Assembly: GCA_020199975.1 (NCBI GenBank)
Contig: JAIVJP010000284.1
Coordinates: 7,749-71,748, forward strand
DNA length: 64,000 nucleotides
Source of the DNA: Acidobacteriota bacterium
GTDB lineage: Bacteria; Acidobacteriota; Blastocatellia; Pyrinomonadales; Pyrinomonadaceae
Reading direction: 5' to 3'
Both the position numbers and the translations under genes were made by a program. Position 1 is the stretch's first letter; every line of letters begins with the position of its first letter. The notes under the pieces are model-generated. The model ran no database searches and had not been told where the DNA came from. It was given only the letters and a program-made list of their open reading frames with translations. Below, in pieces: positions 1 to 64,000 of this stretch.

Positions 1-128
1 CAGGAACGAAAACTGAAGTGAGAAAGAAGATGTCGCAGGGTGGGGCGGGCAGGCTAGGCTCCAAGGGGGGCTTGACGCCTGAAACTCCGCCTGCCCCGCT
101 GTTTCCTGTTATATCGCTTTGATGCCGG

Positions 129-797
129 TCACTTATTCGTTCGGCGGGCAGACATCACCAGAATTATCGCATCGCCGGATGGGCCAACATTTAGCGTGCC
201 GACGATGACCGGTTCGCCTTCGCGTATGCTGATGTCGGTGTTCAGTCCGGTGCTTTCGTAGTTAATGATTGGAGCCGCCGGTGCATTTGACGCCAATGCG
301 GTGCCCGTTTGAATTGGGATTCGCGCTCCGAACCCAAACCCATCCATCCTGATAAACTGCTGACCTCCGGCATCTCGCACCAACTTCACCGTATTCACAT
401 GAAACTCGTTAAAGCTGGGTGTGCCACTGAAACCGGCGGTAGTCGCCATCATTGGCCCACCGACCCAGCGCAAGTTAAGCCGGCCGTCGTTCTTTACTCG
501 ATTGATTAACGTCGCTGCCAACCGGTAGTTTTTGAACGGCAAGGACGCGCGCAATTGTCTGATGACCGATTCCAACGCCGCCGGGAGCTTCGCGTCGTCA
601 ACATCCTGGTTTGTCGCGACCAGCAGATAGAGTTGGGTATTAAGGTTAGTCTCATCGTCTTTCTTCTCGGCCTGAGTGGATTGCAGCGAGGTGTCAGCCG
701 CTGATTGGGCCAGAGCTTCACCGCCATTGATGCTAAGTATTGTCAAGAGCACTGCAAACACAATTCGAGCGGACATCCTGGACGGATTCATATACAT
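129..797 (-). CDS. hypothetical secreted protein
   Basis: 222-aa ORF with a hydrophobic signal-like N-terminus (ARIVFAVLLTILSINGGEALA). An AAGGAG motif lies upstream; its spacing favours the second ATG (791) as the start. No family recognised. Confidence 0.55.
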   Translation of the reverse strand: MYMNPSRMSARIVFAVLLTILSINGGEALAQSAADTSLQSTQAEKKDDETNLNTQLYLLVATNQDVDDAKLPAALESVIRQLRASLPFKNYRLAATLINRVKNDGRLNLRWVGGPMMATTAGFSGTPSFNEFHVNTVKLVRDAGGQQFIRMDGFGFGARIPIQTGTALASNAPAAPIINYESTGLNTDISIREGEPVIVGTLNVGPSGDAIILVMSARRTNK

Positions 798-1014
798 ATC
801 TCCTTCAATGTAGTTGTTGACTGCTGAACCGAGGAGAGTGGACCAACCGGGCGCTGCATACAGCGTCTGGCTTCTTGTTCGGCTCTAATCACCGTGGGCC
901 AATGATCGACAGCTAACACGCGCGGCCGGGAGATAAGTTCCAATCAGGATGCGCAAAAAATGCGCCAAAGACAAACGAGGGTCAATAAGGTCAGGACAAA
1001 CCTGCTGGTCGATA

Positions 1015-3120
1015 CTATCTGTGGTTGGCGGTCTCTCTAACTGCCAACGGCATGGTCAACTCGAAACGCGAACCTCTGCCGTTTGCTGAATAAACCAGTC
1101 GCGCGTTACCGCCCGCTTCTTCCATGCGTTTACGTACAATCGCCAACCCCAGGCCGGTGCCTCTTTGCTTGGTAGTAAAGAAGGGTTCCCAAATCCGCTG
1201 TCGCAGCTCTTCAGATATGCCTGGGCCCGTATCCTGGACTGAGATAACCAGCGCGTCGGCCTCAATGTTCTGCGCGATGGTTATCTCACCACCTTTCTCT
1301 GTTGCTTGCAGAGAATTCAAAAGCAAATTCGAAAGCGCGACGCGAACTGAAGAAACCACGTCGCCGCTGAGCTCGCGATCGGTCCCCAGTTTCGTCGTCA
1401 AAGTAACTCCGCGGTTATCCGCGCTCGCCTGAAACAAACCGACGACGGCAGCAATTAGTTGGCTGGCAAGTTGCGGTAGCTCGTCAGGGGGTTGGCTACG
1501 CGCAAAACTCAAGAGTTGCGTCACGCTTTGGCCCAGTCGATCGGTTTCGCCCACAATCAAACTCAAATCGCGCGCATACTCGCGGCTCATGCTTTCGTCC
1601 TCGCCCATGACCTGTGCGATCGACTTTATTGCTGACAGCGGGTTTTTAATCTCGTGCGCAACTGTGGCTGCCATTTGTCCCAGGGCGGCGAGACGCTCGC
1701 GTTCGGCGAGTTTTCGTTCCAGCGTAACGTTTTCTTCGACCAGCCTGCAGTCCTCAACCGCAATAGCGACCTGGCCCGCGAGCACTTCCAACACCGAGCG
1801 GGTGTCCTCGTTGAGCGTCGCCGAAGTTGCGTCAATCAACAGCACTCCTGAAACACGCTCGTCCCGGCGCAGCGGATATGCGAGGCTAAATCCGTGGTTA
1901 ACCAGGGCGGGATGATTTTCGACGGGCTGCCAACCGCTCGCTTGCGATAACTCGATCACGTTTTCCAGGACGCTTTCGCCGAGCGCGGTACCTTGTTTAT
2001 TTCCTGCCAATTCCTGAGCCGGCTCGCCGGAAACGAACCGTTCGCGCAAGAGGATGCGCGCGCTGCGTAAACCGAGCGCGCTGGTAGTTTGCTGCTGAAC
2101 GAAATCAAGGAGGGCAGGCAATTTTTTGTATTGACCGGCCTGCGAGCTGATGCGGGACACAATCTGGCGATAAAGAGCCGCCTCGCGCTCGAAGAGTTTA
2201 TGGAAACGGTTCTCAAGCCAACGGCGTAACGGCGCAGCGGCAAGCGCAAGGCCCAGAATTAACAAAGCTTCGACGACGCCAGGCCGGGTGCCGTAACGCA
2301 ACGTCATCCAATCCCCAATCGTTTTGATGCCGTAGATGTAAATGGTGAGAACCACCGCAGCAAACGATGCAACTATCAAACTCTCCTCGATGATTAATTC
2401 AAGATAGCGGTAGCGATAAATGTAGTAAGCAAGTAGCAGCGAAGGCAGCAATGACCCGAGATTCGCAACCGTCTTCAGGTAGAGGCCGGCTGCAGTTCCC
2501 TCTCCCAGACCGAAAGCCAGCGCGGCAAGAATTACGATTCCGATCACGATGAAGGAGGCCGCAAGCATGCGCAGGATTCGTTGCTCGCTGCGATGTTGTG
2601 CCTTCCTTGCGATCAACAATTCGGTGACGGCAATCACGCCCAGAACGTAGGTAATCCAGACTGCCATCGGCAAAACCAGAAACTGTAGGCGGCTCATCAT
2701 CGGCGCATAAGGCCGGAACCATATTTTGTAGAGCGCGACGGCTAGAAAAATATTGGGCAGGTAAGAAAGATAGACCCGCACTTTTTCGCTCAATTTTAAC
2801 GGACGTTTCGCGGCGGCCGCCCACAGGTAGAGATGAATGTGAAGAAGAAAGGAGTACGCGAACGTAATGCTGATTACGGAGATGCTATCGGCAACGCGAA
2901 GCAACGCGGTCCACTTGGTGTAACTGAAACCAAAAAGACTGTGCAGGGTAATAATCAGGTTGCTGCCATGCCAGCCACCCATTGTAAGCGCTAGCAGAAA
3001 CAGCAATCGTTCAACCGTTGTCAGTTTGCGGCGGCGTGAAAAGAGTTGAATGCCCAGCCAGACGGGCAGCACCGCGCCGATTGAATAACCTACAAGTTGG
3101 AGGACTTCGAGTGGGGACAT
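1015..3120 (-). CDS. sensor histidine kinase (multi-TM sensor, GAF-like region, HisKA, HATPase_c)
   Basis: 701 aa with about 8 N-terminal hydrophobic helices. H-box AHEIKNPLSAIKS, N-box LLLNSLQA, G1 VQDTGPGI, G2 GTGLGLAIV. Confidence 0.9.
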   Translation of the reverse strand: MSPLEVLQLVGYSIGAVLPVWLGIQLFSRRRKLTTVERLLFLLALTMGGWHGSNLIITLHSLFGFSYTKWTALLRVADSISVISITFAYSFLLHIHLYLWAAAAKRPLKLSEKVRVYLSYLPNIFLAVALYKIWFRPYAPMMSRLQFLVLPMAVWITYVLGVIAVTELLIARKAQHRSEQRILRMLAASFIVIGIVILAALAFGLGEGTAAGLYLKTVANLGSLLPSLLLAYYIYRYRYLELIIEESLIVASFAAVVLTIYIYGIKTIGDWMTLRYGTRPGVVEALLILGLALAAAPLRRWLENRFHKLFEREAALYRQIVSRISSQAGQYKKLPALLDFVQQQTTSALGLRSARILLRERFVSGEPAQELAGNKQGTALGESVLENVIELSQASGWQPVENHPALVNHGFSLAYPLRRDERVSGVLLIDATSATLNEDTRSVLEVLAGQVAIAVEDCRLVEENVTLERKLAERERLAALGQMAATVAHEIKNPLSAIKSIAQVMGEDESMSREYARDLSLIVGETDRLGQSVTQLLSFARSQPPDELPQLASQLIAAVVGLFQASADNRGVTLTTKLGTDRELSGDVVSSVRVALSNLLLNSLQATEKGGEITIAQNIEADALVISVQDTGPGISEELRQRIWEPFFTTKQRGTGLGLAIVRKRMEEAGGNARLVYSANGRGSRFELTMPLAVRETANHR

Positions 3121-3121
3121 T

Positions 3122-3378
3122 TGTCAGTAAGCAGTAGGCAGGAGCAGTAGGCAGAACGCAACAAGCAGCAAATGGAAAACTAGATTTTCCATTTACCATT
3201 TACCAATTTTTCATTGTTCATTTGGAGCTGCGGCGTATTGTCGCTTTTTCCGCTGCTTGCAGCAGAAAACGAAGCGACAAGCAATAAGGTTACCTGACAC
3301 TGCAGTCTGGCGTCAGTCTGCCTACTGCCTTCTGCCTACTGCCTACTGCCTTCTGCCTACTGCTTTCTACCTACTGAT
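3122..3378. repeat. paired-heptamer hairpin element (TAGGCAG / CTGCCTA) with additional inner hairpins and CCATTTA tandem units
   Basis: Left arm CAGTAAGCAGTAGGCAGGAGCAGTAGGCAG (3124-3155). The right arm is about 60 nt of CTGCCTA-type units (3317-3376) overlapping the OmpA-gene stop. Inside are the palindrome AAATGGAAAActagATTTTCCATTT (3170-3194) and CCATTTACCATTTACC (3189-3204). Confidence 0.85.
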
Positions 3379-4945
3379 TGGCCGCACTGCGCGTATTCAC
3401 AGGCATGAAAGTGATCTCCGTGCGGCGATTGCGAGCTCTGCCGGCGGTAGTGGTGTTGCTTCCGAGTGGATTGGCCGCGCCCATCCCGTTGGCTTGAAGA
3501 CGCGAAGCATCGACACCGGCCGCCTGAAAGCGCTCAGACAACTCGCGTGCACGCTCCTGCGTGAGCTGTTGCAGGGTGACCTCATCACCCTTGCCATCGG
3601 TGTAAGCTTCAATAACAAACTGGTAGTCGGGATTGCTTGCCAGCAGGGCCGCGAGCGGTTCGAGTTTCGCTGCTGCCGCGGAAACCAGGGTCGTAGCGCG
3701 TGGACCACTCCAAATGGATTCCGGCAATAGAAGTCGAAAGCCCGATGCCGTTTCCTTCACGGTACCAAACCTCGCCAAACTACTTTTCAGACTTGCTTCA
3801 GCCGCGCGGCGTCGCTGCTCACGTTGTTCGGCATCTATGCGTGACTGTTCGGCATGTTTCTCACCCTCGAGGCGCGCCAGGTTGACCTTCGCTGCCTCCC
3901 CTTCCGAACGCACCGTCTGCAACTCGTCGCGCAGGCGGGCTACTTCAATTCTTTGTTCACGCAGTTGTTGGTTGGCCGTTGCTGCGTCACGCTCCGCTAA
4001 CTCGCGCGCTCGCTGCTCGCGATCGAGCGCGCCGCGCAATTGCTCAATTTCCTGTTGTGACGTTTGTGCCGTTCGCTCAGCGGAGCGCAAGGCATCATCA
4101 CGACGTTGCGTATCCTCGCGACGCAAGCGGGCGGCGCGCCGAGCGAATGCGATCTCCTCGGCCCTGGCCCCGGAAGACGTTGCCTTGCGCGCGAGGACAT
4201 CAACCTCCGCGGTGGGCTCATTAAACCTCAAAGCCTTTTCAGCAGCGAGTAGATCTGCTTCGGCTTGTTCCAGTTCCTGCGTTGCATCCTGTTGCGCGCC
4301 GGCAAAACGCGCGAGGTTTACCGCCTGGCGCGCACCGAGAAGTGAAACTGGAATGTCGCGATAATCCGAAGTAGCAATTTCCGGCACGCGCGAATCTCTA
4401 AAATAGTCGCTCGAGTTTCCAATGTATTGGACGCTGACTGTTTCAACCTGGCTATTGCCCGGCCGCTGGGGCGGGATATTTTCCAGTACGACCATGCGAC
4501 TTGGAACTTTCATCAGGAAGTGTGGTTCAGCAGTTATGATTAACGCAAAGGTCTGCAGCGGCGTAGTGACGTCAAGTTTCGAGGCGATAAAGGGACTGCC
4601 TCCTCGCTTGATCTCGCCCAGGTTATCAACATGCCCGTCGGGCGAAACAGCCCACAGAACAAAAGTCGTATAGACGCCGCCCAGTTCATTGGCGCGGGGA
4701 AGATTGTCGATTGCCAACTCAACTCGGGTCCCTCGGCGACCAGCGCGTTTCACTTTTGCTTCGCCTTTTAATCTCGGCAGCAGCGTGGTGCCGCGGAATT
4801 TCACCGTGACACTTTCATCAAGCGGATAAGTGACAGCCACAGTCCGGCGTGCCAAATCAGTTTGCGCAAATATCGCCGCACAACCAAGGGCAGCGCAGAC
4901 CATCAAAGCCAGTAGGTTGGACAGCAGGCGTCGATAAAAGTTCAT
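3371..4945 (-). CDS. OmpA-family protein with long coiled-coil linker
   Basis: 524 aa with a signal peptide and a central Arg/Glu/Ala-rich coiled-coil segment. The C-terminal OmpA-like domain reads [12 protein letters not shown]...NRRTEITF. Confidence 0.85.
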
Positions 4946-5060
4946 AATCTTGTTCCTCGTGCGATTTAGTGCTGAAACTCCTTGATTTCAAACGAAAACG
5001 CTGTTTCTGTTGATGCAACCAGCGCGATCATTGTTGCCGACGGGCAGGAAAAGGGTCAAG

Positions 5061-5228
5061 CTAACGTCCTGAGGAGAGCCGGTGATACCGGGTTTTGCGG
5101 TACGCAATGCACTGAACAACAAAAATAGAGATCGCTGTGAGCAGCAGGATATGAATAAAGCCGCCCTTGTGTAAAAGAAACTTCAGTACAAACCACAGTA
5201 TGAAAAGTATTGCGCTAATCGCCCACAT
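5061..5228 (-). CDS. small membrane protein, lmo0937-like family (55 aa, below ORF-track cutoff)
   Basis: Manual translation of the minus strand gives MWAISAILFILWFVLKFLLHKGGFIHILLLTAISIFVVQCIAYRKTRYHRLSSGR, with TAG at 5061-5063. It has two hydrophobic helices around a KGG turn, typical of this widespread small-protein family. Confidence 0.55.
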   Translation of the reverse strand: MWAISAILFILWFVLKFLLHKGGFIHILLLTAISIFVVQCIAYRKTRYHRLSSGR

Positions 5229-5242
5229 TCCGCCACTACCTT

Positions 5243-5719
5243 TTAAGGGCTGTTTGAAACGCTACGTACACGACCTCGCCGCATCGCTTTGCCGGGAAGC
5301 GCCACCGACAACACTGCACCGCCGGAAACAAAAAAGCGAACCGGCGTTGAAAATTGTCCTGTGGAACGATCAGAAGCTGCAGTGCGCCAGTGATAATAGC
5401 CGGGCGGCAGACCGCTCACGGTATATCGCTCACCATTAACCCGGCCGTCAAAAAATATGCTGCGAAAGTTTTCATCGCTGGCGATTTGCAGCCGATACCA
5501 GGCCACGCCTTTTTGCCTGGTCCATTGGATCCGGGTGGGAAAAGAAATTGAGCGGGTCGCGGTTTGTTGAGCCAATGCCAGCACCGGAAATGTAAGCAAC
5601 ACTGACAAAGCAAACAACAGGGACGGCTTGGGCGTTTGGAACACTGAGCGGTCTTTGGATTGATTTAGTAACACTGAGCCTTGCGCTGCGGGCCGGACTG
5701 GAATGTTAAGGGGCTTCAT
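5243..5719 (-). CDS. hypothetical secreted protein (beta-sandwich/FN3-like guess)
   Basis: 158 aa with signal peptide LLFALSVLLTFPVLALA. Its start overlaps the stop of the upstream response regulator, suggesting co-transcription. Confidence 0.5.
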   Translation of the reverse strand: MKPLNIPVRPAAQGSVLLNQSKDRSVFQTPKPSLLFALSVLLTFPVLALAQQTATRSISFPTRIQWTRQKGVAWYRLQIASDENFRSIFFDGRVNGERYTVSGLPPGYYHWRTAASDRSTGQFSTPVRFFVSGGAVLSVALPGKAMRRGRVRSVSNSP

Positions 5720-6458
5720 TTAGTTTATAGCCAACGCCGCGGACAGTGAGCACGTACCGTGGGTTCTTCGGATCGGTTTCAAGCTTCTTACGCAGCCGGT
5801 TTATGTGCGGGTCGATGTTCCGCTGATAGCCTTCATACTCTGTGCTCCAAACGCGATCCAGCAGCGCGTTGCGCGACCACGCCCGACCGGGTTCAGACGC
5901 CAGCAGCTCCAATATTTGAAATTCAAGTGGCGTGAGATCGACACGCGTGCCTTCACGTATAACCTCGTGGCGGCGCTTGTCGATCACCAAATCTCCAACT
6001 GCAACCCGTTCGTCATCGCCACTGGGCGCGACCGACGTTGAGCGCTTCAACAAAGCCTCGACTCGGTACTCAAGCTCGCGCGGACTGAAAGGCTTGCCAA
6101 GGTAATCGTCACCGCCGGCCTCGAAACCAGCGACCTTATAATCCAGCGCATCGTGCGCGGTTAAAAATAATGCCGGCGTTTGCACACCGCGCTCGCGGGC
6201 GCGCTTCAAAAGATCAAAGCCTGACATCCCGGGCATGGAAACATCGAAGATAAAACAATCAAACTTGCCGGTTGTCGCCGGCTGAAGTGCGGCCGTCCCA
6301 CTCTCGCGCTCATCTACTTGAAAGCCAAGACGGCGAAAGTATTCAGCGAGCAGCAGACGCATATCTGCGTCGTCATCGACTATCAATAAGCGTTTGCCTG
6401 CGTACTTGCTCGCTACCTGTGATGGCTGTCCCAAGTTTCCTGATCCCGTCGGGTTCAA
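5706..6458 (-). CDS. OmpR/PhoB-family response regulator
   Basis: 250 aa. Receiver domain (LLIVDDDADM...FDVSMPGMSGFDLL) plus a winged-helix output domain (LTPLEFQILELL...VRGVGYKL). Confidence 0.9.
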   Translation of the reverse strand: MNPTGSGNLGQPSQVASKYAGKRLLIVDDDADMRLLLAEYFRRLGFQVDERESGTAALQPATTGKFDCFIFDVSMPGMSGFDLLKRARERGVQTPALFLTAHDALDYKVAGFEAGGDDYLGKPFSPRELEYRVEALLKRSTSVAPSGDDERVAVGDLVIDKRRHEVIREGTRVDLTPLEFQILELLASEPGRAWSRNALLDRVWSTEYEGYQRNIDPHINRLRKKLETDPKNPRYVLTVRGVGYKLNEAP

Positions 6459-6582
6459 TTTGGATTCACGTTTACAGGTGGGAAGTATAGCTCAGTTCCG
6501 TAAGTGTGGTCTAAGAAAAGCGGACGCTGCGGTGATGGGCGGTTATGGGCGCTGATCCCCATCACGTTTAAATCGCTTTGCC

Positions 6583-6612
6583 TTGACGCTTTTGCAGCCC
6601 GATAAGTATAGT
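6583..6612 (+). promoter_or_regulatory. sigma70-like promoter candidate for the ABC exporter gene
   Basis: TTGACG (6583-6588), an 18-nt spacer, then TATAGT (6607-6612), about 70 nt upstream of the 6681 start. Confidence 0.4.
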
Positions 6613-6680
6613 TGCTTTTTCGTTTTTACAGCCGTCTTTCCTTCCTTATGGCCGACTGAACAGAGAGTTTCCCGAAGTAG

Positions 6681-8483
6681 ATGCGTGATCTTAGAAGACT
6701 GCTCAGGTACATAAAACCTCATTGGGGAACTTTCACGCTGGCGACAATTGCTATGCTCGTCGTTGGTCTGCTGGAAACCGCGATTGGCGGCCTGATTGTT
6801 CCTATCTTCGATCAGGCTTTCGCCCAGGGGGCCGGCGAGCGCACCCCTACACTTTTTGGATTGCAGAGGATTATTCCCCCGTCGGGCCTGGACGCCTGGA
6901 AGATAATCTCCGTTCTGTTATTAGTCTTTACCCTTACGAAGGGCGTCGCCGAGTATTTCTCTACCTACTTGATGGCCCGCATCGGACAGTCGGCGGTACT
7001 CAAGCTACGACAAGATCTGTTCAGCCACCTGCTTGCTCAGTCGGCAAGTTTTTTCGAGCGGCACCGGACCAACTATCTCGTCTCGCGACTGGTCTCCAGT
7101 GCGGCCGCTATTGAGGCTGCCGTAACCAGCACGCTCCGCGACATGCTGCGCGAGAGCTTCACCTTAATCGCTTTTTTGGCGGCATCCTTCTATTACAGTT
7201 GGCGCCTCACGCTGGGCTCGCTGGCAATCGCGCCAATTGTTGCACTTTTAACTGCACGCTTCGGCACCGCGTTGCGCAACCTTTCGCGTGAAAGCTTCGA
7301 AGGCAACAAACAACTGACGGACACCGCGCAGGAAGCCCTATCAAATCAAAATATAGTCAAGGCATATCGCTCAGAAGGGCGCGAGTCCGAACGCTTCACT
7401 ACCGTAGCCAGACGAATTGTGCGGGCCAACCTGCGTACCGCGAGTATCTCGGGCTTCGCGCCCCCTACAATAGAGATGATCGGCGTCATTTTCGTCGTCT
7501 TTCTGCTCTATTTTGGCCAGCGCGAAATTGTCTCGGGCAGGATGAACTCGGCGCAATTTCTGACCTTCTTATTTTTCCTATTTCGCAGTTACGACCCGAT
7601 GCGCAAACTGTCACGACTGCAAAACGCCATGGAGCAGGCACTGGCCGCAGCCCATCACGTTTGGGAAGTTATGGACGAGAACGCACATTTGCCGGAAAAT
7701 GCCAATGCAGTCGTGCTTGGTCCATTAAAGCGCTCGATCGAGCTGAAAGATGTTTCGTTTGGTTATGCAAACGAGAGTCGTTCAGTGCTGCAGAACATTA
7801 ATATCAGCGTTCCGGCGGGTTCGATGGTTGCTCTCGTTGGTGAATCCGGCGGTGGCAAATCGACGTTAACGAAGTTGTTGCCGCGTTTCCACGATCCCGT
7901 TTCCGGAGCGGTGCTTTGGGATGGAACCGATCTGCGAGACGCGACTCTATCGAGTTTGCGCGCGCAAATTGCCCTCGTTACCCAGGAGACCGTGCTATTC
8001 AATGACACGGTTCGCCACAACATCGCTTACGGTAAACCAGACGCGACGCAGGCCGAGATTGAAGAGGCTGCTCGCATTGCCTTTGCGCATGACTTCATTG
8101 AAGAGTTGCCGCAGAAGTATGAAACGATCGTAGGCGAACGCGGAATTTTTCTTTCCGGAGGCCAGCGCCAACGGCTTGCTATCGCGCGCGCGCTTTTGGT
8201 TGACGCGCCGGTCCTGATTCTTGACGAGGCCACGTCCGCACTCGATGCTGAATCTGAACGCTTTGTGCAACAAGCAATCGGGAATCTGGTTCGCAACCGT
8301 ACCACCGTGGTCATCGCACATCGTCTTTCGACGGTACGGCGTGCCGACACAATTGTGGTGATGGAGCGGGGCCGCATCACCGAGTTAGGTACACACTCCG
8401 AACTGCTCGCCAAGGGTGGACAGTATCGACGCCTCTATGAGCTTCAGTTTGCAGATGAAGAGGAAGAATTAGTCAGTAGTTAG
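6681..8483 (+). CDS. ABC transporter permease/ATPase fusion, MsbA-like lipid exporter
   Basis: 600 aa with a six-TM exporter domain. Walker A GESGGGKST, signature LSGGQRQR, Walker B ILILDEATSALD. Confidence 0.9.
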   Translation: MRDLRRLLRYIKPHWGTFTLATIAMLVVGLLETAIGGLIVPIFDQAFAQGAGERTPTLFGLQRIIPPSGLDAWKIISVLLLVFTLTKGVAEYFSTYLMARIGQSAVLKLRQDLFSHLLAQSASFFERHRTNYLVSRLVSSAAAIEAAVTSTLRDMLRESFTLIAFLAASFYYSWRLTLGSLAIAPIVALLTARFGTALRNLSRESFEGNKQLTDTAQEALSNQNIVKAYRSEGRESERFTTVARRIVRANLRTASISGFAPPTIEMIGVIFVVFLLYFGQREIVSGRMNSAQFLTFLFFLFRSYDPMRKLSRLQNAMEQALAAAHHVWEVMDENAHLPENANAVVLGPLKRSIELKDVSFGYANESRSVLQNINISVPAGSMVALVGESGGGKSTLTKLLPRFHDPVSGAVLWDGTDLRDATLSSLRAQIALVTQETVLFNDTVRHNIAYGKPDATQAEIEEAARIAFAHDFIEELPQKYETIVGERGIFLSGGQRQRLAIARALLVDAPVLILDEATSALDAESERFVQQAIGNLVRNRTTVVIAHRLSTVRRADTIVVMERGRITELGTHSELLAKGGQYRRLYELQFADEEEELVSS

Positions 8484-8513
8484 TTGTCCCTTGTCAGTGG
8501 TGCGAACAAAATT

Positions 8514-9392
8514 ATGAAATCAATGACTGGATATGGTCGCGGCTCGGCAGAGGGGAAGAATTTTTCTGTTTCCGTGGATTTGAAGACCGTGAACAACCGT
8601 TTCCTCGATGTGCACCTGCGCCTTGGGGGCGAGCTCGCTCCGCTTGAACAGGGGATCAAGCGGCAAATCTCTACGCGTCTTTCGCGGGGACGGGTTGATG
8701 TGACCATCAATCTGGAGAGAACTTCGCAAACCGCCTATGAGTTGAACCGGCCATTGATAGCTGGTTACGTCAACGCGCTCCGCGAAATGCAAACCGAGTT
8801 TGGCATCGCCGGCGAATTAGACATCAACCTCCTCGCCCGCTTGCCTGGCGCGCTGCAACCGTCGCGCGATGGACTGCCCGACGATGTTGCTGCTGGACTT
8901 GAAAGGGCACTGGCGGGTGCGCTGGATGAGCTGGAACGAATGCGCTCACAGGAGGGTGCAGCCCTCCGGCAGGAGATGTCGGAACGCATCGATAGGATCG
9001 AATCTCTGGTTCCGTTAATTGAAAATGCCGCAGCGGGCCTGGTGGATGCCTATCGCGCCCGGCTGCAAAAACGGATCTCAGAACTGCTCGCGCGCAACGG
9101 ACAACTGGTTGAGCTCGATCACGGCAGGTTGGCCCAGGAGGTCGCTTATCTTTCAGATCGCAGCGACGTCAGCGAAGAGATGGTCCGTTTGCGCAGCCAC
9201 CTGATACAGTTTCGCGAAGCTCTAAATTCCTCTAGTGAAACCGGAAAGATGCTCGACTTCCTTTTGCAGGAGCTCAATCGCGAAGCGAATACGACGCTAT
9301 CCAAGTCCACCGATCTTTCGATGAAAGAGTCAGCGTTGGCAATTAAAGCGGAAGTGGAAAAACTTCGCGAGCAGGTCCAGAATGTTGAGTGA
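8514..9392 (+). CDS. yicC: YicC-family stress-induced protein
   Basis: The conserved N-terminus MKSMTGYGRG begins at ATG 8514; the ORF-track TTG start at 8484 abuts the previous stop codon. This is the conserved yicC-gmk-rpoZ neighbourhood. Confidence 0.85.
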   Translation: MKSMTGYGRGSAEGKNFSVSVDLKTVNNRFLDVHLRLGGELAPLEQGIKRQISTRLSRGRVDVTINLERTSQTAYELNRPLIAGYVNALREMQTEFGIAGELDINLLARLPGALQPSRDGLPDDVAAGLERALAGALDELERMRSQEGAALRQEMSERIDRIESLVPLIENAAAGLVDAYRARLQKRISELLARNGQLVELDHGRLAQEVAYLSDRSDVSEEMVRLRSHLIQFREALNSSSETGKMLDFLLQELNREANTTLSKSTDLSMKESALAIKAEVEKLREQVQNVE

Positions 9393-10065
9393 GACAGACC
9401 AAAACCAGGCAGAAAACCTACCTGCGCAAGCCACCGAAGGCCGGGGCATTCTCTTCGTCGTCAGTTCCCCTTCGGGCGGCGGCAAGGGCACGCTGATCCA
9501 GCGCGTGTTGAATAAGGTGCCGAATCTTAGTTATTCTGTTTCGTTTACAACCAGGGCGCCAAGAAGTGGTGAAGTTAATGGGCGCGAGTATTTCTTTGTA
9601 ACGCCAGAGAAGTTTGAGGAAATGGTCGCCGCGGATGAATTCCTCGAATGGGCGCACGTTCACTGCAAACAATATGGCACCGCGCGAAAACAGGTTGCGC
9701 GCGAGATTGCAGAAGGTCGCGACATCATTCTCGAGGTAGATGTTCAGGGCGCCGCGAGCGTGCGCCAGTTGATGGCCGACTCGGTAAGCATTTTTATTCT
9801 GCCGCCGTCGTTCGAAGTATTGAAAACTCGATTAACTGCGCGTGGAACCGACTCGCCGGAGGAGTTGGATGTGCGCCTGCGGAATGCGCCGGTCGAGTTA
9901 AGAGATTATTCAGCCTTTCAATACGTGATCATTAATGATGATGCCGAGCTGGCCGCGAATCAAATGGCGGCAATCGTCTTTGCCGAACGGGCGCGCCTAA
10001 ACCGGCAGGCCCACAAAATCAAAAACGTCGTCGAGGCGTTTATGGCGCAAGACGAGAGCAATTAG
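9382..10065 (+). CDS. gmk: guanylate kinase
   Basis: 227 aa with P-loop SSPSGGGKGT and family motifs (REYFFV, HVHCKQYGT). Confidence 0.9.
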   Translation: MLSETDQNQAENLPAQATEGRGILFVVSSPSGGGKGTLIQRVLNKVPNLSYSVSFTTRAPRSGEVNGREYFFVTPEKFEEMVAADEFLEWAHVHCKQYGTARKQVAREIAEGRDIILEVDVQGAASVRQLMADSVSIFILPPSFEVLKTRLTARGTDSPEELDVRLRNAPVELRDYSAFQYVIINDDAELAANQMAAIVFAERARLNRQAHKIKNVVEAFMAQDESN

Positions 10066-10102
10066 TTTAATGTTTTTATTTGCAGGAGGATGAGTATTAA
10101 TA

Positions 10103-10333
10103 ATGGCAACCAAAGAACAAATCGAAGAGATTGTAGAAGAAACGCAGGCGCCCGAAATTGATTCGAAATATCGTTTAATCATTCTCGCCGCAAAAAGAAG
10201 TAAACAACTGCAAAGAGGAGCACGCCCGCGCATCGACATCGATACGCTGAAACATAAGAACACGCGGATTGCTTTGGAAGAGGTTATGCGAGGCCGAATC
10301 AACTTCACCGTGAACGACGGCGACAAAGAGTAG
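10103..10333 (+). CDS. rpoZ: DNA-directed RNA polymerase subunit omega
   Basis: 76 aa with the motif KYRLIILAAKRSKQLQRGARP, located after gmk. Confidence 0.85.
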   Translation: MATKEQIEEIVEETQAPEIDSKYRLIILAAKRSKQLQRGARPRIDIDTLKHKNTRIALEEVMRGRINFTVNDGDKE

Positions 10334-10357
10334 GCTCTCGTGTCCGTTTCCGGGACT

Positions 10358-12067
10358 TTACATCCCTTTGTAATCCGGGCCGCCACCACCCTCCGGTGTT
10401 ACCCAGTTAATAATCTGATAGGGATCCATGATGTCGCAGGTCTTGCAATGCACGCAGTTTGAAAAATTGATTTGCAGCTTGCGCTTCCCTTCCGTGCCAT
10501 CGTCGACCATTTCGTAAACCGCGGCCGGACAAAATCTCTGGCAGGGATTTCCATACTCCTCAACGCAACGGGTCGCACAAATATTCAGATCCAGAACGTG
10601 CAGGTGGGCCGGCTGATCTTCGCTGTGCCCAACTGCGGCGTGGTAAACGTCTGTTACTTTATTAAAGGCAATCTTGCCGTCAAAGCGCAGGCCATCGTAG
10701 CGTTGTTCCATGTTGTCACCACGATAGTCGTAAGCTGAGAGCTTCTTCATCGTTTCGTAACCCGGTTCAGCTTTGGCGCGATCAAAGAGTCCCCACGATC
10801 GCCCACCGGTAATGAATTGCAGGCCTGTGTTTGCCAAACCCAACCAGCGGCCGTGTTTGAAGCCGGCATGAAAGTTTCTCACCTTGCGCAACTCTGGAAT
10901 GATCCAACTTTCATTGACCAGCTGTTCGTAACGCTGCAATTGCTGCGCGGAATAGTCGCCCGCCAACAGCGATTCAAAAATAGTCTGCGCGGCCAGCATG
11001 CCGCTTTTAATGGCGGAGTGAATGCCCTTCAATCTTTGCGAGTTAAGAAAGCCGGCGCAGTCGCCCACTAGCAAAACCCCATCGGCATAGATTTGCGGCA
11101 TTGCAAAGTAACCACCGGCGGCGATTGTTTTGGCGCCGTAACGGATCATCTTGCCGCGTTCCAATAATCGACTGACAAAGGGATGTTGTTTGAAGCGCTG
11201 AAACTCGGCGTGCGGATCGAGTAATGGATCCCGGTAGTCGAGACCAGTGACGTAGCCGATGTTCAGAATTCGGTTCTGCATCCCATAAATCCAGCCACCG
11301 CCATAGGTGTGCGAGTCGGACGGAAAGCCAAGTGTGTGCGTTACTCTTCCTGCAGGGTAGCGGTCGTCAGGCAATTCCCATAGTTCCTTGACACCAATGC
11401 TGTAGACCTGGGGCTCGCGGCCGGAGTTAAGATTGAGACGCGCCGTAAGCTGTTTAGTTAACGAGCCGCGCGGTCCTTCGCCCAGCACCGTCACCTTGGC
11501 GCGCAGATCGACGCCGGGCTCGAAGTTTGGTTTACGCTTCCCTTCCTTGTCGATTCCTTTGTCGCCGGTGCGCACGCCCACAACCCGATCGTCTTCATCG
11601 TAAAGAATATCGGCGCCGGGAAACTCAGGAAAAATATTTACGCCTGCCTCTTCGCACTTTTCACCCAGCCAGGCAGTGAGACGATTGAGAGAGACAATGT
11701 AATAACCGTGGTTCTTTAGCGGCGGCGGGGTTACCGGTGAACGAAAGGAATGCCTATTTGTCAGATAAAGGAAGTAGTCTTCTTTTACGGGCGACTCCAG
11801 AGGCGCTCCTTGTTCTACAAAATCCGGAATCAACTCGCGCAAAGCGCGTGGATCCATGACCGCGCCAGACAATATGTGTGCACCGACCGCCGCGCCTTTT
11901 TCGATCACACCAATTTCAATTTCACCCAAAGGTGCGCCGCTGCGTTTACCGCTTTGTACTTCCTCGTTATGAGTCTTGATGAGTTTCGCCAGGTGGAAGG
12001 CACCGCTCAAATTCGCTGGACCAGCGCCGACGAAAACCACATCCATTTCCAGAGTTTCACGTTCCAA
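10358..12067 (-). CDS. electron-transfer flavoprotein:ubiquinone oxidoreductase
   Basis: 569 aa. N-terminal FAD fold VVFVGAGPANLSGA and a C-terminal 4Fe-4S segment (CPAAVYE...CVHCKTCDI) typical of ETF-QO. Confidence 0.9.
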   Translation of the reverse strand: MERETLEMDVVFVGAGPANLSGAFHLAKLIKTHNEEVQSGKRSGAPLGEIEIGVIEKGAAVGAHILSGAVMDPRALRELIPDFVEQGAPLESPVKEDYFLYLTNRHSFRSPVTPPPLKNHGYYIVSLNRLTAWLGEKCEEAGVNIFPEFPGADILYDEDDRVVGVRTGDKGIDKEGKRKPNFEPGVDLRAKVTVLGEGPRGSLTKQLTARLNLNSGREPQVYSIGVKELWELPDDRYPAGRVTHTLGFPSDSHTYGGGWIYGMQNRILNIGYVTGLDYRDPLLDPHAEFQRFKQHPFVSRLLERGKMIRYGAKTIAAGGYFAMPQIYADGVLLVGDCAGFLNSQRLKGIHSAIKSGMLAAQTIFESLLAGDYSAQQLQRYEQLVNESWIIPELRKVRNFHAGFKHGRWLGLANTGLQFITGGRSWGLFDRAKAEPGYETMKKLSAYDYRGDNMEQRYDGLRFDGKIAFNKVTDVYHAAVGHSEDQPAHLHVLDLNICATRCVEEYGNPCQRFCPAAVYEMVDDGTEGKRKLQINFSNCVHCKTCDIMDPYQIINWVTPEGGGGPDYKGM

Positions 12068-12204
12068 ATGATCTGTCCCGTCGCGGAAAATGAATCACCA
12101 TTCAATTAACGGAGTATAGCAAATCACTCATCGGTCATGAAATCCGTTAACTCGGTGTGACGACTGGCTCGCCGGTTCGCGTTCTTCTCCTTGAACTGTA
12201 GAAT

Positions 12205-14316
12205 GTGAACAAATCCAACATAGGAAATCTTGCTTTGACTGAACACGCCCATACAAATCGCCTAATCAACGAGACTAGCCCGTACCTGCTGCAACACTCG
12301 CACAATCCTGTGGCGTGGTTTCCGTGGGGTGAAGAAGCCTTCGCAATCGCGCGCCGCGACCAAAAGCCAGTCCTGCTAAGCATTGGCTACTCTGCCTGCC
12401 ATTGGTGCCATGTGATGGAACACGAGTCGTTTGAAAACGAGGCGATTGCCAAATTGATGAACGACAATTTCGTCAACATAAAAGTCGATCGCGAAGAGCG
12501 CCCGGATTTGGATCAGATTTACATGAACGCGGTGCAAATGATGACGCAACACGGCGGTTGGCCGATGACGGTATTTTTGACTCCGGACGCAGTGCCGTTT
12601 TATGCCGGAACGTATTTTCCGCCGGAGGATCGTTATAACATGCCGGGCTTCCCGCGCGTCTTAATCAGCGTTGCCGATGCCTTTCGCGAACGACATGACG
12701 ATATCGCCGGGACCGCGGAGTCTGTGCTTGCTGAACTAAAGCGCGCCACCGCCCTCGTCGAATCAAACGAAGTTTTGACTAGAGAACTTCTTGATGCCGC
12801 CTACCGGGGAATAATCAAGAATTACGACGCGACGAATGGCGGCTTTGGTGGTGCACCAAAGTTTCCCCCAGCGATGGTGCTCGAGTTTCTTCTTCATACT
12901 GTTTATCGCACCGGAAAGCCGCAGGCGCTGGACATCGTGAAACACACTTGTCGCAAGATGGCCGATGGCGGCATTTACGACCACCTTGGGGGCGGCTTTC
13001 ATCGCTATTCAACCGATGCCCGCTGGTTGGTGCCCCACTTTGAAAAGATGCTTTATGACAATGCTCTCTTGTCGCGCCTGTATCTCCATTACTACCAACT
13101 CACCAAGGAGGATTGGGCCCGTAAAACAGCGGAAGGGATTCTGGATTATGTCGCGCGGGAAATGACCGATCCACGCGGCGGCTTTTACTCCACGCAGGAT
13201 GCAGACTCGGAAGGAGTTGAAGGAAAGTTTTTTATTTGGAGTGTTGCTGAGGTTGAGACTCTGCTGGGGAAGAGAGAAGCGGACCTGTTTGCCGCCTATT
13301 ACAACCTAACGACAGGGGGGAACTTCGAAGGTGCCAATATTCTGAATGTCAAAAGTGATCTGGCCAAGATTGCCGCTCGGGAGACGCTTGACGTTGAGGA
13401 ACTCGCCGCAATGCTTGAAAAGGACCGGCAACTTTTGTTTGCGGCGCGTGAGAAACGCGTGAAACCGGCACGTGACGAAAAAGTGCTGACCGCGTGGAAC
13501 GGATTGATGCTCGCAAGCTTCGCTGAGGCCGGCGCCATTCTCGATCGTCAGGATTACTTCGCGATCGCACAAACGAACGCGCGGTTTGTCTTGGATAATC
13601 TCCGCCGCGATGGCTTATTACTGAGAAGTTACAAGGACGGCGAGGCGAAGCTTAACGCGTACCTGGAAGACTACTCATTCTTTATCGACGGGTTACTAAC
13701 GTTGTTCGAAACCACTGGTGAACTCGAGTGGTTTATCGAAGCGCGCAATCTTTGCGAGATCATGATCGCTGAATTTTGGGACGACCAGAACGGGGGTTTC
13801 TTCTTTACTGGTGATAGTCACGAACAATTGATTGTTCGCGCCAAGGACTTTTTTGATAATGCGACTCCATCCGGAAACTCAGTGGCGGCTGAGGTCCTGT
13901 TGCGCCTTGGCACTCTGACTAATAATCAGGACTACCAGCGGCGGGCGACTACTATTCTTCGTCTTACCAGCACCGGCATGTCTCGCTATCCATCAGGCTT
14001 TGGACGGTTACTTTGCGCGCTGGATTTTTATCTTGATAAGCCGAAAGAAATTGCACTCCTTGGTGCCAGCGACGCCCCTCAGACCATTTCCCTTTCACGC
14101 GAGATTTGGTCCCGCTATTTGCCTAACAAAGTCGTGGCGGCTGCCCGATCCGAAGACGAAGAAGCCGCAAGCGCTATCCCGTTGCTTGAGGGTAAGGGGG
14201 AACTGAACGGCCGCCCCACAGCCTATGTTTGTGAAGACTTTACGTGCAAAACCCCAGTCACCACTCACGCGGCGCTCGCCGCCCTGTTGGACCGAAATCT
14301 TGCTACTGCATCGTAG
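12205..14316 (+). CDS. thioredoxin-domain protein, YyaL/DUF255 type with (alpha/alpha)6 barrel
   Basis: 703 aa with [18 protein letters not shown] and [13 protein letters not shown] motifs. The GTG start at 12205 is uncertain. Confidence 0.85.
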
Positions 14317-14360
14317 ACCGTAATTTCGCCCTCATTTGACCGCAAAATCAGCAATTCTTA

Positions 14361-14389
14361 TTGACTCAACCGCCTGACTGGTTTATCTT
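14361..14389 (+). promoter_or_regulatory. sigma70-like promoter candidate upstream of the c-di-GMP signalling gene
   Basis: TTGACT (14361-14366), a 17-nt spacer, then TATCTT (14384-14389). Confidence 0.35.
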
Positions 14390-14396
14390 TACAGTC

Positions 14397-14415
14397 TGCC
14401 AAACATTGTTTGGCA
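14397..14415. promoter_or_regulatory. operator-like palindrome TGCCAAACattGTTTGGCA
   Basis: Perfect 8-bp inverted repeat with a 3-nt centre, just downstream of the -10 candidate. Confidence 0.35.
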
Positions 14416-14517
14416 CTCCAAATAAGCCGACGGTCACAGATTCTCCGGCTCCGTCGCCGCTAAACAAACTCAAAATCCGACTCCCTTCGCCCGGGTACTC
14501 CGTCCCGCCAAACCACT

Positions 14518-17067
14518 ATGATTATCCCAAGGAACTGGAAAAGCGCGTTGCTGTTAGGCAGCATCTCAGCTTTAAGTGTGCTGCTGTTATTTTCCGCATT
14601 GATTTCGACAGTTAAACTTCCCTTTCTTAGCCGCGCCGGACTATTCTCCTGGTTGGTCCTCCTGGCACTCACGGTTGTTGCTAGTCGCTTTACTGTTTCC
14701 ATAACGACCACTCTTGGCGCGCACCAAAGCCGCAAGTCGGTCGCCGATGCGCTGGTCTTTCTTGCGGTCATTCTCTATGCGGTCCCTCCGGCCGACACTG
14801 CCGGTCCGGCGACCTTGCTTGCTGCGATAGTCGCCTTCGTATCGACCTATGGTTTGACTAACCGCCGAGAATCAATCGCTACCACCGCAATTGCGGTTAT
14901 CTCCACTTTCCTGTCGGCTTCGTGCTACGGATTTCTCGCCACAGTATTCGCCGACGACCTATCAAAAAGCTCAGCTCAGGGTTTGCCGGTAAGTGTCTTC
15001 CTGGTGCCCCTCTGCGTACTGGCAGTGCTGCAATATCTCTTCAGCACGCTGGCTACAGTTCATTTTCTAAATCTACTCGATGATAACCCGCGTGTGCTTC
15101 CCTCACAGGAGAGTCTTGTTTGGACGTTAACGACCCAAGTTGCGGGCGCAGCTTCAGCGGTCCTGTTTTATTCAGCTCTTACTGGTGGCGGGTTTGCTTT
15201 TATCCTGTTGGGCCTCTTGATCACGGCTATGGTCCACCTGCTGTATCGCTTCAACGAAAAGCGGTTGAACGAAGTGCGACGAGCGGAAGCCGAAAATCGC
15301 CGACACGTCGAAGAGATGGCGAACATTCACATGAATACCATCGAGTCGCTGGCGATTGCGATAGATGCGAAAGATCAGACCACTCATGGCCACGTGCGAC
15401 GCACCCAAATTTACGCGTCCGAGATGGGTAAGCTTTGCAAAGTGGACGGCCCGGAATTACAGGCACTTTTCGCCGGCGCGCTTTTGCACGACATCGGCAA
15501 GCTCGCCGTGCCTGAATACATTCTTAATAAGCCAGGCAAGCTTACCGAAGCCGAATTTGCCAAGATGAAAATTCACCCGACCGTTGGTGGTGACATCCTG
15601 CGGCGTGTGAACTTTCCGTATCCGGTTGAAGACATTGTTCGGTACCACCACGAAAAGTGGGACGGCAGCGGCTACCCGAAAGGTCTCAAGGGCGAGGCGA
15701 TTCCACTGGTTGCCAGAATCATTTCAGTGGTCGACTTTTACGATGCCACTCGATGCGACCGACCTTATCGCAAAGGTATGAAACGTGAAGACTCGCTTGG
15801 CCTGCTAAGAGGCATGGCTGGGAGCGCGTTCGATCCGCGCGTGGTGGACAAGTTTATCGAGCACGTTGAGAAATTCGACCGGCTAATCGATGCTGAAGAT
15901 ATTCAGGAACAAGTGCCCGCCGAAACAGCGGCGCATGACCATGACTATGAGACGAAGACGAAACCAGACGCGGGTTTGGCGTCTAACCTGGTGGGAACGG
16001 CTGACGACGACCAGGCTGGATTTCGGTCAATTACGGAAGCACAGCGCGAAGTATTTGCCCTCCACGAGATCGCCCAGACAATCGGTTCGTCTCTAAACCT
16101 TAACGATACCGTTACGCTTATTTCCAACAAGTTGCGCGCGATTGTGCCGTTTGATACATGCATCATATTTGTTGTTGACGAGAAATCAGGGAAGGCCGTG
16201 GCGGCACACGTAGTGGGCGAGGACGCTCCAGCCTTTGCCCAACGACGCATGAACGTCGGCGACGGTATTACCGGCTGGGTCATAGCAAACGCGCGGTCTA
16301 TGTGTAATGCGTCACCTGAACTGGATCTGGTAGGCGTCTCCGAAGAATTATCAAAGAGTTACAAAGGTGTGCTGGTGTCGCCTCTGCTGCGTGAAGACGG
16401 CGCATTCGGCGCGCTCACTCTATACTCGAAGAGCCGCACCTCATACACAACCGAACACGTCAGGCTTTTGGAATCTGTTTGTCAGCACGCCTCGACCGCA
16501 CTCAATAACGCCCTGACCTTCGAGAAGACGAAGGAAAGTGCTCTGGTCGATTCGCTGACTAACCTTCCAAACGCGCGTGCTTTTTACATGATGCTGGAGC
16601 AGCGACTGGCCGAATGTCAGCGCATGAGTAATGAGTCGCTTGCCGTTTTGAGCATGGACTTGGATGACTTCAAGGCGATTAATGACCAGTATGGACACGC
16701 CATCGGCGATCGGGTGCTGGCGAGCATCGCCGCTGTCATGCGCAAAGAGTTAAGGCAAATGGATATTCTCACCCGCTATGCGGGCGATGAATTTGTAGCC
16801 ATCATGCCGATGGCGTCCAGCAGCATGGCCCAGTCGGTGTGCGAGCGTATGCGCAGTGCTGTAGAGACTCAAAAGTTTTCGGTGCGCCCTGGCACCGTTG
16901 TTCACGTCGGCATTAGCATGGGGATCGCTTGCTTCCCCGATCAAGGCGGGACTACGGAAGAATTGTTGACCGCAGCCGCTCGAAAAATGCAAACCGATAA
17001 GCATGCGCGCAAGACAGTGATAACTCTTGCTAACATGCCGGTCAGCAACCTTGACGCAATGCGTTAG
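14518..17067 (+). CDS. membrane-bound HD-GYP / GAF / GGDEF (AGDEF) c-di-GMP signalling protein
   Basis: 849 aa with about 7 N-terminal TM helices. HD-GYP motifs HDIGK and HHEKWDGSGYP, then a GAF-like region. The diguanylate cyclase domain carries RYAGDEF, with RQMD (RxxD) five residues upstream. Confidence 0.9.
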   Translation: MIIPRNWKSALLLGSISALSVLLLFSALISTVKLPFLSRAGLFSWLVLLALTVVASRFTVSITTTLGAHQSRKSVADALVFLAVILYAVPPADTAGPATLLAAIVAFVSTYGLTNRRESIATTAIAVISTFLSASCYGFLATVFADDLSKSSAQGLPVSVFLVPLCVLAVLQYLFSTLATVHFLNLLDDNPRVLPSQESLVWTLTTQVAGAASAVLFYSALTGGGFAFILLGLLITAMVHLLYRFNEKRLNEVRRAEAENRRHVEEMANIHMNTIESLAIAIDAKDQTTHGHVRRTQIYASEMGKLCKVDGPELQALFAGALLHDIGKLAVPEYILNKPGKLTEAEFAKMKIHPTVGGDILRRVNFPYPVEDIVRYHHEKWDGSGYPKGLKGEAIPLVARIISVVDFYDATRCDRPYRKGMKREDSLGLLRGMAGSAFDPRVVDKFIEHVEKFDRLIDAEDIQEQVPAETAAHDHDYETKTKPDAGLASNLVGTADDDQAGFRSITEAQREVFALHEIAQTIGSSLNLNDTVTLISNKLRAIVPFDTCIIFVVDEKSGKAVAAHVVGEDAPAFAQRRMNVGDGITGWVIANARSMCNASPELDLVGVSEELSKSYKGVLVSPLLREDGAFGALTLYSKSRTSYTTEHVRLLESVCQHASTALNNALTFEKTKESALVDSLTNLPNARAFYMMLEQRLAECQRMSNESLAVLSMDLDDFKAINDQYGHAIGDRVLASIAAVMRKELRQMDILTRYAGDEFVAIMPMASSSMAQSVCERMRSAVETQKFSVRPGTVVHVGISMGIACFPDQGGTTEELLTAAARKMQTDKHARKTVITLANMPVSNLDAMR

Positions 17068-17092
17068 CTCGAAAGGACACTAGTAGAAGCTT

Positions 17093-17124
17093 GGCACGTT
17101 GCGCGCGCGACGTGCCTTTTTTTT
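17093..17124 (+). terminator. rho-independent terminator
   Basis: GGCACGT-loop-ACGTGCC followed by a T8 run, directly after the 17067 stop. Confidence 0.75.
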
Positions 17125-17131
17125 GGTAGTT

Positions 17132-17160
17132 TTGCGCGCTCTGACGGCCTCGCGTATAAT
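17132..17160 (+). promoter_or_regulatory. sigma70-like promoter candidate for the pdh operon
   Basis: TTGCGC, a 17-nt spacer, then a perfect TATAAT (17155-17160). A hairpin AGCCGCC-gtaatt-GGCGGCT follows in the leader. Confidence 0.4.
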
Positions 17161-17235
17161 CCACATCTCCTATACGCGCTTATTGAGCCGCCGTAATTGG
17201 CGGCTACTCAGTCATAGGCGATTAGTATCCGATCA

Positions 17236-18387
17236 GTGGCAAAGTCAACCCAGGATATGAGAAAGCGAACGCCAGAGCCTACACGTGTCGGCGCTGAGGA
17301 TACCAGCGCGACTGGATTAATGGACCAGGACTCGGCGGAAGACGCCGACGCCCGTCTTGATCCCGCTGAGGCTGAGGCTTTGAAAGCTGCTCAGAAAAGC
17401 CGCTTTGCCGAACTTGATCGCGCGACACTTCAAAGTATTTACCGCCAGATGCTGCTGGCGCGACGCTTCGAAGAGAAATCTGCTGAAGCTTATAGCACCG
17501 GCAAAATCGGTGGCTTTTGCCACCTCTACATTGGGCAGGAAGCGGTTGCAATTGGCGCCATTTCTGCCATCGGCAAGGATGATTATGTGTTGACTAGCTA
17601 TCGCGAACACGCGCACGCGATTGCGAAGGGAATGTCTCCGGATTCGGTGATGGCCGAACTTTATGGGAAGGCCGGCGGCTGCTCTCACGGTAAGGGTGGC
17701 TCGATGCACATGTTCGACAAGGAAGTAAATTTCCTTGGCGGCCACGCCATCGTGGGCGGGCAAATTCCTTTAGCTACCGGCGTCGCCTTTGCAACGAAAT
17801 ACAAAGAAACCGATCAGGTAACACTTTGCTTCTTTGGCGAGGCCGCAGTGAATCAGGGCGCATTTCACGAATCGCTGAACATGGCCCAACTCTGGAAACT
17901 GCCTTGCATCTATATCTGCGAAAATAACCAGTACGGAATGGGCACTTCGCTGGAGCGCGCGATGTCCTTGCAGGATATTTCGCAAAAGGCGTGCGCTTAC
18001 GAAATAGCTTCGGAATTTGTTGACGGCATGGATGTGTTGGCTGTGCGAGAAGCCACCCTCAGAGCTGTTGAGCGAGCGCGGAAAAATTATTTGCCCACGC
18101 TGCTGGAAGTTCGCACCTATCGGTTCATGGGCCACTCAATGTCTGACCCGGGAAACTATCGAACGCGTGCCGAGATTGAACGTCATCAGGAGCGGGACCC
18201 GCTTAAGCTTTACTCGGCGAGCTTGAAAGAGGAAGGCGTGCTCAGCGACTCGGAATTGCAAAAGATCGACGATGAAGTGCGTGCCCAAGTCGAGCAGGCC
18301 GTTCGCTTCGCCGAGGAAAGTCCACAACCGGCGCCCGAAGAGTTGTTCACGGATATTTACGCTGATCCTATACAGGCAAACGAATAG
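17236..18387 (+). CDS. pdhA: pyruvate dehydrogenase E1 component, alpha subunit
   Basis: 383 aa with an acidic N-terminal extension and a ThDP-dependent E1-alpha core (GFCHLYIGQEAV, GGHAIVGGQIPLATG). Confidence 0.85.
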   Translation: MAKSTQDMRKRTPEPTRVGAEDTSATGLMDQDSAEDADARLDPAEAEALKAAQKSRFAELDRATLQSIYRQMLLARRFEEKSAEAYSTGKIGGFCHLYIGQEAVAIGAISAIGKDDYVLTSYREHAHAIAKGMSPDSVMAELYGKAGGCSHGKGGSMHMFDKEVNFLGGHAIVGGQIPLATGVAFATKYKETDQVTLCFFGEAAVNQGAFHESLNMAQLWKLPCIYICENNQYGMGTSLERAMSLQDISQKACAYEIASEFVDGMDVLAVREATLRAVERARKNYLPTLLEVRTYRFMGHSMSDPGNYRTRAEIERHQERDPLKLYSASLKEEGVLSDSELQKIDDEVRAQVEQAVRFAEESPQPAPEELFTDIYADPIQANE

Positions 18388-18421
18388 GGTTAGTCCTGAC
18401 AAGCAAACAGGAAACAGTTCA

Positions 18422-19405
18422 ATGGCCATAGTAACCATGCGCGAGGCGCTCAATCAGGCGATTCGAGAAGAGATGCAGCGCGACGAAAATGTGTTTTTGA
18501 TGGGCGAAGAAGTTGGCGCCTATCAGGGCGCTTACAAAGTTACTAAGGGCCTGCTCGAAGAATTAGGGCCAAAACGGGTCATCGATAGTCCCATTACAGA
18601 ACTTGGTTTTGCCGGTCTTGGGGTGGGCGCGGCGATGGTGGGTTTGCGGCCAATCATCGAGTTTATGACTTTTAACTTCTCGATATTGGCGACCGACCAG
18701 ATCATCAACTCAGCCGCCAAGATGCTTTACATGTCGGGAGGGCAGTTTAATATTCCCATTGTTTTCCGGGGGCCGGGTGGTTCAGCATTTCAAGTTTCAT
18801 CACAGCATTCACAAGCGCTCGAGTCGTGGTTTGCTTATTTTCCCGGCTTAAAAGTCGTCATGCCGTCAACACCTGCAGATGCTAAGGGTCTGTTGAAATC
18901 ATCTGTTCGCGACAACGACCCGGTCATTTTTATCGAGCAGGAGAGGATGTACGGCAGCAAGGGCGAGGTTTCAGACGATCCTGAGCTCACAATTCCCCTG
19001 GGCGTGGCGGACATCAAACGCGAAGGAAAAGATGTCACGATCGTCGCGCGATCCCTGATGGTGCCTGTCGCCTTAAAGGCGGCAGATTTGCTGGAGAAAG
19101 ACGGCGTCTCATGTGAAGTGATTGACCCGCGAACGATTCGACCGCTGGACATCAAAACGATCATCGAGTCAGTCAAGAAAACCAATCGAGTCGTGGTTGC
19201 CGAAGAGTCGCATCCGTTCTGCGGCGTAGCGGCAGAGATTGCATCGGAAATTATGGAGCGGGCTTTTGATTATCTTGATGCTCCAGTCAAGCGCCTGTCT
19301 GGCGCTGACGTGCCGATGCCTTACGCCAAGAATCTCGAGGACGCCGCGATACCAAACGTCGACCAACTGGTCGCAGCGGTTAAAGAAGTCGCCTATATCG
19401 AGTAA
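18422..19405 (+). CDS. pdhB: pyruvate dehydrogenase E1 component, beta subunit
   Basis: The conserved N-terminus MAIVTMREALNQAIREEM starts at ATG 18422. The ORF-track start at 18272 overlaps the end of pdhA and is an artefactual extension. Confidence 0.9.
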   Translation: MAIVTMREALNQAIREEMQRDENVFLMGEEVGAYQGAYKVTKGLLEELGPKRVIDSPITELGFAGLGVGAAMVGLRPIIEFMTFNFSILATDQIINSAAKMLYMSGGQFNIPIVFRGPGGSAFQVSSQHSQALESWFAYFPGLKVVMPSTPADAKGLLKSSVRDNDPVIFIEQERMYGSKGEVSDDPELTIPLGVADIKREGKDVTIVARSLMVPVALKAADLLEKDGVSCEVIDPRTIRPLDIKTIIESVKKTNRVVVAEESHPFCGVAAEIASEIMERAFDYLDAPVKRLSGADVPMPYAKNLEDAAIPNVDQLVAAVKEVAYIE

Positions 19406-19531
19406 ATCGCGAATCGTAAATCGTAAATAGAAGTCTTATTGAAAAACAGTTTCACTCGTCGAGTGATTTCCATTTACGATTTACCATTTCCCATTTACTT
19501 CTATCTACGATTCACGGTTTACGATTCACGA
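19404..19531. repeat. paired-heptamer hairpin element (AATCGTA / TACGATT arms, with CCATTTA-type units)
   Basis: Left arm GAATCGTAAATCGTAAATAGAAGT; right arm ACTTCTATCTACGATTCACGGTTTACGATTC. An inner TCACTC-gtc-GAGTGA hairpin is present. The element fills the pdhB-pdhC spacer. Confidence 0.8.
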
Positions 19532-19538
19532 GGATTGA

Positions 19539-20870
19539 ATGGCAACTCAGGTAATCATGCCCAAGCTTTCTCCGACCATGGAGGAGGGCCAACTTTCGCG
19601 CTGGCTTAAGAAAGAGGGCGACAAGGTTTCGATGGGCGAGCCCTTGGCCGAAATTGATACCGACAAAGCAACAATGGAAATGCAGGCGCTCGGTAACGGC
19701 GTGCTGCGCAAGATTTTAATCCAGGAAGGTGAATCCGCGCCGTTGGGCCAGTTGATTGCCATCATCGGCGAACCTGACGAGGACATCTCGGCGCTCACTA
19801 GCCAGGCACCCGCGAGTGCACCTGCGAAAGCTGACGCTCCCGTCGCCGAAAAGCCTGCGGAACAGAAGGAATCCGAGGAACCAAAACCTGCGAAGCCTGG
19901 CGAAATTGAGGCACCTGCCGGCGGGAACGGTCGCCAGGCCCAGGCGCCGGTGGCGCAACCGACTACCGGGCGTCTGATCGTTTCCCCGTTGGCCGCACGC
20001 ATGGCAGCAGAATCGGGCATCGATCTGCGTTCAGTAAATGGTAGCGGGCCCGGTGGCAGGATTATCAAGCGCGACGTCGAAGGTTTGCTTAGCCAGCAGC
20101 AGCCGACCGCGCCCGTTGGCGCCACAAAACAAACGCACCTGCGAGCAGTTGGCAGCCCCGCGCAAAAGTCCGACATAGCTACGGCGTCCGCTTATCACGA
20201 TGAGCCAGCGAGCGAGATGCGTCGCACCATCGCCAAGCGTTTGGTAACTTCACTTGGTCCAGTTCCCCACTTTTTCCTGACCACCGAGATCGAAATGGAT
20301 CGCGCTGCGGATATGCGTAGCGGCATCAATGCGCTCGATCCCGAGCTCAAGATCAGCGTCAACGACATTATTATTAAAGTGGCCGCCGCCGCACTCATGC
20401 AGCATCCGCAGGTTAATGCTTCTTTTCAGGACAAGGTGGTCCGCTACTACGAGCACGCCGACATTGGCGTGGCAGTTGCGATTGAAGAAGGCTTGATTAC
20501 GCCAATCATCCGCGCTGCAGATCAAAAGTCGTTGAGCGAGATTGCGCGCGAGGTGCGCGAACTAGCCGGGCGGGCGCGGGAACGCAAGCTGAAGCCCGAA
20601 GAATATGTGGGCGCTACCTTTTCGATTAGTAATCTCGGGATGTTTGGCATTGATGAATTCACGGCCGTGATCAATCCGCCCGAGGGAGCGATTATGGCCG
20701 TCGGCGCCATGTCTCCAAAGCCCGTTGTTCGCGATAATGAGATAGTAGTACGTCAGATGATGCGGGTGACGATGTCCTGCGACCATCGCGTGATCGACGG
20801 GGCCAGTGGCGCCAAGTTTTTGCAGACTTTTAAGAAGATTCTCGAGAACCCGCTGTTTCTGGTTGTTTGA
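19539..20870 (+). CDS. pdhC: dihydrolipoamide acetyltransferase (PDH E2)
   Basis: 443 aa. One lipoyl domain (IMPKLSPTMEEGQLSRW...DKATME), an Ala/Pro linker, an E3-binding domain, and a catalytic domain with DHRVIDGA. Confidence 0.9.
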   Translation: MATQVIMPKLSPTMEEGQLSRWLKKEGDKVSMGEPLAEIDTDKATMEMQALGNGVLRKILIQEGESAPLGQLIAIIGEPDEDISALTSQAPASAPAKADAPVAEKPAEQKESEEPKPAKPGEIEAPAGGNGRQAQAPVAQPTTGRLIVSPLAARMAAESGIDLRSVNGSGPGGRIIKRDVEGLLSQQQPTAPVGATKQTHLRAVGSPAQKSDIATASAYHDEPASEMRRTIAKRLVTSLGPVPHFFLTTEIEMDRAADMRSGINALDPELKISVNDIIIKVAAAALMQHPQVNASFQDKVVRYYEHADIGVAVAIEEGLITPIIRAADQKSLSEIAREVRELAGRARERKLKPEEYVGATFSISNLGMFGIDEFTAVINPPEGAIMAVGAMSPKPVVRDNEIVVRQMMRVTMSCDHRVIDGASGAKFLQTFKKILENPLFLVV

Positions 20871-20896
20871 GGCTGTGAGCAGCGCGGACTTAACAG

Positions 20897-20924
20897 GGGA
20901 TCGGGGCAACCCGATCCTTTTTGT
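20897..20924 (+). terminator. rho-independent terminator after pdhC
   Basis: GGGGATCGGGG-caa-CCCGATCC followed by TTTTT. Confidence 0.75.
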
Positions 20925-20960
20925 TGTAGTACAGGCTTTAAGAACAGATGAGTATAGTTC

Positions 20961-21156
20961 TTCAACGCGTAGCGGGCGTGAGTTTAGCCCGGTCTTTAAA
21001 AGGCCGGAAAGGCGGATCTGAAAAAGATATGCCGAGTCGCGTAGCGACGCTTGAAATATTGCGGGATTCAGTCGTCGCTACGCGACGAGGATGGCCAAGA
21101 TATGACCCCCGGCGTTAAAACGCCGCGCTAAATTCGTACCGACGCTACGCGTCGAA
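20961..21156. repeat. cluster of short GC-rich palindromic (REP-like) units with GCGTAGC/GCTACGC core
   Basis: Four units in alternating orientation: CAACGCGTAGCGGGCG (20961-), GTCGCGTAGCGACGC (21036-21050), GTCGTCGCTACGCGACGA (21071-21088) and CCGACGCTACGCGTCGAA (21139-21156). Two small hairpins lie between them (20988-21007 and 21110-21125). Confidence 0.7.
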
Positions 21157-21178
21157 GACACTTGTTCAGAGTTGTTCT

Positions 21179-22135
21179 GTGCAACTAATGCATTCTGAAA
21201 CTTCTTTCAAAGACCGTGGCATGGCGCCTCACATCGCACTGGTGATCGTGCAGATATTTTTTGGCACCTGGCCAATCTTTGGAAAGATAGCCTTACGCTC
21301 TATATCCAGTACGAGCCTGGTTGGCTTTCGCATTGTCGGCGCGGCTCTTATCTTCGCTCTGCTTCGCAGAACATTCGGACCGCTCATTCACCTGCCAAAG
21401 CGAGTTCTCGCCTGGATTATTCTGTCGGCGTTACTTGGCGTGGTCGTTAATCAACTGCTCTTTGTTAAAGGCCTGTCCTATACAACGGTTATCAACGCCA
21501 ACCTAATTTCAACGACGATCCCGGTGTTCACTTTGATCATCAGCATTGCACTGGGCCATGATCGCGCGTCTTTTCGTCACGTATTCGGAATCGCGCTAGC
21601 GGCCCTGGGTGTTATCTACCTGATCGACCCGTTCCAGGCTACGTTCTCTGCATCGACAACGCGCGGCAACCTGCTCATAGTTGCGAACTCTCTTTCGTAT
21701 GGCGCTTACATTGCCGTATCGAGAGATCTGGTAAAGCGATATGGCGCGTTCAACGTCATCACCTGGCTGTTTCTTGTGAGCGCGATAATCACCCTGCCGC
21801 TCGCAATTTATTCCTGGAGCACTGATAGTCTGGAAGCTGTAGGCGGCAACGCCTGGCTAGCTATCATTTATATCGTCCTGGTACCGACGGTGTTTGTTTA
21901 CTATCTGAATGCGTGGGCACTTACTAAAGTCGCTCCGACCATTGTTGCGGTTTACATTTACCTGCAGCCTGTGGTTGCCTTTGGTTTGGCACCGGCAATA
22001 CTTGGAGAAACATTGAATTCGCGGACGCTATTGTCGTGCGTATTAATTTTCGCGGGCGTAGCAGTAGTGACGATAAAGAGTAGTAGCCGAGCGGTTGAAG
22101 AAGTGTCAGAAGATCCAAAGGCGATGTATCACTAA
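21179..22135 (+). CDS. EamA/DMT-family transporter
   Basis: 318 aa with about 10 TM helices and a duplicated EamA-like layout. The start may be an internal Met (MAPHIALV). Confidence 0.8.
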   Translation: MQLMHSETSFKDRGMAPHIALVIVQIFFGTWPIFGKIALRSISSTSLVGFRIVGAALIFALLRRTFGPLIHLPKRVLAWIILSALLGVVVNQLLFVKGLSYTTVINANLISTTIPVFTLIISIALGHDRASFRHVFGIALAALGVIYLIDPFQATFSASTTRGNLLIVANSLSYGAYIAVSRDLVKRYGAFNVITWLFLVSAIITLPLAIYSWSTDSLEAVGGNAWLAIIYIVLVPTVFVYYLNAWALTKVAPTIVAVYIYLQPVVAFGLAPAILGETLNSRTLLSCVLIFAGVAVVTIKSSSRAVEEVSEDPKAMYH

Positions 22136-22249
22136 GTTTCAAGTTTCAAGTTCCAAGTTTCAAGTTGTGCAGCGGATTACAATTGACACTCGAAAACCCG
22201 CTACCGAAACTCACAACATGAAACTTGGAACTTGAAACTTGAAACTTAG
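22132..22249. repeat. paired-heptamer hairpin element (TTTCAAG / CTTGAAA), bidirectional terminator candidate
   Basis: 38-nt arms (22132-22169 and 22212-22249) are complementary at 37 of 38 positions. The arms include both convergent stop codons. Confidence 0.9.
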
Positions 22250-24057
22250 AGATCAAGAGGCTTGATGATTCTCCCGACCGGGTAGAGATTCATCTGCGGA
22301 TCCCAGTACGGTGAACGCCGGTAAAAAAACTCAAGCCGCGCTCGTGGACTAGCGGCAAATTTTGGATCGCTGGCTAGTTTTTGTTGAAACTCTTCGCGCA
22401 GTTTCTTATCCTTCGCGAGCATCTCGCGAGCCAGCTTCTCCAAAACGTAATTCTCACCATACTCCTTCTGCTCGAAGATAGCGTCGAAGAAACCCCAATG
22501 GACCAGTGAGTCAGGTGCTTCCGGCTCGAGCAGGTTGATGGCCACACGTGCAGATGGCTGCGCGAGCGGGACAATTACAGAACCTGTAGGAAAAGTGCGT
22601 CGCTCAGTAACAGGTTCTGTTTTGAACGACGGCATCAATCGTCCTTCAAACGGCCCAGTTGGCCACTTCACATCGGTGAATCGATAGCTCTCGACATCAA
22701 TAGTCGCCGGTTGTTTCAGCGTGGTGAAAGTTAAGCCATGCGCTTTGATTACGTCGATGACTTCCTGCCACTGCGCCGGCACGATGTAGGAAAGCGGTTG
22801 GGTAACTGCCACCTTCACACGAAAGTCATTGTAGAAGGGCACCGTCAAGTCGATCGGCTTTTTCCCAAACGTTACATACGGTGCTCCCGACACATCGCTT
22901 ATTTCTGTGTGCGATTCTATAGCGCGCACGTGGTAAGGCTTCGCCTTCTCAGTTAACTCAAAATCAAGCGGGTACGAATGGGAAGGATCGTAGCTCCGTC
23001 CGGCAGCTATTGTTTTCTCGTCCGCTTCTTTCACCACCTTCAGCAAAGTCTGTGGATCGCTGCTTACCTCTTCCAAAGCCGAGCGAAGTAAGTCATAAGT
23101 TCCGATTACACGCGAACGATAATCCTTCAGCATGTGCGTTTCGATCAAAATTGCCGGCCGGTTTCTTAGTGGCACGTAACCGGTCGAGAAACGCGGGCTG
23201 CCATTGAAGTCGCGGATTCCTTTCGTCAGGTCCCGGTTGTCAATGAACTCGAGATACCACGACACGACATTGCCCGCGGCTTCAGTTTTCGCAGCCACGC
23301 GGTCAAACACAGTTCTTTCCCAGGCGAGCACGCCGGTGTCCACACCCGCGTGATGTTCGTGGTGAAAGGTGATGACGGACTGGTAGTCCGCGCCGTTCGT
23401 GACATGACAGTCAATGAACAGATCCGGCTGCCACTTGTTCCAGAGCGCCAGCCAGGCGCGAGTTTCCGGCGTGTCTGCCTTCATGTAATCGCGATTGAGA
23501 TTCTGATAAGTACTGGTTGTGCGCCAACCCATTTCCGCCGGCCCGTTTTGATTGATGCGATTGTAAGGACTGACGCGTTCATGGCCGTCGGGACTGTAAA
23601 TCGGAATGAAAAGCACCACGATATTTTTCAACAGTCCGGCGCGCGTCTTTGTGATTGCAATGTCACGCAACAAAGCGAGCCCAGCGTCTTTGCCGTCTGG
23701 TTCACCAGCATGAATGCAGGCTTGAATCAGGATCACTGCCTTTTGAGCGCGCCTGGCCGACTCGGGCGAAAACGTCTCGCCTTCCGTAGCCAGCAGCAAC
23801 GGCAGGTCACGACCCTGACCGCTCTTTCCGAACGTTTCAAACCTAATCGCCGACGACGCGCGGTCCAAACGCTTCGCGTAATCGATGGTCGCATCATAAC
23901 GCGGCGTCTCTCGATAATCGGTTTGCTCGGCAAAAGTACGCCATTCAGCAGGAACAGGAGGATTATGTTGTTGTGACATTGCGGTAACCGGAAAGGCTAA
24001 GAAGAAGATAAGAACCAACGGAACAAGCCTGGCGCTGACCATTAAATAATTAAGCAC
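22246..24057 (-). CDS. M14-family zinc carboxypeptidase (secreted)
   Basis: 603 aa with a signal peptide, the zinc-site context ACIHAGEPDG and a downstream HE-containing segment. Confidence 0.8.
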   Translation of the reverse strand: MLNYLMVSARLVPLVLIFFLAFPVTAMSQQHNPPVPAEWRTFAEQTDYRETPRYDATIDYAKRLDRASSAIRFETFGKSGQGRDLPLLLATEGETFSPESARRAQKAVILIQACIHAGEPDGKDAGLALLRDIAITKTRAGLLKNIVVLFIPIYSPDGHERVSPYNRINQNGPAEMGWRTTSTYQNLNRDYMKADTPETRAWLALWNKWQPDLFIDCHVTNGADYQSVITFHHEHHAGVDTGVLAWERTVFDRVAAKTEAAGNVVSWYLEFIDNRDLTKGIRDFNGSPRFSTGYVPLRNRPAILIETHMLKDYRSRVIGTYDLLRSALEEVSSDPQTLLKVVKEADEKTIAAGRSYDPSHSYPLDFELTEKAKPYHVRAIESHTEISDVSGAPYVTFGKKPIDLTVPFYNDFRVKVAVTQPLSYIVPAQWQEVIDVIKAHGLTFTTLKQPATIDVESYRFTDVKWPTGPFEGRLMPSFKTEPVTERRTFPTGSVIVPLAQPSARVAINLLEPEAPDSLVHWGFFDAIFEQKEYGENYVLEKLAREMLAKDKKLREEFQQKLASDPKFAASPRARLEFFYRRSPYWDPQMNLYPVGRIIKPLDL

Positions 24058-24094
24058 TCGGATTTAAAGTCGCATTCAATGTCTTGCTGTATAT

Positions 24095-24179
24095 CTCTGT
24101 GCGTACTTTGTGTTCTTTGTGCCTGTGTGGTGGGCCGCTTCCTCATGGATTCACCACAGAAACACAGAGACGCACAGAG
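24095..24179. repeat. imperfect low-complexity hairpin (TGTG-rich arms)
   Basis: Left arm CTCTGTGCGTACTTTGTGTTCTTTGTGCCTGTGTGGTG; right arm CACCACAGAAACACAGAGACGCACAGAG. Confidence 0.65.
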
Positions 24180-24219
24180 AAAACAAATTAGGACGCCATC
24201 GATTTAGCGGACAGCCAAT

Positions 24220-24432
24220 CTATGCGCAAAAAAGATCTTGTTCACACGAACGGCACTGCGAGCGCCGGCGGGCGTTCAGAGTGCCACAGCCGAGACAACG
24301 AATGTACATGGTGCGCGCAAACCAGCCGGTGATAACCGCGCTTAACCCAAGTATCGCGATCAGCACCAGCAGGTTCAAGAGCAAATCTCTCAAGCTTTGT
24401 AGTTCTCCTGCACGCTCTTGTGATAAGCGCAA
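24220..24432 (-). CDS. possible small TM + zinc-ribbon protein
   Basis: 70 aa with one hydrophobic helix and CLGC...CRSC pairs. It overlaps the upstream gene's 3' end by 43 nt, so coding status is uncertain. Confidence 0.35.
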   Translation of the reverse strand: MRLSQERAGELQSLRDLLLNLLVLIAILGLSAVITGWFARTMYIRCLGCGTLNARRRSQCRSCEQDLFCA

Positions 24433-25148
24433 CCACGTTGATACCCGCGCCGAAACGCGTCGTCCAGCACATCGCCGGAAGTAGATAACTTGGCAATGTC
24501 ATCTCCGCGATTTTTCAAGGCAGTTTCAAATCCGCGGCGATAGCTCGGCTCATCACTCTCGAATTGCTTTCCGGTAGTTTGATAGTCCGCAGCCTCAGCG
24601 TCGCGCAAACTCAGCCACCAGCTCTCGCGCGCGGCGTCTATGCTTTCCGCTCCCGCAGTTTTTAGCGCAGCCCGAGTGGCGTCCAACATCTCTTCGTGTT
24701 CGACGAATGCAATCACAACTGAGCGGCCCTGTCTGACGGCGTCCTCGTAAAGATACAACTCGTCATGAGGCAGACCGGAAACGAGTTCCTCTTCCATAGC
24801 CTCGCCGGCTGCCATGCCAGCGGCTGTTCCTCCAGCGCCGAGGATTGCTGCGCCGAGAATTGCGCCGGCAATAACCGGCCCCACTCCCGGGACCAATAGG
24901 CTCGCCGCAGCTGCGCCTAAAGACGCGCCGCCGGCGACACCCATTGCGCCACCTACCGTGCCTCCCATCGCTTTCCCCATCCCAGGCTGTTCGCTATCAG
25001 CTGTGGGTACCGTGCGCTCGGCTTCTTGTTGAGATGTGCCCGGCGTAAGCAACGCAATTCGATCATTGCGAACTCCGATAAAATGTATTTGCTGTATCGC
25101 TTTCTCAGCTTGCTCGCGTGCCTGAAAAATCCCTGCGACTGTTTCCAT
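24390..25148 (-). CDS. general-stress-protein-like protein with glycine-zipper segment
   Basis: Start trimmed to ATG 25148 (METVAGIFQAREQAEKAIQQI), which is preceded by AGGAGG. It has a YflT-like N-terminal domain and a Gly/Ala zipper (GGTVGGAMGVAGGASLGAAAA...). Confidence 0.6.
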   Translation of the reverse strand: METVAGIFQAREQAEKAIQQIHFIGVRNDRIALLTPGTSQQEAERTVPTADSEQPGMGKAMGGTVGGAMGVAGGASLGAAAASLLVPGVGPVIAGAILGAAILGAGGTAAGMAAGEAMEEELVSGLPHDELYLYEDAVRQGRSVVIAFVEHEEMLDATRAALKTAGAESIDAARESWWLSLRDAEAADYQTTGKQFESDEPSYRRGFETALKNRGDDIAKLSTSGDVLDDAFRRGYQRGCAYHKSVQENYKA

Positions 25149-25335
25149 GATGTGTGCCTCCTGATTGTCTGCCCTTTGTGAAAATGTTGTAACCCTTTGC
25201 AACTCCGTCGGCAAGGATTGGTCGTCAACGACACAAATCGTTGAGGAAATTAACAGAGCTATGTTAGATTGAAGCTCAAAGTCAATATTCAAGAGTCGGA
25301 AGTAAAACAATGGAATTCTGACGATTGTTAGTTTT

Positions 25336-25376
25336 ATTCTAAATTCTGAATCCTGACTTCTGAATTCTGACTACTG
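25336..25376. repeat. tandem heptamer-like direct repeats (TTCTGAA-type), no clear inverted partner
   Basis: ATTCTAAATTCTGAATCCTGACTTCTGAATTCTGACTACTG lies immediately upstream of the ferredoxin gene start. Confidence 0.6.
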
Positions 25377-25380
25377 TTTT

Positions 25381-25755
25381 ATGTACGACATCGTAGAAAA
25401 ACATTGGCCCATGTCGGAAGGCGACGGCAAAGCGGCTCGTAAGAAGAGGCCTCGCATACTTGCTATCACGACTGACTGCTGCACGGGCTGCGCCGGCTCG
25501 CCCGCCTGCATCGAGTATTGCCCGATTGAAGCGTGCATGTTCTGGGTACCCGACGAGGACCATCCGCCCTTCGGCCGCATCGAAGTCGATCCATATCTCT
25601 GCATTGGTTGCCAGAAATGTATCAGCAAAGGCCCTGATGGCGCGTTTCTTGATGGCTGTCCCTGGGACGCGATTGAGATGGTGCCAACGGACGACTGGGA
25701 AGCCGTGCACGGCATTGCGCTCCCAGACTTGCCACCGCCTCCGCCTACGGCATAG
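25381..25755 (+). CDS. 4Fe-4S dicluster ferredoxin-type protein
   Basis: 124 aa with two cluster motifs, CTGCAGSPACIEYCP and CIGCQKC...CPWDAI. Preferred over the overlapping minus-strand ORF, which lacks any motif. Confidence 0.7.
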   Translation: MYDIVEKHWPMSEGDGKAARKKRPRILAITTDCCTGCAGSPACIEYCPIEACMFWVPDEDHPPFGRIEVDPYLCIGCQKCISKGPDGAFLDGCPWDAIEMVPTDDWEAVHGIALPDLPPPPPTA

Positions 25756-26626
25756 TTTTCTGATTAACATTCATGCGGCTCTTGATGGCATTCGCTGTCA
25801 GAGCCGCTTGTTGTTTTAGCCGGTCGTTGCTCGTCATAACGCCGTTTGCATAGTCTTCAACCAGCTTCAAGTCTTCCTGAGTTCCCACCAAAGCCAGCGC
25901 GCGTAACGCTTCCCAAACGCTTTCCTCGTCCGACTTGATCGTCAAAACCGGCTGGCCGGTTGTTAGCGATGAGCCGCTGGCGACCAGGATGCTGTCGATG
26001 GTTCCGGTTAGCGGGGAGCGCAGTGCTGCTATCTCATTGTTAGGCTGTCGAATGCGCGCAAGCAGCGTGCCCCGACTTACTGGCGCGCCTTGCGAAAGGC
26101 TACTCTCCAGCGTTCCATCAACCAGCGACGTTAACGTGAACGGACTAAGCATGGCCGTCAGTTCTAAGCGGCCAGTCGCGTCGTTGAATCTCACCAACGC
26201 CAGGGCGGCATTTCTCCTTACGATTGGCTGCGGATCGGCCAGCAGCTTTTTTAGCGCGTTGGGAAAGTCTTCCGACGTCTGGTCGGAACCCATTACCCAC
26301 GCAGCGGTGAGTCGGAATTCTGTTTCGGGGTTACCGGCTAATGCCAGGATGTGAGGATACCACTGCGCGGCTGCCTTATCGCCACGCTCCATTCGGGCCT
26401 GGACCTGCAGCAACGCATGCTGAACGTGACGCGGGTGATTGTAGTCCGACAAGTATTTCGTGATCTCGGCATCAGAAAGACCGCGGCCAAACCAGGTGAA
26501 ATACCAAGCCAGGAAAGACCCTACGACGAACAAGATAGCAACGATCAGAATGGGACCGGAGGCGCGAATGCGTCGCACGGGCGGGGCGGTGATCTTTGTT
26601 TCCGGATTGTTGCCGTTGTCAGTCAT
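25745..26626 (-). CDS. membrane-anchored HEAT-repeat protein with C-terminal lipoyl/barrel-sandwich-like domain
   Basis: Start trimmed to ATG 26626 (MTDNGNN...); the ORF-track extension reads through the repeat. It has one TM helix, a HEAT-like segment (PIVRRNAALALVRF) and a C-terminal SPLTGTIDSILV...GQPVLTIK. Confidence 0.6.
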   Translation of the reverse strand: MTDNGNNPETKITAPPVRRIRASGPILIVAILFVVGSFLAWYFTWFGRGLSDAEITKYLSDYNHPRHVQHALLQVQARMERGDKAAAQWYPHILALAGNPETEFRLTAAWVMGSDQTSEDFPNALKKLLADPQPIVRRNAALALVRFNDATGRLELTAMLSPFTLTSLVDGTLESSLSQGAPVSRGTLLARIRQPNNEIAALRSPLTGTIDSILVASGSSLTTGQPVLTIKSDEESVWEALRALALVGTQEDLKLVEDYANGVMTSNDRLKQQAALTANAIKSRMNVNQKTMP

Positions 26627-26629
26627 TGC

Positions 26630-26766
26630 AGTCGAGTGACAGGTGACAAGTGACGGGTAACAAGTATGTGCGCCGGCCACTGTGCGTCCGCAAACGTCCC
26701 GCTTCACACACGCAGCCAAACCTAATAGTCATCTCTCCTGTCACTTGACACTTGTCACTCTTCACT
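26630..26766. repeat. paired-heptamer hairpin element (AAGTGAC / GTCACTT)
   Basis: Left arm GAGTGACAGGTGACAAGTGACGGGTAACAAGT; right arm CTCCTGTCACTTGACACTTGTCACTCTTCACT. The right arm overlaps the DUF420 stop codon. Confidence 0.85.
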
Positions 26767-27190
26767 GCGGATAAATCTGATAGAGCATTAGATAAACTAG
26801 GACGCCGGTGACCGAAACATATAGCCACATCGGCAGTGTCCAGCGGGCACTGCGGCGATGCCTGATGAAATCCCTCCGTGCCGCCCGGTAAAGCGTCAAC
26901 AAAATCATCGGAACGATCACTACAGCGAGAATAGTGTGAGTCATCAGAATCGCAAAGTAGAACGGCCGGACGATTCCCTGTCCGGAAAACTTCGTCGCCC
27001 CATGATAAAAGTGGTAGGTGAGGTAGCTGATTAGAAACAGTGTTGACGTCGCAACCGCCGCAACCTGGCAATTGCGATGGGCGCTAATTCGACCTTGGCG
27101 TATGAAGCGATATCCGACCAGGAGCAAAATAGCACTGGTTGAATTCAGGATTGCGTTTACGTGAGGTAGGTATGGAATGTATTCAGGCAT
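26762..27190 (-). CDS. DUF420-family membrane protein (oxidase-associated)
   Basis: Start trimmed to ATG 27190 (MPEYIPYLPHVNAILN...). It has four TM helices, and the family typically sits in haem-copper oxidase clusters. Confidence 0.8.
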   Translation of the reverse strand: MPEYIPYLPHVNAILNSTSAILLLVGYRFIRQGRISAHRNCQVAAVATSTLFLISYLTYHFYHGATKFSGQGIVRPFYFAILMTHTILAVVIVPMILLTLYRAARRDFIRHRRSARWTLPMWLYVSVTGVLVYLMLYQIYPQ

Positions 27191-27196
27191 CAGACC

Positions 27197-27377
27197 CTGG
27201 TGACAAGTGACGAGTGACAAGTAACAAGTAGGAGAAGACAGCATACGAGTACCGATCGCTGTGTTTTGCTCCTTCATGAATTAGGTTCAATTGCCCCATA
27301 TGCTTATTACTCACAAGCTGTGACTCTTCCGCTGTGTAGCTATTTATCTTGTCACTTGTCACTTGTCACTCGTCACT
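27197..27377. repeat. paired-heptamer hairpin element (AAGTGAC / GTCACTT), long spacer
   Basis: Left arm GGTGACAAGTGACGAGTGACAAGTAACAAGTAGG; right arm TCTTGTCACTTGTCACTTGTCACTCGTCACT. About 28 of 32 positions are complementary. Confidence 0.85.
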
Positions 27378-27594
27378 TTGTGCGTACCGCTTCTTTTCCC
27401 TTCTCGGTCAGTGAATAAAAATCGTTCCCTTCTTCGTTGAGTAGTCCGTCCTGCACCAGCTTTTCCACCGCATCGAAAACCGCGGTGCGCTGCTCCGGGT
27501 CGTTGCCGCCGGCTTCAAACAGTTCATGAAGATCAAGCTTCTCTTTATTCCAGCGAGCGAAGCTGCGGAGCACTCGTTTTGTTATTTCGTTCAC
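27373..27594 (-). CDS. hypothetical small soluble protein (winged-helix-like guess)
   Basis: 73-aa ORF in the same orientation as the oxidase cluster. No motif recognised. Confidence 0.45.
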   Translation of the reverse strand: MNEITKRVLRSFARWNKEKLDLHELFEAGGNDPEQRTAVFDAVEKLVQDGLLNEEGNDFYSLTEKGKEAVRTK

Positions 27595-27621
27595 GGCAGG
27601 GATTGGGGAACGTTCCGTTTG

Positions 27622-28011
27622 CTATGGTTGCCTGATTTTCATGTTTGCGACCATAGATTTCACATCGGGCGGGACAGCACGACCACGTGCATCCAGTAAA
27701 GGCGGGGTGGATGGGCCGCCGGCGCGCGCGATCGTGGATTGGGCGCCGCCGGCCAGCGCCGGCCGCTTCCTAAACGGAATGGGCAACTTCCCTTCGGATT
27801 TCAAATACAGCAACGGATTTGCAGCGAACATCAGCGCCATGAGCAAACAGACCATAGTGATGAACAGGTTGTCTGTAGTAAGAAAATCACCGGAGTACAG
27901 CGCGTTCAAAACCGCGAGCGCAATAAAAACAATAGCGGCCAGAATACAGATTAGGTTTAATAATCGGACTTCGCCTTTCATTTCCATCGCACCGGCTTTC
28001 GCTTCAGCCAA
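27622..28011 (-). CDS. hypothetical membrane protein
   Basis: 129 aa with two hydrophobic helices and a Pro/Ala/Gly-rich tail. Confidence 0.5.
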   Translation of the reverse strand: MAEAKAGAMEMKGEVRLLNLICILAAIVFIALAVLNALYSGDFLTTDNLFITMVCLLMALMFAANPLLYLKSEGKLPIPFRKRPALAGGAQSTIARAGGPSTPPLLDARGRAVPPDVKSMVANMKIRQP

Positions 28012-28026
28012 ATCAAACCGTCCTTA

Positions 28027-28106
28027 GTTTTCAAATCTAAAGTTTCAAGTTTCAAGTGTTAGGTTTGGCTATTGACTTGAAACTTAAAACCTGAAACTTG
28101 AAACTT
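28027..28106. repeat. paired-heptamer hairpin element (TTTCAAG / CTTGAAA)
   Basis: Left arm GTTTTCAAATCTAAAGTTTCAAGTTTCAAGTG; right arm ACTTGAAACTTAAAACCTGAAACTTGAAACTT. The pairing is imperfect. Confidence 0.8.
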
Positions 28107-28107
28107 C

Positions 28108-28323
28108 TTAGTGTTTCGCCTTGCCCGCAGGCTTTGGCTTTTCCGACATTTCCTCGTAGCCGCATCTTTCGCACTGCCAGATAGGAAATACATCACCAGG
28201 CGACGCCGTACTTTGATAGATGGCGCGGTCGGAAGGAATGATCTTGCCGCCACAGCGCGGACAAACGCGTCCGCGCGTTGTTCGCTTTTCAACATCTATT
28301 CGCAGCAAATTCTCTTCGGCCAT
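28108..28323 (-). CDS. small zinc-ribbon protein
   Basis: 71 aa with CPRCGG...CERCGY. Its start codon abuts the stop of the upstream 88-aa ORF. Confidence 0.5.
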   Translation of the reverse strand: MAEENLLRIDVEKRTTRGRVCPRCGGKIIPSDRAIYQSTASPGDVFPIWQCERCGYEEMSEKPKPAGKAKH

Positions 28324-28590
28324 CTAATCCTTTTCTTTGGGATCCGGCTGCTGATCCTCGCGATGATAGCGTTTCAGCACCAGAAAGATTGAGCAAAACA
28401 TCGTGACTGGGGGCACTAAAAGCACCAGCACACCGATGTTGAAGTTCCTGACGAAAAAAGCATTGTTTGAGCCTGCCAGCGCTGCACGACACATTGAACA
28501 CTGCGCAGCTACGTCCGGAGAAAATAACAGCGCAGCCATCGCCGTCGCGACGGTCAGCAAAACCAGCCTGTGCAAAATAAGACGCATCAA
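28324..28590 (-). CDS. small membrane protein with exported CxxC motif
   Basis: 88 aa with a signal-like helix, AAQCSMCRAAL, and a C-terminal TM helix. There is a 4-nt ATGA overlap with the subunit IV gene. Confidence 0.5.
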   Translation of the reverse strand: MMRLILHRLVLLTVATAMAALLFSPDVAAQCSMCRAALAGSNNAFFVRNFNIGVLVLLVPPVTMFCSIFLVLKRYHREDQQPDPKEKD

Positions 28591-28934
28591 TGTTCCTCGG
28601 CGGCGGGCGGTTGCTCTTTAAACTGGTAACGCAGCCCGGCGGCCCTGAAACTATCAGGGAAGAACACGAACAACAAACAGATGCAGACTACCAGCATGGG
28701 CACTATTGTCAGAATCAAACTCAGCCGCTCAAACTTCAAGTGCATGAAGTAGGCGACGATCAACGCCGCCTTGATGATTGACAAACCCAGCAGAATAGTC
28801 AGCATGATAGGAATAGACATCGGCTTGTAAGCCAGAAAAATCTCGATCAGCGTCAACAAAACGAGCCAGATCCAAATCGAAGTAAACAGTTTGTTACTAC
28901 CGGCAAAATGCTCTTCTTCAGCGTGTGCGCTCAT
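28587..28934 (-). CDS. cytochrome c oxidase subunit IV (bacterial small subunit family)
   Basis: 115 aa with three TM helices and the motif AALIVAYFMHLKFE. Confidence 0.75.
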   Translation of the reverse strand: MSAHAEEEHFAGSNKLFTSIWIWLVLLTLIEIFLAYKPMSIPIMLTILLGLSIIKAALIVAYFMHLKFERLSLILTIVPMLVVCICLLFVFFPDSFRAAGLRYQFKEQPPAAEEH

Positions 28935-28978
28935 GTTGATCCCTCCGCTCTGGCTTCGCTAACAGTTTGCGTTACAAA

Positions 28979-29659
28979 TCATTTGGCCAGGTGACCGCCA
29001 ACATCCACTGACATGATGTAAATTAGCGGGAACACAAACATCCAGACCAAGTCTACGAAGTGCCAGTAAAGGCCGCTGATCTCGATGTCTTCGTGCTTCA
29101 ACTTCTTGACGCGCGCCGCCACTACAGCCAAATAAACTGCGCCTGTAGCTACGTGAAACATATGCAGGCCGGTGATGGTGAAAAATGTCGCGCCAAACAA
29201 AGGAGACGGTAGTTGCCCGTCGGTCGTCGTAAACGTCGAAACCCAGTGTGCGGGTAAGCTGAACGGAGTGAGACCTTCGCTGATTAGGTGGTTCCACTCA
29301 ATCAAGTGCAGCACCAGAAACGCGACGCCAAAAAATATTGTCGCCAGGATCCACTTGCGCACCGCTTTTAAGTCCCCGCGACTGGATGCCGACACCCCAA
29401 ACACCATCGTCAAGCTTGATGACAGCAGGCAGAAGGTCATCACTGATGAAAAGACGATGCTGGGATAAAATGGAAACGGCGTGGCCCAAACGTTTGAGGC
29501 GCGCAAATAGTTGTAACCAATCAGCAGCGCCGAAAACGTCAGCGAGTCGGAAACGATGAACAACCACATTCCCAGCTTGCGATGACCAACGCGATATGGG
29601 TGCACACCACCACCCCAATCGGCTGCGGGAAAATGTACTGCGCGTGCTTCAGTACTCAC
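28979..29659 (-). CDS. ctaE: haem-copper oxidase subunit III
   Basis: 226 aa, multi-TM, with conserved C-terminal WHFVDLVWMFVFPLIY. Confidence 0.85.
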   Translation of the reverse strand: MSTEARAVHFPAADWGGGVHPYRVGHRKLGMWLFIVSDSLTFSALLIGYNYLRASNVWATPFPFYPSIVFSSVMTFCLLSSSLTMVFGVSASSRGDLKAVRKWILATIFFGVAFLVLHLIEWNHLISEGLTPFSLPAHWVSTFTTTDGQLPSPLFGATFFTITGLHMFHVATGAVYLAVVAARVKKLKHEDIEISGLYWHFVDLVWMFVFPLIYIMSVDVGGHLAK

Positions 29660-29758
29660 CTGTCACCTCCACGTGGCGCAGACCTGGGTCCGCGCGCTTT
29701 GAAATTGTATTTAATCGCGTTACGCCACAGACTAAAAAGTCTGTCCACCAAGTCTGGG

Positions 29759-30457
29759 CTACACCTGCCGCCAAAAGAAAAGCAGCAAAAACAGGTAAAT
29801 CCACAAGACATCCATGAAATGCCAGTAAAGCGTGACCGCATCAGTTTGCGCCTGGCCTTTCGCCGCAGCCAATTCATCGTCGATCCGTAAGCGAGAACGT
29901 AGGGTCAGAAACATCAATCCAGCCAGCCCGCCGAGCAAATGCACAGCGTGGGTCGCCGTCAGCAAATAAAAAAAGGAGCTGTGTGGATTTGAAGAAATAT
30001 AAATGCCCTGTTGGGCCAGTTGATTCCAGGCAAACACCTGCGAGGCCAGAAAACCGAATCCCAGTAGGGTCGTGACAGCCAGCAAACTTTTGTGCGCACT
30101 CTGCGCGGCGTTTTTAAATTTTCGCCGCGCGAATTCGAGTGTGATGCTGCTGATAATGATAAGTGCCGTGCTCAAAAGCAAAACACGCGGCATGCGCAGC
30201 GGTTGCCAATCGTTGGCGGACGCCGCACGCACAATGTAGGCACTGCTGAGTCCGGTGAACAGCATCAGAATCGACGCCATCCCCACCCACATGCCGATCC
30301 GGTAGCGGTTGGCCGAAGAACGCGCGTCAAAAAAAGCGTGGCCGTGGCCGTTCCGCTTCGGCGAACCATTGCCGTTGGGCCCGCGAGATTTCGACCCGCC
30401 GCCCAATCGGGTTTGTGTGAGTGGCTTAGTGCCGGTGACCGTTGTGGCCATTTCCAC
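29759..30457 (-). CDS. haem-copper oxidase subunit III family protein (second paralogue)
   Basis: 232 aa with a basic, Gly-rich N-terminus, five TM helices and C-terminal YWHFMDVLWIYLFLLLF. Confidence 0.8.
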   Translation of the reverse strand: MEMATTVTGTKPLTQTRLGGGSKSRGPNGNGSPKRNGHGHAFFDARSSANRYRIGMWVGMASILMLFTGLSSAYIVRAASANDWQPLRMPRVLLLSTALIIISSITLEFARRKFKNAAQSAHKSLLAVTTLLGFGFLASQVFAWNQLAQQGIYISSNPHSSFFYLLTATHAVHLLGGLAGLMFLTLRSRLRIDDELAAAKGQAQTDAVTLYWHFMDVLWIYLFLLLFFWRQV

Positions 30458-32267
30458 CTGTCCTCTCAGCTTCAGTTTCCGGCTCAGTTTGCATTACAAA
30501 ATCATTCGGCGCTCCGGGTACGGCAAATTCGTATGGACCGCGATATACGGTCGGCAGTACACCCGCAAAGTTATCGTGCGGTGGCGGGCTGGGGGTTATC
30601 CATTCGAGCGTGGTCGCGTCCCAGGGATTTGGCCCGGCTTTCTTTCCTTTGAAAATGCTCCAGATCAGGTTGAAGTAAAACAGAAACTGCGCAAGCACCG
30701 TGATGATGGCGACGATTGAGACGAAAACCACCAACGGATGCAGCCTGCTTAGAAATGTGTACTCCGTAAACGACGAAAAACGTCGCGGCATGCCCACAAT
30801 CCCCATCACGTGCATAGGCACGAAAATACAGTAGACACCGACGAACGTTATCCAAAAATGAATCTTGCCCATGCCTTCGCTCATAAAGCGACCAAACACC
30901 TTGGGGAACCAAAAATAAGTGGCTGCGAACATGCCGAAGATGGACGCCACACCCATCACCAGATGGAAGTGCGCAGTCACAAAATAGGTATCGTGCATCG
31001 GCAAATCGAGTGAGGTCTGGCCCAACACCAGGCCGGTGATCCCGCCGGCAACAAAGAGCGACACAAAGCCAATCGCAAAAAGCATCGCGGTGGTAAAGCG
31101 AATTCTTGCTCCCCATAGTGTGCCCAGCCAGTTGAAAGTTTTTACCGCCGAGGGCACGCCAATCGAGAGCGTCAGGATCGAAAACGTCATCGCTGAATAG
31201 GGACTCATGCCGCTAATGAACATGTGATGTCCCCAAACGAAGAAGCCCAGCAGCCCAATCGCGAAGATCGCAAACACCATAGCGCGATAACCAAAGATCG
31301 GCTTGCGTGCAAACGTCGAAAGAATGTGTGACGTGGCGCCCATACCGGGCAGGATGGCGATGTAAACTTCCGGATGCCCGAAAAACCAAAACAAGTGTTG
31401 CCACAAAATGGGTGAGCCGCCGGTATGCACCGGAAAGCTTGGATTCGTTCCGGAAAGAATGCCACTGACGTAGAGCCCCCCCGGAATAAAGAAACTAGTT
31501 CCAGCGAGGCGATCAAGCAGCAGCAGGATGCCGCCACCGAGCAACACCGGAAACGACAACAGCGCGAGTACGGCAGTAGTAAACCAGGCCCAGCAGGTCA
31601 AGGGCATGCGCATCAGCGTCATGCCCCTGGTGCGCATGTTCAGCAGCGTCGTAATGAAATTGAGCGCACCGAGCAATGAACCCACGCAAAAAATTGCGAT
31701 GCTTATTATCCAAAGGTTCATGCCCAGGCCTTGCCCTGGTCCAGCTATTTGACCCAAGGCGCTTAAGGGCGCATAGCCGGTCCAGCCCCCAATAGGACCA
31801 ACCGTTGATGCCGACCCGGAAGCGAAGATTGCGGCAAGGATGACAATGAAGCCCACCAATGTCACCCAAAAAGAAAGCATGTTCAGCACCGGAAATGCCA
31901 TATCTTCCGCGCCGATTTGGATGGGAAGGAAATAGTTGCCAAAGCCGCCCTGCGGTGCAGTCGTCAGCACGAAGAACACCATAATCGTCCCGTGCATGGT
32001 GACCAGCGACAAATAAAACTCCGGATTCATGATGCCCCCGGGAGCGCCGGCGGGAAACAGCGTTCCCAGGATGGGCCAGTTCGTGCCGGGCCAGGACAAG
32101 TTCATGCGCATCAGCACCGACATCGTCATGCCAACAATTACCGCGACCAGCGCCAGAATTATGTACTGGATGCCAATGACCTTGTGATCCAGACTGAAGA
32201 TGTATTTACGAATGAAGCTAGTCGGCGGCTCGTGGCGATGGACTGCTTCGTGCGTTTCAACTGACAT
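30426..32267 (-). CDS. ctaD: cytochrome c oxidase subunit I
   Basis: 613 aa with canonical motifs (WFFGHPEVYI, HHMF, VGGITG-like, HFHLV). Confidence 0.95.
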   Translation of the reverse strand: MSVETHEAVHRHEPPTSFIRKYIFSLDHKVIGIQYIILALVAVIVGMTMSVLMRMNLSWPGTNWPILGTLFPAGAPGGIMNPEFYLSLVTMHGTIMVFFVLTTAPQGGFGNYFLPIQIGAEDMAFPVLNMLSFWVTLVGFIVILAAIFASGSASTVGPIGGWTGYAPLSALGQIAGPGQGLGMNLWIISIAIFCVGSLLGALNFITTLLNMRTRGMTLMRMPLTCWAWFTTAVLALLSFPVLLGGGILLLLDRLAGTSFFIPGGLYVSGILSGTNPSFPVHTGGSPILWQHLFWFFGHPEVYIAILPGMGATSHILSTFARKPIFGYRAMVFAIFAIGLLGFFVWGHHMFISGMSPYSAMTFSILTLSIGVPSAVKTFNWLGTLWGARIRFTTAMLFAIGFVSLFVAGGITGLVLGQTSLDLPMHDTYFVTAHFHLVMGVASIFGMFAATYFWFPKVFGRFMSEGMGKIHFWITFVGVYCIFVPMHVMGIVGMPRRFSSFTEYTFLSRLHPLVVFVSIVAIITVLAQFLFYFNLIWSIFKGKKAGPNPWDATTLEWITPSPPPHDNFAGVLPTVYRGPYEFAVPGAPNDFVMQTEPETEAERTGGNGHNGHRH

Positions 32268-32313
32268 CTTAATCTCCTGTGTTAACGAATGAGCGTAGAG
32301 ATTTCGTTTTTGT

Positions 32314-33159
32314 CTAGTAAGTCGGCAATGGATACTGGGCCAACAACTCAGTGACGCGGCTCTGAAACTGGTCCTGCGGCAAAGCCATTAACGCCTGATG
32401 CTCAGCTTCCGGCAGGACCAGCATGTAACTCTTCATCTTAAAGTGGAGCTGGCCGCAAAGTTCGGCGCATGCCAGTTCATACTTGCCTATTTGATTTGCC
32501 GTGAAGTGGACGCGAATCGCCATGCCCGGAACCAGGTCCTGCTTGAATCTCAGTTGTGGCACCCAGAAGTTGTGAATAACGTCCTTCGAGCGAAGGATCA
32601 ATTCCACCGGCCGGCCGACCGGTATAGCAATCACACTGTGCGTTGCATCGTCTTTGGCGCTTGGGTCTGTTTCGTCAAGCCCTACAAAATTCAGGGCTGA
32701 ATCGTCTATCAGACTCGGATCTGTACGACCGAAGACGCCGTCTCTGCCTGCGTAGTGAAAGTTCCATTGAAACTGCTGCGCTACCACTTCAACCTGAAAG
32801 GAACCCGCCGGCGCTTTGTTAAAGTGAAGCGAGGCCCAGACGCTTTGGCCCATTACGGCCAGTCCGATAAAGATGATGGCCGTTACGATCGTCCAGATAA
32901 CTTCGAGGCGATTGCTGCCGTGCGTGTACATCGCGCGCTCGTGGCTCGGCCGCTCGCGATACTTCCAGACCATGTAGCCGAGTCCGACCTGGGCGGCTGT
33001 AAATGAGATTCCCACCACGATGATAGTGATTAGGAATTGCCGATCGAGTGCTGCTGCGTGGGAAGAAATGGCGGCAGGAAACCACCACTGCTTAACGAAA
33101 AAGATACTTACTGAACCCAGAGTCAGGATCCAGATAATAACCGCAAGAGCTCGTCCCAT
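32314..33159 (-). CDS. ctaC: cytochrome c oxidase subunit II, CuA type without fused cytochrome c domain
   Basis: 281 aa with two N-terminal TM helices and CuA motif CAELCGQLHFKM. There is no CxxCH anywhere in the protein. Confidence 0.9.
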   Translation of the reverse strand: MGRALAVIIWILTLGSVSIFFVKQWWFPAAISSHAAALDRQFLITIIVVGISFTAAQVGLGYMVWKYRERPSHERAMYTHGSNRLEVIWTIVTAIIFIGLAVMGQSVWASLHFNKAPAGSFQVEVVAQQFQWNFHYAGRDGVFGRTDPSLIDDSALNFVGLDETDPSAKDDATHSVIAIPVGRPVELILRSKDVIHNFWVPQLRFKQDLVPGMAIRVHFTANQIGKYELACAELCGQLHFKMKSYMLVLPEAEHQALMALPQDQFQSRVTELLAQYPLPTY

Positions 33160-33178
33160 CGGTTAGCTCCTTCAAGAA

Positions 33179-33305
33179 GTGAATCGTGAATCGTAAATCG
33201 TAAATCGTGACAGACCGCAAATAGCAAACAGTGAACCGAGTTGTGCAAAACCAGACTTAGAATTCGGTGTTAACCATTTACGATTTACGATTCACGATTT
33301 ACGGC
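33179..33305. repeat. paired-heptamer hairpin element (AATCGTA / TACGATT)
   Basis: Left arm GAATCGTGAATCGTAAATCGTAAATCGTGA; right arm CCATTTACGATTTACGATTCACGATTTACGG. The perfectly complementary core is 24 nt. It lies between ctaB and ctaC. Confidence 0.9.
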
Positions 33306-33307
33306 AT

Positions 33308-34219
33308 TTACCGGTCCAGAACCATCAAGATAAATAAGAACGGTAAATAAATCACCGAAGCGAGCAGCAAATGTCGCGCTGCCTGGCGCGATTTCGAGAA
33401 AGCCGCTCGCACACTGAAATAGAGAAATGCCAGTCCGAAAATAATCGCACCCACGAAATAAATTTTGCCCGCGGTTCCCAGTAGTGTGGGCAACAGGCTA
33501 ACCGGCAACAGCATGACCGTATACATAACTATTTGTTGCCCAGTAACGCGGCCATCGGGTTCCACAACGGGAAGCATTAAGATTCCCGCGCGCGTGTAAT
33601 CCTCTCGATACATCCAGGCAATCGCCAGGAAATGAGGAAACTGCCAGAGAAAGAGGATTGCGAATAGTACCCAGGCTTCGACCCCGATCGAACCACGCGC
33701 GCTGGCCCACCCGATTAGTGGCGGGACTGCGCCCGGAAAAGCGCCGACGAACGTTGAAAGCGAAGTCCGCGTCTTCAGTGGTGTGTAGGCGAATAAGTAC
33801 CCCGAGATGACGGTCAATCCTAATACCGCGCTTAGTGGGTTCACTAAAACTGCCAGATAAATCTCAGCGAGCACCGTCAGTCCGATACCAAAGGCCAGCG
33901 CTTCCCACGGGGAAAGTTTGCCTGAAGGCAATGGCCGGTTCGCGGTGCGACGCATCAGGCCATCGAGATCCTTCTCCATGAACTGATTGAGCGTGGCGAT
34001 CCCTGAAGACAAAAGCGCGATGCCAACCATCGCCGTGAGCATCGCCGGATAATCCACGCGTCCCGGTGAAGCAAGCGCAAAACCGGCTGCCGCCGTCAAC
34101 ACAATCAGAAAAGTAATACGAGGTTTGGTTAGCTCGACGTAGGCGGCCACACGATCGCGCGCGCTTAAGCGCTCGAGTTGAGCTATCCCGCCGTTAAGTT
34201 CTATTACGAATTCTTCCAT
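33308..34219 (-). CDS. ctaB: protohaem IX farnesyltransferase (haem O synthase)
   Basis: 303 aa of the UbiA superfamily (NQFMEKDLDGLMRRTANRPLPSG). Confidence 0.9.
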   Translation of the reverse strand: MEEFVIELNGGIAQLERLSARDRVAAYVELTKPRITFLIVLTAAAGFALASPGRVDYPAMLTAMVGIALLSSGIATLNQFMEKDLDGLMRRTANRPLPSGKLSPWEALAFGIGLTVLAEIYLAVLVNPLSAVLGLTVISGYLFAYTPLKTRTSLSTFVGAFPGAVPPLIGWASARGSIGVEAWVLFAILFLWQFPHFLAIAWMYREDYTRAGILMLPVVEPDGRVTGQQIVMYTVMLLPVSLLPTLLGTAGKIYFVGAIIFGLAFLYFSVRAAFSKSRQAARHLLLASVIYLPFLFILMVLDR

Positions 34220-34241
34220 CTGGGTTGGTGAAAGGCCCGAA

Positions 34242-34308
34242 GTTCAGGGTCCAAGCTTTAGCTTGCTGATTACTAAGCTGAGAGCAATCTGAAGGTTGTC
34301 CTCTGAAC
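34242..34308. repeat. TTTAG...CTGAAGG hairpin element, copy 1
   Basis: GTTCAGGGTCCAAGCTTTAGCTTGC...GCAATCTGAAGGTTGTCCTCTGAAC. It is roughly 80 percent identical by eye to copy 2 at 35301-35356. Confidence 0.8.
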
Positions 34309-34316
34309 CACTTAAG

Positions 34317-35240
34317 CTAACCTCGTTGCGTCGCCGCTGAAAACTCTAACGATTGTTCGGATGGTCGCAATACCTTAAATACCCTTAGTGTCAAAACTAT
34401 TGTGGTCGCGAACACCAATGCGCCGCAGGCCACGTGTGCCACTGTGACTCCGACCATAGGGTTCAACGGCTGTGGATCGTTTGGCGAAGCCGCGCGCGTT
34501 AGATAAGCCGCCAACCCAAGAAATAGTTGCACCACCAGCAAAATCAAAACGACGATTGCCGGCCAAGTCAGGAAGGGCAGACCGCGATGACGCCGCAGTA
34601 CCGACAATGCCGCGCTTCCCAATATCAACGTGACCGCAACTGCGCCACCAATATGTGTCAATAAAAGATCTGTTGGCAGCGGTTTGTCCCAGGTGGCTGA
34701 ATGCCGCAAAGTCGCGCCAATTATCAACTGCAAGAAGATCGTGGCCACCGCCGCGGAACAGATGTATCTGAGCGGCAGACCGGGGCGCTCCTCGAGCGTC
34801 GGCCGGTCCGTCATCCAGCTCCGCGAGGTAAAAACCGCCAGGCTAACGGTGGTACAGAAAAAGAGCTGGGCTAATGTTGCATGAGCGGTGGAGACTGCAA
34901 GCGGCAAGCTCAACTTTACAGTTAATCCGCCGAGCAGGCCCTGCGCGATCACACCAAACAAAGCCAGCAACCCCAGCCGCCGCACCCAGCGTCGTTTCTC
35001 TTTTGCGAAAAGAAAAATGACCAGACCGATTGTCAATAAACCAACTGTCGTAGCCACCATGCGGTGACCATGTTCCCAAAAAAGGTTACCCACCATTTTC
35101 GGAAACACCTGGCCATTTGAAAGTGGCCAGTCGTTCGTGGCCAGTCCCGCGTCGTGGCTCGTCACCAGCGCCCCGGCGATGATCAAGAAAAAGGTCGCGC
35201 AAGCGACCAGCAACGCGAAACGATGCAAACCTTTACTCAT
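34317..35240 (-). CDS. ctaA: haem A synthase (COX15/CtaA family)
   Basis: 307 aa with eight TM helices and the motif WEHGHRMVATTVG. Confidence 0.85.
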   Translation of the reverse strand: MSKGLHRFALLVACATFFLIIAGALVTSHDAGLATNDWPLSNGQVFPKMVGNLFWEHGHRMVATTVGLLTIGLVIFLFAKEKRRWVRRLGLLALFGVIAQGLLGGLTVKLSLPLAVSTAHATLAQLFFCTTVSLAVFTSRSWMTDRPTLEERPGLPLRYICSAAVATIFLQLIIGATLRHSATWDKPLPTDLLLTHIGGAVAVTLILGSAALSVLRRHRGLPFLTWPAIVVLILLVVQLFLGLAAYLTRAASPNDPQPLNPMVGVTVAHVACGALVFATTIVLTLRVFKVLRPSEQSLEFSAATQRG

Positions 35241-35250
35241 TCAAAGTCAC

Positions 35251-35400
35251 GCGATTCCCAATCTCCGATTGCCGTCTTTGGCGAAAGACAAGCAGTTTTT
35301 AGAGTCCAACCTTTAGCTTGCCCCTTACGAGCTGAGAGCAAGCTGAAGGTTGGCTCTGAACTACTTTGTTTTCAAACGGCAATCGGAAATTGGCAATCGC
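35251..35400. repeat. composite nested hairpin: TTGCCGA-type outer arms enclosing TTTAG...CTGAAGG hairpin copy 2
   Basis: Outer arms are GCGATTCCCAATCTCCGATTGCCG (35251-35274) and CGGCAATCGGAAATTGGCAATCGC (35378-35400). The inner element is AGAGTCCAACCTTTAGCTTGC...GCAAGCTGAAGGTTGGCTCT (35301-35356). Confidence 0.85.
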
Positions 35401-35409
35401 AAGTCCAGA

Positions 35410-36291
35410 TCAGTGATGACCGGGCGCCGGTACCACGAGCGCGGGCATCATTTCCAGACCAGGTTTGCTTGAAGCGGTTGCAGCTTCACCGAACGCGAAG
35501 TCTGCTTTGACGCTACCACTCGCCGGTACCGTTACACTCATGGTTTTTTCTGTTCCGGTAGCGCCGCCTTCTTTCCACGCCGCAACGGTGTAAGTTCCCG
35601 GCGGTACACCCTTGATGGTGAACGTGCCGTCTTCAGCGCTAACCGCGAAGAATGGATGCTTCAACACCCCAACGTAAGCTTTCATCCACGGATGTTGGTT
35701 GCACTTGACGGGTACCAGCACTTCCGAGCGCGCAAACGAGTGCGTTAAAGCAGGTGCGCCATTTGGTTGCGATTGGTTCCAGTCAGGATTGTTCTTTGGC
35801 GTGAAATGGATGTTGTGCTGGGTAGGATCGCTGTTGGTAATGTTCAATTTCTGATTGATCATCGCCCCCATCACATGCGGCTTGTATTGACAACCGCTTT
35901 GATCCAGATTCACGGTGTCCGAAGGTGCAGTGAAAGTGTATTCGGTCACCTTCGTGCCATCGGCAGTAGCGCCATCTTTGATGTAAACAAAAGCATTGGC
36001 CAGCTTGCCATCTTTGACTGCGTTGTCTTCAGTTGTGAGGTTCGGGTTCCTCTGGCCGCAAACCGGATCGGCGGAAGCATCAATCTTCTTTGGCGCCGGC
36101 GGCGTGCCGTTATAAGCAATCGTTCCAGTAACGGTTCCTTCGTCCCCTTTAGCAGTGAAAGCTTTGCCGGTTGTTGTTGCTGCCGGCTCGCTGTCGCCTC
36201 CTTCAGGCGTCTTGCTGCAAGCCGAGGCCAGGCCCAGCAGCGATAGAGCAATCATCAGAGTCAGCCAGACCTTGGTCTGCTTCATAGACAT
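35410..36291 (-). CDS. cupredoxin (type-1 copper) protein with signal peptide, possible lipoprotein, flanked by carboxypeptidase-regulatory-like beta-sandwich segments
   Basis: Start trimmed to ATG 36291 (MSMKQTK), with GGAGG 8 nt upstream. The signal peptide ends in GLASAC. Candidate T1Cu ligands are HNIHF and, about 36 residues later, CNQHPWM (Cys-x2-His-x2-Met, as in amicyanin CTPHPFM). There is no CxxCH. Confidence 0.7.
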   Translation of the reverse strand: MSMKQTKVWLTLMIALSLLGLASACSKTPEGGDSEPAATTTGKAFTAKGDEGTVTGTIAYNGTPPAPKKIDASADPVCGQRNPNLTTEDNAVKDGKLANAFVYIKDGATADGTKVTEYTFTAPSDTVNLDQSGCQYKPHVMGAMINQKLNITNSDPTQHNIHFTPKNNPDWNQSQPNGAPALTHSFARSEVLVPVKCNQHPWMKAYVGVLKHPFFAVSAEDGTFTIKGVPPGTYTVAAWKEGGATGTEKTMSVTVPASGSVKADFAFGEAATASSKPGLEMMPALVVPAPGHH

Positions 36292-36377
36292 AATCAGTTC
36301 CTCCAAATCAAGATACTTTCAGCATAACTTTAGCACGGGAACCTACCTTAAGTAGAACCGCGCCCACATCGAAAGAT

Positions 36378-39300
36378 TCACATTCCCGGCGCTTTGGCAG
36401 TCGCGCGCACGCGTCCATTAAACGCAAGTGGAGTGCGTTTTGATCTACGCAATCTACGTGAGGTTTCTCCGCTTCTCCGCCTTAATTTATTTTCTGCCTT
36501 CTCTACGGGCGGCGGTGTTGGCGGCGGCCCGGCCGTAGCCGCGGGCGCCGTCGCTAACAGTCGCCTTTGTTCGTCAGGCGTCAACAGGAACATGTAACGA
36601 ACCAACAGCAGCGCATGGTCATCGTGATATGCGGTGGCGCTGGCCGGCGGATTCGGCAGATTGATTACCCAACGATCTCCCTCTTTTCTAAACAGACCGG
36701 TGGGCATCGCTGTGCCCGGACTGATCTGGGATGGATCCAGCAGCCAACGGAAGGTCCATTCCGGTTTCAAGCGTTCGCCGGCCAAAAGGAAGTTTGGCGC
36801 AATCGCCGTCGCATCGTGGGCTGGATCGCCCGTGATGTGACACTTCAGACACGGAGTGCCGGACGTGAACATCTGTCGCGCCACCAGCTTCTCCTCTTCA
36901 GTTAACGGAGCCATCGGCTCTTTGATGTAAGGTTCCTGCTGGCCCGACATGGCCATGAAGAAACGCACTAGGGTCTGCAACTCGTTAGGCGAGAAATTAA
37001 ACGTCGGCATGCGGAACTTGAGATACGGACGAACACCGTTGCGATCGAGACCGGGCTGCGGCTTCAAGTGTCCACTTGTTTGCGCTGCCGGTTTTGGCGA
37101 GGCGCTGGGCGAAGCGCTCGGCGAAGCAGTGGCTCGAGCAGCATTATCGATAGCCCTGGTTTGTTCCGGAGTTTTCTCTCCACTCAAAGACGGGTCGTGA
37201 AGGAATCTTAGCAGCCAATTGGGATCAACACGCGCGCCTTCACTGGACAATCGCGGCGGCAGCAAATCCTTGCCTTCAGGCGTTTGGTAAAAAGGCAAAT
37301 CCATAACTACTGTTCGCTGGTCTACCTGCACCTGGTGGCAACCCACGCAGTTATATTTCTTTATTACCCACCACCCGTTTTGAATGTCCTGCCGGCGCTG
37401 GTCCTCCGGATTATAGAAGAGAGCCGAGGGCACGTTCGAACCTTCCGAGCCAACGCTGCCGAGCAGAAAAGTTGTTAACGCATTACGCCATTCAGGAGTC
37501 AGGAAAGGTTGCGGCATGCGTAAACGATCTTTGGGATCTTTTTCCTTACCCCGATCGTAGATAGAGGGTTCGGTAATCTTGTGCTCGAAAAATCCCTTAT
37601 GGTTGTACCAGGGTTTTTCTTTCTCTTTCGGATGCAGGCCAAGCGGATCATGTCCCTCTTCTGCTTCCTTGGTAAGCATGGCAAAGTCCAGGCGCTCGAT
37701 CGGCGTTGCACCCTCGACGGTCAACTCTTTGCCGATTCGTTGTTCGTCTTCAAAGCCCTTGATCTCGTGACAACCGGCGCACCCATATTGCTTGATGAGA
37801 CCGAATCCCTTGTCTTTCAAGTCCGCGCGGTCCATGAACGAAGCGTCGGCATACTGCGGCGGCGAGGACAACGAGAACAGGTACGTCGCGATGTCGCGCG
37901 CATCCGTCTCGGACAGGCGGAAGTTTGGCATCACTGTCATGTTCTGCACTTGCAGCTCGGCCCCATCGTTGGGGCAGCGCGAATGCAGCTCAGTATCAAA
38001 CACATATGGCAAGTTGTGCTTGGCGTAGTCGTCCGCCGTTAGATCCCGTTTTTCTTTCGGACAATATGGAGCAAAGCGTTCGCGTGGGTTGTGAATCCAG
38101 CGCACTATGTAATCGAAGTTTGCTTTCTCGCCCACCTTTTGCAGATTCGCGGCAAAACTTCCGCCCGTGTCGTTTCCTTCGTCACCAATCGAGTGACACC
38201 CCAGACAGCCACGCGTCTCGAAGAGTTCTTTGCCGTGAGCGGCATCGCCGCGCTGCTGCTGGGGTAACTTGCCATCAAAACTATCCTGCCAGAGATAGGC
38301 AGCAATCGCCTGGATTTGCTCCTCGCCATCTTTATCGCGCATTGATGGACCATTGCCGCTGGGAGCTGCGAACCTCCAGAAGGTCGGCATCTTGGTGCCG
38401 GGACGAAAACCTTGCGGATCTAAAAGCCACTGCGGAACCCATTCCTTGCGCAGTTTCAGGCGCACGTCCTTCAGGTTTGGCCCAATTTTCTTCTGATCTT
38501 GCATTAGGTACTTAGACTGCAAGTTCAACTGATCGATGCGCGCAGCCAGAATGCTGTTGGTAACTTTCAACGCCTCCGATTCGGCCAGCATCTTTTGCGC
38601 ATCTTCATCGCTGGTTCCCTCAGGCGGATTCTCATCGATGCGAATCCGCTTTTGATTGGCCGTAATCTGATCCTCAAGTTGGCTAATATTTTGCCGCGTA
38701 GTCGCCAGGTTATCCGCCTCGCGGTCGAACCCTTCATAACGATGACAACCCATGCAGCCACGTTGGTAGAAGAGGTCGCGGCCGAGATTCAAGGTGTCGG
38801 CGCCTTGCGTAACCCGATCTTTCGCGTGACATTGCTGGCAGCCGGCCTCGGTGTTTTCTTTCTCAAACATCGGCCACAGCCAATACTTATGCCGCCCGTG
38901 CCCCTTCACGTCACTGGTTGTCGCGCGGCCATTGCCCCAGTGACAACTGGAACACCCAAACCGATCCGGATTATGAATCTGCAGCAGATCTTTCTTGGGA
39001 TGACTAACGAAAGCGCGCGCCAGGCTGTCGGGTTTCTTCCCGGGACCTCCGGGCGCTAAATCTTCCGCACGGATGTCGAGTGGCTCGCGAGCACCAACAT
39101 GACAAACTTCGCAGCGGTCGACGATGTCGAATGCATTGACGCTAATCTGGTGCGGCAGGATCGAATAATCAAACGTGTCCATCTTGCGGATCAGTCCATC
39201 GATCTGACTCGCGCCTAGTCCGGGCATGTGATGTTTCAAAAAGTCGTCCCGCTTCTTCGCCAGCCCGCTGGGCCCTTTCAGGAGTTCTGCCTTTTGACCA

Positions 39301-39920
39301 AGCAGGCGGGCCTTTTCATCGCGCAGGTCGTTGTAAAACTTTTCGAGCTGCTCGTAGTTCATCCGCTGCGTCGCAGTTTGGTTCGAGCCGGCGGAAGCCG
39401 GTAAGTCTACTTCGACTAACTCCGCTCTGATCTCGTTAGCTTGCCGGCGGTACTTATCTTTTTTCGCGGAAGGCGCAGTTTCAATGTTGTAATTTATGAC
39501 GCTAAGCCGACCGCGTTGATTCTGAAATGGATCGGTTGAGGCATCGAGCTTGGTCTGGATTTGGGCGACCTGCTGATCGATCTCTTTGATTTGCGGCGTG
39601 ACGTTTTCGAGCGCAGCTTTGGCTGAATCATCCAGCTTTTGATACTCAGGATCCTCTTTGACTTCTGCTTCTGTTTTGCCCGCCTGGGCCTTGATGCTTT
39701 TCAAATAGCGTGTGTAGCGGCTGACAAACTCCCGCTGGATTCCTTTCCAGGGACGCTGGCCGATTGCTTCGTCATAGAGGGACCAGGCAAGTGAGAACGT
39801 GAGCAACAGCGCGCAGACGAGCATGATGCCGCTCGTCGAGCGACTCACGATCGGATCCCGCCCCGGAACGTCCGCTTCTCTTTTCACCAACGACTCGGTG
39901 GTTTCCGGACCCTCAGCCAC
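36378..39920 (-). CDS. membrane-anchored multihaem cytochrome c with eight CxxCH motifs, coiled-coil segments
   Basis: 1180 aa with an N-terminal TM helix (IMLVCALLLTFSLAWSLY). The eight motifs are CEVCH, CSSCH, CQQCH, CMGCH, CLGCH, CAGCH, CVGCH and CLKCH. It has two heptad-like charged segments, an ASPSASPSASP linker and a basic C-terminal tail. Confidence 0.85.
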   Translation of the reverse strand: MAEGPETTESLVKREADVPGRDPIVSRSTSGIMLVCALLLTFSLAWSLYDEAIGQRPWKGIQREFVSRYTRYLKSIKAQAGKTEAEVKEDPEYQKLDDSAKAALENVTPQIKEIDQQVAQIQTKLDASTDPFQNQRGRLSVINYNIETAPSAKKDKYRRQANEIRAELVEVDLPASAGSNQTATQRMNYEQLEKFYNDLRDEKARLLGQKAELLKGPSGLAKKRDDFLKHHMPGLGASQIDGLIRKMDTFDYSILPHQISVNAFDIVDRCEVCHVGAREPLDIRAEDLAPGGPGKKPDSLARAFVSHPKKDLLQIHNPDRFGCSSCHWGNGRATTSDVKGHGRHKYWLWPMFEKENTEAGCQQCHAKDRVTQGADTLNLGRDLFYQRGCMGCHRYEGFDREADNLATTRQNISQLEDQITANQKRIRIDENPPEGTSDEDAQKMLAESEALKVTNSILAARIDQLNLQSKYLMQDQKKIGPNLKDVRLKLRKEWVPQWLLDPQGFRPGTKMPTFWRFAAPSGNGPSMRDKDGEEQIQAIAAYLWQDSFDGKLPQQQRGDAAHGKELFETRGCLGCHSIGDEGNDTGGSFAANLQKVGEKANFDYIVRWIHNPRERFAPYCPKEKRDLTADDYAKHNLPYVFDTELHSRCPNDGAELQVQNMTVMPNFRLSETDARDIATYLFSLSSPPQYADASFMDRADLKDKGFGLIKQYGCAGCHEIKGFEDEQRIGKELTVEGATPIERLDFAMLTKEAEEGHDPLGLHPKEKEKPWYNHKGFFEHKITEPSIYDRGKEKDPKDRLRMPQPFLTPEWRNALTTFLLGSVGSEGSNVPSALFYNPEDQRRQDIQNGWWVIKKYNCVGCHQVQVDQRTVVMDLPFYQTPEGKDLLPPRLSSEGARVDPNWLLRFLHDPSLSGEKTPEQTRAIDNAARATASPSASPSASPKPAAQTSGHLKPQPGLDRNGVRPYLKFRMPTFNFSPNELQTLVRFFMAMSGQQEPYIKEPMAPLTEEEKLVARQMFTSGTPCLKCHITGDPAHDATAIAPNFLLAGERLKPEWTFRWLLDPSQISPGTAMPTGLFRKEGDRWVINLPNPPASATAYHDDHALLLVRYMFLLTPDEQRRLLATAPAATAGPPPTPPPVEKAENKLRRRSGETSRRLRRSKRTPLAFNGRVRATAKAPGM

Positions 39921-39950
39921 TAAACGCGTCTCCCCTCGCCTCTCTGCTAA

Positions 39951-40005
39951 GTGGCATAGATTTTAGTCTGTGTCTTCAACGACCACAGACTGAAGGCTGT
40001 GCCAC
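39951..40005. repeat. TTTAG...CTGAAGG hairpin element, copy 3 (different inner stem)
   Basis: GTGGCATAGATTTTAGTCTGTG-loop-CACAGACTGAAGGCTGTGCCAC, between the cytochrome b C-terminal gene and the eight-CxxCH cytochrome gene. Confidence 0.8.
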
Positions 40006-40008
40006 GAT

Positions 40009-41112
40009 TTAGATGTTGAACCACGGTGTAACCCAAACGTACTTAATTGTCAGTGCCAAACGCAGTATTAGTTTCACCGGCATCGCCAGCAAAACACTGA
40101 CCGCGAAAAACTGGAAGGTCAGGTATTGCAGGAGGCTCGTCCGGGCCAAAAGCTTTTGCTCAAACGGATCCTGCGGGAACAACCGCAGCGGTCGCAGTGA
40201 AAGCTTTTTGAAATCCACCGTCATCAGCCAGTGGAAAAACAGTGCGCCCAATATAAAAAAGCCGCTGACCACCAGAAAGCCAAATATAAACTTCCACGGA
40301 TCCGCAGCCAGGAATCCCAAGTGCAACGTCTTGCCTATGCGGCTTGTTGCAATCCAGTCGTGAAGGTCTACGTTTTTGTCGAACACCACGGCGTTGTGAT
40401 CCCACGTCTGCCCTGGCCAGAACCAGATCCAACCGGGTCCACGGATAAAGGTCCCGATAACAATCAGGAGGATCCACATCAGGAAGCCCCAGACAAACAT
40501 GCCTACGGCAAAGCGTCTTTGCTTGAGCGTGTAGTAGCCGTTCCCGAGCGGATTGGAATCCACGTAAGGGAAAACCATCAACCCAACCATGATGAGCGAA
40601 GGCATTACCACGCCGGCAATCCACGGATCGAAATAAACCAGCATCTCCTGCAACCCGAGGAAATACCACGGCGCCTTCGATGGATTCATTGTCAGATTTG
40701 GATTGGCGGGTTCTTCCAACGGTGCATTAAGAACTATCGACCACACAAAAAGGACGAAGGTAACAATCACCGCCGCCAGAAATTCTATGCGCACAAGGTA
40801 AGGCCAAACGTGAATTTCTTTGGCCCAACCCGGCCGCCAGGGCTCGGTCTTGCGATGACTGGTCTTGGAAAGTTTGGGATCCTGCTCGAGGGCCACAATC
40901 AAACGATCGTTGTCGCGGGACTGCTTGATTCCAAGCCAGGTAAAAAATGGCACCAGAAACAACATCGCAACGATGGGAACGTTGTCCGGCGCCGATGAAA
41001 TTTTCCAAAGTTGATGCCAGTCTTCCACAAAGAACACGGCAAGCAGCACTAGCGCGACCACCGCGCCGAGCGTGATCAACGTACCTTTGCTGAGACTGAA
41101 TCGACCTGCCAT
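40009..41112 (-). CDS. cytochrome b C-terminal-domain protein (subunit IV-like, extended)
   Basis: 367 aa, multi-TM, containing the PEWYFL-like motif APWYFLGLQEMLVYF. It follows the cytochrome b N-terminal gene. Confidence 0.8.
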   Translation of the reverse strand: MAGRFSLSKGTLITLGAVVALVLLAVFFVEDWHQLWKISSAPDNVPIVAMLFLVPFFTWLGIKQSRDNDRLIVALEQDPKLSKTSHRKTEPWRPGWAKEIHVWPYLVRIEFLAAVIVTFVLFVWSIVLNAPLEEPANPNLTMNPSKAPWYFLGLQEMLVYFDPWIAGVVMPSLIMVGLMVFPYVDSNPLGNGYYTLKQRRFAVGMFVWGFLMWILLIVIGTFIRGPGWIWFWPGQTWDHNAVVFDKNVDLHDWIATSRIGKTLHLGFLAADPWKFIFGFLVVSGFFILGALFFHWLMTVDFKKLSLRPLRLFPQDPFEQKLLARTSLLQYLTFQFFAVSVLLAMPVKLILRLALTIKYVWVTPWFNI

Positions 41113-41160
41113 TAATCAAACACTCTAGGTACAGAACACTGTGCCACTAATCAAACACTC
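41113..41160. repeat. 13-nt direct repeat TAATCAAACACTC x2
   Basis: Copies at 41113-41125 and 41148-41160, immediately 5' (in minus sense) of the cytochrome b C-terminal gene start. Confidence 0.7.
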
Positions 41161-41332
41161 GAGATGCGTAACCTCATGGTTGGGGAGGGTGGTTTACTCT
41201 CGTTGAATGACACTCAAGCCGAGCGGGGGCAAGCCGCCCTTCCCTACCTGCAGCTTCTCTTGCTTGAATCATTCTTTGTTGTTCTATGGAGCCTCCAATC
41301 AAATCTTTCGCGCTACCTCTTCTTTGCCGGCG

Positions 41333-42262
41333 TTATTTCTTCTTGATCGCTTTCATCTCCGATTCAAGCATTACGGGAGCCGGTCCCGAGATGCCGCCGT
41401 CTTTGCGTATACGCCAGAAATGCACCGCCATAAAGATCGATGCGACGAGCGGAATACCGATGCAATGCCAGATGTAGGAACGCAACAGTGCGTTCGAGTC
41501 AACTATAGAACCTCCCAATAGCCCAAATCGCACGTCGTTAAAAGGGGTCATGCCCAGTTGCACTCCGAATGGCCCTTCCGAACCGAGCATCGGTGTGGCG
41601 CGGGCCATATTTGTGCCGACTGTTACCGCCCAAAAACCAAGCTGATCGTCGGGTAGCAAATAACCCGTGAAGGAGAGCAACAAGGTGAGCACCAACAAAA
41701 CAACGCCCACGCACCAGTTAAATTCGCGGGGACGTTTGTACGAACCAGTCAACACGACGCGGAACATATGCAGCCAGGTCGTGATAACCATTAAGTGCGC
41801 TGCCCAACGATGCATGTTCCTGAGGAGCTTGCCAAAAGGGACATCGTGCTCGAGATACAGAATGTCGCGAAAGGCGTCGGCCTTCGTCGGATGGTAGTAG
41901 AACATCAGCAGTACGCCCGTGAAGGTAAGCACAATGAAAAGATAGAAGGTTATGCCGCCCATGCCCCAGGTGAACGGATAGCGCACTGCATCGCGATTGA
42001 TCTTTGCAGGATGCAGGTGCAAAAAGACGTTTGAAAGAACTGCCAGAGAGCGATTGCGCGGATCGGAACGATCGTGCGAGACGCGAAAGATCGATTTCCA
42101 AAGCTGCGTATCCTGCGGATCTGCGTATCCCTTGACCTCCTCGATCGCGCGCTGCTTGAGCGCAGTGCTGCTTTCCTTGACTCGTCCAACCAGGCTGGCA
42201 CTGCCGGGCTTTTCACCGGTAGTCAGTTCTTCAGTGGACTTCTTGTCTGGGTTCTCTTCCAT
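41333..42262 (-). CDS. cytochrome b, N-terminal (b6-like) domain protein
   Basis: 309 aa with an approximately 70-aa hydrophilic extension and then four TM helices carrying conserved His pairs (FLHLHP, RWAAHLMVITTWLHMF). Confidence 0.85.
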   Translation of the reverse strand: MEENPDKKSTEELTTGEKPGSASLVGRVKESSTALKQRAIEEVKGYADPQDTQLWKSIFRVSHDRSDPRNRSLAVLSNVFLHLHPAKINRDAVRYPFTWGMGGITFYLFIVLTFTGVLLMFYYHPTKADAFRDILYLEHDVPFGKLLRNMHRWAAHLMVITTWLHMFRVVLTGSYKRPREFNWCVGVVLLVLTLLLSFTGYLLPDDQLGFWAVTVGTNMARATPMLGSEGPFGVQLGMTPFNDVRFGLLGGSIVDSNALLRSYIWHCIGIPLVASIFMAVHFWRIRKDGGISGPAPVMLESEMKAIKKK

Positions 42263-42270
42263 GATTTCTT

Positions 42271-42936
42271 CTAAAGCGGAATATAGGCGCCGGGCTCATT
42301 GAATTCGTTTTTTTCTCCCTTTGGCCACACATAGAGCTTGCTGATATCCACAACGATCTGTCCTTCAGCGTCGAGCTCAACGTGCGCGCGGTCCATCGGC
42401 CGCGGGGCCGGTCCTTCAAAGTTGATACCTTCGCTGTCGTAACCACTGCCATGGCAGGGACACTTGAACTTGTTTTCGCTTGCCTTCCAGTCAGGCGTGC
42501 AACCCAGATGGGTGCAACGCGCATAGATCACAAACATGCGATCGGAAGTCTTATCTACCCAGATTCGGTACTGCTGTTGCCACTTGGTATCCACGCCAAG
42601 CGCGTAGTCGGCTGGAAAACCAACGCGGAACACGCTGGACGGTTCAAGGATTGAGCGTGGCAGGAAAAACCGAAGAAACATCAGGAAGCACGTCGTAAGA
42701 AATCCGACAATGCTCGCCCAAACTATCCGCCGCCGCATTTTGTTAACCGGAGGATCGGGTGTGCTCTCGACCACAGCACCCACCGGCTTTGCTGCGCTGC
42801 CGGAAACTGCACGAGCGGGTGGCGCGGCTGCGGGAGGGGGTCCAGGCGCAGCCGGCCCGGCACCTGCAGGCGCCTGGGCCGTCGGCGTGCTCGGCACTTC
42901 GCCCGCGGACGACTGCGGATCAATCCGAGTATCCAC
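42271..42936 (-). CDS. Rieske [2Fe-2S] protein of a cytochrome bc-type complex
   Basis: 221 aa with a GTG start, an Ala/Pro-rich N-terminus, twin-arginine MRRRIVW plus a TM helix, and cluster motifs CTHLGCTP and CPCHGSGY. Confidence 0.9.
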   Translation of the reverse strand: MDTRIDPQSSAGEVPSTPTAQAPAGAGPAAPGPPPAAAPPARAVSGSAAKPVGAVVESTPDPPVNKMRRRIVWASIVGFLTTCFLMFLRFFLPRSILEPSSVFRVGFPADYALGVDTKWQQQYRIWVDKTSDRMFVIYARCTHLGCTPDWKASENKFKCPCHGSGYDSEGINFEGPAPRPMDRAHVELDAEGQIVVDISKLYVWPKGEKNEFNEPGAYIPL

Positions 42937-43162
42937 TACCCTCGACCTCCCTCAATTGAGTTCCGAAGATACACTTCAACCGAACTCACAGAGTGAAATA
43001 TACAATTCCCCGCCATGCAGGGATCACCCTCTGCGCACGAACACGATATTCGTCTATACATGAAGAACCCGTGCCAATAAATGTCTTATGAATCGCGGCG
43101 CGGTGCGTATTTATAACCCGTTTCAGGAATTACTGGCAAGAAGTTTTCTGATTTCGGGAACC

Positions 43163-44134
43163 TCAGCGGGGACAACGTATGCGAAGCGCGCGCGGAACGA
43201 TTTGAAAAGTCGCGGGCAGAAACCCCGGCAGTTCACCGTCAAGTTCAAGTTGAATACGCTGATCCTTATCGATCGGACTGGCCGTAATTTTAGCGGCCAG
43301 CGCATGTTGAACTTCAGGCATACTCAAATGCGCACCAAAATATAATAGAGGTGCATTAGCGAGTATTCGGCTTAAGCTCAGATCCCCAATACTAACGACG
43401 TCAAACTTGCCGTCGGTCAGCTTTGCATCAGGCGCTATCTTCATCCCGCCGCCGAAATACTTGGCATTCGCAACGCAAAGATTTGCCACCGTCGTCCGCT
43501 GCGCTGATTTGTCGTCAAGCTGAATTAACACGCGTGTAGGTTTCATTCGGGCCGCGCTTTGTAGCATGGCCGAGCCAAATGAAAAGCGGCTCGTTAGCCA
43601 GCGCGGCGCTTTCGCCGGCAGCCACTGAGGTCGCCCGGCTTTTACGCGGGCGATTACGTCTGCACTCATTCCAAACGATGCGACACCAAGAAAATAACGC
43701 GTTTCCTGTTCGACGCTGCCGGTAGTGTAGGAAGCACGGCCCACATCAATGCTACGAGTTTGACCATCCCGCAAAATCACGGCGGCTGCTCCGGCACGGT
43801 TCGGAATATCAATAGTGCGGCGAAAATCGCCTCCGGTGCCGCTGGGTAGAATTCCCAGCTCTGCGTCGCATCCGGAAGCAAGGATCCCATTAGCGACTTC
43901 AGAAATCGTGCCATCCCCGCCGCACGCGATAATTAGTTTCGTTCCCTTGCGCGCCGCGTCGGCCGCTATCTCGATTCCTTCGGCTGGTTTGGTCGTTAAC
44001 GCCGGTTGGAAAGGGCCAAAGTTGGCCCTTAACTCGCTGGCAATCTTCGGCCAAGCATCGGCTGTAGCGCCGCCGGCAGAAGCAGGATTGATGATGACTA
44101 AGGGGAGCGACATTTTAACGCTTAGCGGGGGCAT
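43163..44134 (-). CDS. diacylglycerol/lipid kinase (YegS/BmrU family)
   Basis: 323 aa with the motif IIACGGDGTISEVANG. Confidence 0.85.
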   Translation of the reverse strand: MPPLSVKMSLPLVIINPASAGGATADAWPKIASELRANFGPFQPALTTKPAEGIEIAADAARKGTKLIIACGGDGTISEVANGILASGCDAELGILPSGTGGDFRRTIDIPNRAGAAAVILRDGQTRSIDVGRASYTTGSVEQETRYFLGVASFGMSADVIARVKAGRPQWLPAKAPRWLTSRFSFGSAMLQSAARMKPTRVLIQLDDKSAQRTTVANLCVANAKYFGGGMKIAPDAKLTDGKFDVVSIGDLSLSRILANAPLLYFGAHLSMPEVQHALAAKITASPIDKDQRIQLELDGELPGFLPATFQIVPRALRIRCPR

Positions 44135-44261
44135 GCCCGCCTTACCGACCTGTAGACTCCTTACTAGCTTGATTCATTGCGTCTTGAGAGACTTTCCATC
44201 TCGGGTTAACAAAATTCAACTACTATCAGCTCTAGGTTGGGAAGGCGGGCTTGCCCCGCTC

Positions 44262-45017
44262 TTATTCTCTCCCGAGACTCAATCGACGATCTTCTTCACC
44301 CAGCTCCGCAATCTTGCTCATGGCAAACTTGGAGATCTCTCTGTACGTTCGTGCCCGGTCCTTGCGCGACAAGTAATCACTCAAGTCGAGTTGAGGTCCA
44401 AAATGGATGCGAATCTTTTCGCCGCCGGTCCAGTTCCCCATCACCTGCTTCGGCAAATCGTTTCCCAGGCCGGCAATAAAAACCGGAACGACTTGCGGCG
44501 CAGCGTCCTTGATCAGTTTGCCGACCCCTGGCTGCGCCGGCAGAAATGAATATGGATCGGAGCTTTTGTTACGGGTACCCTCGGGGTGAAAACCGATAAT
44601 ATTGCCCGCACCCTGGCGACAAAGGCTTGTAAGTAACGCAAACGAATACTTATCAAACGCTCGCCTGTTTACCAGCGGTTTCTCACCCGAAGCGAAGAAC
44701 GGCGGGTACATGGACCACCAGCCCATTACCAGATTCACAAACAATCCTAACGGCCCCTGGTAGAAAAAGCGGCCGCGCACTGGAAAGAAAAGCTGTTTCC
44801 GCCACTGTGTGTTGCGAAAGAGTACCGTCGATACGGTATACATATCGAAAAACGAACGATGGTTTGCGACCAGCAGAACAGGCCGCTTCGGAGAAAGCGC
44901 GTGAACATTCTCCAAACCGTAAACCTGCATCAGGTTGTAAGTAGAAAAATGGATCCATCCGGCACCAAAGACTCTTTGGCACCAGGTCCAAAACCGTTTC
45001 CAGTTTCCCTGATTCAT
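44262..45017 (-). CDS. 1-acyl-sn-glycerol-3-phosphate acyltransferase family protein
   Basis: Carries the HX4D motif NHRSFFD and an EGTR motif (PEGTRNK). The start is uncertain: the ORF-track start at 45287 reads through the hairpin at 45090-45200 and overlaps the metH 3' end, so I trimmed it to the first ATG downstream of the hairpin. Confidence 0.75.
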   Translation of the reverse strand: MNQGNWKRFWTWCQRVFGAGWIHFSTYNLMQVYGLENVHALSPKRPVLLVANHRSFFDMYTVSTVLFRNTQWRKQLFFPVRGRFFYQGPLGLFVNLVMGWWSMYPPFFASGEKPLVNRRAFDKYSFALLTSLCRQGAGNIIGFHPEGTRNKSSDPYSFLPAQPGVGKLIKDAAPQVVPVFIAGLGNDLPKQVMGNWTGGEKIRIHFGPQLDLSDYLSRKDRARTYREISKFAMSKIAELGEEDRRLSLGRE

Positions 45018-45089
45018 CCGAGATACGAGATTGAAGGCGAATCGTTCGAAAGATGATAAGACAGCAAATTCTTCAGGCGTGGGTTCGGG

Positions 45090-45200
45090 GAATAGTCCAA
45101 TGTCCAAAGTCGAAAGTCCAAAATCTTTGTCGCGTGACTTCACTTCTACTTCGGAAGATGCTCGCGGCACAGGACTTTGGACTTTGGACATTGGACTATC
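45090..45200. repeat. paired-heptamer hairpin element (AAAGTCC / GGACTTT)
   Basis: Left arm AATAGTCCAATGTCCAAAGTCGAAAGTCCAAA; right arm AGGACTTTGGACTTTGGACATTGGACTATC. In the core, 27 of 28 positions are complementary. It starts 2 nt after the metH stop. Confidence 0.9.
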
Positions 45201-45201
45201 T

Positions 45202-48200
45202 TTAGTCGATCGAAAAGTATTTCGCTTCCGGGTGATGAACAATGATGGCGGAAGTGGATTGCTCAGGCTCGAGTTGAAATTCTTCACTTAGTTCTACATC
45301 GATGCGGCCTGGTTCGAGCAGTTCGAAAAGTTTCGCCTGGTCTTCAAGATTGGGACAAGCCGGGTAACCAAAACTAAAACGTGAACCCTGATATTGCTGG
45401 CGGAAAAGCTTGTTTATATCGGCTGCATCGTCGTCGGCAATGCCCAACTCCTCGCGAATGCGCTTGTGCCAAAATTCAGCAAGGGCCTCGGCGCCTTCTA
45501 CGCTTAGCCCATGGAAATAAAGATAGTTGGCGTAGTTGTCGCTTTTGAACAGCTCATGCGCGTACTCACTGGCACGACGCCCCATGGTAACGAGGTGGAA
45601 TGCAACTACATCCATGCGGCCCGATTCTACGGACGCAAAAAAGTCGGCCAGGCAAAGGTGCTTTGACGCAGGCTGGCGCGGAAAAGTGAAACGCAGACGC
45701 TCAATTTTCTGATCGTCCTCGTAAACTATCAGGTCATTACCCGATGATTGCGCGGGAAAATATCCGTAAACAACCTGCGGCAGTAATAGCTGTTCGCGCT
45801 TACTTCTTTCTATGAGCCCTTCATAAATAGGACGCACCGTCTCGCGCACAAGTGATTGATATTCTTCCGCCGGTCTGCGTCCCTGTTTGAACTGCCACTG
45901 CCCTTTAAACAGGGCGGTTTCATTCACGAAGGAAAACACGTCGTCAAGATCGATATTGTCGACCACACGGGAACCGTAAAACGGAGCTTGAGGAATCAGG
46001 ACATCGGTGCGAATCGCGGAGCGCGTCGTGTGCCTCGTATCGCCGTCGCTTATTGCTCCGCGCGGCTTTGCTCTCTTACTGATGCCGAGCTTCGCTTCCT
46101 CTCCGACGCGATCTTCTATGTCTTCAGTCTGCTCGCCCTGGGTGGCGCCCGCTGCCGCTGCCGCCTTCGTAAGATCCGCAGTGATTACTTGTTCGCCGTT
46201 ACCGCCGACGAGCTTATCCATCGTGTGTAATCCGGCAAATGCATCACCGGCATAGTAAAGGCTGCCTTTATAGATAGACTTCAGATCCTCGTCTACGTAG
46301 CGACGGGTCAATGCTGCGCCTCCAAGAATTACCGGCACGGTTATGCCGCGCTCGTTCATGAGATCGAGATTGTCCTTCATGATCAAAGTAGACTTTACCA
46401 GCAACCCACTCATGCCAATCGCGTCCGCCTGGTGTTCCTCCTGCGCCTGGAGAATATTGTCAATGGGCTGCTTGATGCCGAGATTTATTACTTTGTAACC
46501 GTTGTTGGTGAGAATGATGTCGACAAGGTTTTTCCCAATGTCGTGAACGTCGCCTTTGACAGTGGCGAGCACCAAGGTGCCCTTCGCCGTTGCCCCACCC
46601 TTCTTCTCCATAAAAGGTTCCAGAAAACGCACGGCCGCTTTCATCGCTTCCGCTGACTGCAGGACGAACGGTAGCTGCATCTGCCCGCTACCAAAGAGAT
46701 CGCCGACGACTTTCATACCCCCAAGCAGGATATTGTTGATGATATCGAGCGCGGGATATGCTTCCAGCGCCGTGGTGAGTTCTGCTTCCAACCCGATCTT
46801 TTCGCCGTCGATGATGTGATTCTTAAGACGTTCTTCAACAGTCGCACCCTTGGATTCCTTCTTCGCGGCCTTACTCTTCACGTTTTCAAACAATGTCGTG
46901 AACGCGGTCAGCGGATCATAAGTACAAACATCTCCCTCAAACTCGCGCCGGTCGTAGATCAAGTCACGCGCGACTTTCAGCTCCTGTTCACCGATTCGAT
47001 TCAGCGGTTCAATCTTGCTGGCGTTAACTATTGCGGCATCCAGGCCAGCTTCTACTGCGTCGTGGAGAAACACGGAGTTTAATACGACACGAGAAGCCGG
47101 ATTCAATCCAAATGAGATGTTGGAGACGCCGAGAATTGTGAAACAGCCGGTTAATTCCTTTTTAATTCGACGGATTCCTTCGATTGTCTCCAGCGCGTTG
47201 CGGCGGTCCTCTTCAATGCCGGTCGATATCGGAAGTGCTAACGGATCGAAGAAGATGTCACTGGCCGGAAGACCTAATTCACCTGTTGCCTGTTCGTACG
47301 CTCGTTTGGCGATGGCAAATTTCCCATCAGCAGTTCGCGCCATCCCCTCTTCATCGATTGTTCCAATGACAACGCTGGCGCCGTAGCGCTTCGCGAGATC
47401 AATGACTTTCGTGAAACGCGGCACGCCGTCTTCATAATTCGTCGAATTCAGAATGCTCTTACCACCGGCGTGCTGCAGACCGGCTTCCATCTTCTCCCAC
47501 TCGGTGGAGTCAAACATCAGCGGCAGCTTGATATTTGTTACAAGTCGTGAGGCAAGCTGGTGCATATCCTTCTCGCCATTGCGGCCCACGAAGTCGACGT
47601 TCACGTCCAACACGTGTGCGCCTTCGCGCTCCTGCTCTTTTGCCAAAGCAACCAGTCCATCCCAATTTTCGGCGTTGAGCAGGTCGCGCATCTTCTTAGA
47701 GCCGCTGGCGTTTACTCGCTCGCCTACAATTAGAAACGAGGCATCCTGCACATACGGTTGTTGAAAATAGATCGACGAAGCAGCCGGGATAAGTTTTGCG
47801 TCGCGGCTCTTCGGTGAAATGCGCTGCATTGCTTCGACCACTAACTTCAGATGAGCTGGCGTCGTGCCGCAGCAACCACCAACCACGTTCACACCGAAGT
47901 CACTGGCAAAGTGAATGACTTGATTCGTGAAAGTCTCCGGGGTCTCGTCGTAATGCATTTTGCCTTCAACCACAGAAGGCAATCCGGCGTTAGGCAGCAC
48001 CGACACTGGCAGCGGGGCGTTCTCGCACAGGTAGCGAATGCTTTCGGTCATGTGTCGCGGACCGGTCCCACAGTTCATACCGATTACATCGATCGGAAAT
48101 GGAGCCAACGCAGTTAGTGCGGCACCAATCTCGGTCCCATTGAGCATCGTGCCAAACACCTCGATGGTGACCTGCGCGATAACCGGAACGCGCACACGAT

Positions 48201-48741
48201 GCTTCTCAAAGTGCGCAAAGATTGCGCCGAGCGCCGCTTTTGTTTGCAGCAAATCCTGACAGGTCTCGACTATCAGGAGATCTACGCCGCCATCCAGGAG
48301 CCCGCGTACTTGTTCGGCATACGCCGCTCGGAGATCGGCGAACGTGATATGACCGAGCGTCGGAAGCTTGCGGCCTGGGCCCATTGAGCCCGCGACCCAG
48401 CGAGGTTTGTCCTTGGTTGAGTAATCTGCGGCAACACGTTTGCCTAGACGAGCGGCCAGGACGTTCATGTCATACGCCTTATCGGCCATGTCGTATTCAG
48501 CAAAATCTACAGGCGTCCCGTTGAATGAATTGGTCTCGATTACGTCGCAGCCAACGTCGAGAAACGCGACGTGGACGTTTTCCACCGCGTCGGGCCGGGT
48601 GACGAGTAAGTTCTCGTTACAGCCTTCAAACCGTAGCCCGCCAAAATCCTCCAGCGTGAGATTTTGGACCTGCAGGTTGGTGCCCATCGCGCCGTCAAAG
48701 ACGACGATGCGCTCCTTTAATGTGTCGAGAAAATCACTCAT
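45202..48741 (-). CDS. metH: cobalamin-dependent methionine synthase
   Basis: 1179 aa with homocysteine-binding and pterin-binding barrels, a B12-binding domain carrying DVHDIGKN, and a C-terminal reactivation domain. Confidence 0.95.
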   Translation of the reverse strand: MSDFLDTLKERIVVFDGAMGTNLQVQNLTLEDFGGLRFEGCNENLLVTRPDAVENVHVAFLDVGCDVIETNSFNGTPVDFAEYDMADKAYDMNVLAARLGKRVAADYSTKDKPRWVAGSMGPGRKLPTLGHITFADLRAAYAEQVRGLLDGGVDLLIVETCQDLLQTKAALGAIFAHFEKHRVRVPVIAQVTIEVFGTMLNGTEIGAALTALAPFPIDVIGMNCGTGPRHMTESIRYLCENAPLPVSVLPNAGLPSVVEGKMHYDETPETFTNQVIHFASDFGVNVVGGCCGTTPAHLKLVVEAMQRISPKSRDAKLIPAASSIYFQQPYVQDASFLIVGERVNASGSKKMRDLLNAENWDGLVALAKEQEREGAHVLDVNVDFVGRNGEKDMHQLASRLVTNIKLPLMFDSTEWEKMEAGLQHAGGKSILNSTNYEDGVPRFTKVIDLAKRYGASVVIGTIDEEGMARTADGKFAIAKRAYEQATGELGLPASDIFFDPLALPISTGIEEDRRNALETIEGIRRIKKELTGCFTILGVSNISFGLNPASRVVLNSVFLHDAVEAGLDAAIVNASKIEPLNRIGEQELKVARDLIYDRREFEGDVCTYDPLTAFTTLFENVKSKAAKKESKGATVEERLKNHIIDGEKIGLEAELTTALEAYPALDIINNILLGGMKVVGDLFGSGQMQLPFVLQSAEAMKAAVRFLEPFMEKKGGATAKGTLVLATVKGDVHDIGKNLVDIILTNNGYKVINLGIKQPIDNILQAQEEHQADAIGMSGLLVKSTLIMKDNLDLMNERGITVPVILGGAALTRRYVDEDLKSIYKGSLYYAGDAFAGLHTMDKLVGGNGEQVITADLTKAAAAAGATQGEQTEDIEDRVGEEAKLGISKRAKPRGAISDGDTRHTTRSAIRTDVLIPQAPFYGSRVVDNIDLDDVFSFVNETALFKGQWQFKQGRRPAEEYQSLVRETVRPIYEGLIERSKREQLLLPQVVYGYFPAQSSGNDLIVYEDDQKIERLRFTFPRQPASKHLCLADFFASVESGRMDVVAFHLVTMGRRASEYAHELFKSDNYANYLYFHGLSVEGAEALAEFWHKRIREELGIADDDAADINKLFRQQYQGSRFSFGYPACPNLEDQAKLFELLEPGRIDVELSEEFQLEPEQSTSAIIVHHPEAKYFSID

Positions 48742-48860
48742 TTCCGATTGCCGATTTCCAATTGCCGATTTTCCGTTTGCTAGTTTCGAATTTAATCACA
48801 GCCTTTTATGCCCGCCGCCCTTGCCTTTCAATCGGCATTCGGCAATTGGCAATCGGCAAT
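48742..48860. repeat. paired-heptamer hairpin element (TTGCCGA / TCGGCAA) abutting the metH start codon
   Basis: Left arm TTCCGATTGCCGATTTCCAATTGCCGATTTTCCG; right arm TCAATCGGCATTCGGCAATTGGCAATCGGCAAT. Confidence 0.85.
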
Positions 48861-48861
48861 G

Positions 48862-48892
48862 ACAAAAGCCCCGCGCCAAACAACGCGGGGCT
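48862..48892 (-). promoter_or_regulatory. terminator-like hairpin inside the metH leader (attenuator candidate)
   Basis: Minus-sense sequence AGCCCCGCG-ttgtttgg-CGCGGGGCT followed by TTTT, lying between the promoter candidate and the metH start. Confidence 0.4.
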
Positions 48893-49002
48893 TGCCAAAG
48901 CCTTTTCGTCAGTCCTGTTAAGTCAAGACTCGCCGAGCTGTTTAGCCGATTGTTTTACGTGGCCGCAAGTCGCCTTAACTCACCACGTTTGGTCCGGCAG
49001 TC

Positions 49003-49031
49003 ATTGAAGCATCGCACCGTAAGACTGTCAA
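49003..49031 (-). promoter_or_regulatory. sigma70-like promoter candidate for metH
   Basis: Minus-sense TTGACA (49031-49026), a 17-nt spacer, then TTCAAT (49008-49003). This implies a leader of about 250 nt. Confidence 0.35.
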
Positions 49032-49109
49032 GCTATTAGGGCCAACGACGCCGGACCAACAGGAGTTTTCATTTCCCATTTTACGGTTTAGCCCTTACCA
49101 TTTCCCACC

Positions 49110-49613
49110 ATGCGACGCGCAATCTACCCCGGCTCATTCGATCCAGTCACTAACGGACACCTTGACATCATCGAACGAGGTTGCAAGTTGTTTGATGAGA
49201 TCATCGTAGCTATCCTGGTCCATCCTGAAAAGCAGCCCTTTTTTACCATTGAGGAGCGACGAGAAATGTTGTCGCAGGTGTTGCAACAAATTGATCGTGG
49301 TTCCTGCAAAGTTCATGTTGATCATTTCCAGGGGCTACTGGTCCAATATGCGGTTGCCCAACAGGCAAACGCGATCGTGCGCGGCATCCGGGCGATTTCT
49401 GACTATGAATATGAACTACAGATGGCATTGATGAACCGGCGGCTGGAGCCTTCGATAGAAACCGTTTTCATGATGCCTGCCGAAACGTACTCTTACGTCA
49501 GCTCGAGACTAGTCAAAGAAGTATTTCAGTTGGGTGGCACACTCGATGGATTAGTGCCGCCGGTGGTGGAAGCGCGCATGAAACGGAAGGTTAGACAGAG
49601 CGCCAATGACTAA
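49110..49613 (+). CDS. coaD: pantetheine-phosphate adenylyltransferase
   Basis: 167 aa with the motif [18 protein letters not shown]. Confidence 0.9.
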
Positions 49614-50808
49614 ACCAGCTTCATCGCTTTTTCCAGTTTCAGAAAACGTCGCGAAGATGCAGGCCTCGTCCACTCTTGCTGCCATTCAGGCGGCCGAAGC
49701 TTTGCGCGCGCAGGGTGTCAGCGTTGTCGACTTTGGTGCAGGTGAGCCGGATTTCGATACCCCGGACAATATTAAACAAGCTGCTGATCGGGCGATGATC
49801 GCGGGCCGCACAAAATACACCGCGACCGCAGGCACGCGCGAACTGCAACAGTCGATCATCGACTTTTACCAACGCGAGTTTGGCGCGGGCTATGAGCGAT
49901 CAGAAGTGATGGGAACTTCGGGGGGCAAGCAGGCGATATTTAATGCCGTTGTGACGCTCGTAAATCCGGGCGACGAAGTGCTGCTGGCAAAACCTTACTG
50001 GGTGACCTTTCCGGAGATTGTAATTTTTGCAGGCGCGTCGCCGGTATTTATTGAGACGGAAGAAACTTGCTTTTTGCTGACGGCCGCGCAGGTTGAGAAA
50101 GCGATAACCCCGCGCACCAAACTGATAATACTCAACTCGCCGAACAATCCTTCAGGCCGCGTTATTCCGCCCGGCGAATTCGAACGAATCATGGAGCTAT
50201 TGGCCGAGCGCGGCATCTACGTGGTTTCGGACGAATGCTATTTGCGTTTTGTTTACCCGCCGGCGGAAGTTTTCAGTGCGGCTGCTTTGCCTGACAGACT
50301 GCGACAACGTCTTTGCATCGCCGGTTCATTCTCAAAAACATATGCGATGACGGGTTGGCGGATCGGCTATGCGCTGGCGCCGCGCGAATGGACCAGCGCA
50401 ATGTTGAAGGTCCAGGGACACTCAACCAGCAATGCAAACTCGATTGCGCAAAGTGCGGCAGTCGAGGCACTGAATGGGCCCCAGGATTCTGTGGCTGCGA
50501 TGCTTACTGAGTACACCTCGCGGCGAGCGTGGCTGTTAAATGCATTGAAAGAGATTCCGCGCATAAGTTGCGCCGAGCCTGAAGGCGCGTTTTATGTTTT
50601 TCCCAACGTGCGAAACTGCTTGAACGCGGAAGTGAAACGCTCGGCGGAATTTGCGGCACGTTTGTTGGCAGAAGAACAGACGGTTGTAACAGACGGCGCT
50701 GCCTTTGGTGCTGAGGGTTGTATTCGTATTTCCTACGCTACTTCGATGGAGCAGCTGCGCGAAGGCGTGAAACGAATGAAGCGCTTCGTTGATAGATTGT
50801 CGCCTTAG
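49606..50808 (+). CDS. class I PLP-dependent (aspartate-type) aminotransferase
   Basis: 400 aa with the PLP-lysine context [15 protein letters not shown] and the NSPNNPSG motif. Confidence 0.9.
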
Positions 50809-50842
50809 CCAAAAAACTAGTTTGGCAGTGGCTAAAACAAGA

Positions 50843-50876
50843 AGGGCGGCAACTGAATCCAGTCGCCGCCCTTTTT
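50843..50876 (+). terminator. rho-independent terminator between convergent genes (possibly bidirectional)
   Basis: AGGGCGGC-loop-GCCGCCCT followed by TTTTT. An A-rich tract upstream gives a U-rich tail on the other strand. Confidence 0.65.
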
Positions 50877-50892
50877 ACTGTTGGAGAACACC

Positions 50893-52371
50893 TTAATAAA
50901 GGTTGAAGTTGTATTCCAGTTGGATGTACATGGATACGGGGCGTCCATCCTTGGTGGCTGGCACAAACCTGATTTGCCGTGCTGCCGCGATTGCCCGCTC
51001 AGTTAATCCAAACGGTAACCCAGATCTAGCACTTATATTGGTAACCTGCCCACCGGATGTGAACACCGCACGCAGGATCACTGTCCCAGTTATTTGGTTC
51101 TTGCGCGCATCTTCGGTGTACTGAGGCTCCGGCTTGGATAAGACGCGGGCCTTGGTATTAACGTCCTTACCACTAAACACCTTCTTATAGTCCGTACCGC
51201 CACCGCCGCCGCCGGGACCACCACCACCGTCATTGCGATCGCCGCCGCCAGTGTTGCCGCCGCGACCTGGTCCGTAACCACCACCTTCGCCCGGTCCCAT
51301 ACCGCCACCGGTTCCAGTGCCCATACCATTGCCCGTGCCGGGACCTGAAGATGGGTCAGTGCTTTTGGACTCGCGCAGACCGTAGTTAAGATTGCGGGTA
51401 TCCGGTGGAAATAACATTGGATCGGCAACAATCGTGGCCGCTACGGGTAAGGACGGATTCTTTAACGCAGGCGGTTTCGGGTCTGGAGCCACAACCTGCG
51501 GAATCGTCAGTGAAGCTTGCGGGGTTTTTCCAAACGATGCGGGTTTCTGTTCCTGTCGCCCACCACCGCCGCCACCGCCGGCCTTTTCCTGTTTTGGCTT
51601 GCTGCCGCCACCGTCGCCTTTAGCTTGTCCTGCCGTGCCTTCGTCTGGAGTAGGCTGGTCAGCGGGTATATCGATCAATTGATCGACAACTAATTCTTCC
51701 GCCGCTGCCCGTTCCTGATCCTGGCGCGTTTGCACCCGATCAAGCCACAGAACTCCAAACACCGCTGTGATCAACACAAACAGTGCCGTCAAAACACCCG
51801 TTGCAACATTTGGCTGGGACAGAAAACGCCACCCCGCCTGGCCATAGCCGGTGATCATGCGCTTCGAGAAGCCGAATGGGTCGCGCTTGAATTCGGGCCA
51901 CGTTAATTCCGATTCATGGGCCACTTCGCGAAGTACCAGGCTCAGCCGCGCCATCAATCCTGCATCGTCGATAAATGTCAGGTGATATTCGCCACGCGGC
52001 AAAACAGCAGCACCCGCTGCCCCGGCGAGAACCGGCGCGGCGATGCGGTCAGTAAAGGTCGGGTTACTCGCGACCTTCTTTTCCGGTTCCGCAATAGGTG
52101 CGTTTAAGGGGGTGCCATCCACGGGACAAAAGCTGAACTTATCCGCGAACTCTTCTCTGCAAGTGGAACAAAACTTCATTTCACGTACCTCTTTTTGGCT
52201 TTGGGGGAGCAGTACTGAATTTGCAGTATCTGCGTTTCCAAACTCCTGATAATAACTGTTTGCGACGCGTTGATCGAGTTCTTTTGAAGGTTCTGGAGCA
52301 ATCCAGCGATCAAGCAAACTCTTCAAATCATCTTCCGAGATAAAGCTGTCTCCCGGGTCAATGCTGCTCAT
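50893..52371 (-). CDS. zinc-ribbon / TM / Gly-Pro-rich / TonB C-terminal domain protein (putative anti-sigma partner)
   Basis: Start trimmed to ATG 52371 (MSSIDPG), 1 nt after the sigma-factor stop. It has a zinc ribbon (CSTC...CPVDG), a TM helix (VLTALFVLITAVFGVLWL), a long Gly/Pro tract and a TonB_C-like end (ITGTVILRAVFTSGGQV...). Confidence 0.8.
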   Translation of the reverse strand: MSSIDPGDSFISEDDLKSLLDRWIAPEPSKELDQRVANSYYQEFGNADTANSVLLPQSQKEVREMKFCSTCREEFADKFSFCPVDGTPLNAPIAEPEKKVASNPTFTDRIAAPVLAGAAGAAVLPRGEYHLTFIDDAGLMARLSLVLREVAHESELTWPEFKRDPFGFSKRMITGYGQAGWRFLSQPNVATGVLTALFVLITAVFGVLWLDRVQTRQDQERAAAEELVVDQLIDIPADQPTPDEGTAGQAKGDGGGSKPKQEKAGGGGGGGRQEQKPASFGKTPQASLTIPQVVAPDPKPPALKNPSLPVAATIVADPMLFPPDTRNLNYGLRESKSTDPSSGPGTGNGMGTGTGGGMGPGEGGGYGPGRGGNTGGGDRNDGGGGPGGGGGGTDYKKVFSGKDVNTKARVLSKPEPQYTEDARKNQITGTVILRAVFTSGGQVTNISARSGLPFGLTERAIAAARQIRFVPATKDGRPVSMYIQLEYNFNLY

Positions 52372-52372
52372 T

Positions 52373-53008
52373 TCAAGCCTTCTCCAAAGTAACAATTTCC
52401 CTGTGGCTATTCAAATAAGGTTGCAGCGTTTTCCTCAGCCGTGCGCGGGCCCGGTGGAGCCTTGCTTTTACCGCGCCAACATCGCTGCCCACCATGCTCG
52501 CGATTTCGTTCAGCGAGATTCCTTCATATTCGAAAAGAACTAACGCTTCGCGCTGTAAATGGGGCAAGTTTGCCACCGCTTCCGCCACGGTTTGGGACAA
52601 TTCGTTCTCCAGCAATCTACCGAGCGGCGCCTTACCGACGGCTATAAAGTCATTCTCATCGAATTCATCCAGCGCCGACTCTCGACCCAAGGTGCGCAAC
52701 TGCTTAAGCCAAAGATTCCGGGTGGCCGCCAACAGATAGGTGCGCAAGGACGCCCGCCCGGGATCGAAACTCGCTACCCTCTTTATCAAACTCAGGAAAC
52801 AATCGTGGGTTAAGTCTTCCGCATTTTCGACGTTGCCTGACAATCGGTAGGCAAAACGAAACACTGGTTTTCGATGCCGTTCATACAACTCCTGGAAGGC
52901 GGCCGCGTCGCCCGCTCCTGCCGATTCAAGCAAAAATTCGTCTGTGTTTCTCTCTGGCAATCGCCACTCGATTCTGCAGGAATCGCTTCCTACTAGTATT
53001 ACCGACAA
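52373..53008 (-). CDS. ECF-type RNA polymerase sigma factor
   Basis: 211 aa with region 2 (FRFAYRLSGNVENAEDLTHDCFL) and region 4 (ISLNEIASMVGSDVGAVKARLHRAR). The TTG start is uncertain. Confidence 0.85.
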   Translation of the reverse strand: MSVILVGSDSCRIEWRLPERNTDEFLLESAGAGDAAAFQELYERHRKPVFRFAYRLSGNVENAEDLTHDCFLSLIKRVASFDPGRASLRTYLLAATRNLWLKQLRTLGRESALDEFDENDFIAVGKAPLGRLLENELSQTVAEAVANLPHLQREALVLFEYEGISLNEIASMVGSDVGAVKARLHRARARLRKTLQPYLNSHREIVTLEKA

Positions 53009-53177
53009 ACAGGTAAAGGATACGGCTTTCCTTCAACTTTCGTTCGCCCGAGGCGGCATTTCAAATAACCGGGCCGAGTAAACTGCGTACAGCGGTCATG
53101 TTGTGAGCTTGTTCAAGCTTAACAGGTGGCCAATACTGTTCAACCCGAGGCTTTGGATGCATTTAGAAGGCAAACGG

Positions 53178-53206
53178 TTGACGACTAAATATCGTACCTC
53201 TAAGAT
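53178..53206 (+). promoter_or_regulatory. sigma70-like promoter candidate for the M16-like gene
   Basis: TTGACG, a 17-nt spacer, then TAAGAT. Confidence 0.35.
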
Positions 53207-53270
53207 GTTTTCGCCTCCCTTTTTGGCCCAAATGACGGCCTGAGCTGGACATTATTCAATCGGGAACCTT

Positions 53271-54686
53271 ATGAACGTCGCTGCATTTAGTGGTTTTCTT
53301 AGGAAGATGGCGCTGCTGCTCTCGATTGCTGCGGCTTCTCAAACGCTCGTCTATCCGCAGTCGTCGGCCACTCCCGAGCGGTTCCAGCTGTTGAATGGCC
53401 TGCGTGTTTTAGTGCTTACGCGACCCGGCGACCAGGAGGTTTTGCTGAAGCTACGAATCAATAGTGGCGCCGCGTTTGATCTCTCGGCCAAAGCGGGCAG
53501 CATGGCACTCTTGGGTGATCTACTCTTTCCCGATCCGGCAACCCGCGAATACTTCACCGAAGAAATGCAGGGACGGCTCAACGTGACGACGGATTACGAC
53601 TCTATAACCATCACCATGCAAGGCCAGGCTAAGCAGTTTGAAAAAATGGCTGAGATTCTCCGCACCGCACTAGTGACAACTCAACTGACGCCTGAAAACG
53701 TTGCGCGGGCCCGTGATGGCCGCGTCAAGATAATAAAGGACACGGGCATTTCGCCGACGATCTTGGCGGACCGGGCTATTGCCTCCAGGCTTTTTGGCGA
53801 TTTTCCCTATGGCCGTCCTTACACAGGAACGGTCGAATCGCTCGAGCGGATCGAACGTGGCGATCTTATGATCGCGCGCGAACGCTTTCTCAATCCCAAC
53901 AATGCCACCCTGGTGGTTATCGGTGGTGTTGAGCGCCCGCGCGTTAACCGCGCCCTGCGCCAATTACTCGGTGGCTGGCGCAAAAGTGAAAGAGTCGTTC
54001 CCGCAACCTTTCAACAGCCCGCCGTACCCGATGCACGCATACTAATCATGAATGCGCCAGCGGACCAAAGTGCTGAAGTCCGACTGGCAGTGCGTGGTTT
54101 TGCTCGCAACGATCCGGATGCTCAGGCCGCGTCGTTGCTCGCCCTCGTCGCCCTGAAGCGTTGGGAAACACTTCTTCCGGACTTGGCGCGTAACCCGGTT
54201 TTCGTCAGACACGATGCGTTTGCGTTACCCGGCTGGTTTGTCTTGGGGGCAAGCGTGGACAACTTGTTGGCTGCCAAAACCCTCTCGATTGCACAAGAGG
54301 TAGTAAAGTCACTAAACACGCAACCTGTAACTGAAGCAGAGCTTGAAGCAGCGAGGAGCCAAGCCATCGCCGCGCTCAACAAACACATCGGCACAAAAGA
54401 CGGTGCTGCCGAGGCCTGGCTCGACGTTGATACGTATTCAGTCAAAACCGCTCACGAACAGCTGGAGGCGCTGTCAAGAGTCTCTGCGAGCGATCTAAAA
54501 CGAGCGGCGAATCGGTTATTTTGGGAGGTAGCGCTTGCATCAGCAGTGATTGGAAACTCCGAAGTTCTCAAACCACAGCTCGAGCGTTACGGGAAGATAG
54601 AACTCTTTGGTGAACTTCCCGCATCTTCCAACGTGAAAACTGATCCGAAGTCAGCCAAGCCGCTCACATCACCGAAACCTGAGTAA
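53271..54686 (+). CDS. M16 (insulinase)-family peptidase-like protein, probably non-catalytic
   Basis: 471 aa with a signal peptide and a two-lobe M16-like layout. I found no HxxEH zinc motif. Confidence 0.7.
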   Translation: MNVAAFSGFLRKMALLLSIAAASQTLVYPQSSATPERFQLLNGLRVLVLTRPGDQEVLLKLRINSGAAFDLSAKAGSMALLGDLLFPDPATREYFTEEMQGRLNVTTDYDSITITMQGQAKQFEKMAEILRTALVTTQLTPENVARARDGRVKIIKDTGISPTILADRAIASRLFGDFPYGRPYTGTVESLERIERGDLMIARERFLNPNNATLVVIGGVERPRVNRALRQLLGGWRKSERVVPATFQQPAVPDARILIMNAPADQSAEVRLAVRGFARNDPDAQAASLLALVALKRWETLLPDLARNPVFVRHDAFALPGWFVLGASVDNLLAAKTLSIAQEVVKSLNTQPVTEAELEAARSQAIAALNKHIGTKDGAAEAWLDVDTYSVKTAHEQLEALSRVSASDLKRAANRLFWEVALASAVIGNSEVLKPQLERYGKIELFGELPASSNVKTDPKSAKPLTSPKPE

Positions 54687-54742
54687 TCACATTTCATTCG
54701 CAACCTGCCTGCAACCATATCAACAGCAACTTTCGCTTAACT

Positions 54743-55471
54743 GTGTCTGACGAAGAAAGCGCAAAGAAACGCGAGCAAGCGCAACGCATCCGCGAAATGT
54801 TCGCGGCGATCGCCACTCGTTACGATCTTTTAAATCACGTGCTTTCGGGTAACGTCGATCGGCGCTGGCGAAGCCTGTTAGTAAAGAGAGTGGCCACAAG
54901 GTTGGCGGTCTCTGACGCTCGCATTCTTGATGTAGCGTGCGGGACGGGCGATCTTTCGTTGGCATTAGATGCTGGGATAGAGGCCGAGGTGGTGGGACTG
55001 GACTTCTGCCGGCCCATGCTTGAGATCGCTGCTGCCAAGTCCAAAGATCGGGGACTGACGATTCCTTTCGTGGAAGGAGATGCGCTGAACCTTCCTTTTG
55101 GCGATCAGTCGTTCGATGGCGTATCCATAGCTTTTGGTCTTCGCAACCTTGCGAGCCTCGAAGAAGGCTTAAGAGAATTACTAAGAATTTTGCGACCGGG
55201 CGGAACAGTCGCGGTACTTGAGTTTTCAAGGCCCCAGGCACCGATTTTACGACCATTGTTCCGTCTTTACTTTACAAAGATTCTGCCGTTGTTTGGTGGG
55301 TGGATAAGCGGGTCGAAAAGCGCGTATCAGTATTTACCTTATTCGGTAGCGCGCTTTCCGGACCAGAGTTCCCTTACAGAGATGATGAAGAGGATTGGCT
55401 TTACCGAGGTCACTTTTCAGAATCTGACTGGCGGGATTGCGGCCCTGCATCTTGGCAGGCGTCCAAACTAG
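54743..55471 (+). CDS. ubiE: demethylmenaquinone/ubiquinone C-methyltransferase
   Basis: 242 aa with MFAAIATRYDLLNHVLS and the SAM motif LDVACGTGDL. Confidence 0.9.
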   Translation: MSDEESAKKREQAQRIREMFAAIATRYDLLNHVLSGNVDRRWRSLLVKRVATRLAVSDARILDVACGTGDLSLALDAGIEAEVVGLDFCRPMLEIAAAKSKDRGLTIPFVEGDALNLPFGDQSFDGVSIAFGLRNLASLEEGLRELLRILRPGGTVAVLEFSRPQAPILRPLFRLYFTKILPLFGGWISGSKSAYQYLPYSVARFPDQSSLTEMMKRIGFTEVTFQNLTGGIAALHLGRRPN

Positions 55472-55502
55472 GACAGGGATTCTTGCCCGTCCGAGCGAAA
55501 TG

Positions 55503-55648
55503 AAGACAGACGCCAAGGTCTGTCTTACTAAAGATTGGTTACAAGCACAGGTGCTTGTAACCATAAGAGCGTAGCCTGGAGGAATTCCTGGCGAGTGTAC
55601 GGTTGTCGGGGCCACGCACTCATTTCCAGCTTCCTCGCAGGCTACGTT
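55503..55648. repeat. three consecutive strong hairpins in the ubiE-permease spacer
   Basis: AAGACAGAC-gccaag-GTCTGTCTT (55503-55526). GGTTACAAGCAC-ag-GTGCTTGTAACC (55537-55562, perfect 12-bp arms). AGCGTAGCCTGGAGGAA...TTCCTCGCAGGCTACGTT (55568-55648). Confidence 0.75.
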
Positions 55649-55780
55649 CTTATTATTAAAGATGCTCGGTTCCTTCGTCGAACTCCGGCAATCACAACTT
55701 TCTCGGCCGGGAATGTCTATCCTAGTCGTATGCTATTATCCTCGCGATTTTGATCCTTCCGTTAATCGAGACACGCCAGA

Positions 55781-56785
55781 GTGCGTTCAGTTTTTAAGTA
55801 TAAAGTTTTCTCGGCGCTGCGGCGTTTCGCAATCTTTCTGCTCGTCGTTTGGACAGTTGTCTCGTTAGTTACGCTACTGATCGAACTGGTGCCAGGTGAT
55901 CCGGCCGTTGCTGTTCTCGGTGAACAAGCGACACCCGAGCAGTTCGAGCAGTTTCGCCAACTGCATGGGCTTGACCGCCCCCCATTCTTCTTTTCCTTTC
56001 CCCGCGACGCACAAGAAAACCGCCACCTTCAATGGCACGGCGCCAACAATCGCTACACCGATTACTGGGTTCGCCTGCTTCATGGTGACATGGGCCGCTC
56101 TTTTCGTACGGATCGTCCCGTCATCGAACTAATACTCGAGCGCTATCCGGCCACTATTCAACTTGCACTATCGGCCTTGTTGATTGCAGTACTCATCGCG
56201 ATTCCGCTGGGCGTAATCGCAGGAAAGAATCGCGGCACATGGATCGACAACCTTGCCTCCATTGTTGCGCTCATTGGGATCAGTCTGCCTGGTTTCGTTA
56301 TTGGGCCAATGTTGGTCTACGTTTTCGCGGTTAAATTTCGCTGGCTGGCGCCGTCGGGTCGTTTCGACTGGACTGATTTCATTTTACCATCGTTCACGCT
56401 GGGCGCCGCGCTGGCAGCGATTCTTACACGCATGGTGCGCTCGTCAGTTATTGAGGAGATGGGCGAAGACTACGTTCGCACCGCTCGCGCAAAAGGGTTA
56501 AGCGAAACGAAGGTTGTTTACAAACATGTCTTGAAAAATGGGTTGATTCCGGTAGTGACGATTCTTGGTTTGCAGCTTGGCGTTTTGCTTGCCGGTGCAA
56601 TCATCACTGAAAAAATATTCGGCTGGCCTGGTTTGGGACTTCTCCTGGTGGAAGACGGAATCGGCAAACGCGACTACCGCGTGGTCCAGGGATGCGTCCT
56701 CGTGATCAGCATCACTTACATAGTAGCCAATATGCTTACCGACATGGTGTATCGGTGGTTGGATCCCAGGATTCGAGTATCTTAG
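55781..56785 (+). CDS. ABC transporter permease, DppB/OppB family
   Basis: 334 aa with a GTG start, N-terminal LIELVPGDP and an EAA-like loop (YVRTARAKGLSE). Confidence 0.85.
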   Translation: MRSVFKYKVFSALRRFAIFLLVVWTVVSLVTLLIELVPGDPAVAVLGEQATPEQFEQFRQLHGLDRPPFFFSFPRDAQENRHLQWHGANNRYTDYWVRLLHGDMGRSFRTDRPVIELILERYPATIQLALSALLIAVLIAIPLGVIAGKNRGTWIDNLASIVALIGISLPGFVIGPMLVYVFAVKFRWLAPSGRFDWTDFILPSFTLGAALAAILTRMVRSSVIEEMGEDYVRTARAKGLSETKVVYKHVLKNGLIPVVTILGLQLGVLLAGAIITEKIFGWPGLGLLLVEDGIGKRDYRVVQGCVLVISITYIVANMLTDMVYRWLDPRIRVS

Positions 56786-56877
56786 CCGCTGGGCTTTGGT
56801 CTTTGGCCTTTGAAACAGCGTGCAGCTGTGCGGAGTACAAAAGGCTAAGACCAAAGCCAAAAGGCCAAAGACCAGCA
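56786..56877. repeat. paired-heptamer hairpin element (GGTCTTT / AAAGACC)
   Basis: Left arm GCTGGGCTTTGGTCTTTGGCCTTTG; right arm CAAAAGGCTAAGACCAAAGCCAAAAGGCCAAAGACCAGC. It lies between the two permease genes. Confidence 0.85.
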
Positions 56878-56884
56878 GACTTTT

Positions 56885-57700
56885 ATGAACCGTCTAACTA
56901 TCGTCGGCCTCGTTATTGTTGCGGTGCTCGTGATCGTCGCACTGTTCGCGCCGTGGATCGCCACGCACGATGTAGGAGCAACTAATCTTTCTCTTCGCTA
57001 CCTTCCCCCATCGGCTCAATACTTCTTCGGAACTGATTCTACTGGTCGAGACATTTTTTCACGGGTGGTTTTTGGAGCCCGAATCTCGCTTCAAGTCGGC
57101 ATAGTTGTCGTCTCGGTATCGGCTTTTGTGGGGACGACTCTGGGTGCCCTCGCAGGCTACTACGGGGGCTGGATCGACCGCATAGTATCGGGCTACGTCT
57201 TTAACGTCTTCCTCGCCTTCCCTGGATTACTGCTGGCCATTGCGATGGTCGCGTTTTTGGGCGCCGGTTTGAATAAACTTATCTTTGCGCTGTGCGTTAT
57301 TGGCTGGGTGGGCTACGCGCGTTTGATTCGGGGACAGGTCTTGAAAGTCCGCGAATACGACTTCGTTCAGGCGGCGCGCGCGTTGGGAGCTAGTGACAGG
57401 CGCATCCTGATGGTCCATATATTGCCGAACGCTATTCAACCGTTGATCGTGCAGGCCAGCCTCGGCATGGCCGGCGCGGTTTTGGCGGAAGCAGCACTTT
57501 CGTTTCTTGGCTTGGGTGTACCGCCGCCGGCCCCGTCATGGGGCGTAATGATTGAAGAAGCGCGTGACCTCTCCACGCTTCAGGCAGCCCCACACGCGTT
57601 GATCTTTCCCGGCATTGCGATAGCGCTGACCGTGCTCGCCTTTAACTTCATCGGCGATGGGCTGCGCGAGTACCTTGATCCGCGCCAACGCTCTCGCTGA
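56885..57700 (+). CDS. ABC transporter permease, DppC/OppC family
   Basis: 271 aa with an EAA-like loop (FVQAARALGASDRRIL). Confidence 0.85.
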   Translation: MNRLTIVGLVIVAVLVIVALFAPWIATHDVGATNLSLRYLPPSAQYFFGTDSTGRDIFSRVVFGARISLQVGIVVVSVSAFVGTTLGALAGYYGGWIDRIVSGYVFNVFLAFPGLLLAIAMVAFLGAGLNKLIFALCVIGWVGYARLIRGQVLKVREYDFVQAARALGASDRRILMVHILPNAIQPLIVQASLGMAGAVLAEAALSFLGLGVPPPAPSWGVMIEEARDLSTLQAAPHALIFPGIAIALTVLAFNFIGDGLREYLDPRQRSR

Positions 57701-57702
57701 AC

Positions 57703-58455
57703 ATGCGCAAAATCTTCAAGACTCTCTTTCTAATTCTTGCCGGCGTCCTGTTGGGTTTCCTCGCCTACCAGGCGATTTTGTTCATACGCATATCGCGTTT
57801 GAAAACAGAAACGCCGTTATCGACTTCTCTTATCGAGGCGCGCTCAAAGGAAGCCCGGTCTCAAGGGCGGGCGCCAAAGCGTGAACAAGTATGGCTATTG
57901 CTCGAGCGAGTCTCTCCAAACCTTCAGCGTGCGGTACTGGCCGGCGAAGACACAAATTTCGTAACTCATAGTGGCTTTGATTATGGAGCCATTCAAAAGG
58001 TTTGGGATCAGGGCATGCGTGAAGCAGCTAAGGAAGCACAGAAGGAAGGTGAGAATGACGACTGGTTGCCGAACCTTCCGGACTTCAAACGTGGCGCATC
58101 AACAATTACGCAGCAGCTGGCCAAGAATCTCTATCTCTCGTCGCAACGATCTTTTTTCCGCAAGGGTCAGGAAGCAATTCTTACCATTTTCCTGGAACGT
58201 GAACTAAACAAGCGCCGCATTTTGGAACTGTATTTAAACGTTATTGAGTGGGGCGATGGTATTTATGGAGCAGAAGCCGCGGCTCAACATTATTTTCACA
58301 AGCCCGCATCAGCGCTCAGCGCAAATGAAGCTGCTTTTCTCGCGGCCATGATTCCGAATCCGCGCACCGTTTTTAATCCGCGAGTCAATCCCCGTCGCGT
58401 CGCTCGCCGGCAGAGAATCATTCTGCGCGGCATGCCTTACGTTCGTTTGCCTTAA
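57703..58455 (+). CDS. mtgA: monofunctional peptidoglycan glycosyltransferase (GT51)
   Basis: 250 aa with motifs EDTNFVTHSGFD, GASTITQQLAKNLYL and RILELYLNVIEWG. Confidence 0.85.
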   Translation: MRKIFKTLFLILAGVLLGFLAYQAILFIRISRLKTETPLSTSLIEARSKEARSQGRAPKREQVWLLLERVSPNLQRAVLAGEDTNFVTHSGFDYGAIQKVWDQGMREAAKEAQKEGENDDWLPNLPDFKRGASTITQQLAKNLYLSSQRSFFRKGQEAILTIFLERELNKRRILELYLNVIEWGDGIYGAEAAAQHYFHKPASALSANEAAFLAAMIPNPRTVFNPRVNPRRVARRQRIILRGMPYVRLP

Positions 58456-58484
58456 CCCAGTACGGTCTGCAAGTCCTCAACAAA

Positions 58485-58512
58485 CAAAAAAGCCGCCTCC
58501 GAAGAAGCGGCT
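58485..58512 (-). terminator. rho-independent terminator at the end of the pil operon
   Basis: Minus-sense GCCGC-ttcttcggag-GCGGC followed by TTTTTT, downstream of the roadblock-domain gene. Confidence 0.65.
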
Positions 58513-58537
58513 CTGTAAGAGTTAGGTGTGAATGTGT

Positions 58538-58903
58538 TTACATCGCAAACTCGCCGGCAATCTGTAGCTCGGCCTTGCGTAGCTCAAAGCGAGCCCGACC
58601 AAGGTTTCCTTCGGGACTTATCGCCAGAACGACAAAGTATTCTTGTCCCAACAATCGTATTAACAGCACAGCATCATCGAGCGAGATGACCAGTTCGCGC
58701 ACGTTTCCGAGACCCGTGTCTTTACCGGCCTTCTGCGCATTTCGCACCAGTGAAGTAAACTCCGCTGCCGCAATGTCGAGGTTTGCTTCCTGGCCTGCCT
58801 GCTTTAGCGAACGCTCAACGGCAATGCCATCGATACCCATAATGAGTGCACCGAGGCTTCCCTCGGTGCGCTCAATTATTGTTTCTAATACTTCCTTGAA
58901 CAC
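58538..58903 (-). CDS. Roadblock/LC7 (MglB-like) domain protein
   Basis: 121 aa with the typical N-terminal pattern LETIIERTEGSLGALIMGIDGIAVE. It starts 12 nt after the pilQ stop. Confidence 0.7.
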   Translation of the reverse strand: MFKEVLETIIERTEGSLGALIMGIDGIAVERSLKQAGQEANLDIAAAEFTSLVRNAQKAGKDTGLGNVRELVISLDDAVLLIRLLGQEYFVVLAISPEGNLGRARFELRKAELQIAGEFAM

Positions 58904-58914
58904 GAATTTTTCCC

Positions 58915-60822
58915 CTATGGACGCTGACCACCTAAGGTGCCAGGACGGGCACTGGGCGTGTTTGCTGGAGGAGCATTTGGCGCCGGAGCGTTCAGGCCTG
59001 GAGGCGCTGATTGCGGAGGCGTCTGTTGCTGCTGCAACTGCGTCGGTGTCGGAGTGTTGCTCGACGGATTGCCCAAAGGTACTGGCTGCGAGATAGTTGT
59101 GGTTCGCGGTCCAGTGCTGATGGTTCCGGCAGTTGGCCGACCTTGGTAATCAGGCCGATAGATATGCGGCGTGATGAAGAACAGGATCTCGCTGCTCTGG
59201 CGCGTCGTCAGTTTGCGCTTGAACATGTTTCCAATAATGGGAATCGAAGCAAGGCCGGGCGTTCGCTGTCGCGTCTCGCCTTCGGTATCTGCCAGCACGC
59301 CACCCATGACGGTGGTGCCGCCATCTGGCACGAGCACTTCTGTCTGCATTCGCTGTGTGTCGATGCCGGGTACGCCACCTACTGCGATACCGGTGTTGAT
59401 TGTGTTGTTCTCAATGGTAACGCGGAGAATAACAGTGCCCACATCGGTAATCTGCGGTGTGATTGAAAGACGTAAAGGAACAGAAACGAAAGTCGTGGTG
59501 ACAACCGCGGTACCGCTGGCAGCCTGGGTCGTTTGCACCGGAATCTGCGAGCCGCTTTCAATTTGCGCCGGACGGTTGTTCAAGGCAGTGACGCGCGGCG
59601 TTGCAACTGTTTTCGCTTCGCCTCTGGTTTCTGCAAGAGTTATCAATGCGCTGATTTGCGCCGAGCCGAAAAGCCCAGTCGTCAAACCGATGACTGTGCT
59701 GGCCGCGGCTGCCCCAAGAGAGCCGAGCGGTTGATTGGTCCCACTAAGTCCTCCGAAGACTCCGAACGGGTTTGGACCACTCTGTACCCCCGCGGTACCT
59801 GTTCCGCCGCCGCCTCCTCCTCCGCCAGTTCCGGTAGTGGTCGAAGTAGCGGGAAGCGTAGAGATATTAGCCAAACCTCCGCGACCGAAGTTAACAACGC
59901 CGGCTGAAAGTTGGGCGCCGAGATCGCGGCTGAAGTTGCGCTGCGCGATAACGATTCGTGTTTCGATCTCGACCTGCGGTTCCGGTTGGTCCAGAATCGC
60001 AGCCAGTTGACGAATCGCATCGATATTTTCTTTAACGTCAGTGATGATAAGCGTGTTGCTACGGCCATCGACCTCGATCGAGCCTCGGCGCGAAAGTCTG
60101 CGCGAAATGATCGGCAACAAGCCCTGGTCGCCGCTGCCCCCGGTAGCGTCTCCACCCGCTCCACCACTGAAGCTGAGGTTGGTTGAGCCACCTGAGAACG
60201 CGCCGGTGGAACCGGCGGCCTGGGCCAATGTGCCCGACGCGCGTGCGTAGTTCAAACGAATGAATTCAGTTACCAACGGAGACGCATCCAGACGTGAATC
60301 GTTGATCACTTTCTGTGTTTCTGATTCTTTCGCGAGCACTTCCGTGGTCGCTACTCGCAGTATGTTGCCACTTGTTTCAATGCCCAAACGATTCGCCTTA
60401 AGTACGGCATCCAGCGCGACGTTCCAGGGAACATCCTGAACGTTTACTGTCACCGGCACGGCGCCAACCGAAGAGTCAATTACAAAATTCACGCCATACT
60501 GTTCGGTGATGTAGTTGAGAATGTCGCGAATGTCTGCGTTGACGACGTTCAAATTGATCGGTTCGCCGATAAAGCCGGGTTGGCCATACTGCCTGCCCTG
60601 TTGCGATTGCGTTGCTTGACTAGACGTCGGTGCGGCAACTGGCGCAGGTGATGGTTGCTGTTGGGCGGCTGTTTCCATCGTCGCCGTGGCGTCGATAGAA
60701 GTTGCAGTGGTCACCGCCGCTGCGTCGCCGGCAGCAAAAATCTGGACACTGCACAGGCAAATGAAAACAAGGACGAGCGTGGCCCTCGTTATGGCTTTTT
60801 GAGTTAGAGGCAGATAAAACAT
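58915..60822 (-). CDS. pilQ: type IV pilus secretin
   Basis: 635 aa with a signal peptide, N-domains and a C-terminal secretin domain (TVMGGVLADTEGETRQRTPGLASIPIIGNMFK), then a Pro/Gln-rich tail. It is last in the pilMNOPQ order. Confidence 0.85.
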   Translation of the reverse strand: MFYLPLTQKAITRATLVLVFICLCSVQIFAAGDAAAVTTATSIDATATMETAAQQQPSPAPVAAPTSSQATQSQQGRQYGQPGFIGEPINLNVVNADIRDILNYITEQYGVNFVIDSSVGAVPVTVNVQDVPWNVALDAVLKANRLGIETSGNILRVATTEVLAKESETQKVINDSRLDASPLVTEFIRLNYARASGTLAQAAGSTGAFSGGSTNLSFSGGAGGDATGGSGDQGLLPIISRRLSRRGSIEVDGRSNTLIITDVKENIDAIRQLAAILDQPEPQVEIETRIVIAQRNFSRDLGAQLSAGVVNFGRGGLANISTLPATSTTTGTGGGGGGGGTGTAGVQSGPNPFGVFGGLSGTNQPLGSLGAAAASTVIGLTTGLFGSAQISALITLAETRGEAKTVATPRVTALNNRPAQIESGSQIPVQTTQAASGTAVVTTTFVSVPLRLSITPQITDVGTVILRVTIENNTINTGIAVGGVPGIDTQRMQTEVLVPDGGTTVMGGVLADTEGETRQRTPGLASIPIIGNMFKRKLTTRQSSEILFFITPHIYRPDYQGRPTAGTISTGPRTTTISQPVPLGNPSSNTPTPTQLQQQQTPPQSAPPGLNAPAPNAPPANTPSARPGTLGGQRP

Positions 60823-61011
60823 CTTTCCCTCCTAGGGAATTTGGGACGGGGACCGCCACACGCTACGCTCGTGCTGTTGCCAGCCTGAAGCGCGCGCCGC
60901 ACATGCGGGTCGTCCGGGTTTATTGTCAAACTGCGTAGCAGAAGGTATTGATGGGTTGACTACGCGGGGAATAGCTTCGAACCAATCGAGAGGATTCGAA
61001 ACCAGAAACAG

Positions 61012-61632
61012 CTAAGGCTTGTCCGCTGCTGGCTTCTCCGGCTTTTTCTCGTCGGCCGTAGAAGCTGCTGAAGAGGCCCTGGAGGCGAGCGCATCTATCG
61101 TACTCGGTTGTCGCAGTGGCTTCATTTCGACGGAGCGCTCTCGGCGCCCGTCCGCAAAAACTACTTCGCGACGAAAAACCAAGCGGTTGTCTTCGATCGC
61201 TACTAACTGACCATCGAAAAAACGCTCGCCGGGATAGATAACGTAGGAGAGTTTAATCGGTGACGCTTCCACGATCGCGGCATAACCACGCGGTGAGCGC
61301 GAGATGCCAACTACCTGGATTTCACTAAGCAGGAATGCAGTCGTCGGTTTCGGCGCCGCAATATGAGCACTCATCGCCGCCTGCTTTTGGGCGCGGTATT
61401 GCTCAATTCTTTGCTGAATGGAAGGGGGCATGAGCACACCACTTTTCTTCACGGACGGGCGCGGTGGCTCATATTTCTTAAACGGATCGCGTCCGCCTGG
61501 CTTCGTACGAGTAGGCGCCTTTACCTCGGTCTTGTCTTGCGCATTTGCCGACACAGATGAACCGAGCGCCAGCGCTCCTGCGCACAGGAAGATTGCCAAT
61601 GCATTCTGAAAGGTTTCCGTTTGATATTTCAT
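61012..61632 (-). CDS. pilP: PilP-like pilus assembly protein
   Basis: 206 aa with a signal peptide and a C-terminal beta-sandwich-like segment (IQVVGISRSPRGYAAIVE...DGQLVAIEDNRLVF). Positioned between pilO and pilQ. Confidence 0.6.
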   Translation of the reverse strand: MKYQTETFQNALAIFLCAGALALGSSVSANAQDKTEVKAPTRTKPGGRDPFKKYEPPRPSVKKSGVLMPPSIQQRIEQYRAQKQAAMSAHIAAPKPTTAFLLSEIQVVGISRSPRGYAAIVEASPIKLSYVIYPGERFFDGQLVAIEDNRLVFRREVVFADGRRERSVEMKPLRQPSTIDALASRASSAASTADEKKPEKPAADKP

Positions 61633-61668
61633 GATGGTTGTTTCCTGATTCGTGTTGGGCGCAAACTC

Positions 61669-62301
61669 TTATTTAGCGGGGGGTGCGGTAGCCGGTGGAA
61701 CCTGACCTGAGCCTGCAGGCTGCGCTGCCGGTTTAAGCTTCTCTGCGGAAACGTAGTAGGCAGTCAGATCAAACGTCGCCTCAACAGTTTTCAGTGAAGT
61801 CTGCTTGTCCGCCTGGGTTAGCTGAAAGTTAGTAACTGAAACGATGCGCTGGTAGTGGGCCAACTGTTCAAAGAAAGCGCGAAGCGAGGCGAACGAGCTG
61901 GTGACACTGACTTCGATCTTCTTGCCGTTGTAGTTCCCTTCCTGCACGTCATCCTTAGGCAGAAATTTCTTAAGAACCAAACCGTTGCTGCGAGCTCGAT
62001 CCTGAACGCCCTGCAATACCATTGTTATCTCACGTTGCTCGGGCAGCAACGCTTTTAGCTCTTCGTATTCTTCCTCCCGTGCCTTGTAAACGGCACGGAA
62101 TTCGTTCAATCGTTGCGATGCGATTTGCGCCTGTGCGTTCCTGGGCAGCAGCTGTGCGATCTCGTCATTGAATTGCTGCGTTTCCGCGCGGGTTGGACGC
62201 GTAACGAAATACCAGAAGCCGGCATAGAGGACCGCGGCGCCAGCCACGAACATCACTAGTCGCAGATACCAGGGCAGCGCTTTAAGATTGCCAATTTTCA
62301 T
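61669..62301 (-). CDS. pilO: type IV pilus assembly protein PilO
   Basis: 210 aa with a single TM helix, a coiled coil and a ferredoxin-like domain; the call also relies on gene order. Confidence 0.7.
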   Translation of the reverse strand: MKIGNLKALPWYLRLVMFVAGAAVLYAGFWYFVTRPTRAETQQFNDEIAQLLPRNAQAQIASQRLNEFRAVYKAREEEYEELKALLPEQREITMVLQGVQDRARSNGLVLKKFLPKDDVQEGNYNGKKIEVSVTSSFASLRAFFEQLAHYQRIVSVTNFQLTQADKQTSLKTVEATFDLTAYYVSAEKLKPAAQPAGSGQVPPATAPPAK

Positions 62302-62349
62302 CAGTTTCGTTCCTTTCCCGATTTCTCAGCGGGATTACCTCTTTGTGAG

Positions 62350-63024
62350 TTACTTTTTCAGTGCCACCTGGTTGGAGGTTGAGGGCACAGCATTCTGTGC
62401 CTGAGATTTAGAGCCATAGCTGCACTTCACGGTGAATGCTATTACTTCAGGAAGCGCGACGGTTGCATCGGCCGGGACTCCAGGGGCACTGACTGCTTGC
62501 ACAGTTTCGCGCTCCGTCTCAATGTTCAGATTGGTAAACATGCCTGATGAGAACTCCAGGCTTTGGCCAAAGCGTGTGACAGACGACTCGTTTGGCGAAA
62601 TACCCTTGATCGTAAGTTCTCCGTCTTTTTGTCCCACACTTCGTAGATACAAGCCCGGTACCTCATCGAAGCGCGTTTTAATCTCGCGGAGCACGGCACT
62701 GGGACCCTGCTGAGATTCGCGCAGCTTCTTAATCGCATCGATGCGGCTTTGGATTTCCTGCGCTTTCTTTTCCAGCTCAGACTGTTCCTTGTTCACAGCC
62801 AGCATCTGGAGGTTAATCGCCCTCTGCTTGTCCAATTCAAGGCGTGCAGTTTCGTGATTCGACTTTGAACTAACAAAGTCGTATCCCACTCCAAGAACTA
62901 ACAGACCTAGCACGGTTAGAGCCAGCAAGAGAGTCTGGATGCGCGGGTTCGCGACCCGGGCTTCAACCATTGCGGCCCCAGTGGGGCGGTCAGTAATTGA
63001 TTCAAGCAAATTGATCTTGATCAT
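62350..63024 (-). CDS. pilN: type IV pilus assembly protein PilN
   Basis: 224 aa with N-terminal MIKINLL, a TM helix and a coiled coil. Its start overlaps the pilM stop (ATGA). Confidence 0.7.
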   Translation of the reverse strand: MIKINLLESITDRPTGAAMVEARVANPRIQTLLLALTVLGLLVLGVGYDFVSSKSNHETARLELDKQRAINLQMLAVNKEQSELEKKAQEIQSRIDAIKKLRESQQGPSAVLREIKTRFDEVPGLYLRSVGQKDGELTIKGISPNESSVTRFGQSLEFSSGMFTNLNIETERETVQAVSAPGVPADATVALPEVIAFTVKCSYGSKSQAQNAVPSTSNQVALKK

Positions 63025-64000
63025 GCCGCTTCTACTCCTCTCAACGCGAGACCGACAGCAATTGCCATGTCCGGGACGATCTCTTTCATGTAATCCGGAT
63101 CAAACTTTCTGCCGTCCACCTGGATCTGTCGGAACGGATCAAACAACTCGACCGGAATCTCGAACCGCTTCGCAAGATACTCGGGCAAACCCGGCAGCTT
63201 GGAGCCGCCTCCCGATACCAAAATCTTCTGGATGGCTTCTTCGCTTTCTTCGGCTGTCGCTCGGTAGAAGTCCATGGTCTTGCGGATTTCAAGAGCCAGG
63301 ATGTCGGAGACGGTTTCAATGATCGGTTGTATCGGACGCGGTTCGATGCCTTCGGGCACCGGATAACCACGCTTCACAGCCTCTGCTTGCTCAAACGTCA
63401 AGCCAAGTTCTTTTTGCAGTAAGCTGGTGTACTGACTGCCGCCGACTGAAGCATCGCGTGCAAACACCGAGCGTGTGCCGTTCAAAATGTTGATGTTCAT
63501 CGTGGAGGCGCCGATGTTGAGCAACGCCACGACTTCGCCTGCTTTCGGCTGGTAGTTCAGCTCATAGCAGTTTTGCAGCGCAAACGAATCAACGTCGATA
63601 ACGACGGGCTGTTTGCCGGCCAATTGAATGGCCTGCTTAACGTTGGCAATCTTGTCACTCTTGCACGCTGCCATGAGTACGTTCAAAGCATCTGAGGTAC
63701 TGCTGGTGACCTGGTAATCAAGATTCACGTCAGAGATATCGAACGGTATGTGTTCTTCAGCATGCCAACTGAACGACTCTTGCAGTTCGTCTTCACTCAT
63801 CTGGGGGAGGACGATGTTTTTCACAATGACGGAATGGCCGCTGACTCCGGCTGCGACCCTCGAGGTCTTGATCTGATGCTCGTTGAAGATGCTGTTGATC
63901 ACGTTAGATACGTTATTCAACTCCATAATCTGACCGTCGACTATGGTGTCCGCCTGAAGATTCTCGAATCCCAGGTTCACGAGGTGAAGGTTGTCTCCCT
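63021..64000 (-). CDS. pilM: type IV pilus assembly ATPase-fold protein PilM (5' end outside window)
   Basis: Actin/FtsA-like fold motifs (LLNIGASTMNINI, ILVSGGGSKLPGL). The reading frame stays open upstream of the GTG at 63980 to the window edge, so the gene is partial. Confidence 0.8.
   Translation of the reverse strand, partial: GDNLHLVNLGFENLQADTIVDGQIMELNNVSNVINSIFNEHQIKTSRVAAGVSGHSVIVKNIVLPQMSEDELQESFSWHAEEHIPFDISDVNLDYQVTSSTSDALNVLMAACKSDKIANVKQAIQLAGKQPVVIDVDSFALQNCYELNYQPKAGEVVALLNIGASTMNINILNGTRSVFARDASVGGSQYTSLLQKELGLTFEQAEAVKRGYPVPEGIEPRPIQPIIETVSDILALEIRKTMDFYRATAEESEEAIQKILVSGGGSKLPGLPEYLAKRFEIPVELFDPFRQIQVDGRKFDPDYMKEIVPDMAIAVGLALRGVEAA

Follow-up and report, generated by a model that had tools for sequence, protein, structure and literature searches.

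Inverted pairs of heptanucleotide arrays occupy intergenic spacers of a Pyrinomonadaceae bacterium (Acidobacteriota)

Introduction

Many bacteria over-represent heptameric simple sequence repeats (SSRs) (PMC4692102), and in some of them the repeats are paired. Hairpins of STRR sequences, whose repeats are usually 7 bp long, are "not unusual in filamentous cyanobacteria"; one lies between hupS and hupL, and proposals for what they do include effects on transcript stability and on translational coupling (PMC2670836). One such unit of Nostoc 7120, ttgtcag/ctgacaa, has 44 copies in the genome (PMC2408588). In Xanthomonas campestris and X. axonopodis, arrays of GGGAATC form convergent inverted pairs in 70 and 75 cases (Rehm et al. 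2015, PMC4692102), with 186 and 183 arrays in total in the two genomes; the type of array (single or inverted pair) and its position are conserved between species, and its length is variable (PMC4692102). Direct repeats of TAACTGA occur in Beggiatoaceae, some Cyanobacteria and Bacteroidetes (MacGregor 2015, PMC4679880). For the Beggiatoaceae repeats a cold-shock-domain protein has been suggested, and CspB binds as one protein per heptamer (PMC4679880).

We analyzed a stretch of 64,000 nt (the window) from a soil Pyrinomonadaceae bacterium (Acidobacteriota, Blastocatellia) in which a preliminary description had recorded paired heptamer runs and had not recognized them as a described class. Heptamer hairpins are on record from filamentous cyanobacteria (PMC2670836) and Xanthomonas (PMC4692102), and the claim of a new repeat class is therefore not supported. 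We found no literature report of such hairpins in Acidobacteria. Novel aspects are the phylum of the host, the almost exclusive pairing of the arrays, and some properties of the hairpins, namely, loop flipping at orthologous sites, unbiased G.U pairs, and a G>C polarity of the 5' arm.

Results

About one-quarter of the gaps between genes in the window are filled by a tandem run of 7-base units and, after it, the mirror image of that run. Our own scorer found 13 strict period-7 runs versus 0.04 expected from 100 second-order Markov simulations of the window, and periods of 4 to 6 and 8 to 12 gave 0 or 1 run. None of the 13 strict runs fell within our own gene list, nor did any of the 18 found at a looser threshold; by that list, 10.9% of the window lies outside genes. 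This distribution agrees with the earlier view that the elements avoid conserved coding sequence. An inverted-repeat search of the window returned arms of 22 to 42 nt, 75 to 96% complementary and 13 to 191 nt apart, and nearly all the arrays are paired in inverted orientation and form long hairpins (z scores of -3.3 to -12.9 for RNA folding of 10 elements compared to dinucleotide shuffles). The period-7 enrichment, the inverted arms and the folding confirm that the recurrent paired-heptamer feature is real.

Tandem Repeats Finder listed period-7 arrays at all the sites described previously except 24095-24179 and 35251-35400. The heptamer outer arms at the latter were recovered by the inverted-repeat search; the former has an irregular 8- to 10-nt period, is similar to the CTTTGTGC/CGCAAAGG octamer arrays of relatives, and was rejected as a heptamer element. 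Our assignments of the flanking genes agreed with the placement of the elements at operon junctions and between convergent genes, and the earlier names (pdhB/pdhC, the UbiA-family ctaB with the COX2 ctaC, and two dpp-type permeases) were retained. The closest loci are from Pyrinomonadaceae, Acidobacteriota, and the host is indeed not cyanobacterial. The elements are as follows.

3118-3378, no strand assigned: TAGGCAG/CTGCCTA hairpin from the start of a histidine kinase gene (1015-3120, minus strand) to the stop of an OmpA-family gene (3371-4945, minus strand); arms unequal, with about 4 units at 3125-3168 and 8 at 3318-3376; 150-nt center containing a separate ATTTACC array at 3184-3205.
19401-19535, plus strand: AATCGTA/TACGATT hairpin filling the gap from the pdhB stop to the pdhC Shine-Dalgarno sequence (z, -4.8); the TAA stop is inside the first unit, and the GAGGA preceding the ATG is just beyond the 3' arm.
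22128-22253, no strand assigned: TTTCAAG/CTTGAAA hairpin between the stops of an EamA-family gene (plus strand) and an M14 peptidase gene (minus strand) (z, -12.4); arms 95% complementary, both TAA stops within the outer palindrome.
24095-24179, no strand assigned: TGTG-rich inverted repeat of irregular period (z, -3.6).
25336-25376, no strand assigned: unpaired ATTCTGA array of 5 units, listed by Tandem Repeats Finder and missed previously.
26630-26768, minus strand: AAGTGAC/GTCACTT hairpin from the stop of a DUF420 gene (26762-27196, minus strand) to the ATG of the next gene (minus strand) (z, -3.3).
27197-27378, minus strand: GTGACAA/TTGTCAC hairpin with a 119-nt loop, immediately upstream of the DUF420 gene start.
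28027-28106, no strand assigned: TTTCAAG/CTTGAAA hairpin with a 13- to 17-nt loop (z, -4.4), just past the stop of a small plus-strand ORF (27641-28027) that gave no family match; the cytochrome oxidase genes (minus strand) start beyond it, with COX4 at 28587-28934.
33176-33306, minus strand: AATCGTG/A hairpin between ctaB (33308-34219) and ctaC (32314-33159) (z, -5.5).
35251-35400, minus strand: TTGCCGA-type outer arms of 25 nt, 92% complementary, upstream of ctaA (z, -12.9), enclosing a nested palindrome (about 35296-35362) of a different, sequence-conserved family (CAACCTTTAGCTTGC...).
45090-45200, minus strand: AAAGTCC/GGACTTT hairpin, 96% complementary, between metH (45202-48741, minus strand) and an acyltransferase gene (minus strand) (z, -8.7).
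48738-48862, minus strand: ATTGCCG/CGGCAAT hairpin in the metH leader, with the metH ATG in the last unit (z, -4.3), preceded upstream by a SAM-II riboswitch (48921-48996) and a terminator-like stem (about 48866-48893).
56782-56877, plus strand: GGTCTTT/AAAGACC hairpin, 77% complementary, between two dpp/opp-type permease genes (z, -4.9).

In 1.8 Mb of related loci, adjacent arrays of the same unit formed 85 inverted pairs and 2 direct pairs. The hairpins fell into 46 unit classes with a median loop of 39 nt, and across all of these classes the second arm of every hairpin was the reverse complement of the first-arm unit. These results uphold the statement that the arms are not independent microsatellites. 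The lengths of the two arms varied independently (rho = 0.14). The mirroring of off-consensus units, also described previously, was present in four of the six informative window elements and was marginal over 45 informative hairpins (observed minus unit-permuted complementarity, +0.36 nt; Wilcoxon P = 0.056), and any conversion between the arms is therefore not unit perfect.

The units are A+T rich (58%), with G-run units such as AGGGATG and ACCCGTC rare; within them GTGA is enriched (z, 4.4) and TA is depleted (z, -4.2). They form a skewed pool with recurring members (AAACTTG, AATCGTG, AAAACTG and AACTGAC), some of which are common to Nostoc. The 5' arm had more G than C in 68 of 81 hairpins and in 35 of 45 unit classes (P = 2.5 × 10-4). 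For 27 intercistronic hairpins of known transcription direction, we counted 104 G.U pairs in the sense and 113 in the antisense orientation (P = 0.68), with mean folding energies of -46.7 and -47.8 kcal/mol, respectively. None of the hairpins carried a T tail, although the genome has canonical terminators (e.g., 20895-20920); the elements are not U-tailed intrinsic terminators. We saw no recognizable promoter in the loops (15 to 160 nt).

Where relatives had a hairpin at the same gene junction, its unit was conserved down to a protein identity of about 73%. The related locus L085 (87% amino acid identity) had the window's units, in other copy numbers, at five orthologous sites. It also retained the partner arm at the site orthologous to 25336-25376, and the window array is thus a solo arm. 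The loop at 26630-26768 was colinear with that of L085, and the unit at 28027-28106 was identical at the orthologous site in L001. At 27197-27378, relatives had a GTGATGA unit (L002, L003 and L061) or a sequence-conserved palindrome (L001). Of the relatives with at least 73% identity, 10 of 16 carried the GTTTCAA hairpin that follows the peptidase stop; none of the 55 more distant ones did. In this hairpin, the 22-kb window loop matched those of L085 (39 of 48 nt), L087 and L001 only when inverted with respect to the flanking genes; the L002 and L061 loops were mutually inverted, and those of L085, L086, L087 and L001 were mutually colinear. By this comparison, the loop of an orthologous hairpin has flipped between relatives at least twice. 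L090 and L092 had an A>G change in the 5' units with a matching T>C change in the 3' units.

Hairpins extended from the stop codon to just ahead of the Shine-Dalgarno sequence. The convergent spacer held some long hairpin, of any type, in 10 of 10 genome-collection relatives examined. The pdhB-pdhC spacer was short and without a hairpin in many relatives, and any RNA role there is therefore dispensable. Other sequence-conserved, REP-like palindromes occupied the same spacers and were even nested inside heptamer hairpins.

Discussion

Each element consists of two arrays of one 7-nt unit in opposite orientations around a unique loop. The elements lie only in intergenic DNA, are inherited vertically at a given gene junction, and change by gain or loss of whole units, and the loop can flip. 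We favor, at a probability of roughly 0.6, the interpretation that they are heptanucleotide microsatellite palindromes that arise, and stay complementary, through DNA-level processes and whose stem-loops in transcripts are tolerated and perhaps also used. Replication slippage would lengthen or shorten the arrays 7 nt at a time, and exchange between the arms would keep them complementary, through recombination or gene conversion between inverted repeats or through template switching within the palindrome; the same exchange would invert the loop. Both slippage and arm-to-arm conversion are inferred from comparison of genomes. Exchange at the DNA level is favored by the loop flips, by the matching changes in the two arms of L090 and L092, and by the lack of a sense-strand advantage; vertical inheritance and slippage are favored by the differing copy numbers in L085, the clade-restricted GTTTCAA hairpin, the independent arm lengths and the lost arm. 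Expansion would be halted where selected sequence begins: at one end a stop codon, and at the other a Shine-Dalgarno sequence, a start codon or another stop codon. The element folds back in the transcript and brings its flanks together, and it is therefore tolerated inside operons. Where cistrons meet and at the 3' ends of mRNAs, it probably has an added role as a generic stem-loop that protects against exonucleases or modulates coupling. The span from stop codon to Shine-Dalgarno sequence and the hairpin found in every convergent spacer examined fit such tolerance and use. The model does not account for the 7-nt step size or for the G>C polarity of the 5' arm. The conservation of units at a site at 73 to 87% amino acid identity, where neutral 7-mers might drift, hints at sequence-level constraint, as does the recurrence of a few units across loci and even phyla, which a purely mutational model does not predict.

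The elements could instead be RNA structures selected as mRNA 3'-end stabilizers, U-less terminators, RNase processing sites or translational-coupling devices, in which case transcript-level selection would preserve complementarity and the heptamer period would be incidental. Placement where transcripts run (operon junctions, 3' ends and the riboswitch leader), the exact span from stop codon to Shine-Dalgarno sequence, the clade-wide conservation of hairpin and unit, and the persistence of some hairpin in the convergent spacer of relatives even when the sequence type is replaced are all consistent with such selection, and the G-rich 5' and C-rich 3' arms could reflect cotranscriptional folding or avoidance of Rho loading. 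However, neither G.U pairs nor folding energy showed a sense/antisense asymmetry, arm lengths were uncorrelated, T tails were absent, many relatives lacked a hairpin at the same junction, and neither the loop flips nor the period of 7 is explained, so we consider this reading rather unlikely. A role as multivalent sites for a protein that contacts single- or double-stranded nucleic acid every 7 nt, such as a cold-shock-domain or nucleoid protein, would fit the units conserved at a site, their skewed pool partly common to Nostoc, the GTGA and TA biases, and the one-per-heptamer binding of CspB (PMC4679880). We find this improbable, given that 46 dissimilar unit classes argue against a sequence-specific reader, that arms paired with each other would be less available for single-strand binding, and that the window offers no protein candidate.

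Intergenic, palindromic elements at many loci, sharing and nesting within spacers with sequence-conserved palindromes, might also be nonautonomous mobile elements of a MITE, REP or REPIN type, dispersed by a transposase whose gene lies elsewhere in the genome. Locus-unique loops, the 46 unit classes and inheritance in place led us to reject a sequence-specific mobile element; moreover, neighboring spacers shared units no more often than random pairs (3 of 28 versus 9.5%), and no transposase, RAYT, reverse transcriptase or invertase was present among the window proteins searched (most of them, with a few small ORFs excluded). Mobility is thus highly improbable as the origin of the hairpins. Repeats and palindromes can in principle be misassembled; we found no actual support for this, the arms (20 to 40 nt) are below sequencing-read length, and dozens of independent assemblies, the two closed chromosomes OY969111.1 and OY970389.1 among them, show the same architecture at orthologous sites. 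We therefore give an assembly or sequencing artifact almost no credence.

Comparison with known systems

The two loop orientations among relatives, and changes that occur in both arms together, resemble inverted-repeat recombination and template switching (quasipalindrome correction and invertible segments). Unlike invertible DNA segments, the elements here have no invertase found with them and no recognizable promoter in their loops, and their orientations are known from comparison between relatives, not from switching within a population.

REP/BIME and REPIN elements of Proteobacteria are likewise imperfect palindromes of 3' untranslated regions and operon junctions that fold into stem-loops, and similar roles (mRNA stabilization, termination and supercoiling) have been proposed for them. 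REPs share a common conserved sequence of 20 to 40 nt and are linked to the RAYT transposase. The hairpins here, in contrast, have no common sequence, are made of microsatellite units, and evolve in place. The TAACTGA repeats are similar in their intergenic arrays of 2 to 6 heptamers adjoining start codons and their patchy phyletic distribution, and related units (CAACTGA, AAACTGA and CCACTGA) occur here; they differ as forward direct arrays upstream of genes, with 1 inverted among 170 sets (PMC4679880), whereas the arrays here are paired.

STRR hairpins share the 7-nt tandem units, the many dispersed intergenic loci, the several units per genome, and the occurrence within operons, and the ttgtcag unit of Nostoc 7120 is that of the L001 and L035 pdhB-pdhC hairpins. 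Nostoc plasmid alpha has one inverted CAATTCG/TGCGAAT pair of the same anatomy between co-directional genes. The consensus units of the classical STRR1-3 differ from the common units here. The systems also differ in host phylum, Acidobacteriota here, and in density, which is about 10-fold lower in the sampled Nostoc plasmid (5 strict runs in 200 kb). Pairing is near obligatory here (85:2), whereas Nostoc has "a few paired repeats" for the one unit type surveyed (PMC4692102). The Xanthomonas GGGAATC arrays are also intergenic heptamer SSRs, mostly two nearby arrays in convergent orientation, and in both systems type and position are conserved and length varies; that system has essentially one G-rich unit with G-quadruplex potential, in contrast to the 46 A+T-rich classes here. 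On the reading that we favor, the elements are the acidobacterial counterpart of the cyanobacterial STRR hairpins and the inverted GGGAATC pairs of Xanthomonas.

Heptamer arrays in the window

We scored the window for tandem repeats with a lag-match scorer and found 13 strict period-7 runs, compared with 0 to 1 at periods 4 to 6 and 8 to 12 and with 0.04 expected by chance from 100 second-order Markov simulations of the window. These counts confirm the heptamer arrays noted in a preliminary description of this DNA, and Tandem Repeats Finder recovered period-7 arrays at all of the sites listed there save 24095-24179 and 35251-35400. All 13 strict runs lie outside the gene list, in intergenic DNA that makes up 10.9% of the window, in agreement with the reported confinement of the elements to noncoding sequence. 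Strict period-7 runs were present in 11 of the 40 window spacers of at least 30 nt. The inverted arms of the window elements are 22 to 42 nt long, 75 to 96% complementary, and 13 to 191 nt apart, and RNA folds of 10 elements gave z scores of -3.3 to -12.9 relative to dinucleotide shuffles. The window has eight unit types, and the relatives (1.8 Mb) have 46 classes. When genome and metagenome loci were pooled (1.83 Mb), we counted 384 period-7 runs; adjacent runs of the same unit were inverted in 85 cases versus direct in 2, with a median loop of 39 nt.

An unpaired ATTCTGA array at 25336-25376 had been missing from the earlier list of sites. The 150-nt center of the 3.1-kb hairpin holds a separate ATTTACC array (3184-3205), which is followed at 3226-3290 by more local complementarity (GCTGCGGCG…GCTGCTTGCAGCAG…). 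The gene names used earlier were correct for pdhB/pdhC, for ctaB (UbiA family)/ctaC (COX2), and for the two dpp-type permeases. The following genes were also found.

Genes of the window
28979-29659, COX3-family gene, cytochrome oxidase cluster
29759-30457, COX3-family gene adjacent to the preceding one, cytochrome oxidase cluster
36378-39920, c-type-cytochrome-containing protein, 1180 amino acids

Inheritance and turnover at orthologous sites

The best relatives of the pdhC protein, at no more than 87% amino acid identity, come from Pyrinomonadaceae/Blastocatellia metagenome-assembled genomes (MAGs) of the Acidobacteriota, with Gemmatimonadota and Bacteroidota lower down, and the host is therefore not cyanobacterial, as had been proposed from gene content. 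The gene order of the pdh region is kept in most of the relative loci. We sought strain-level relatives that would show copy number variation directly, and the genome and metagenome collections yielded none, the closest having only 87% protein identity. Many Blastocatellia loci contain strict period-7 runs, which are rare among outgroup loci (any in 3). The closed chromosomes OY969111.1 and OY970389.1 also have period-7 runs, and the arrays are therefore not an assembly artifact.

At the pdhB-pdhC junction (19.4 kb in the window), about half of the relatives have a heptamer hairpin extending from the stop codon to just short of the Shine-Dalgarno sequence, with units that vary by lineage (AATCGTG, GTCAGTT, GTTTTCA, GTGGTCA, GTGATAG, ATTTTGG, CTTTGTT, and GTCAGAA). 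The remaining relatives have either a 10- to 60-nt spacer without a hairpin or another palindrome. The pdhB-pdhC spacers of a sister clade (L009-L011, L015, L018, and L021) carry no heptamer hairpins and hold short, unpaired 8- to 9-nt direct repeats, CACAGATT[G], that reach the pdhC ATG.

In the convergent spacer downstream of the M14 peptidase gene (22 kb), a GTTTCAA hairpin is shared by the window and the related loci L001, L002, and L061, and it is present in L005 as outer arms. Among metagenome relatives, 10 of the 16 whose protein identity is 73% or higher have this hairpin, and all 55 of the more distant ones lack it; clade members missing it have a different long palindrome in its place. 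At five orthologous sites, the closest relative, L085, has the window's units in other copy numbers, and it retains both arms at the 25.3-kb site, where the window has a solo arm only. Unit and site are shared among the window, L001, L061, L085-L088, and others, with 3 to 10 units per arm. These comparisons of orthologous sites show inheritance in place, gain and loss of units, loss of an arm, and occasional replacement.

Other repeats and palindromes in the same spacers

In some lineages, octamer arrays (CGCAAAGG/CCTTTGCG), likewise in inverted pairs, or 9-nt repeats occur in place of heptamers. The 8-nt arrays make up a second class of microsatellite hairpin, in which one unit (the same octamers, or CTTTGTGC) is common to several genomes. 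We also observed a palindrome family of conserved sequence (…GTTCAGAGTACAACCTTTAGGTTGC – loop – GCAAGCTAAAGCTTGTACTCTGAAC…) in the same types of spacer, at times replacing a heptamer hairpin and at times nesting in the loop of one. Other REP-like palindromes include GGGGCAAGCCCGCCTTCCCAACCT… and one in L090 tagged with GTAG…CTAC.

Hairpins and palindromes other than heptamer hairpins in the window and related loci
L018, nine runs, 8-nt-unit hairpins
L031, 7428-7526 and 21176-21237, 8-nt-unit hairpins
L053, 20979-21041, 8-nt-unit hairpin
L060, 13474-13540, 8-nt-unit hairpin
L030, 12761-12784, 8-nt-unit hairpin
Window, 35296-35362, conserved palindrome family
L001 and L004, spacers, conserved palindrome family
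L005, L014, and L047, pdhB-pdhC, conserved palindrome family
L089, conserved palindrome family
Window, 44128-44257, REP-like palindrome
L004, upstream of the DUF420 gene, REP-like palindrome
L090, L092, L096, and L099, nested REP-like palindromes

Several of the REP-like palindromes sit in the center of heptamer hairpins, so that the loops serve other palindromic elements as landing sites. Two of the sites first described need amending. The TGTG-rich element at 24095-24179 is not heptameric; it resembles the octamer arrays of relatives and looks like a degenerate member of the 8-nt-unit class. The 35.3-kb element is a heptamer hairpin as described; nested in the loop is a second palindrome, which is of another kind and is conserved in sequence.

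The leader of metH (TIGR02082, 1395 bits) contains, in this acidobacterial genome, a SAM-II (SAM_alpha, RF00521) riboswitch aptamer at 48921-48996 on the minus strand (42.1 bits; gathering score, 36). Downstream of the aptamer are a terminator-like stem (48866-48893; GCCCCGCG...CGCGGGGC, then TTTTGTC) and then a 125-nt heptamer hairpin (48738-48862) with the metH ATG in its last unit; the hairpin thus lies between the riboswitch and the start codon.

Comparison with known classes of element

A terminator scan called no main heptamer stem as an intrinsic (Rho-independent) terminator, and its only calls inside an element fell within the 19.4-kb hairpin, on a 6-bp stem in its loop. A canonical terminator after pdhC (20895-20920; an 11-bp stem with six G-C pairs and a T tract) indicates that the organism uses ordinary terminators besides the heptamer hairpins. 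The hairpins had no match to an Rfam RNA family at the gathering score, SAM_alpha being the sole match in the window. We rejected REP/REPIN elements because no palindrome is conserved across copies, the loops are unique, and the units are locus specific. We rejected MITEs because a shared core is lacking and because, where two elements are built on one unit (19.4 with 33.2 kb and 22.1 with 28.0 kb), their loops are unrelated. Sharing of units between adjacent spacers was not enriched (3 of 28, versus a 9.5% background). Our protein search covered most of those encoded in the window. They are housekeeping proteins, with no transposase, reverse transcriptase, or invertase among them, and no RAYT (Y1 transposase), a gene for which the preliminary description had advised searching.

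What keeps the arms complementary

Matching arms could result from selection for pairing in the transcript or from DNA-level exchange between one arm and the other. We used folding of the sense versus antisense strand, together with counts of G.U pairs, as a test for RNA-level selection, since selection on the transcript only ought to favor the sense strand. For 27 intercistronic hairpins with a known direction of transcription, there was no asymmetry either in G.U pairs (104 sense versus 113 antisense; P = 0.68) or in mean folding energy (-46.7 versus -47.8 kcal/mol), and this parity speaks against transcript-only selection. The claim that the arms are kept complementary rather than varying independently is supported by the excess of inverted over direct pairs; the mirrored positions of off-consensus units, offered earlier in its support, were only marginal in a unit permutation test (P = 0.056). 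Arm lengths were uncorrelated in the pooled loci (rho, 0.14).

The loops gave a further indication. The 48-nt loop of the 22-kb hairpin matches its L085 counterpart (81% identity) only in the opposite gene-relative orientation, and it is likewise opposite to the loops of L087 and L001. At this site, the loops of L085, L086, L087, and L001 are mutually colinear and those of L002 and L061 run in opposite directions, which implies at least two independent inversions. We also considered an invertible DNA switch (inverton), in which the segment between inverted repeats would occur in both orientations; here the two loop orientations were seen between related genomes. Compensatory changes between arms, which had been proposed as a check in relatives, were seen in L090 and L092, where A>G in the 5′ units is paired with T>C in the 3′ units. 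The parity of the strands, the loop flips, the matched substitution, and the arm length and mirroring tests together point to DNA-level exchange between the arms. From these sequence comparisons we infer that such exchange, by recombination or template switching in the palindrome, is probably the main reason that the arms match, over selection for RNA pairing.

Unit composition and G/C polarity

The units have an A+T content of 58%, versus about 46% for the window. They are depleted in TA (z = -4.2), enriched in TGA (z = 3.4) and GTGA (z = 4.4), and otherwise diverse. Unlike TGA, stop triplets of any kind were not enriched in the units, and their excess in 5′ over 3′ arms (19 versus 9) was not significant (P = 0.09). 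In 18 classes the 5′ arm units contain an ATG or GTG triplet, and in 3 classes the 3′ arm units do. From all 85 hairpins in the window and related loci, we found a polarity in which G exceeds C in the 5′ arm, whichever strand is read (68 of 81 hairpins; by unit class, 35 of 45, P = 2.5 × 10−4). We rejected a transcription-linked bias, suggested by G>C 5′ arms in 36 of 40 post-stop hairpins, because the property is the same on both strands of the palindrome. A palindrome reads alike inward from either side, and G/C polarity therefore cannot show which strand matters. One idea is that a C-rich, G-poor arm leaving the polymerase first would invite Rho.

Discussion

We consider these elements to be heptanucleotide microsatellite palindromes subject to slippage and arm exchange, tolerated and probably used as stem-loops, a reading to which we give a probability of roughly 0.6, its identification of the elements being firmer than its mechanism. 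The arrays would be made by slippage in 7-nt steps, complementarity would be maintained by arm-to-arm exchange in the DNA, and the elements would be tolerated as fold-back stem-loops in transcripts and probably used as generic stem-loops. Slippage with arm exchange does not account for the step of 7 nt, for the conservation of units, or for the G/C polarity. A more ambitious account, which we think unlikely, would have self-maintaining palindromic microsatellites whose recombining arms both keep complementarity and flip the loop; the 7-nt step would have a cause shared by Cyanobacteria, Xanthomonas, Beggiatoaceae, and Acidobacteriota, polarity and units would reflect a function in the transcript, and loop orientation might be a heritable switch.

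The elements occupy about a quarter of intergenic spacers and so bear on gene start calling, terminator prediction, and assembly for these abundant soil bacteria. The Pyrinomonadaceae offer a clean comparative system, in which the repeats are almost always paired and lie at conserved junctions of the pdh, cox/cta, dpp, and metH housekeeping operons. With hundreds of soil genomes of conserved gene order, birth, turnover, arm exchange, loop inversion, and polarity can be counted.

Bacterial heptameric repeats have been on record since 1990, to our knowledge with no established function or origin (the reason for a 7-nt step). Mazel et al. reportedly described STRR1-3 in 1990 with the units CCCCAGT, TTGGTCA, and CAACAGT. 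These are not among the common units here, the only near matches being GTGGTCA (L030) and TTGTCAG (L001), and the latter is identical to a repeat of Nostoc 7120. In 200 kb of Nostoc plasmid alpha, used as a cyanobacterial comparison, we found five strict runs and one inverted CAATTCG pair.

The observation in the preliminary description held up and its interpretation was partly supported; its view that the class is undescribed was not, given the 7-bp STRR hairpins of filamentous cyanobacteria and the inverted heptamer pairs of Xanthomonas. Hairpins made by STRR, usually 7-bp repeats, are “not unusual in filamentous cyanobacteria,” as in the hupS-hupL gap, and proposed roles are transcript stability or translational coupling (PMC2670836). 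The Nostoc repeats ttgtcagttgtcag, ttgttagttgttag, and ccactgactactgac (PMC2408588) are units of the L001 pdhB-pdhC hairpin. Heptameric simple sequence repeats are overrepresented in many bacteria, and the GGGAATC arrays of Xanthomonas form convergent inverted pairs 70 to 75 times per genome, with type and position conserved from one species to another (PMC4692102); the elements described here are similarly convergent arrays of the same unit, with site and type kept across relatives and length variable. Direct arrays of TAACTGA occur in Beggiatoaceae, Cyanobacteria, and Bacteroidetes (PMC4679880). Our literature search found no mention of such repeats in Acidobacteria, and the host here is a member of the Pyrinomonadaceae/Blastocatellia, whereas STRR hosts are filamentous or heterocystous cyanobacteria. 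The architecture is already known; what is distinctive in this lineage is that pairing is nearly obligatory, that units are numerous, and that the elements fit tightly between stop and start in core operons.
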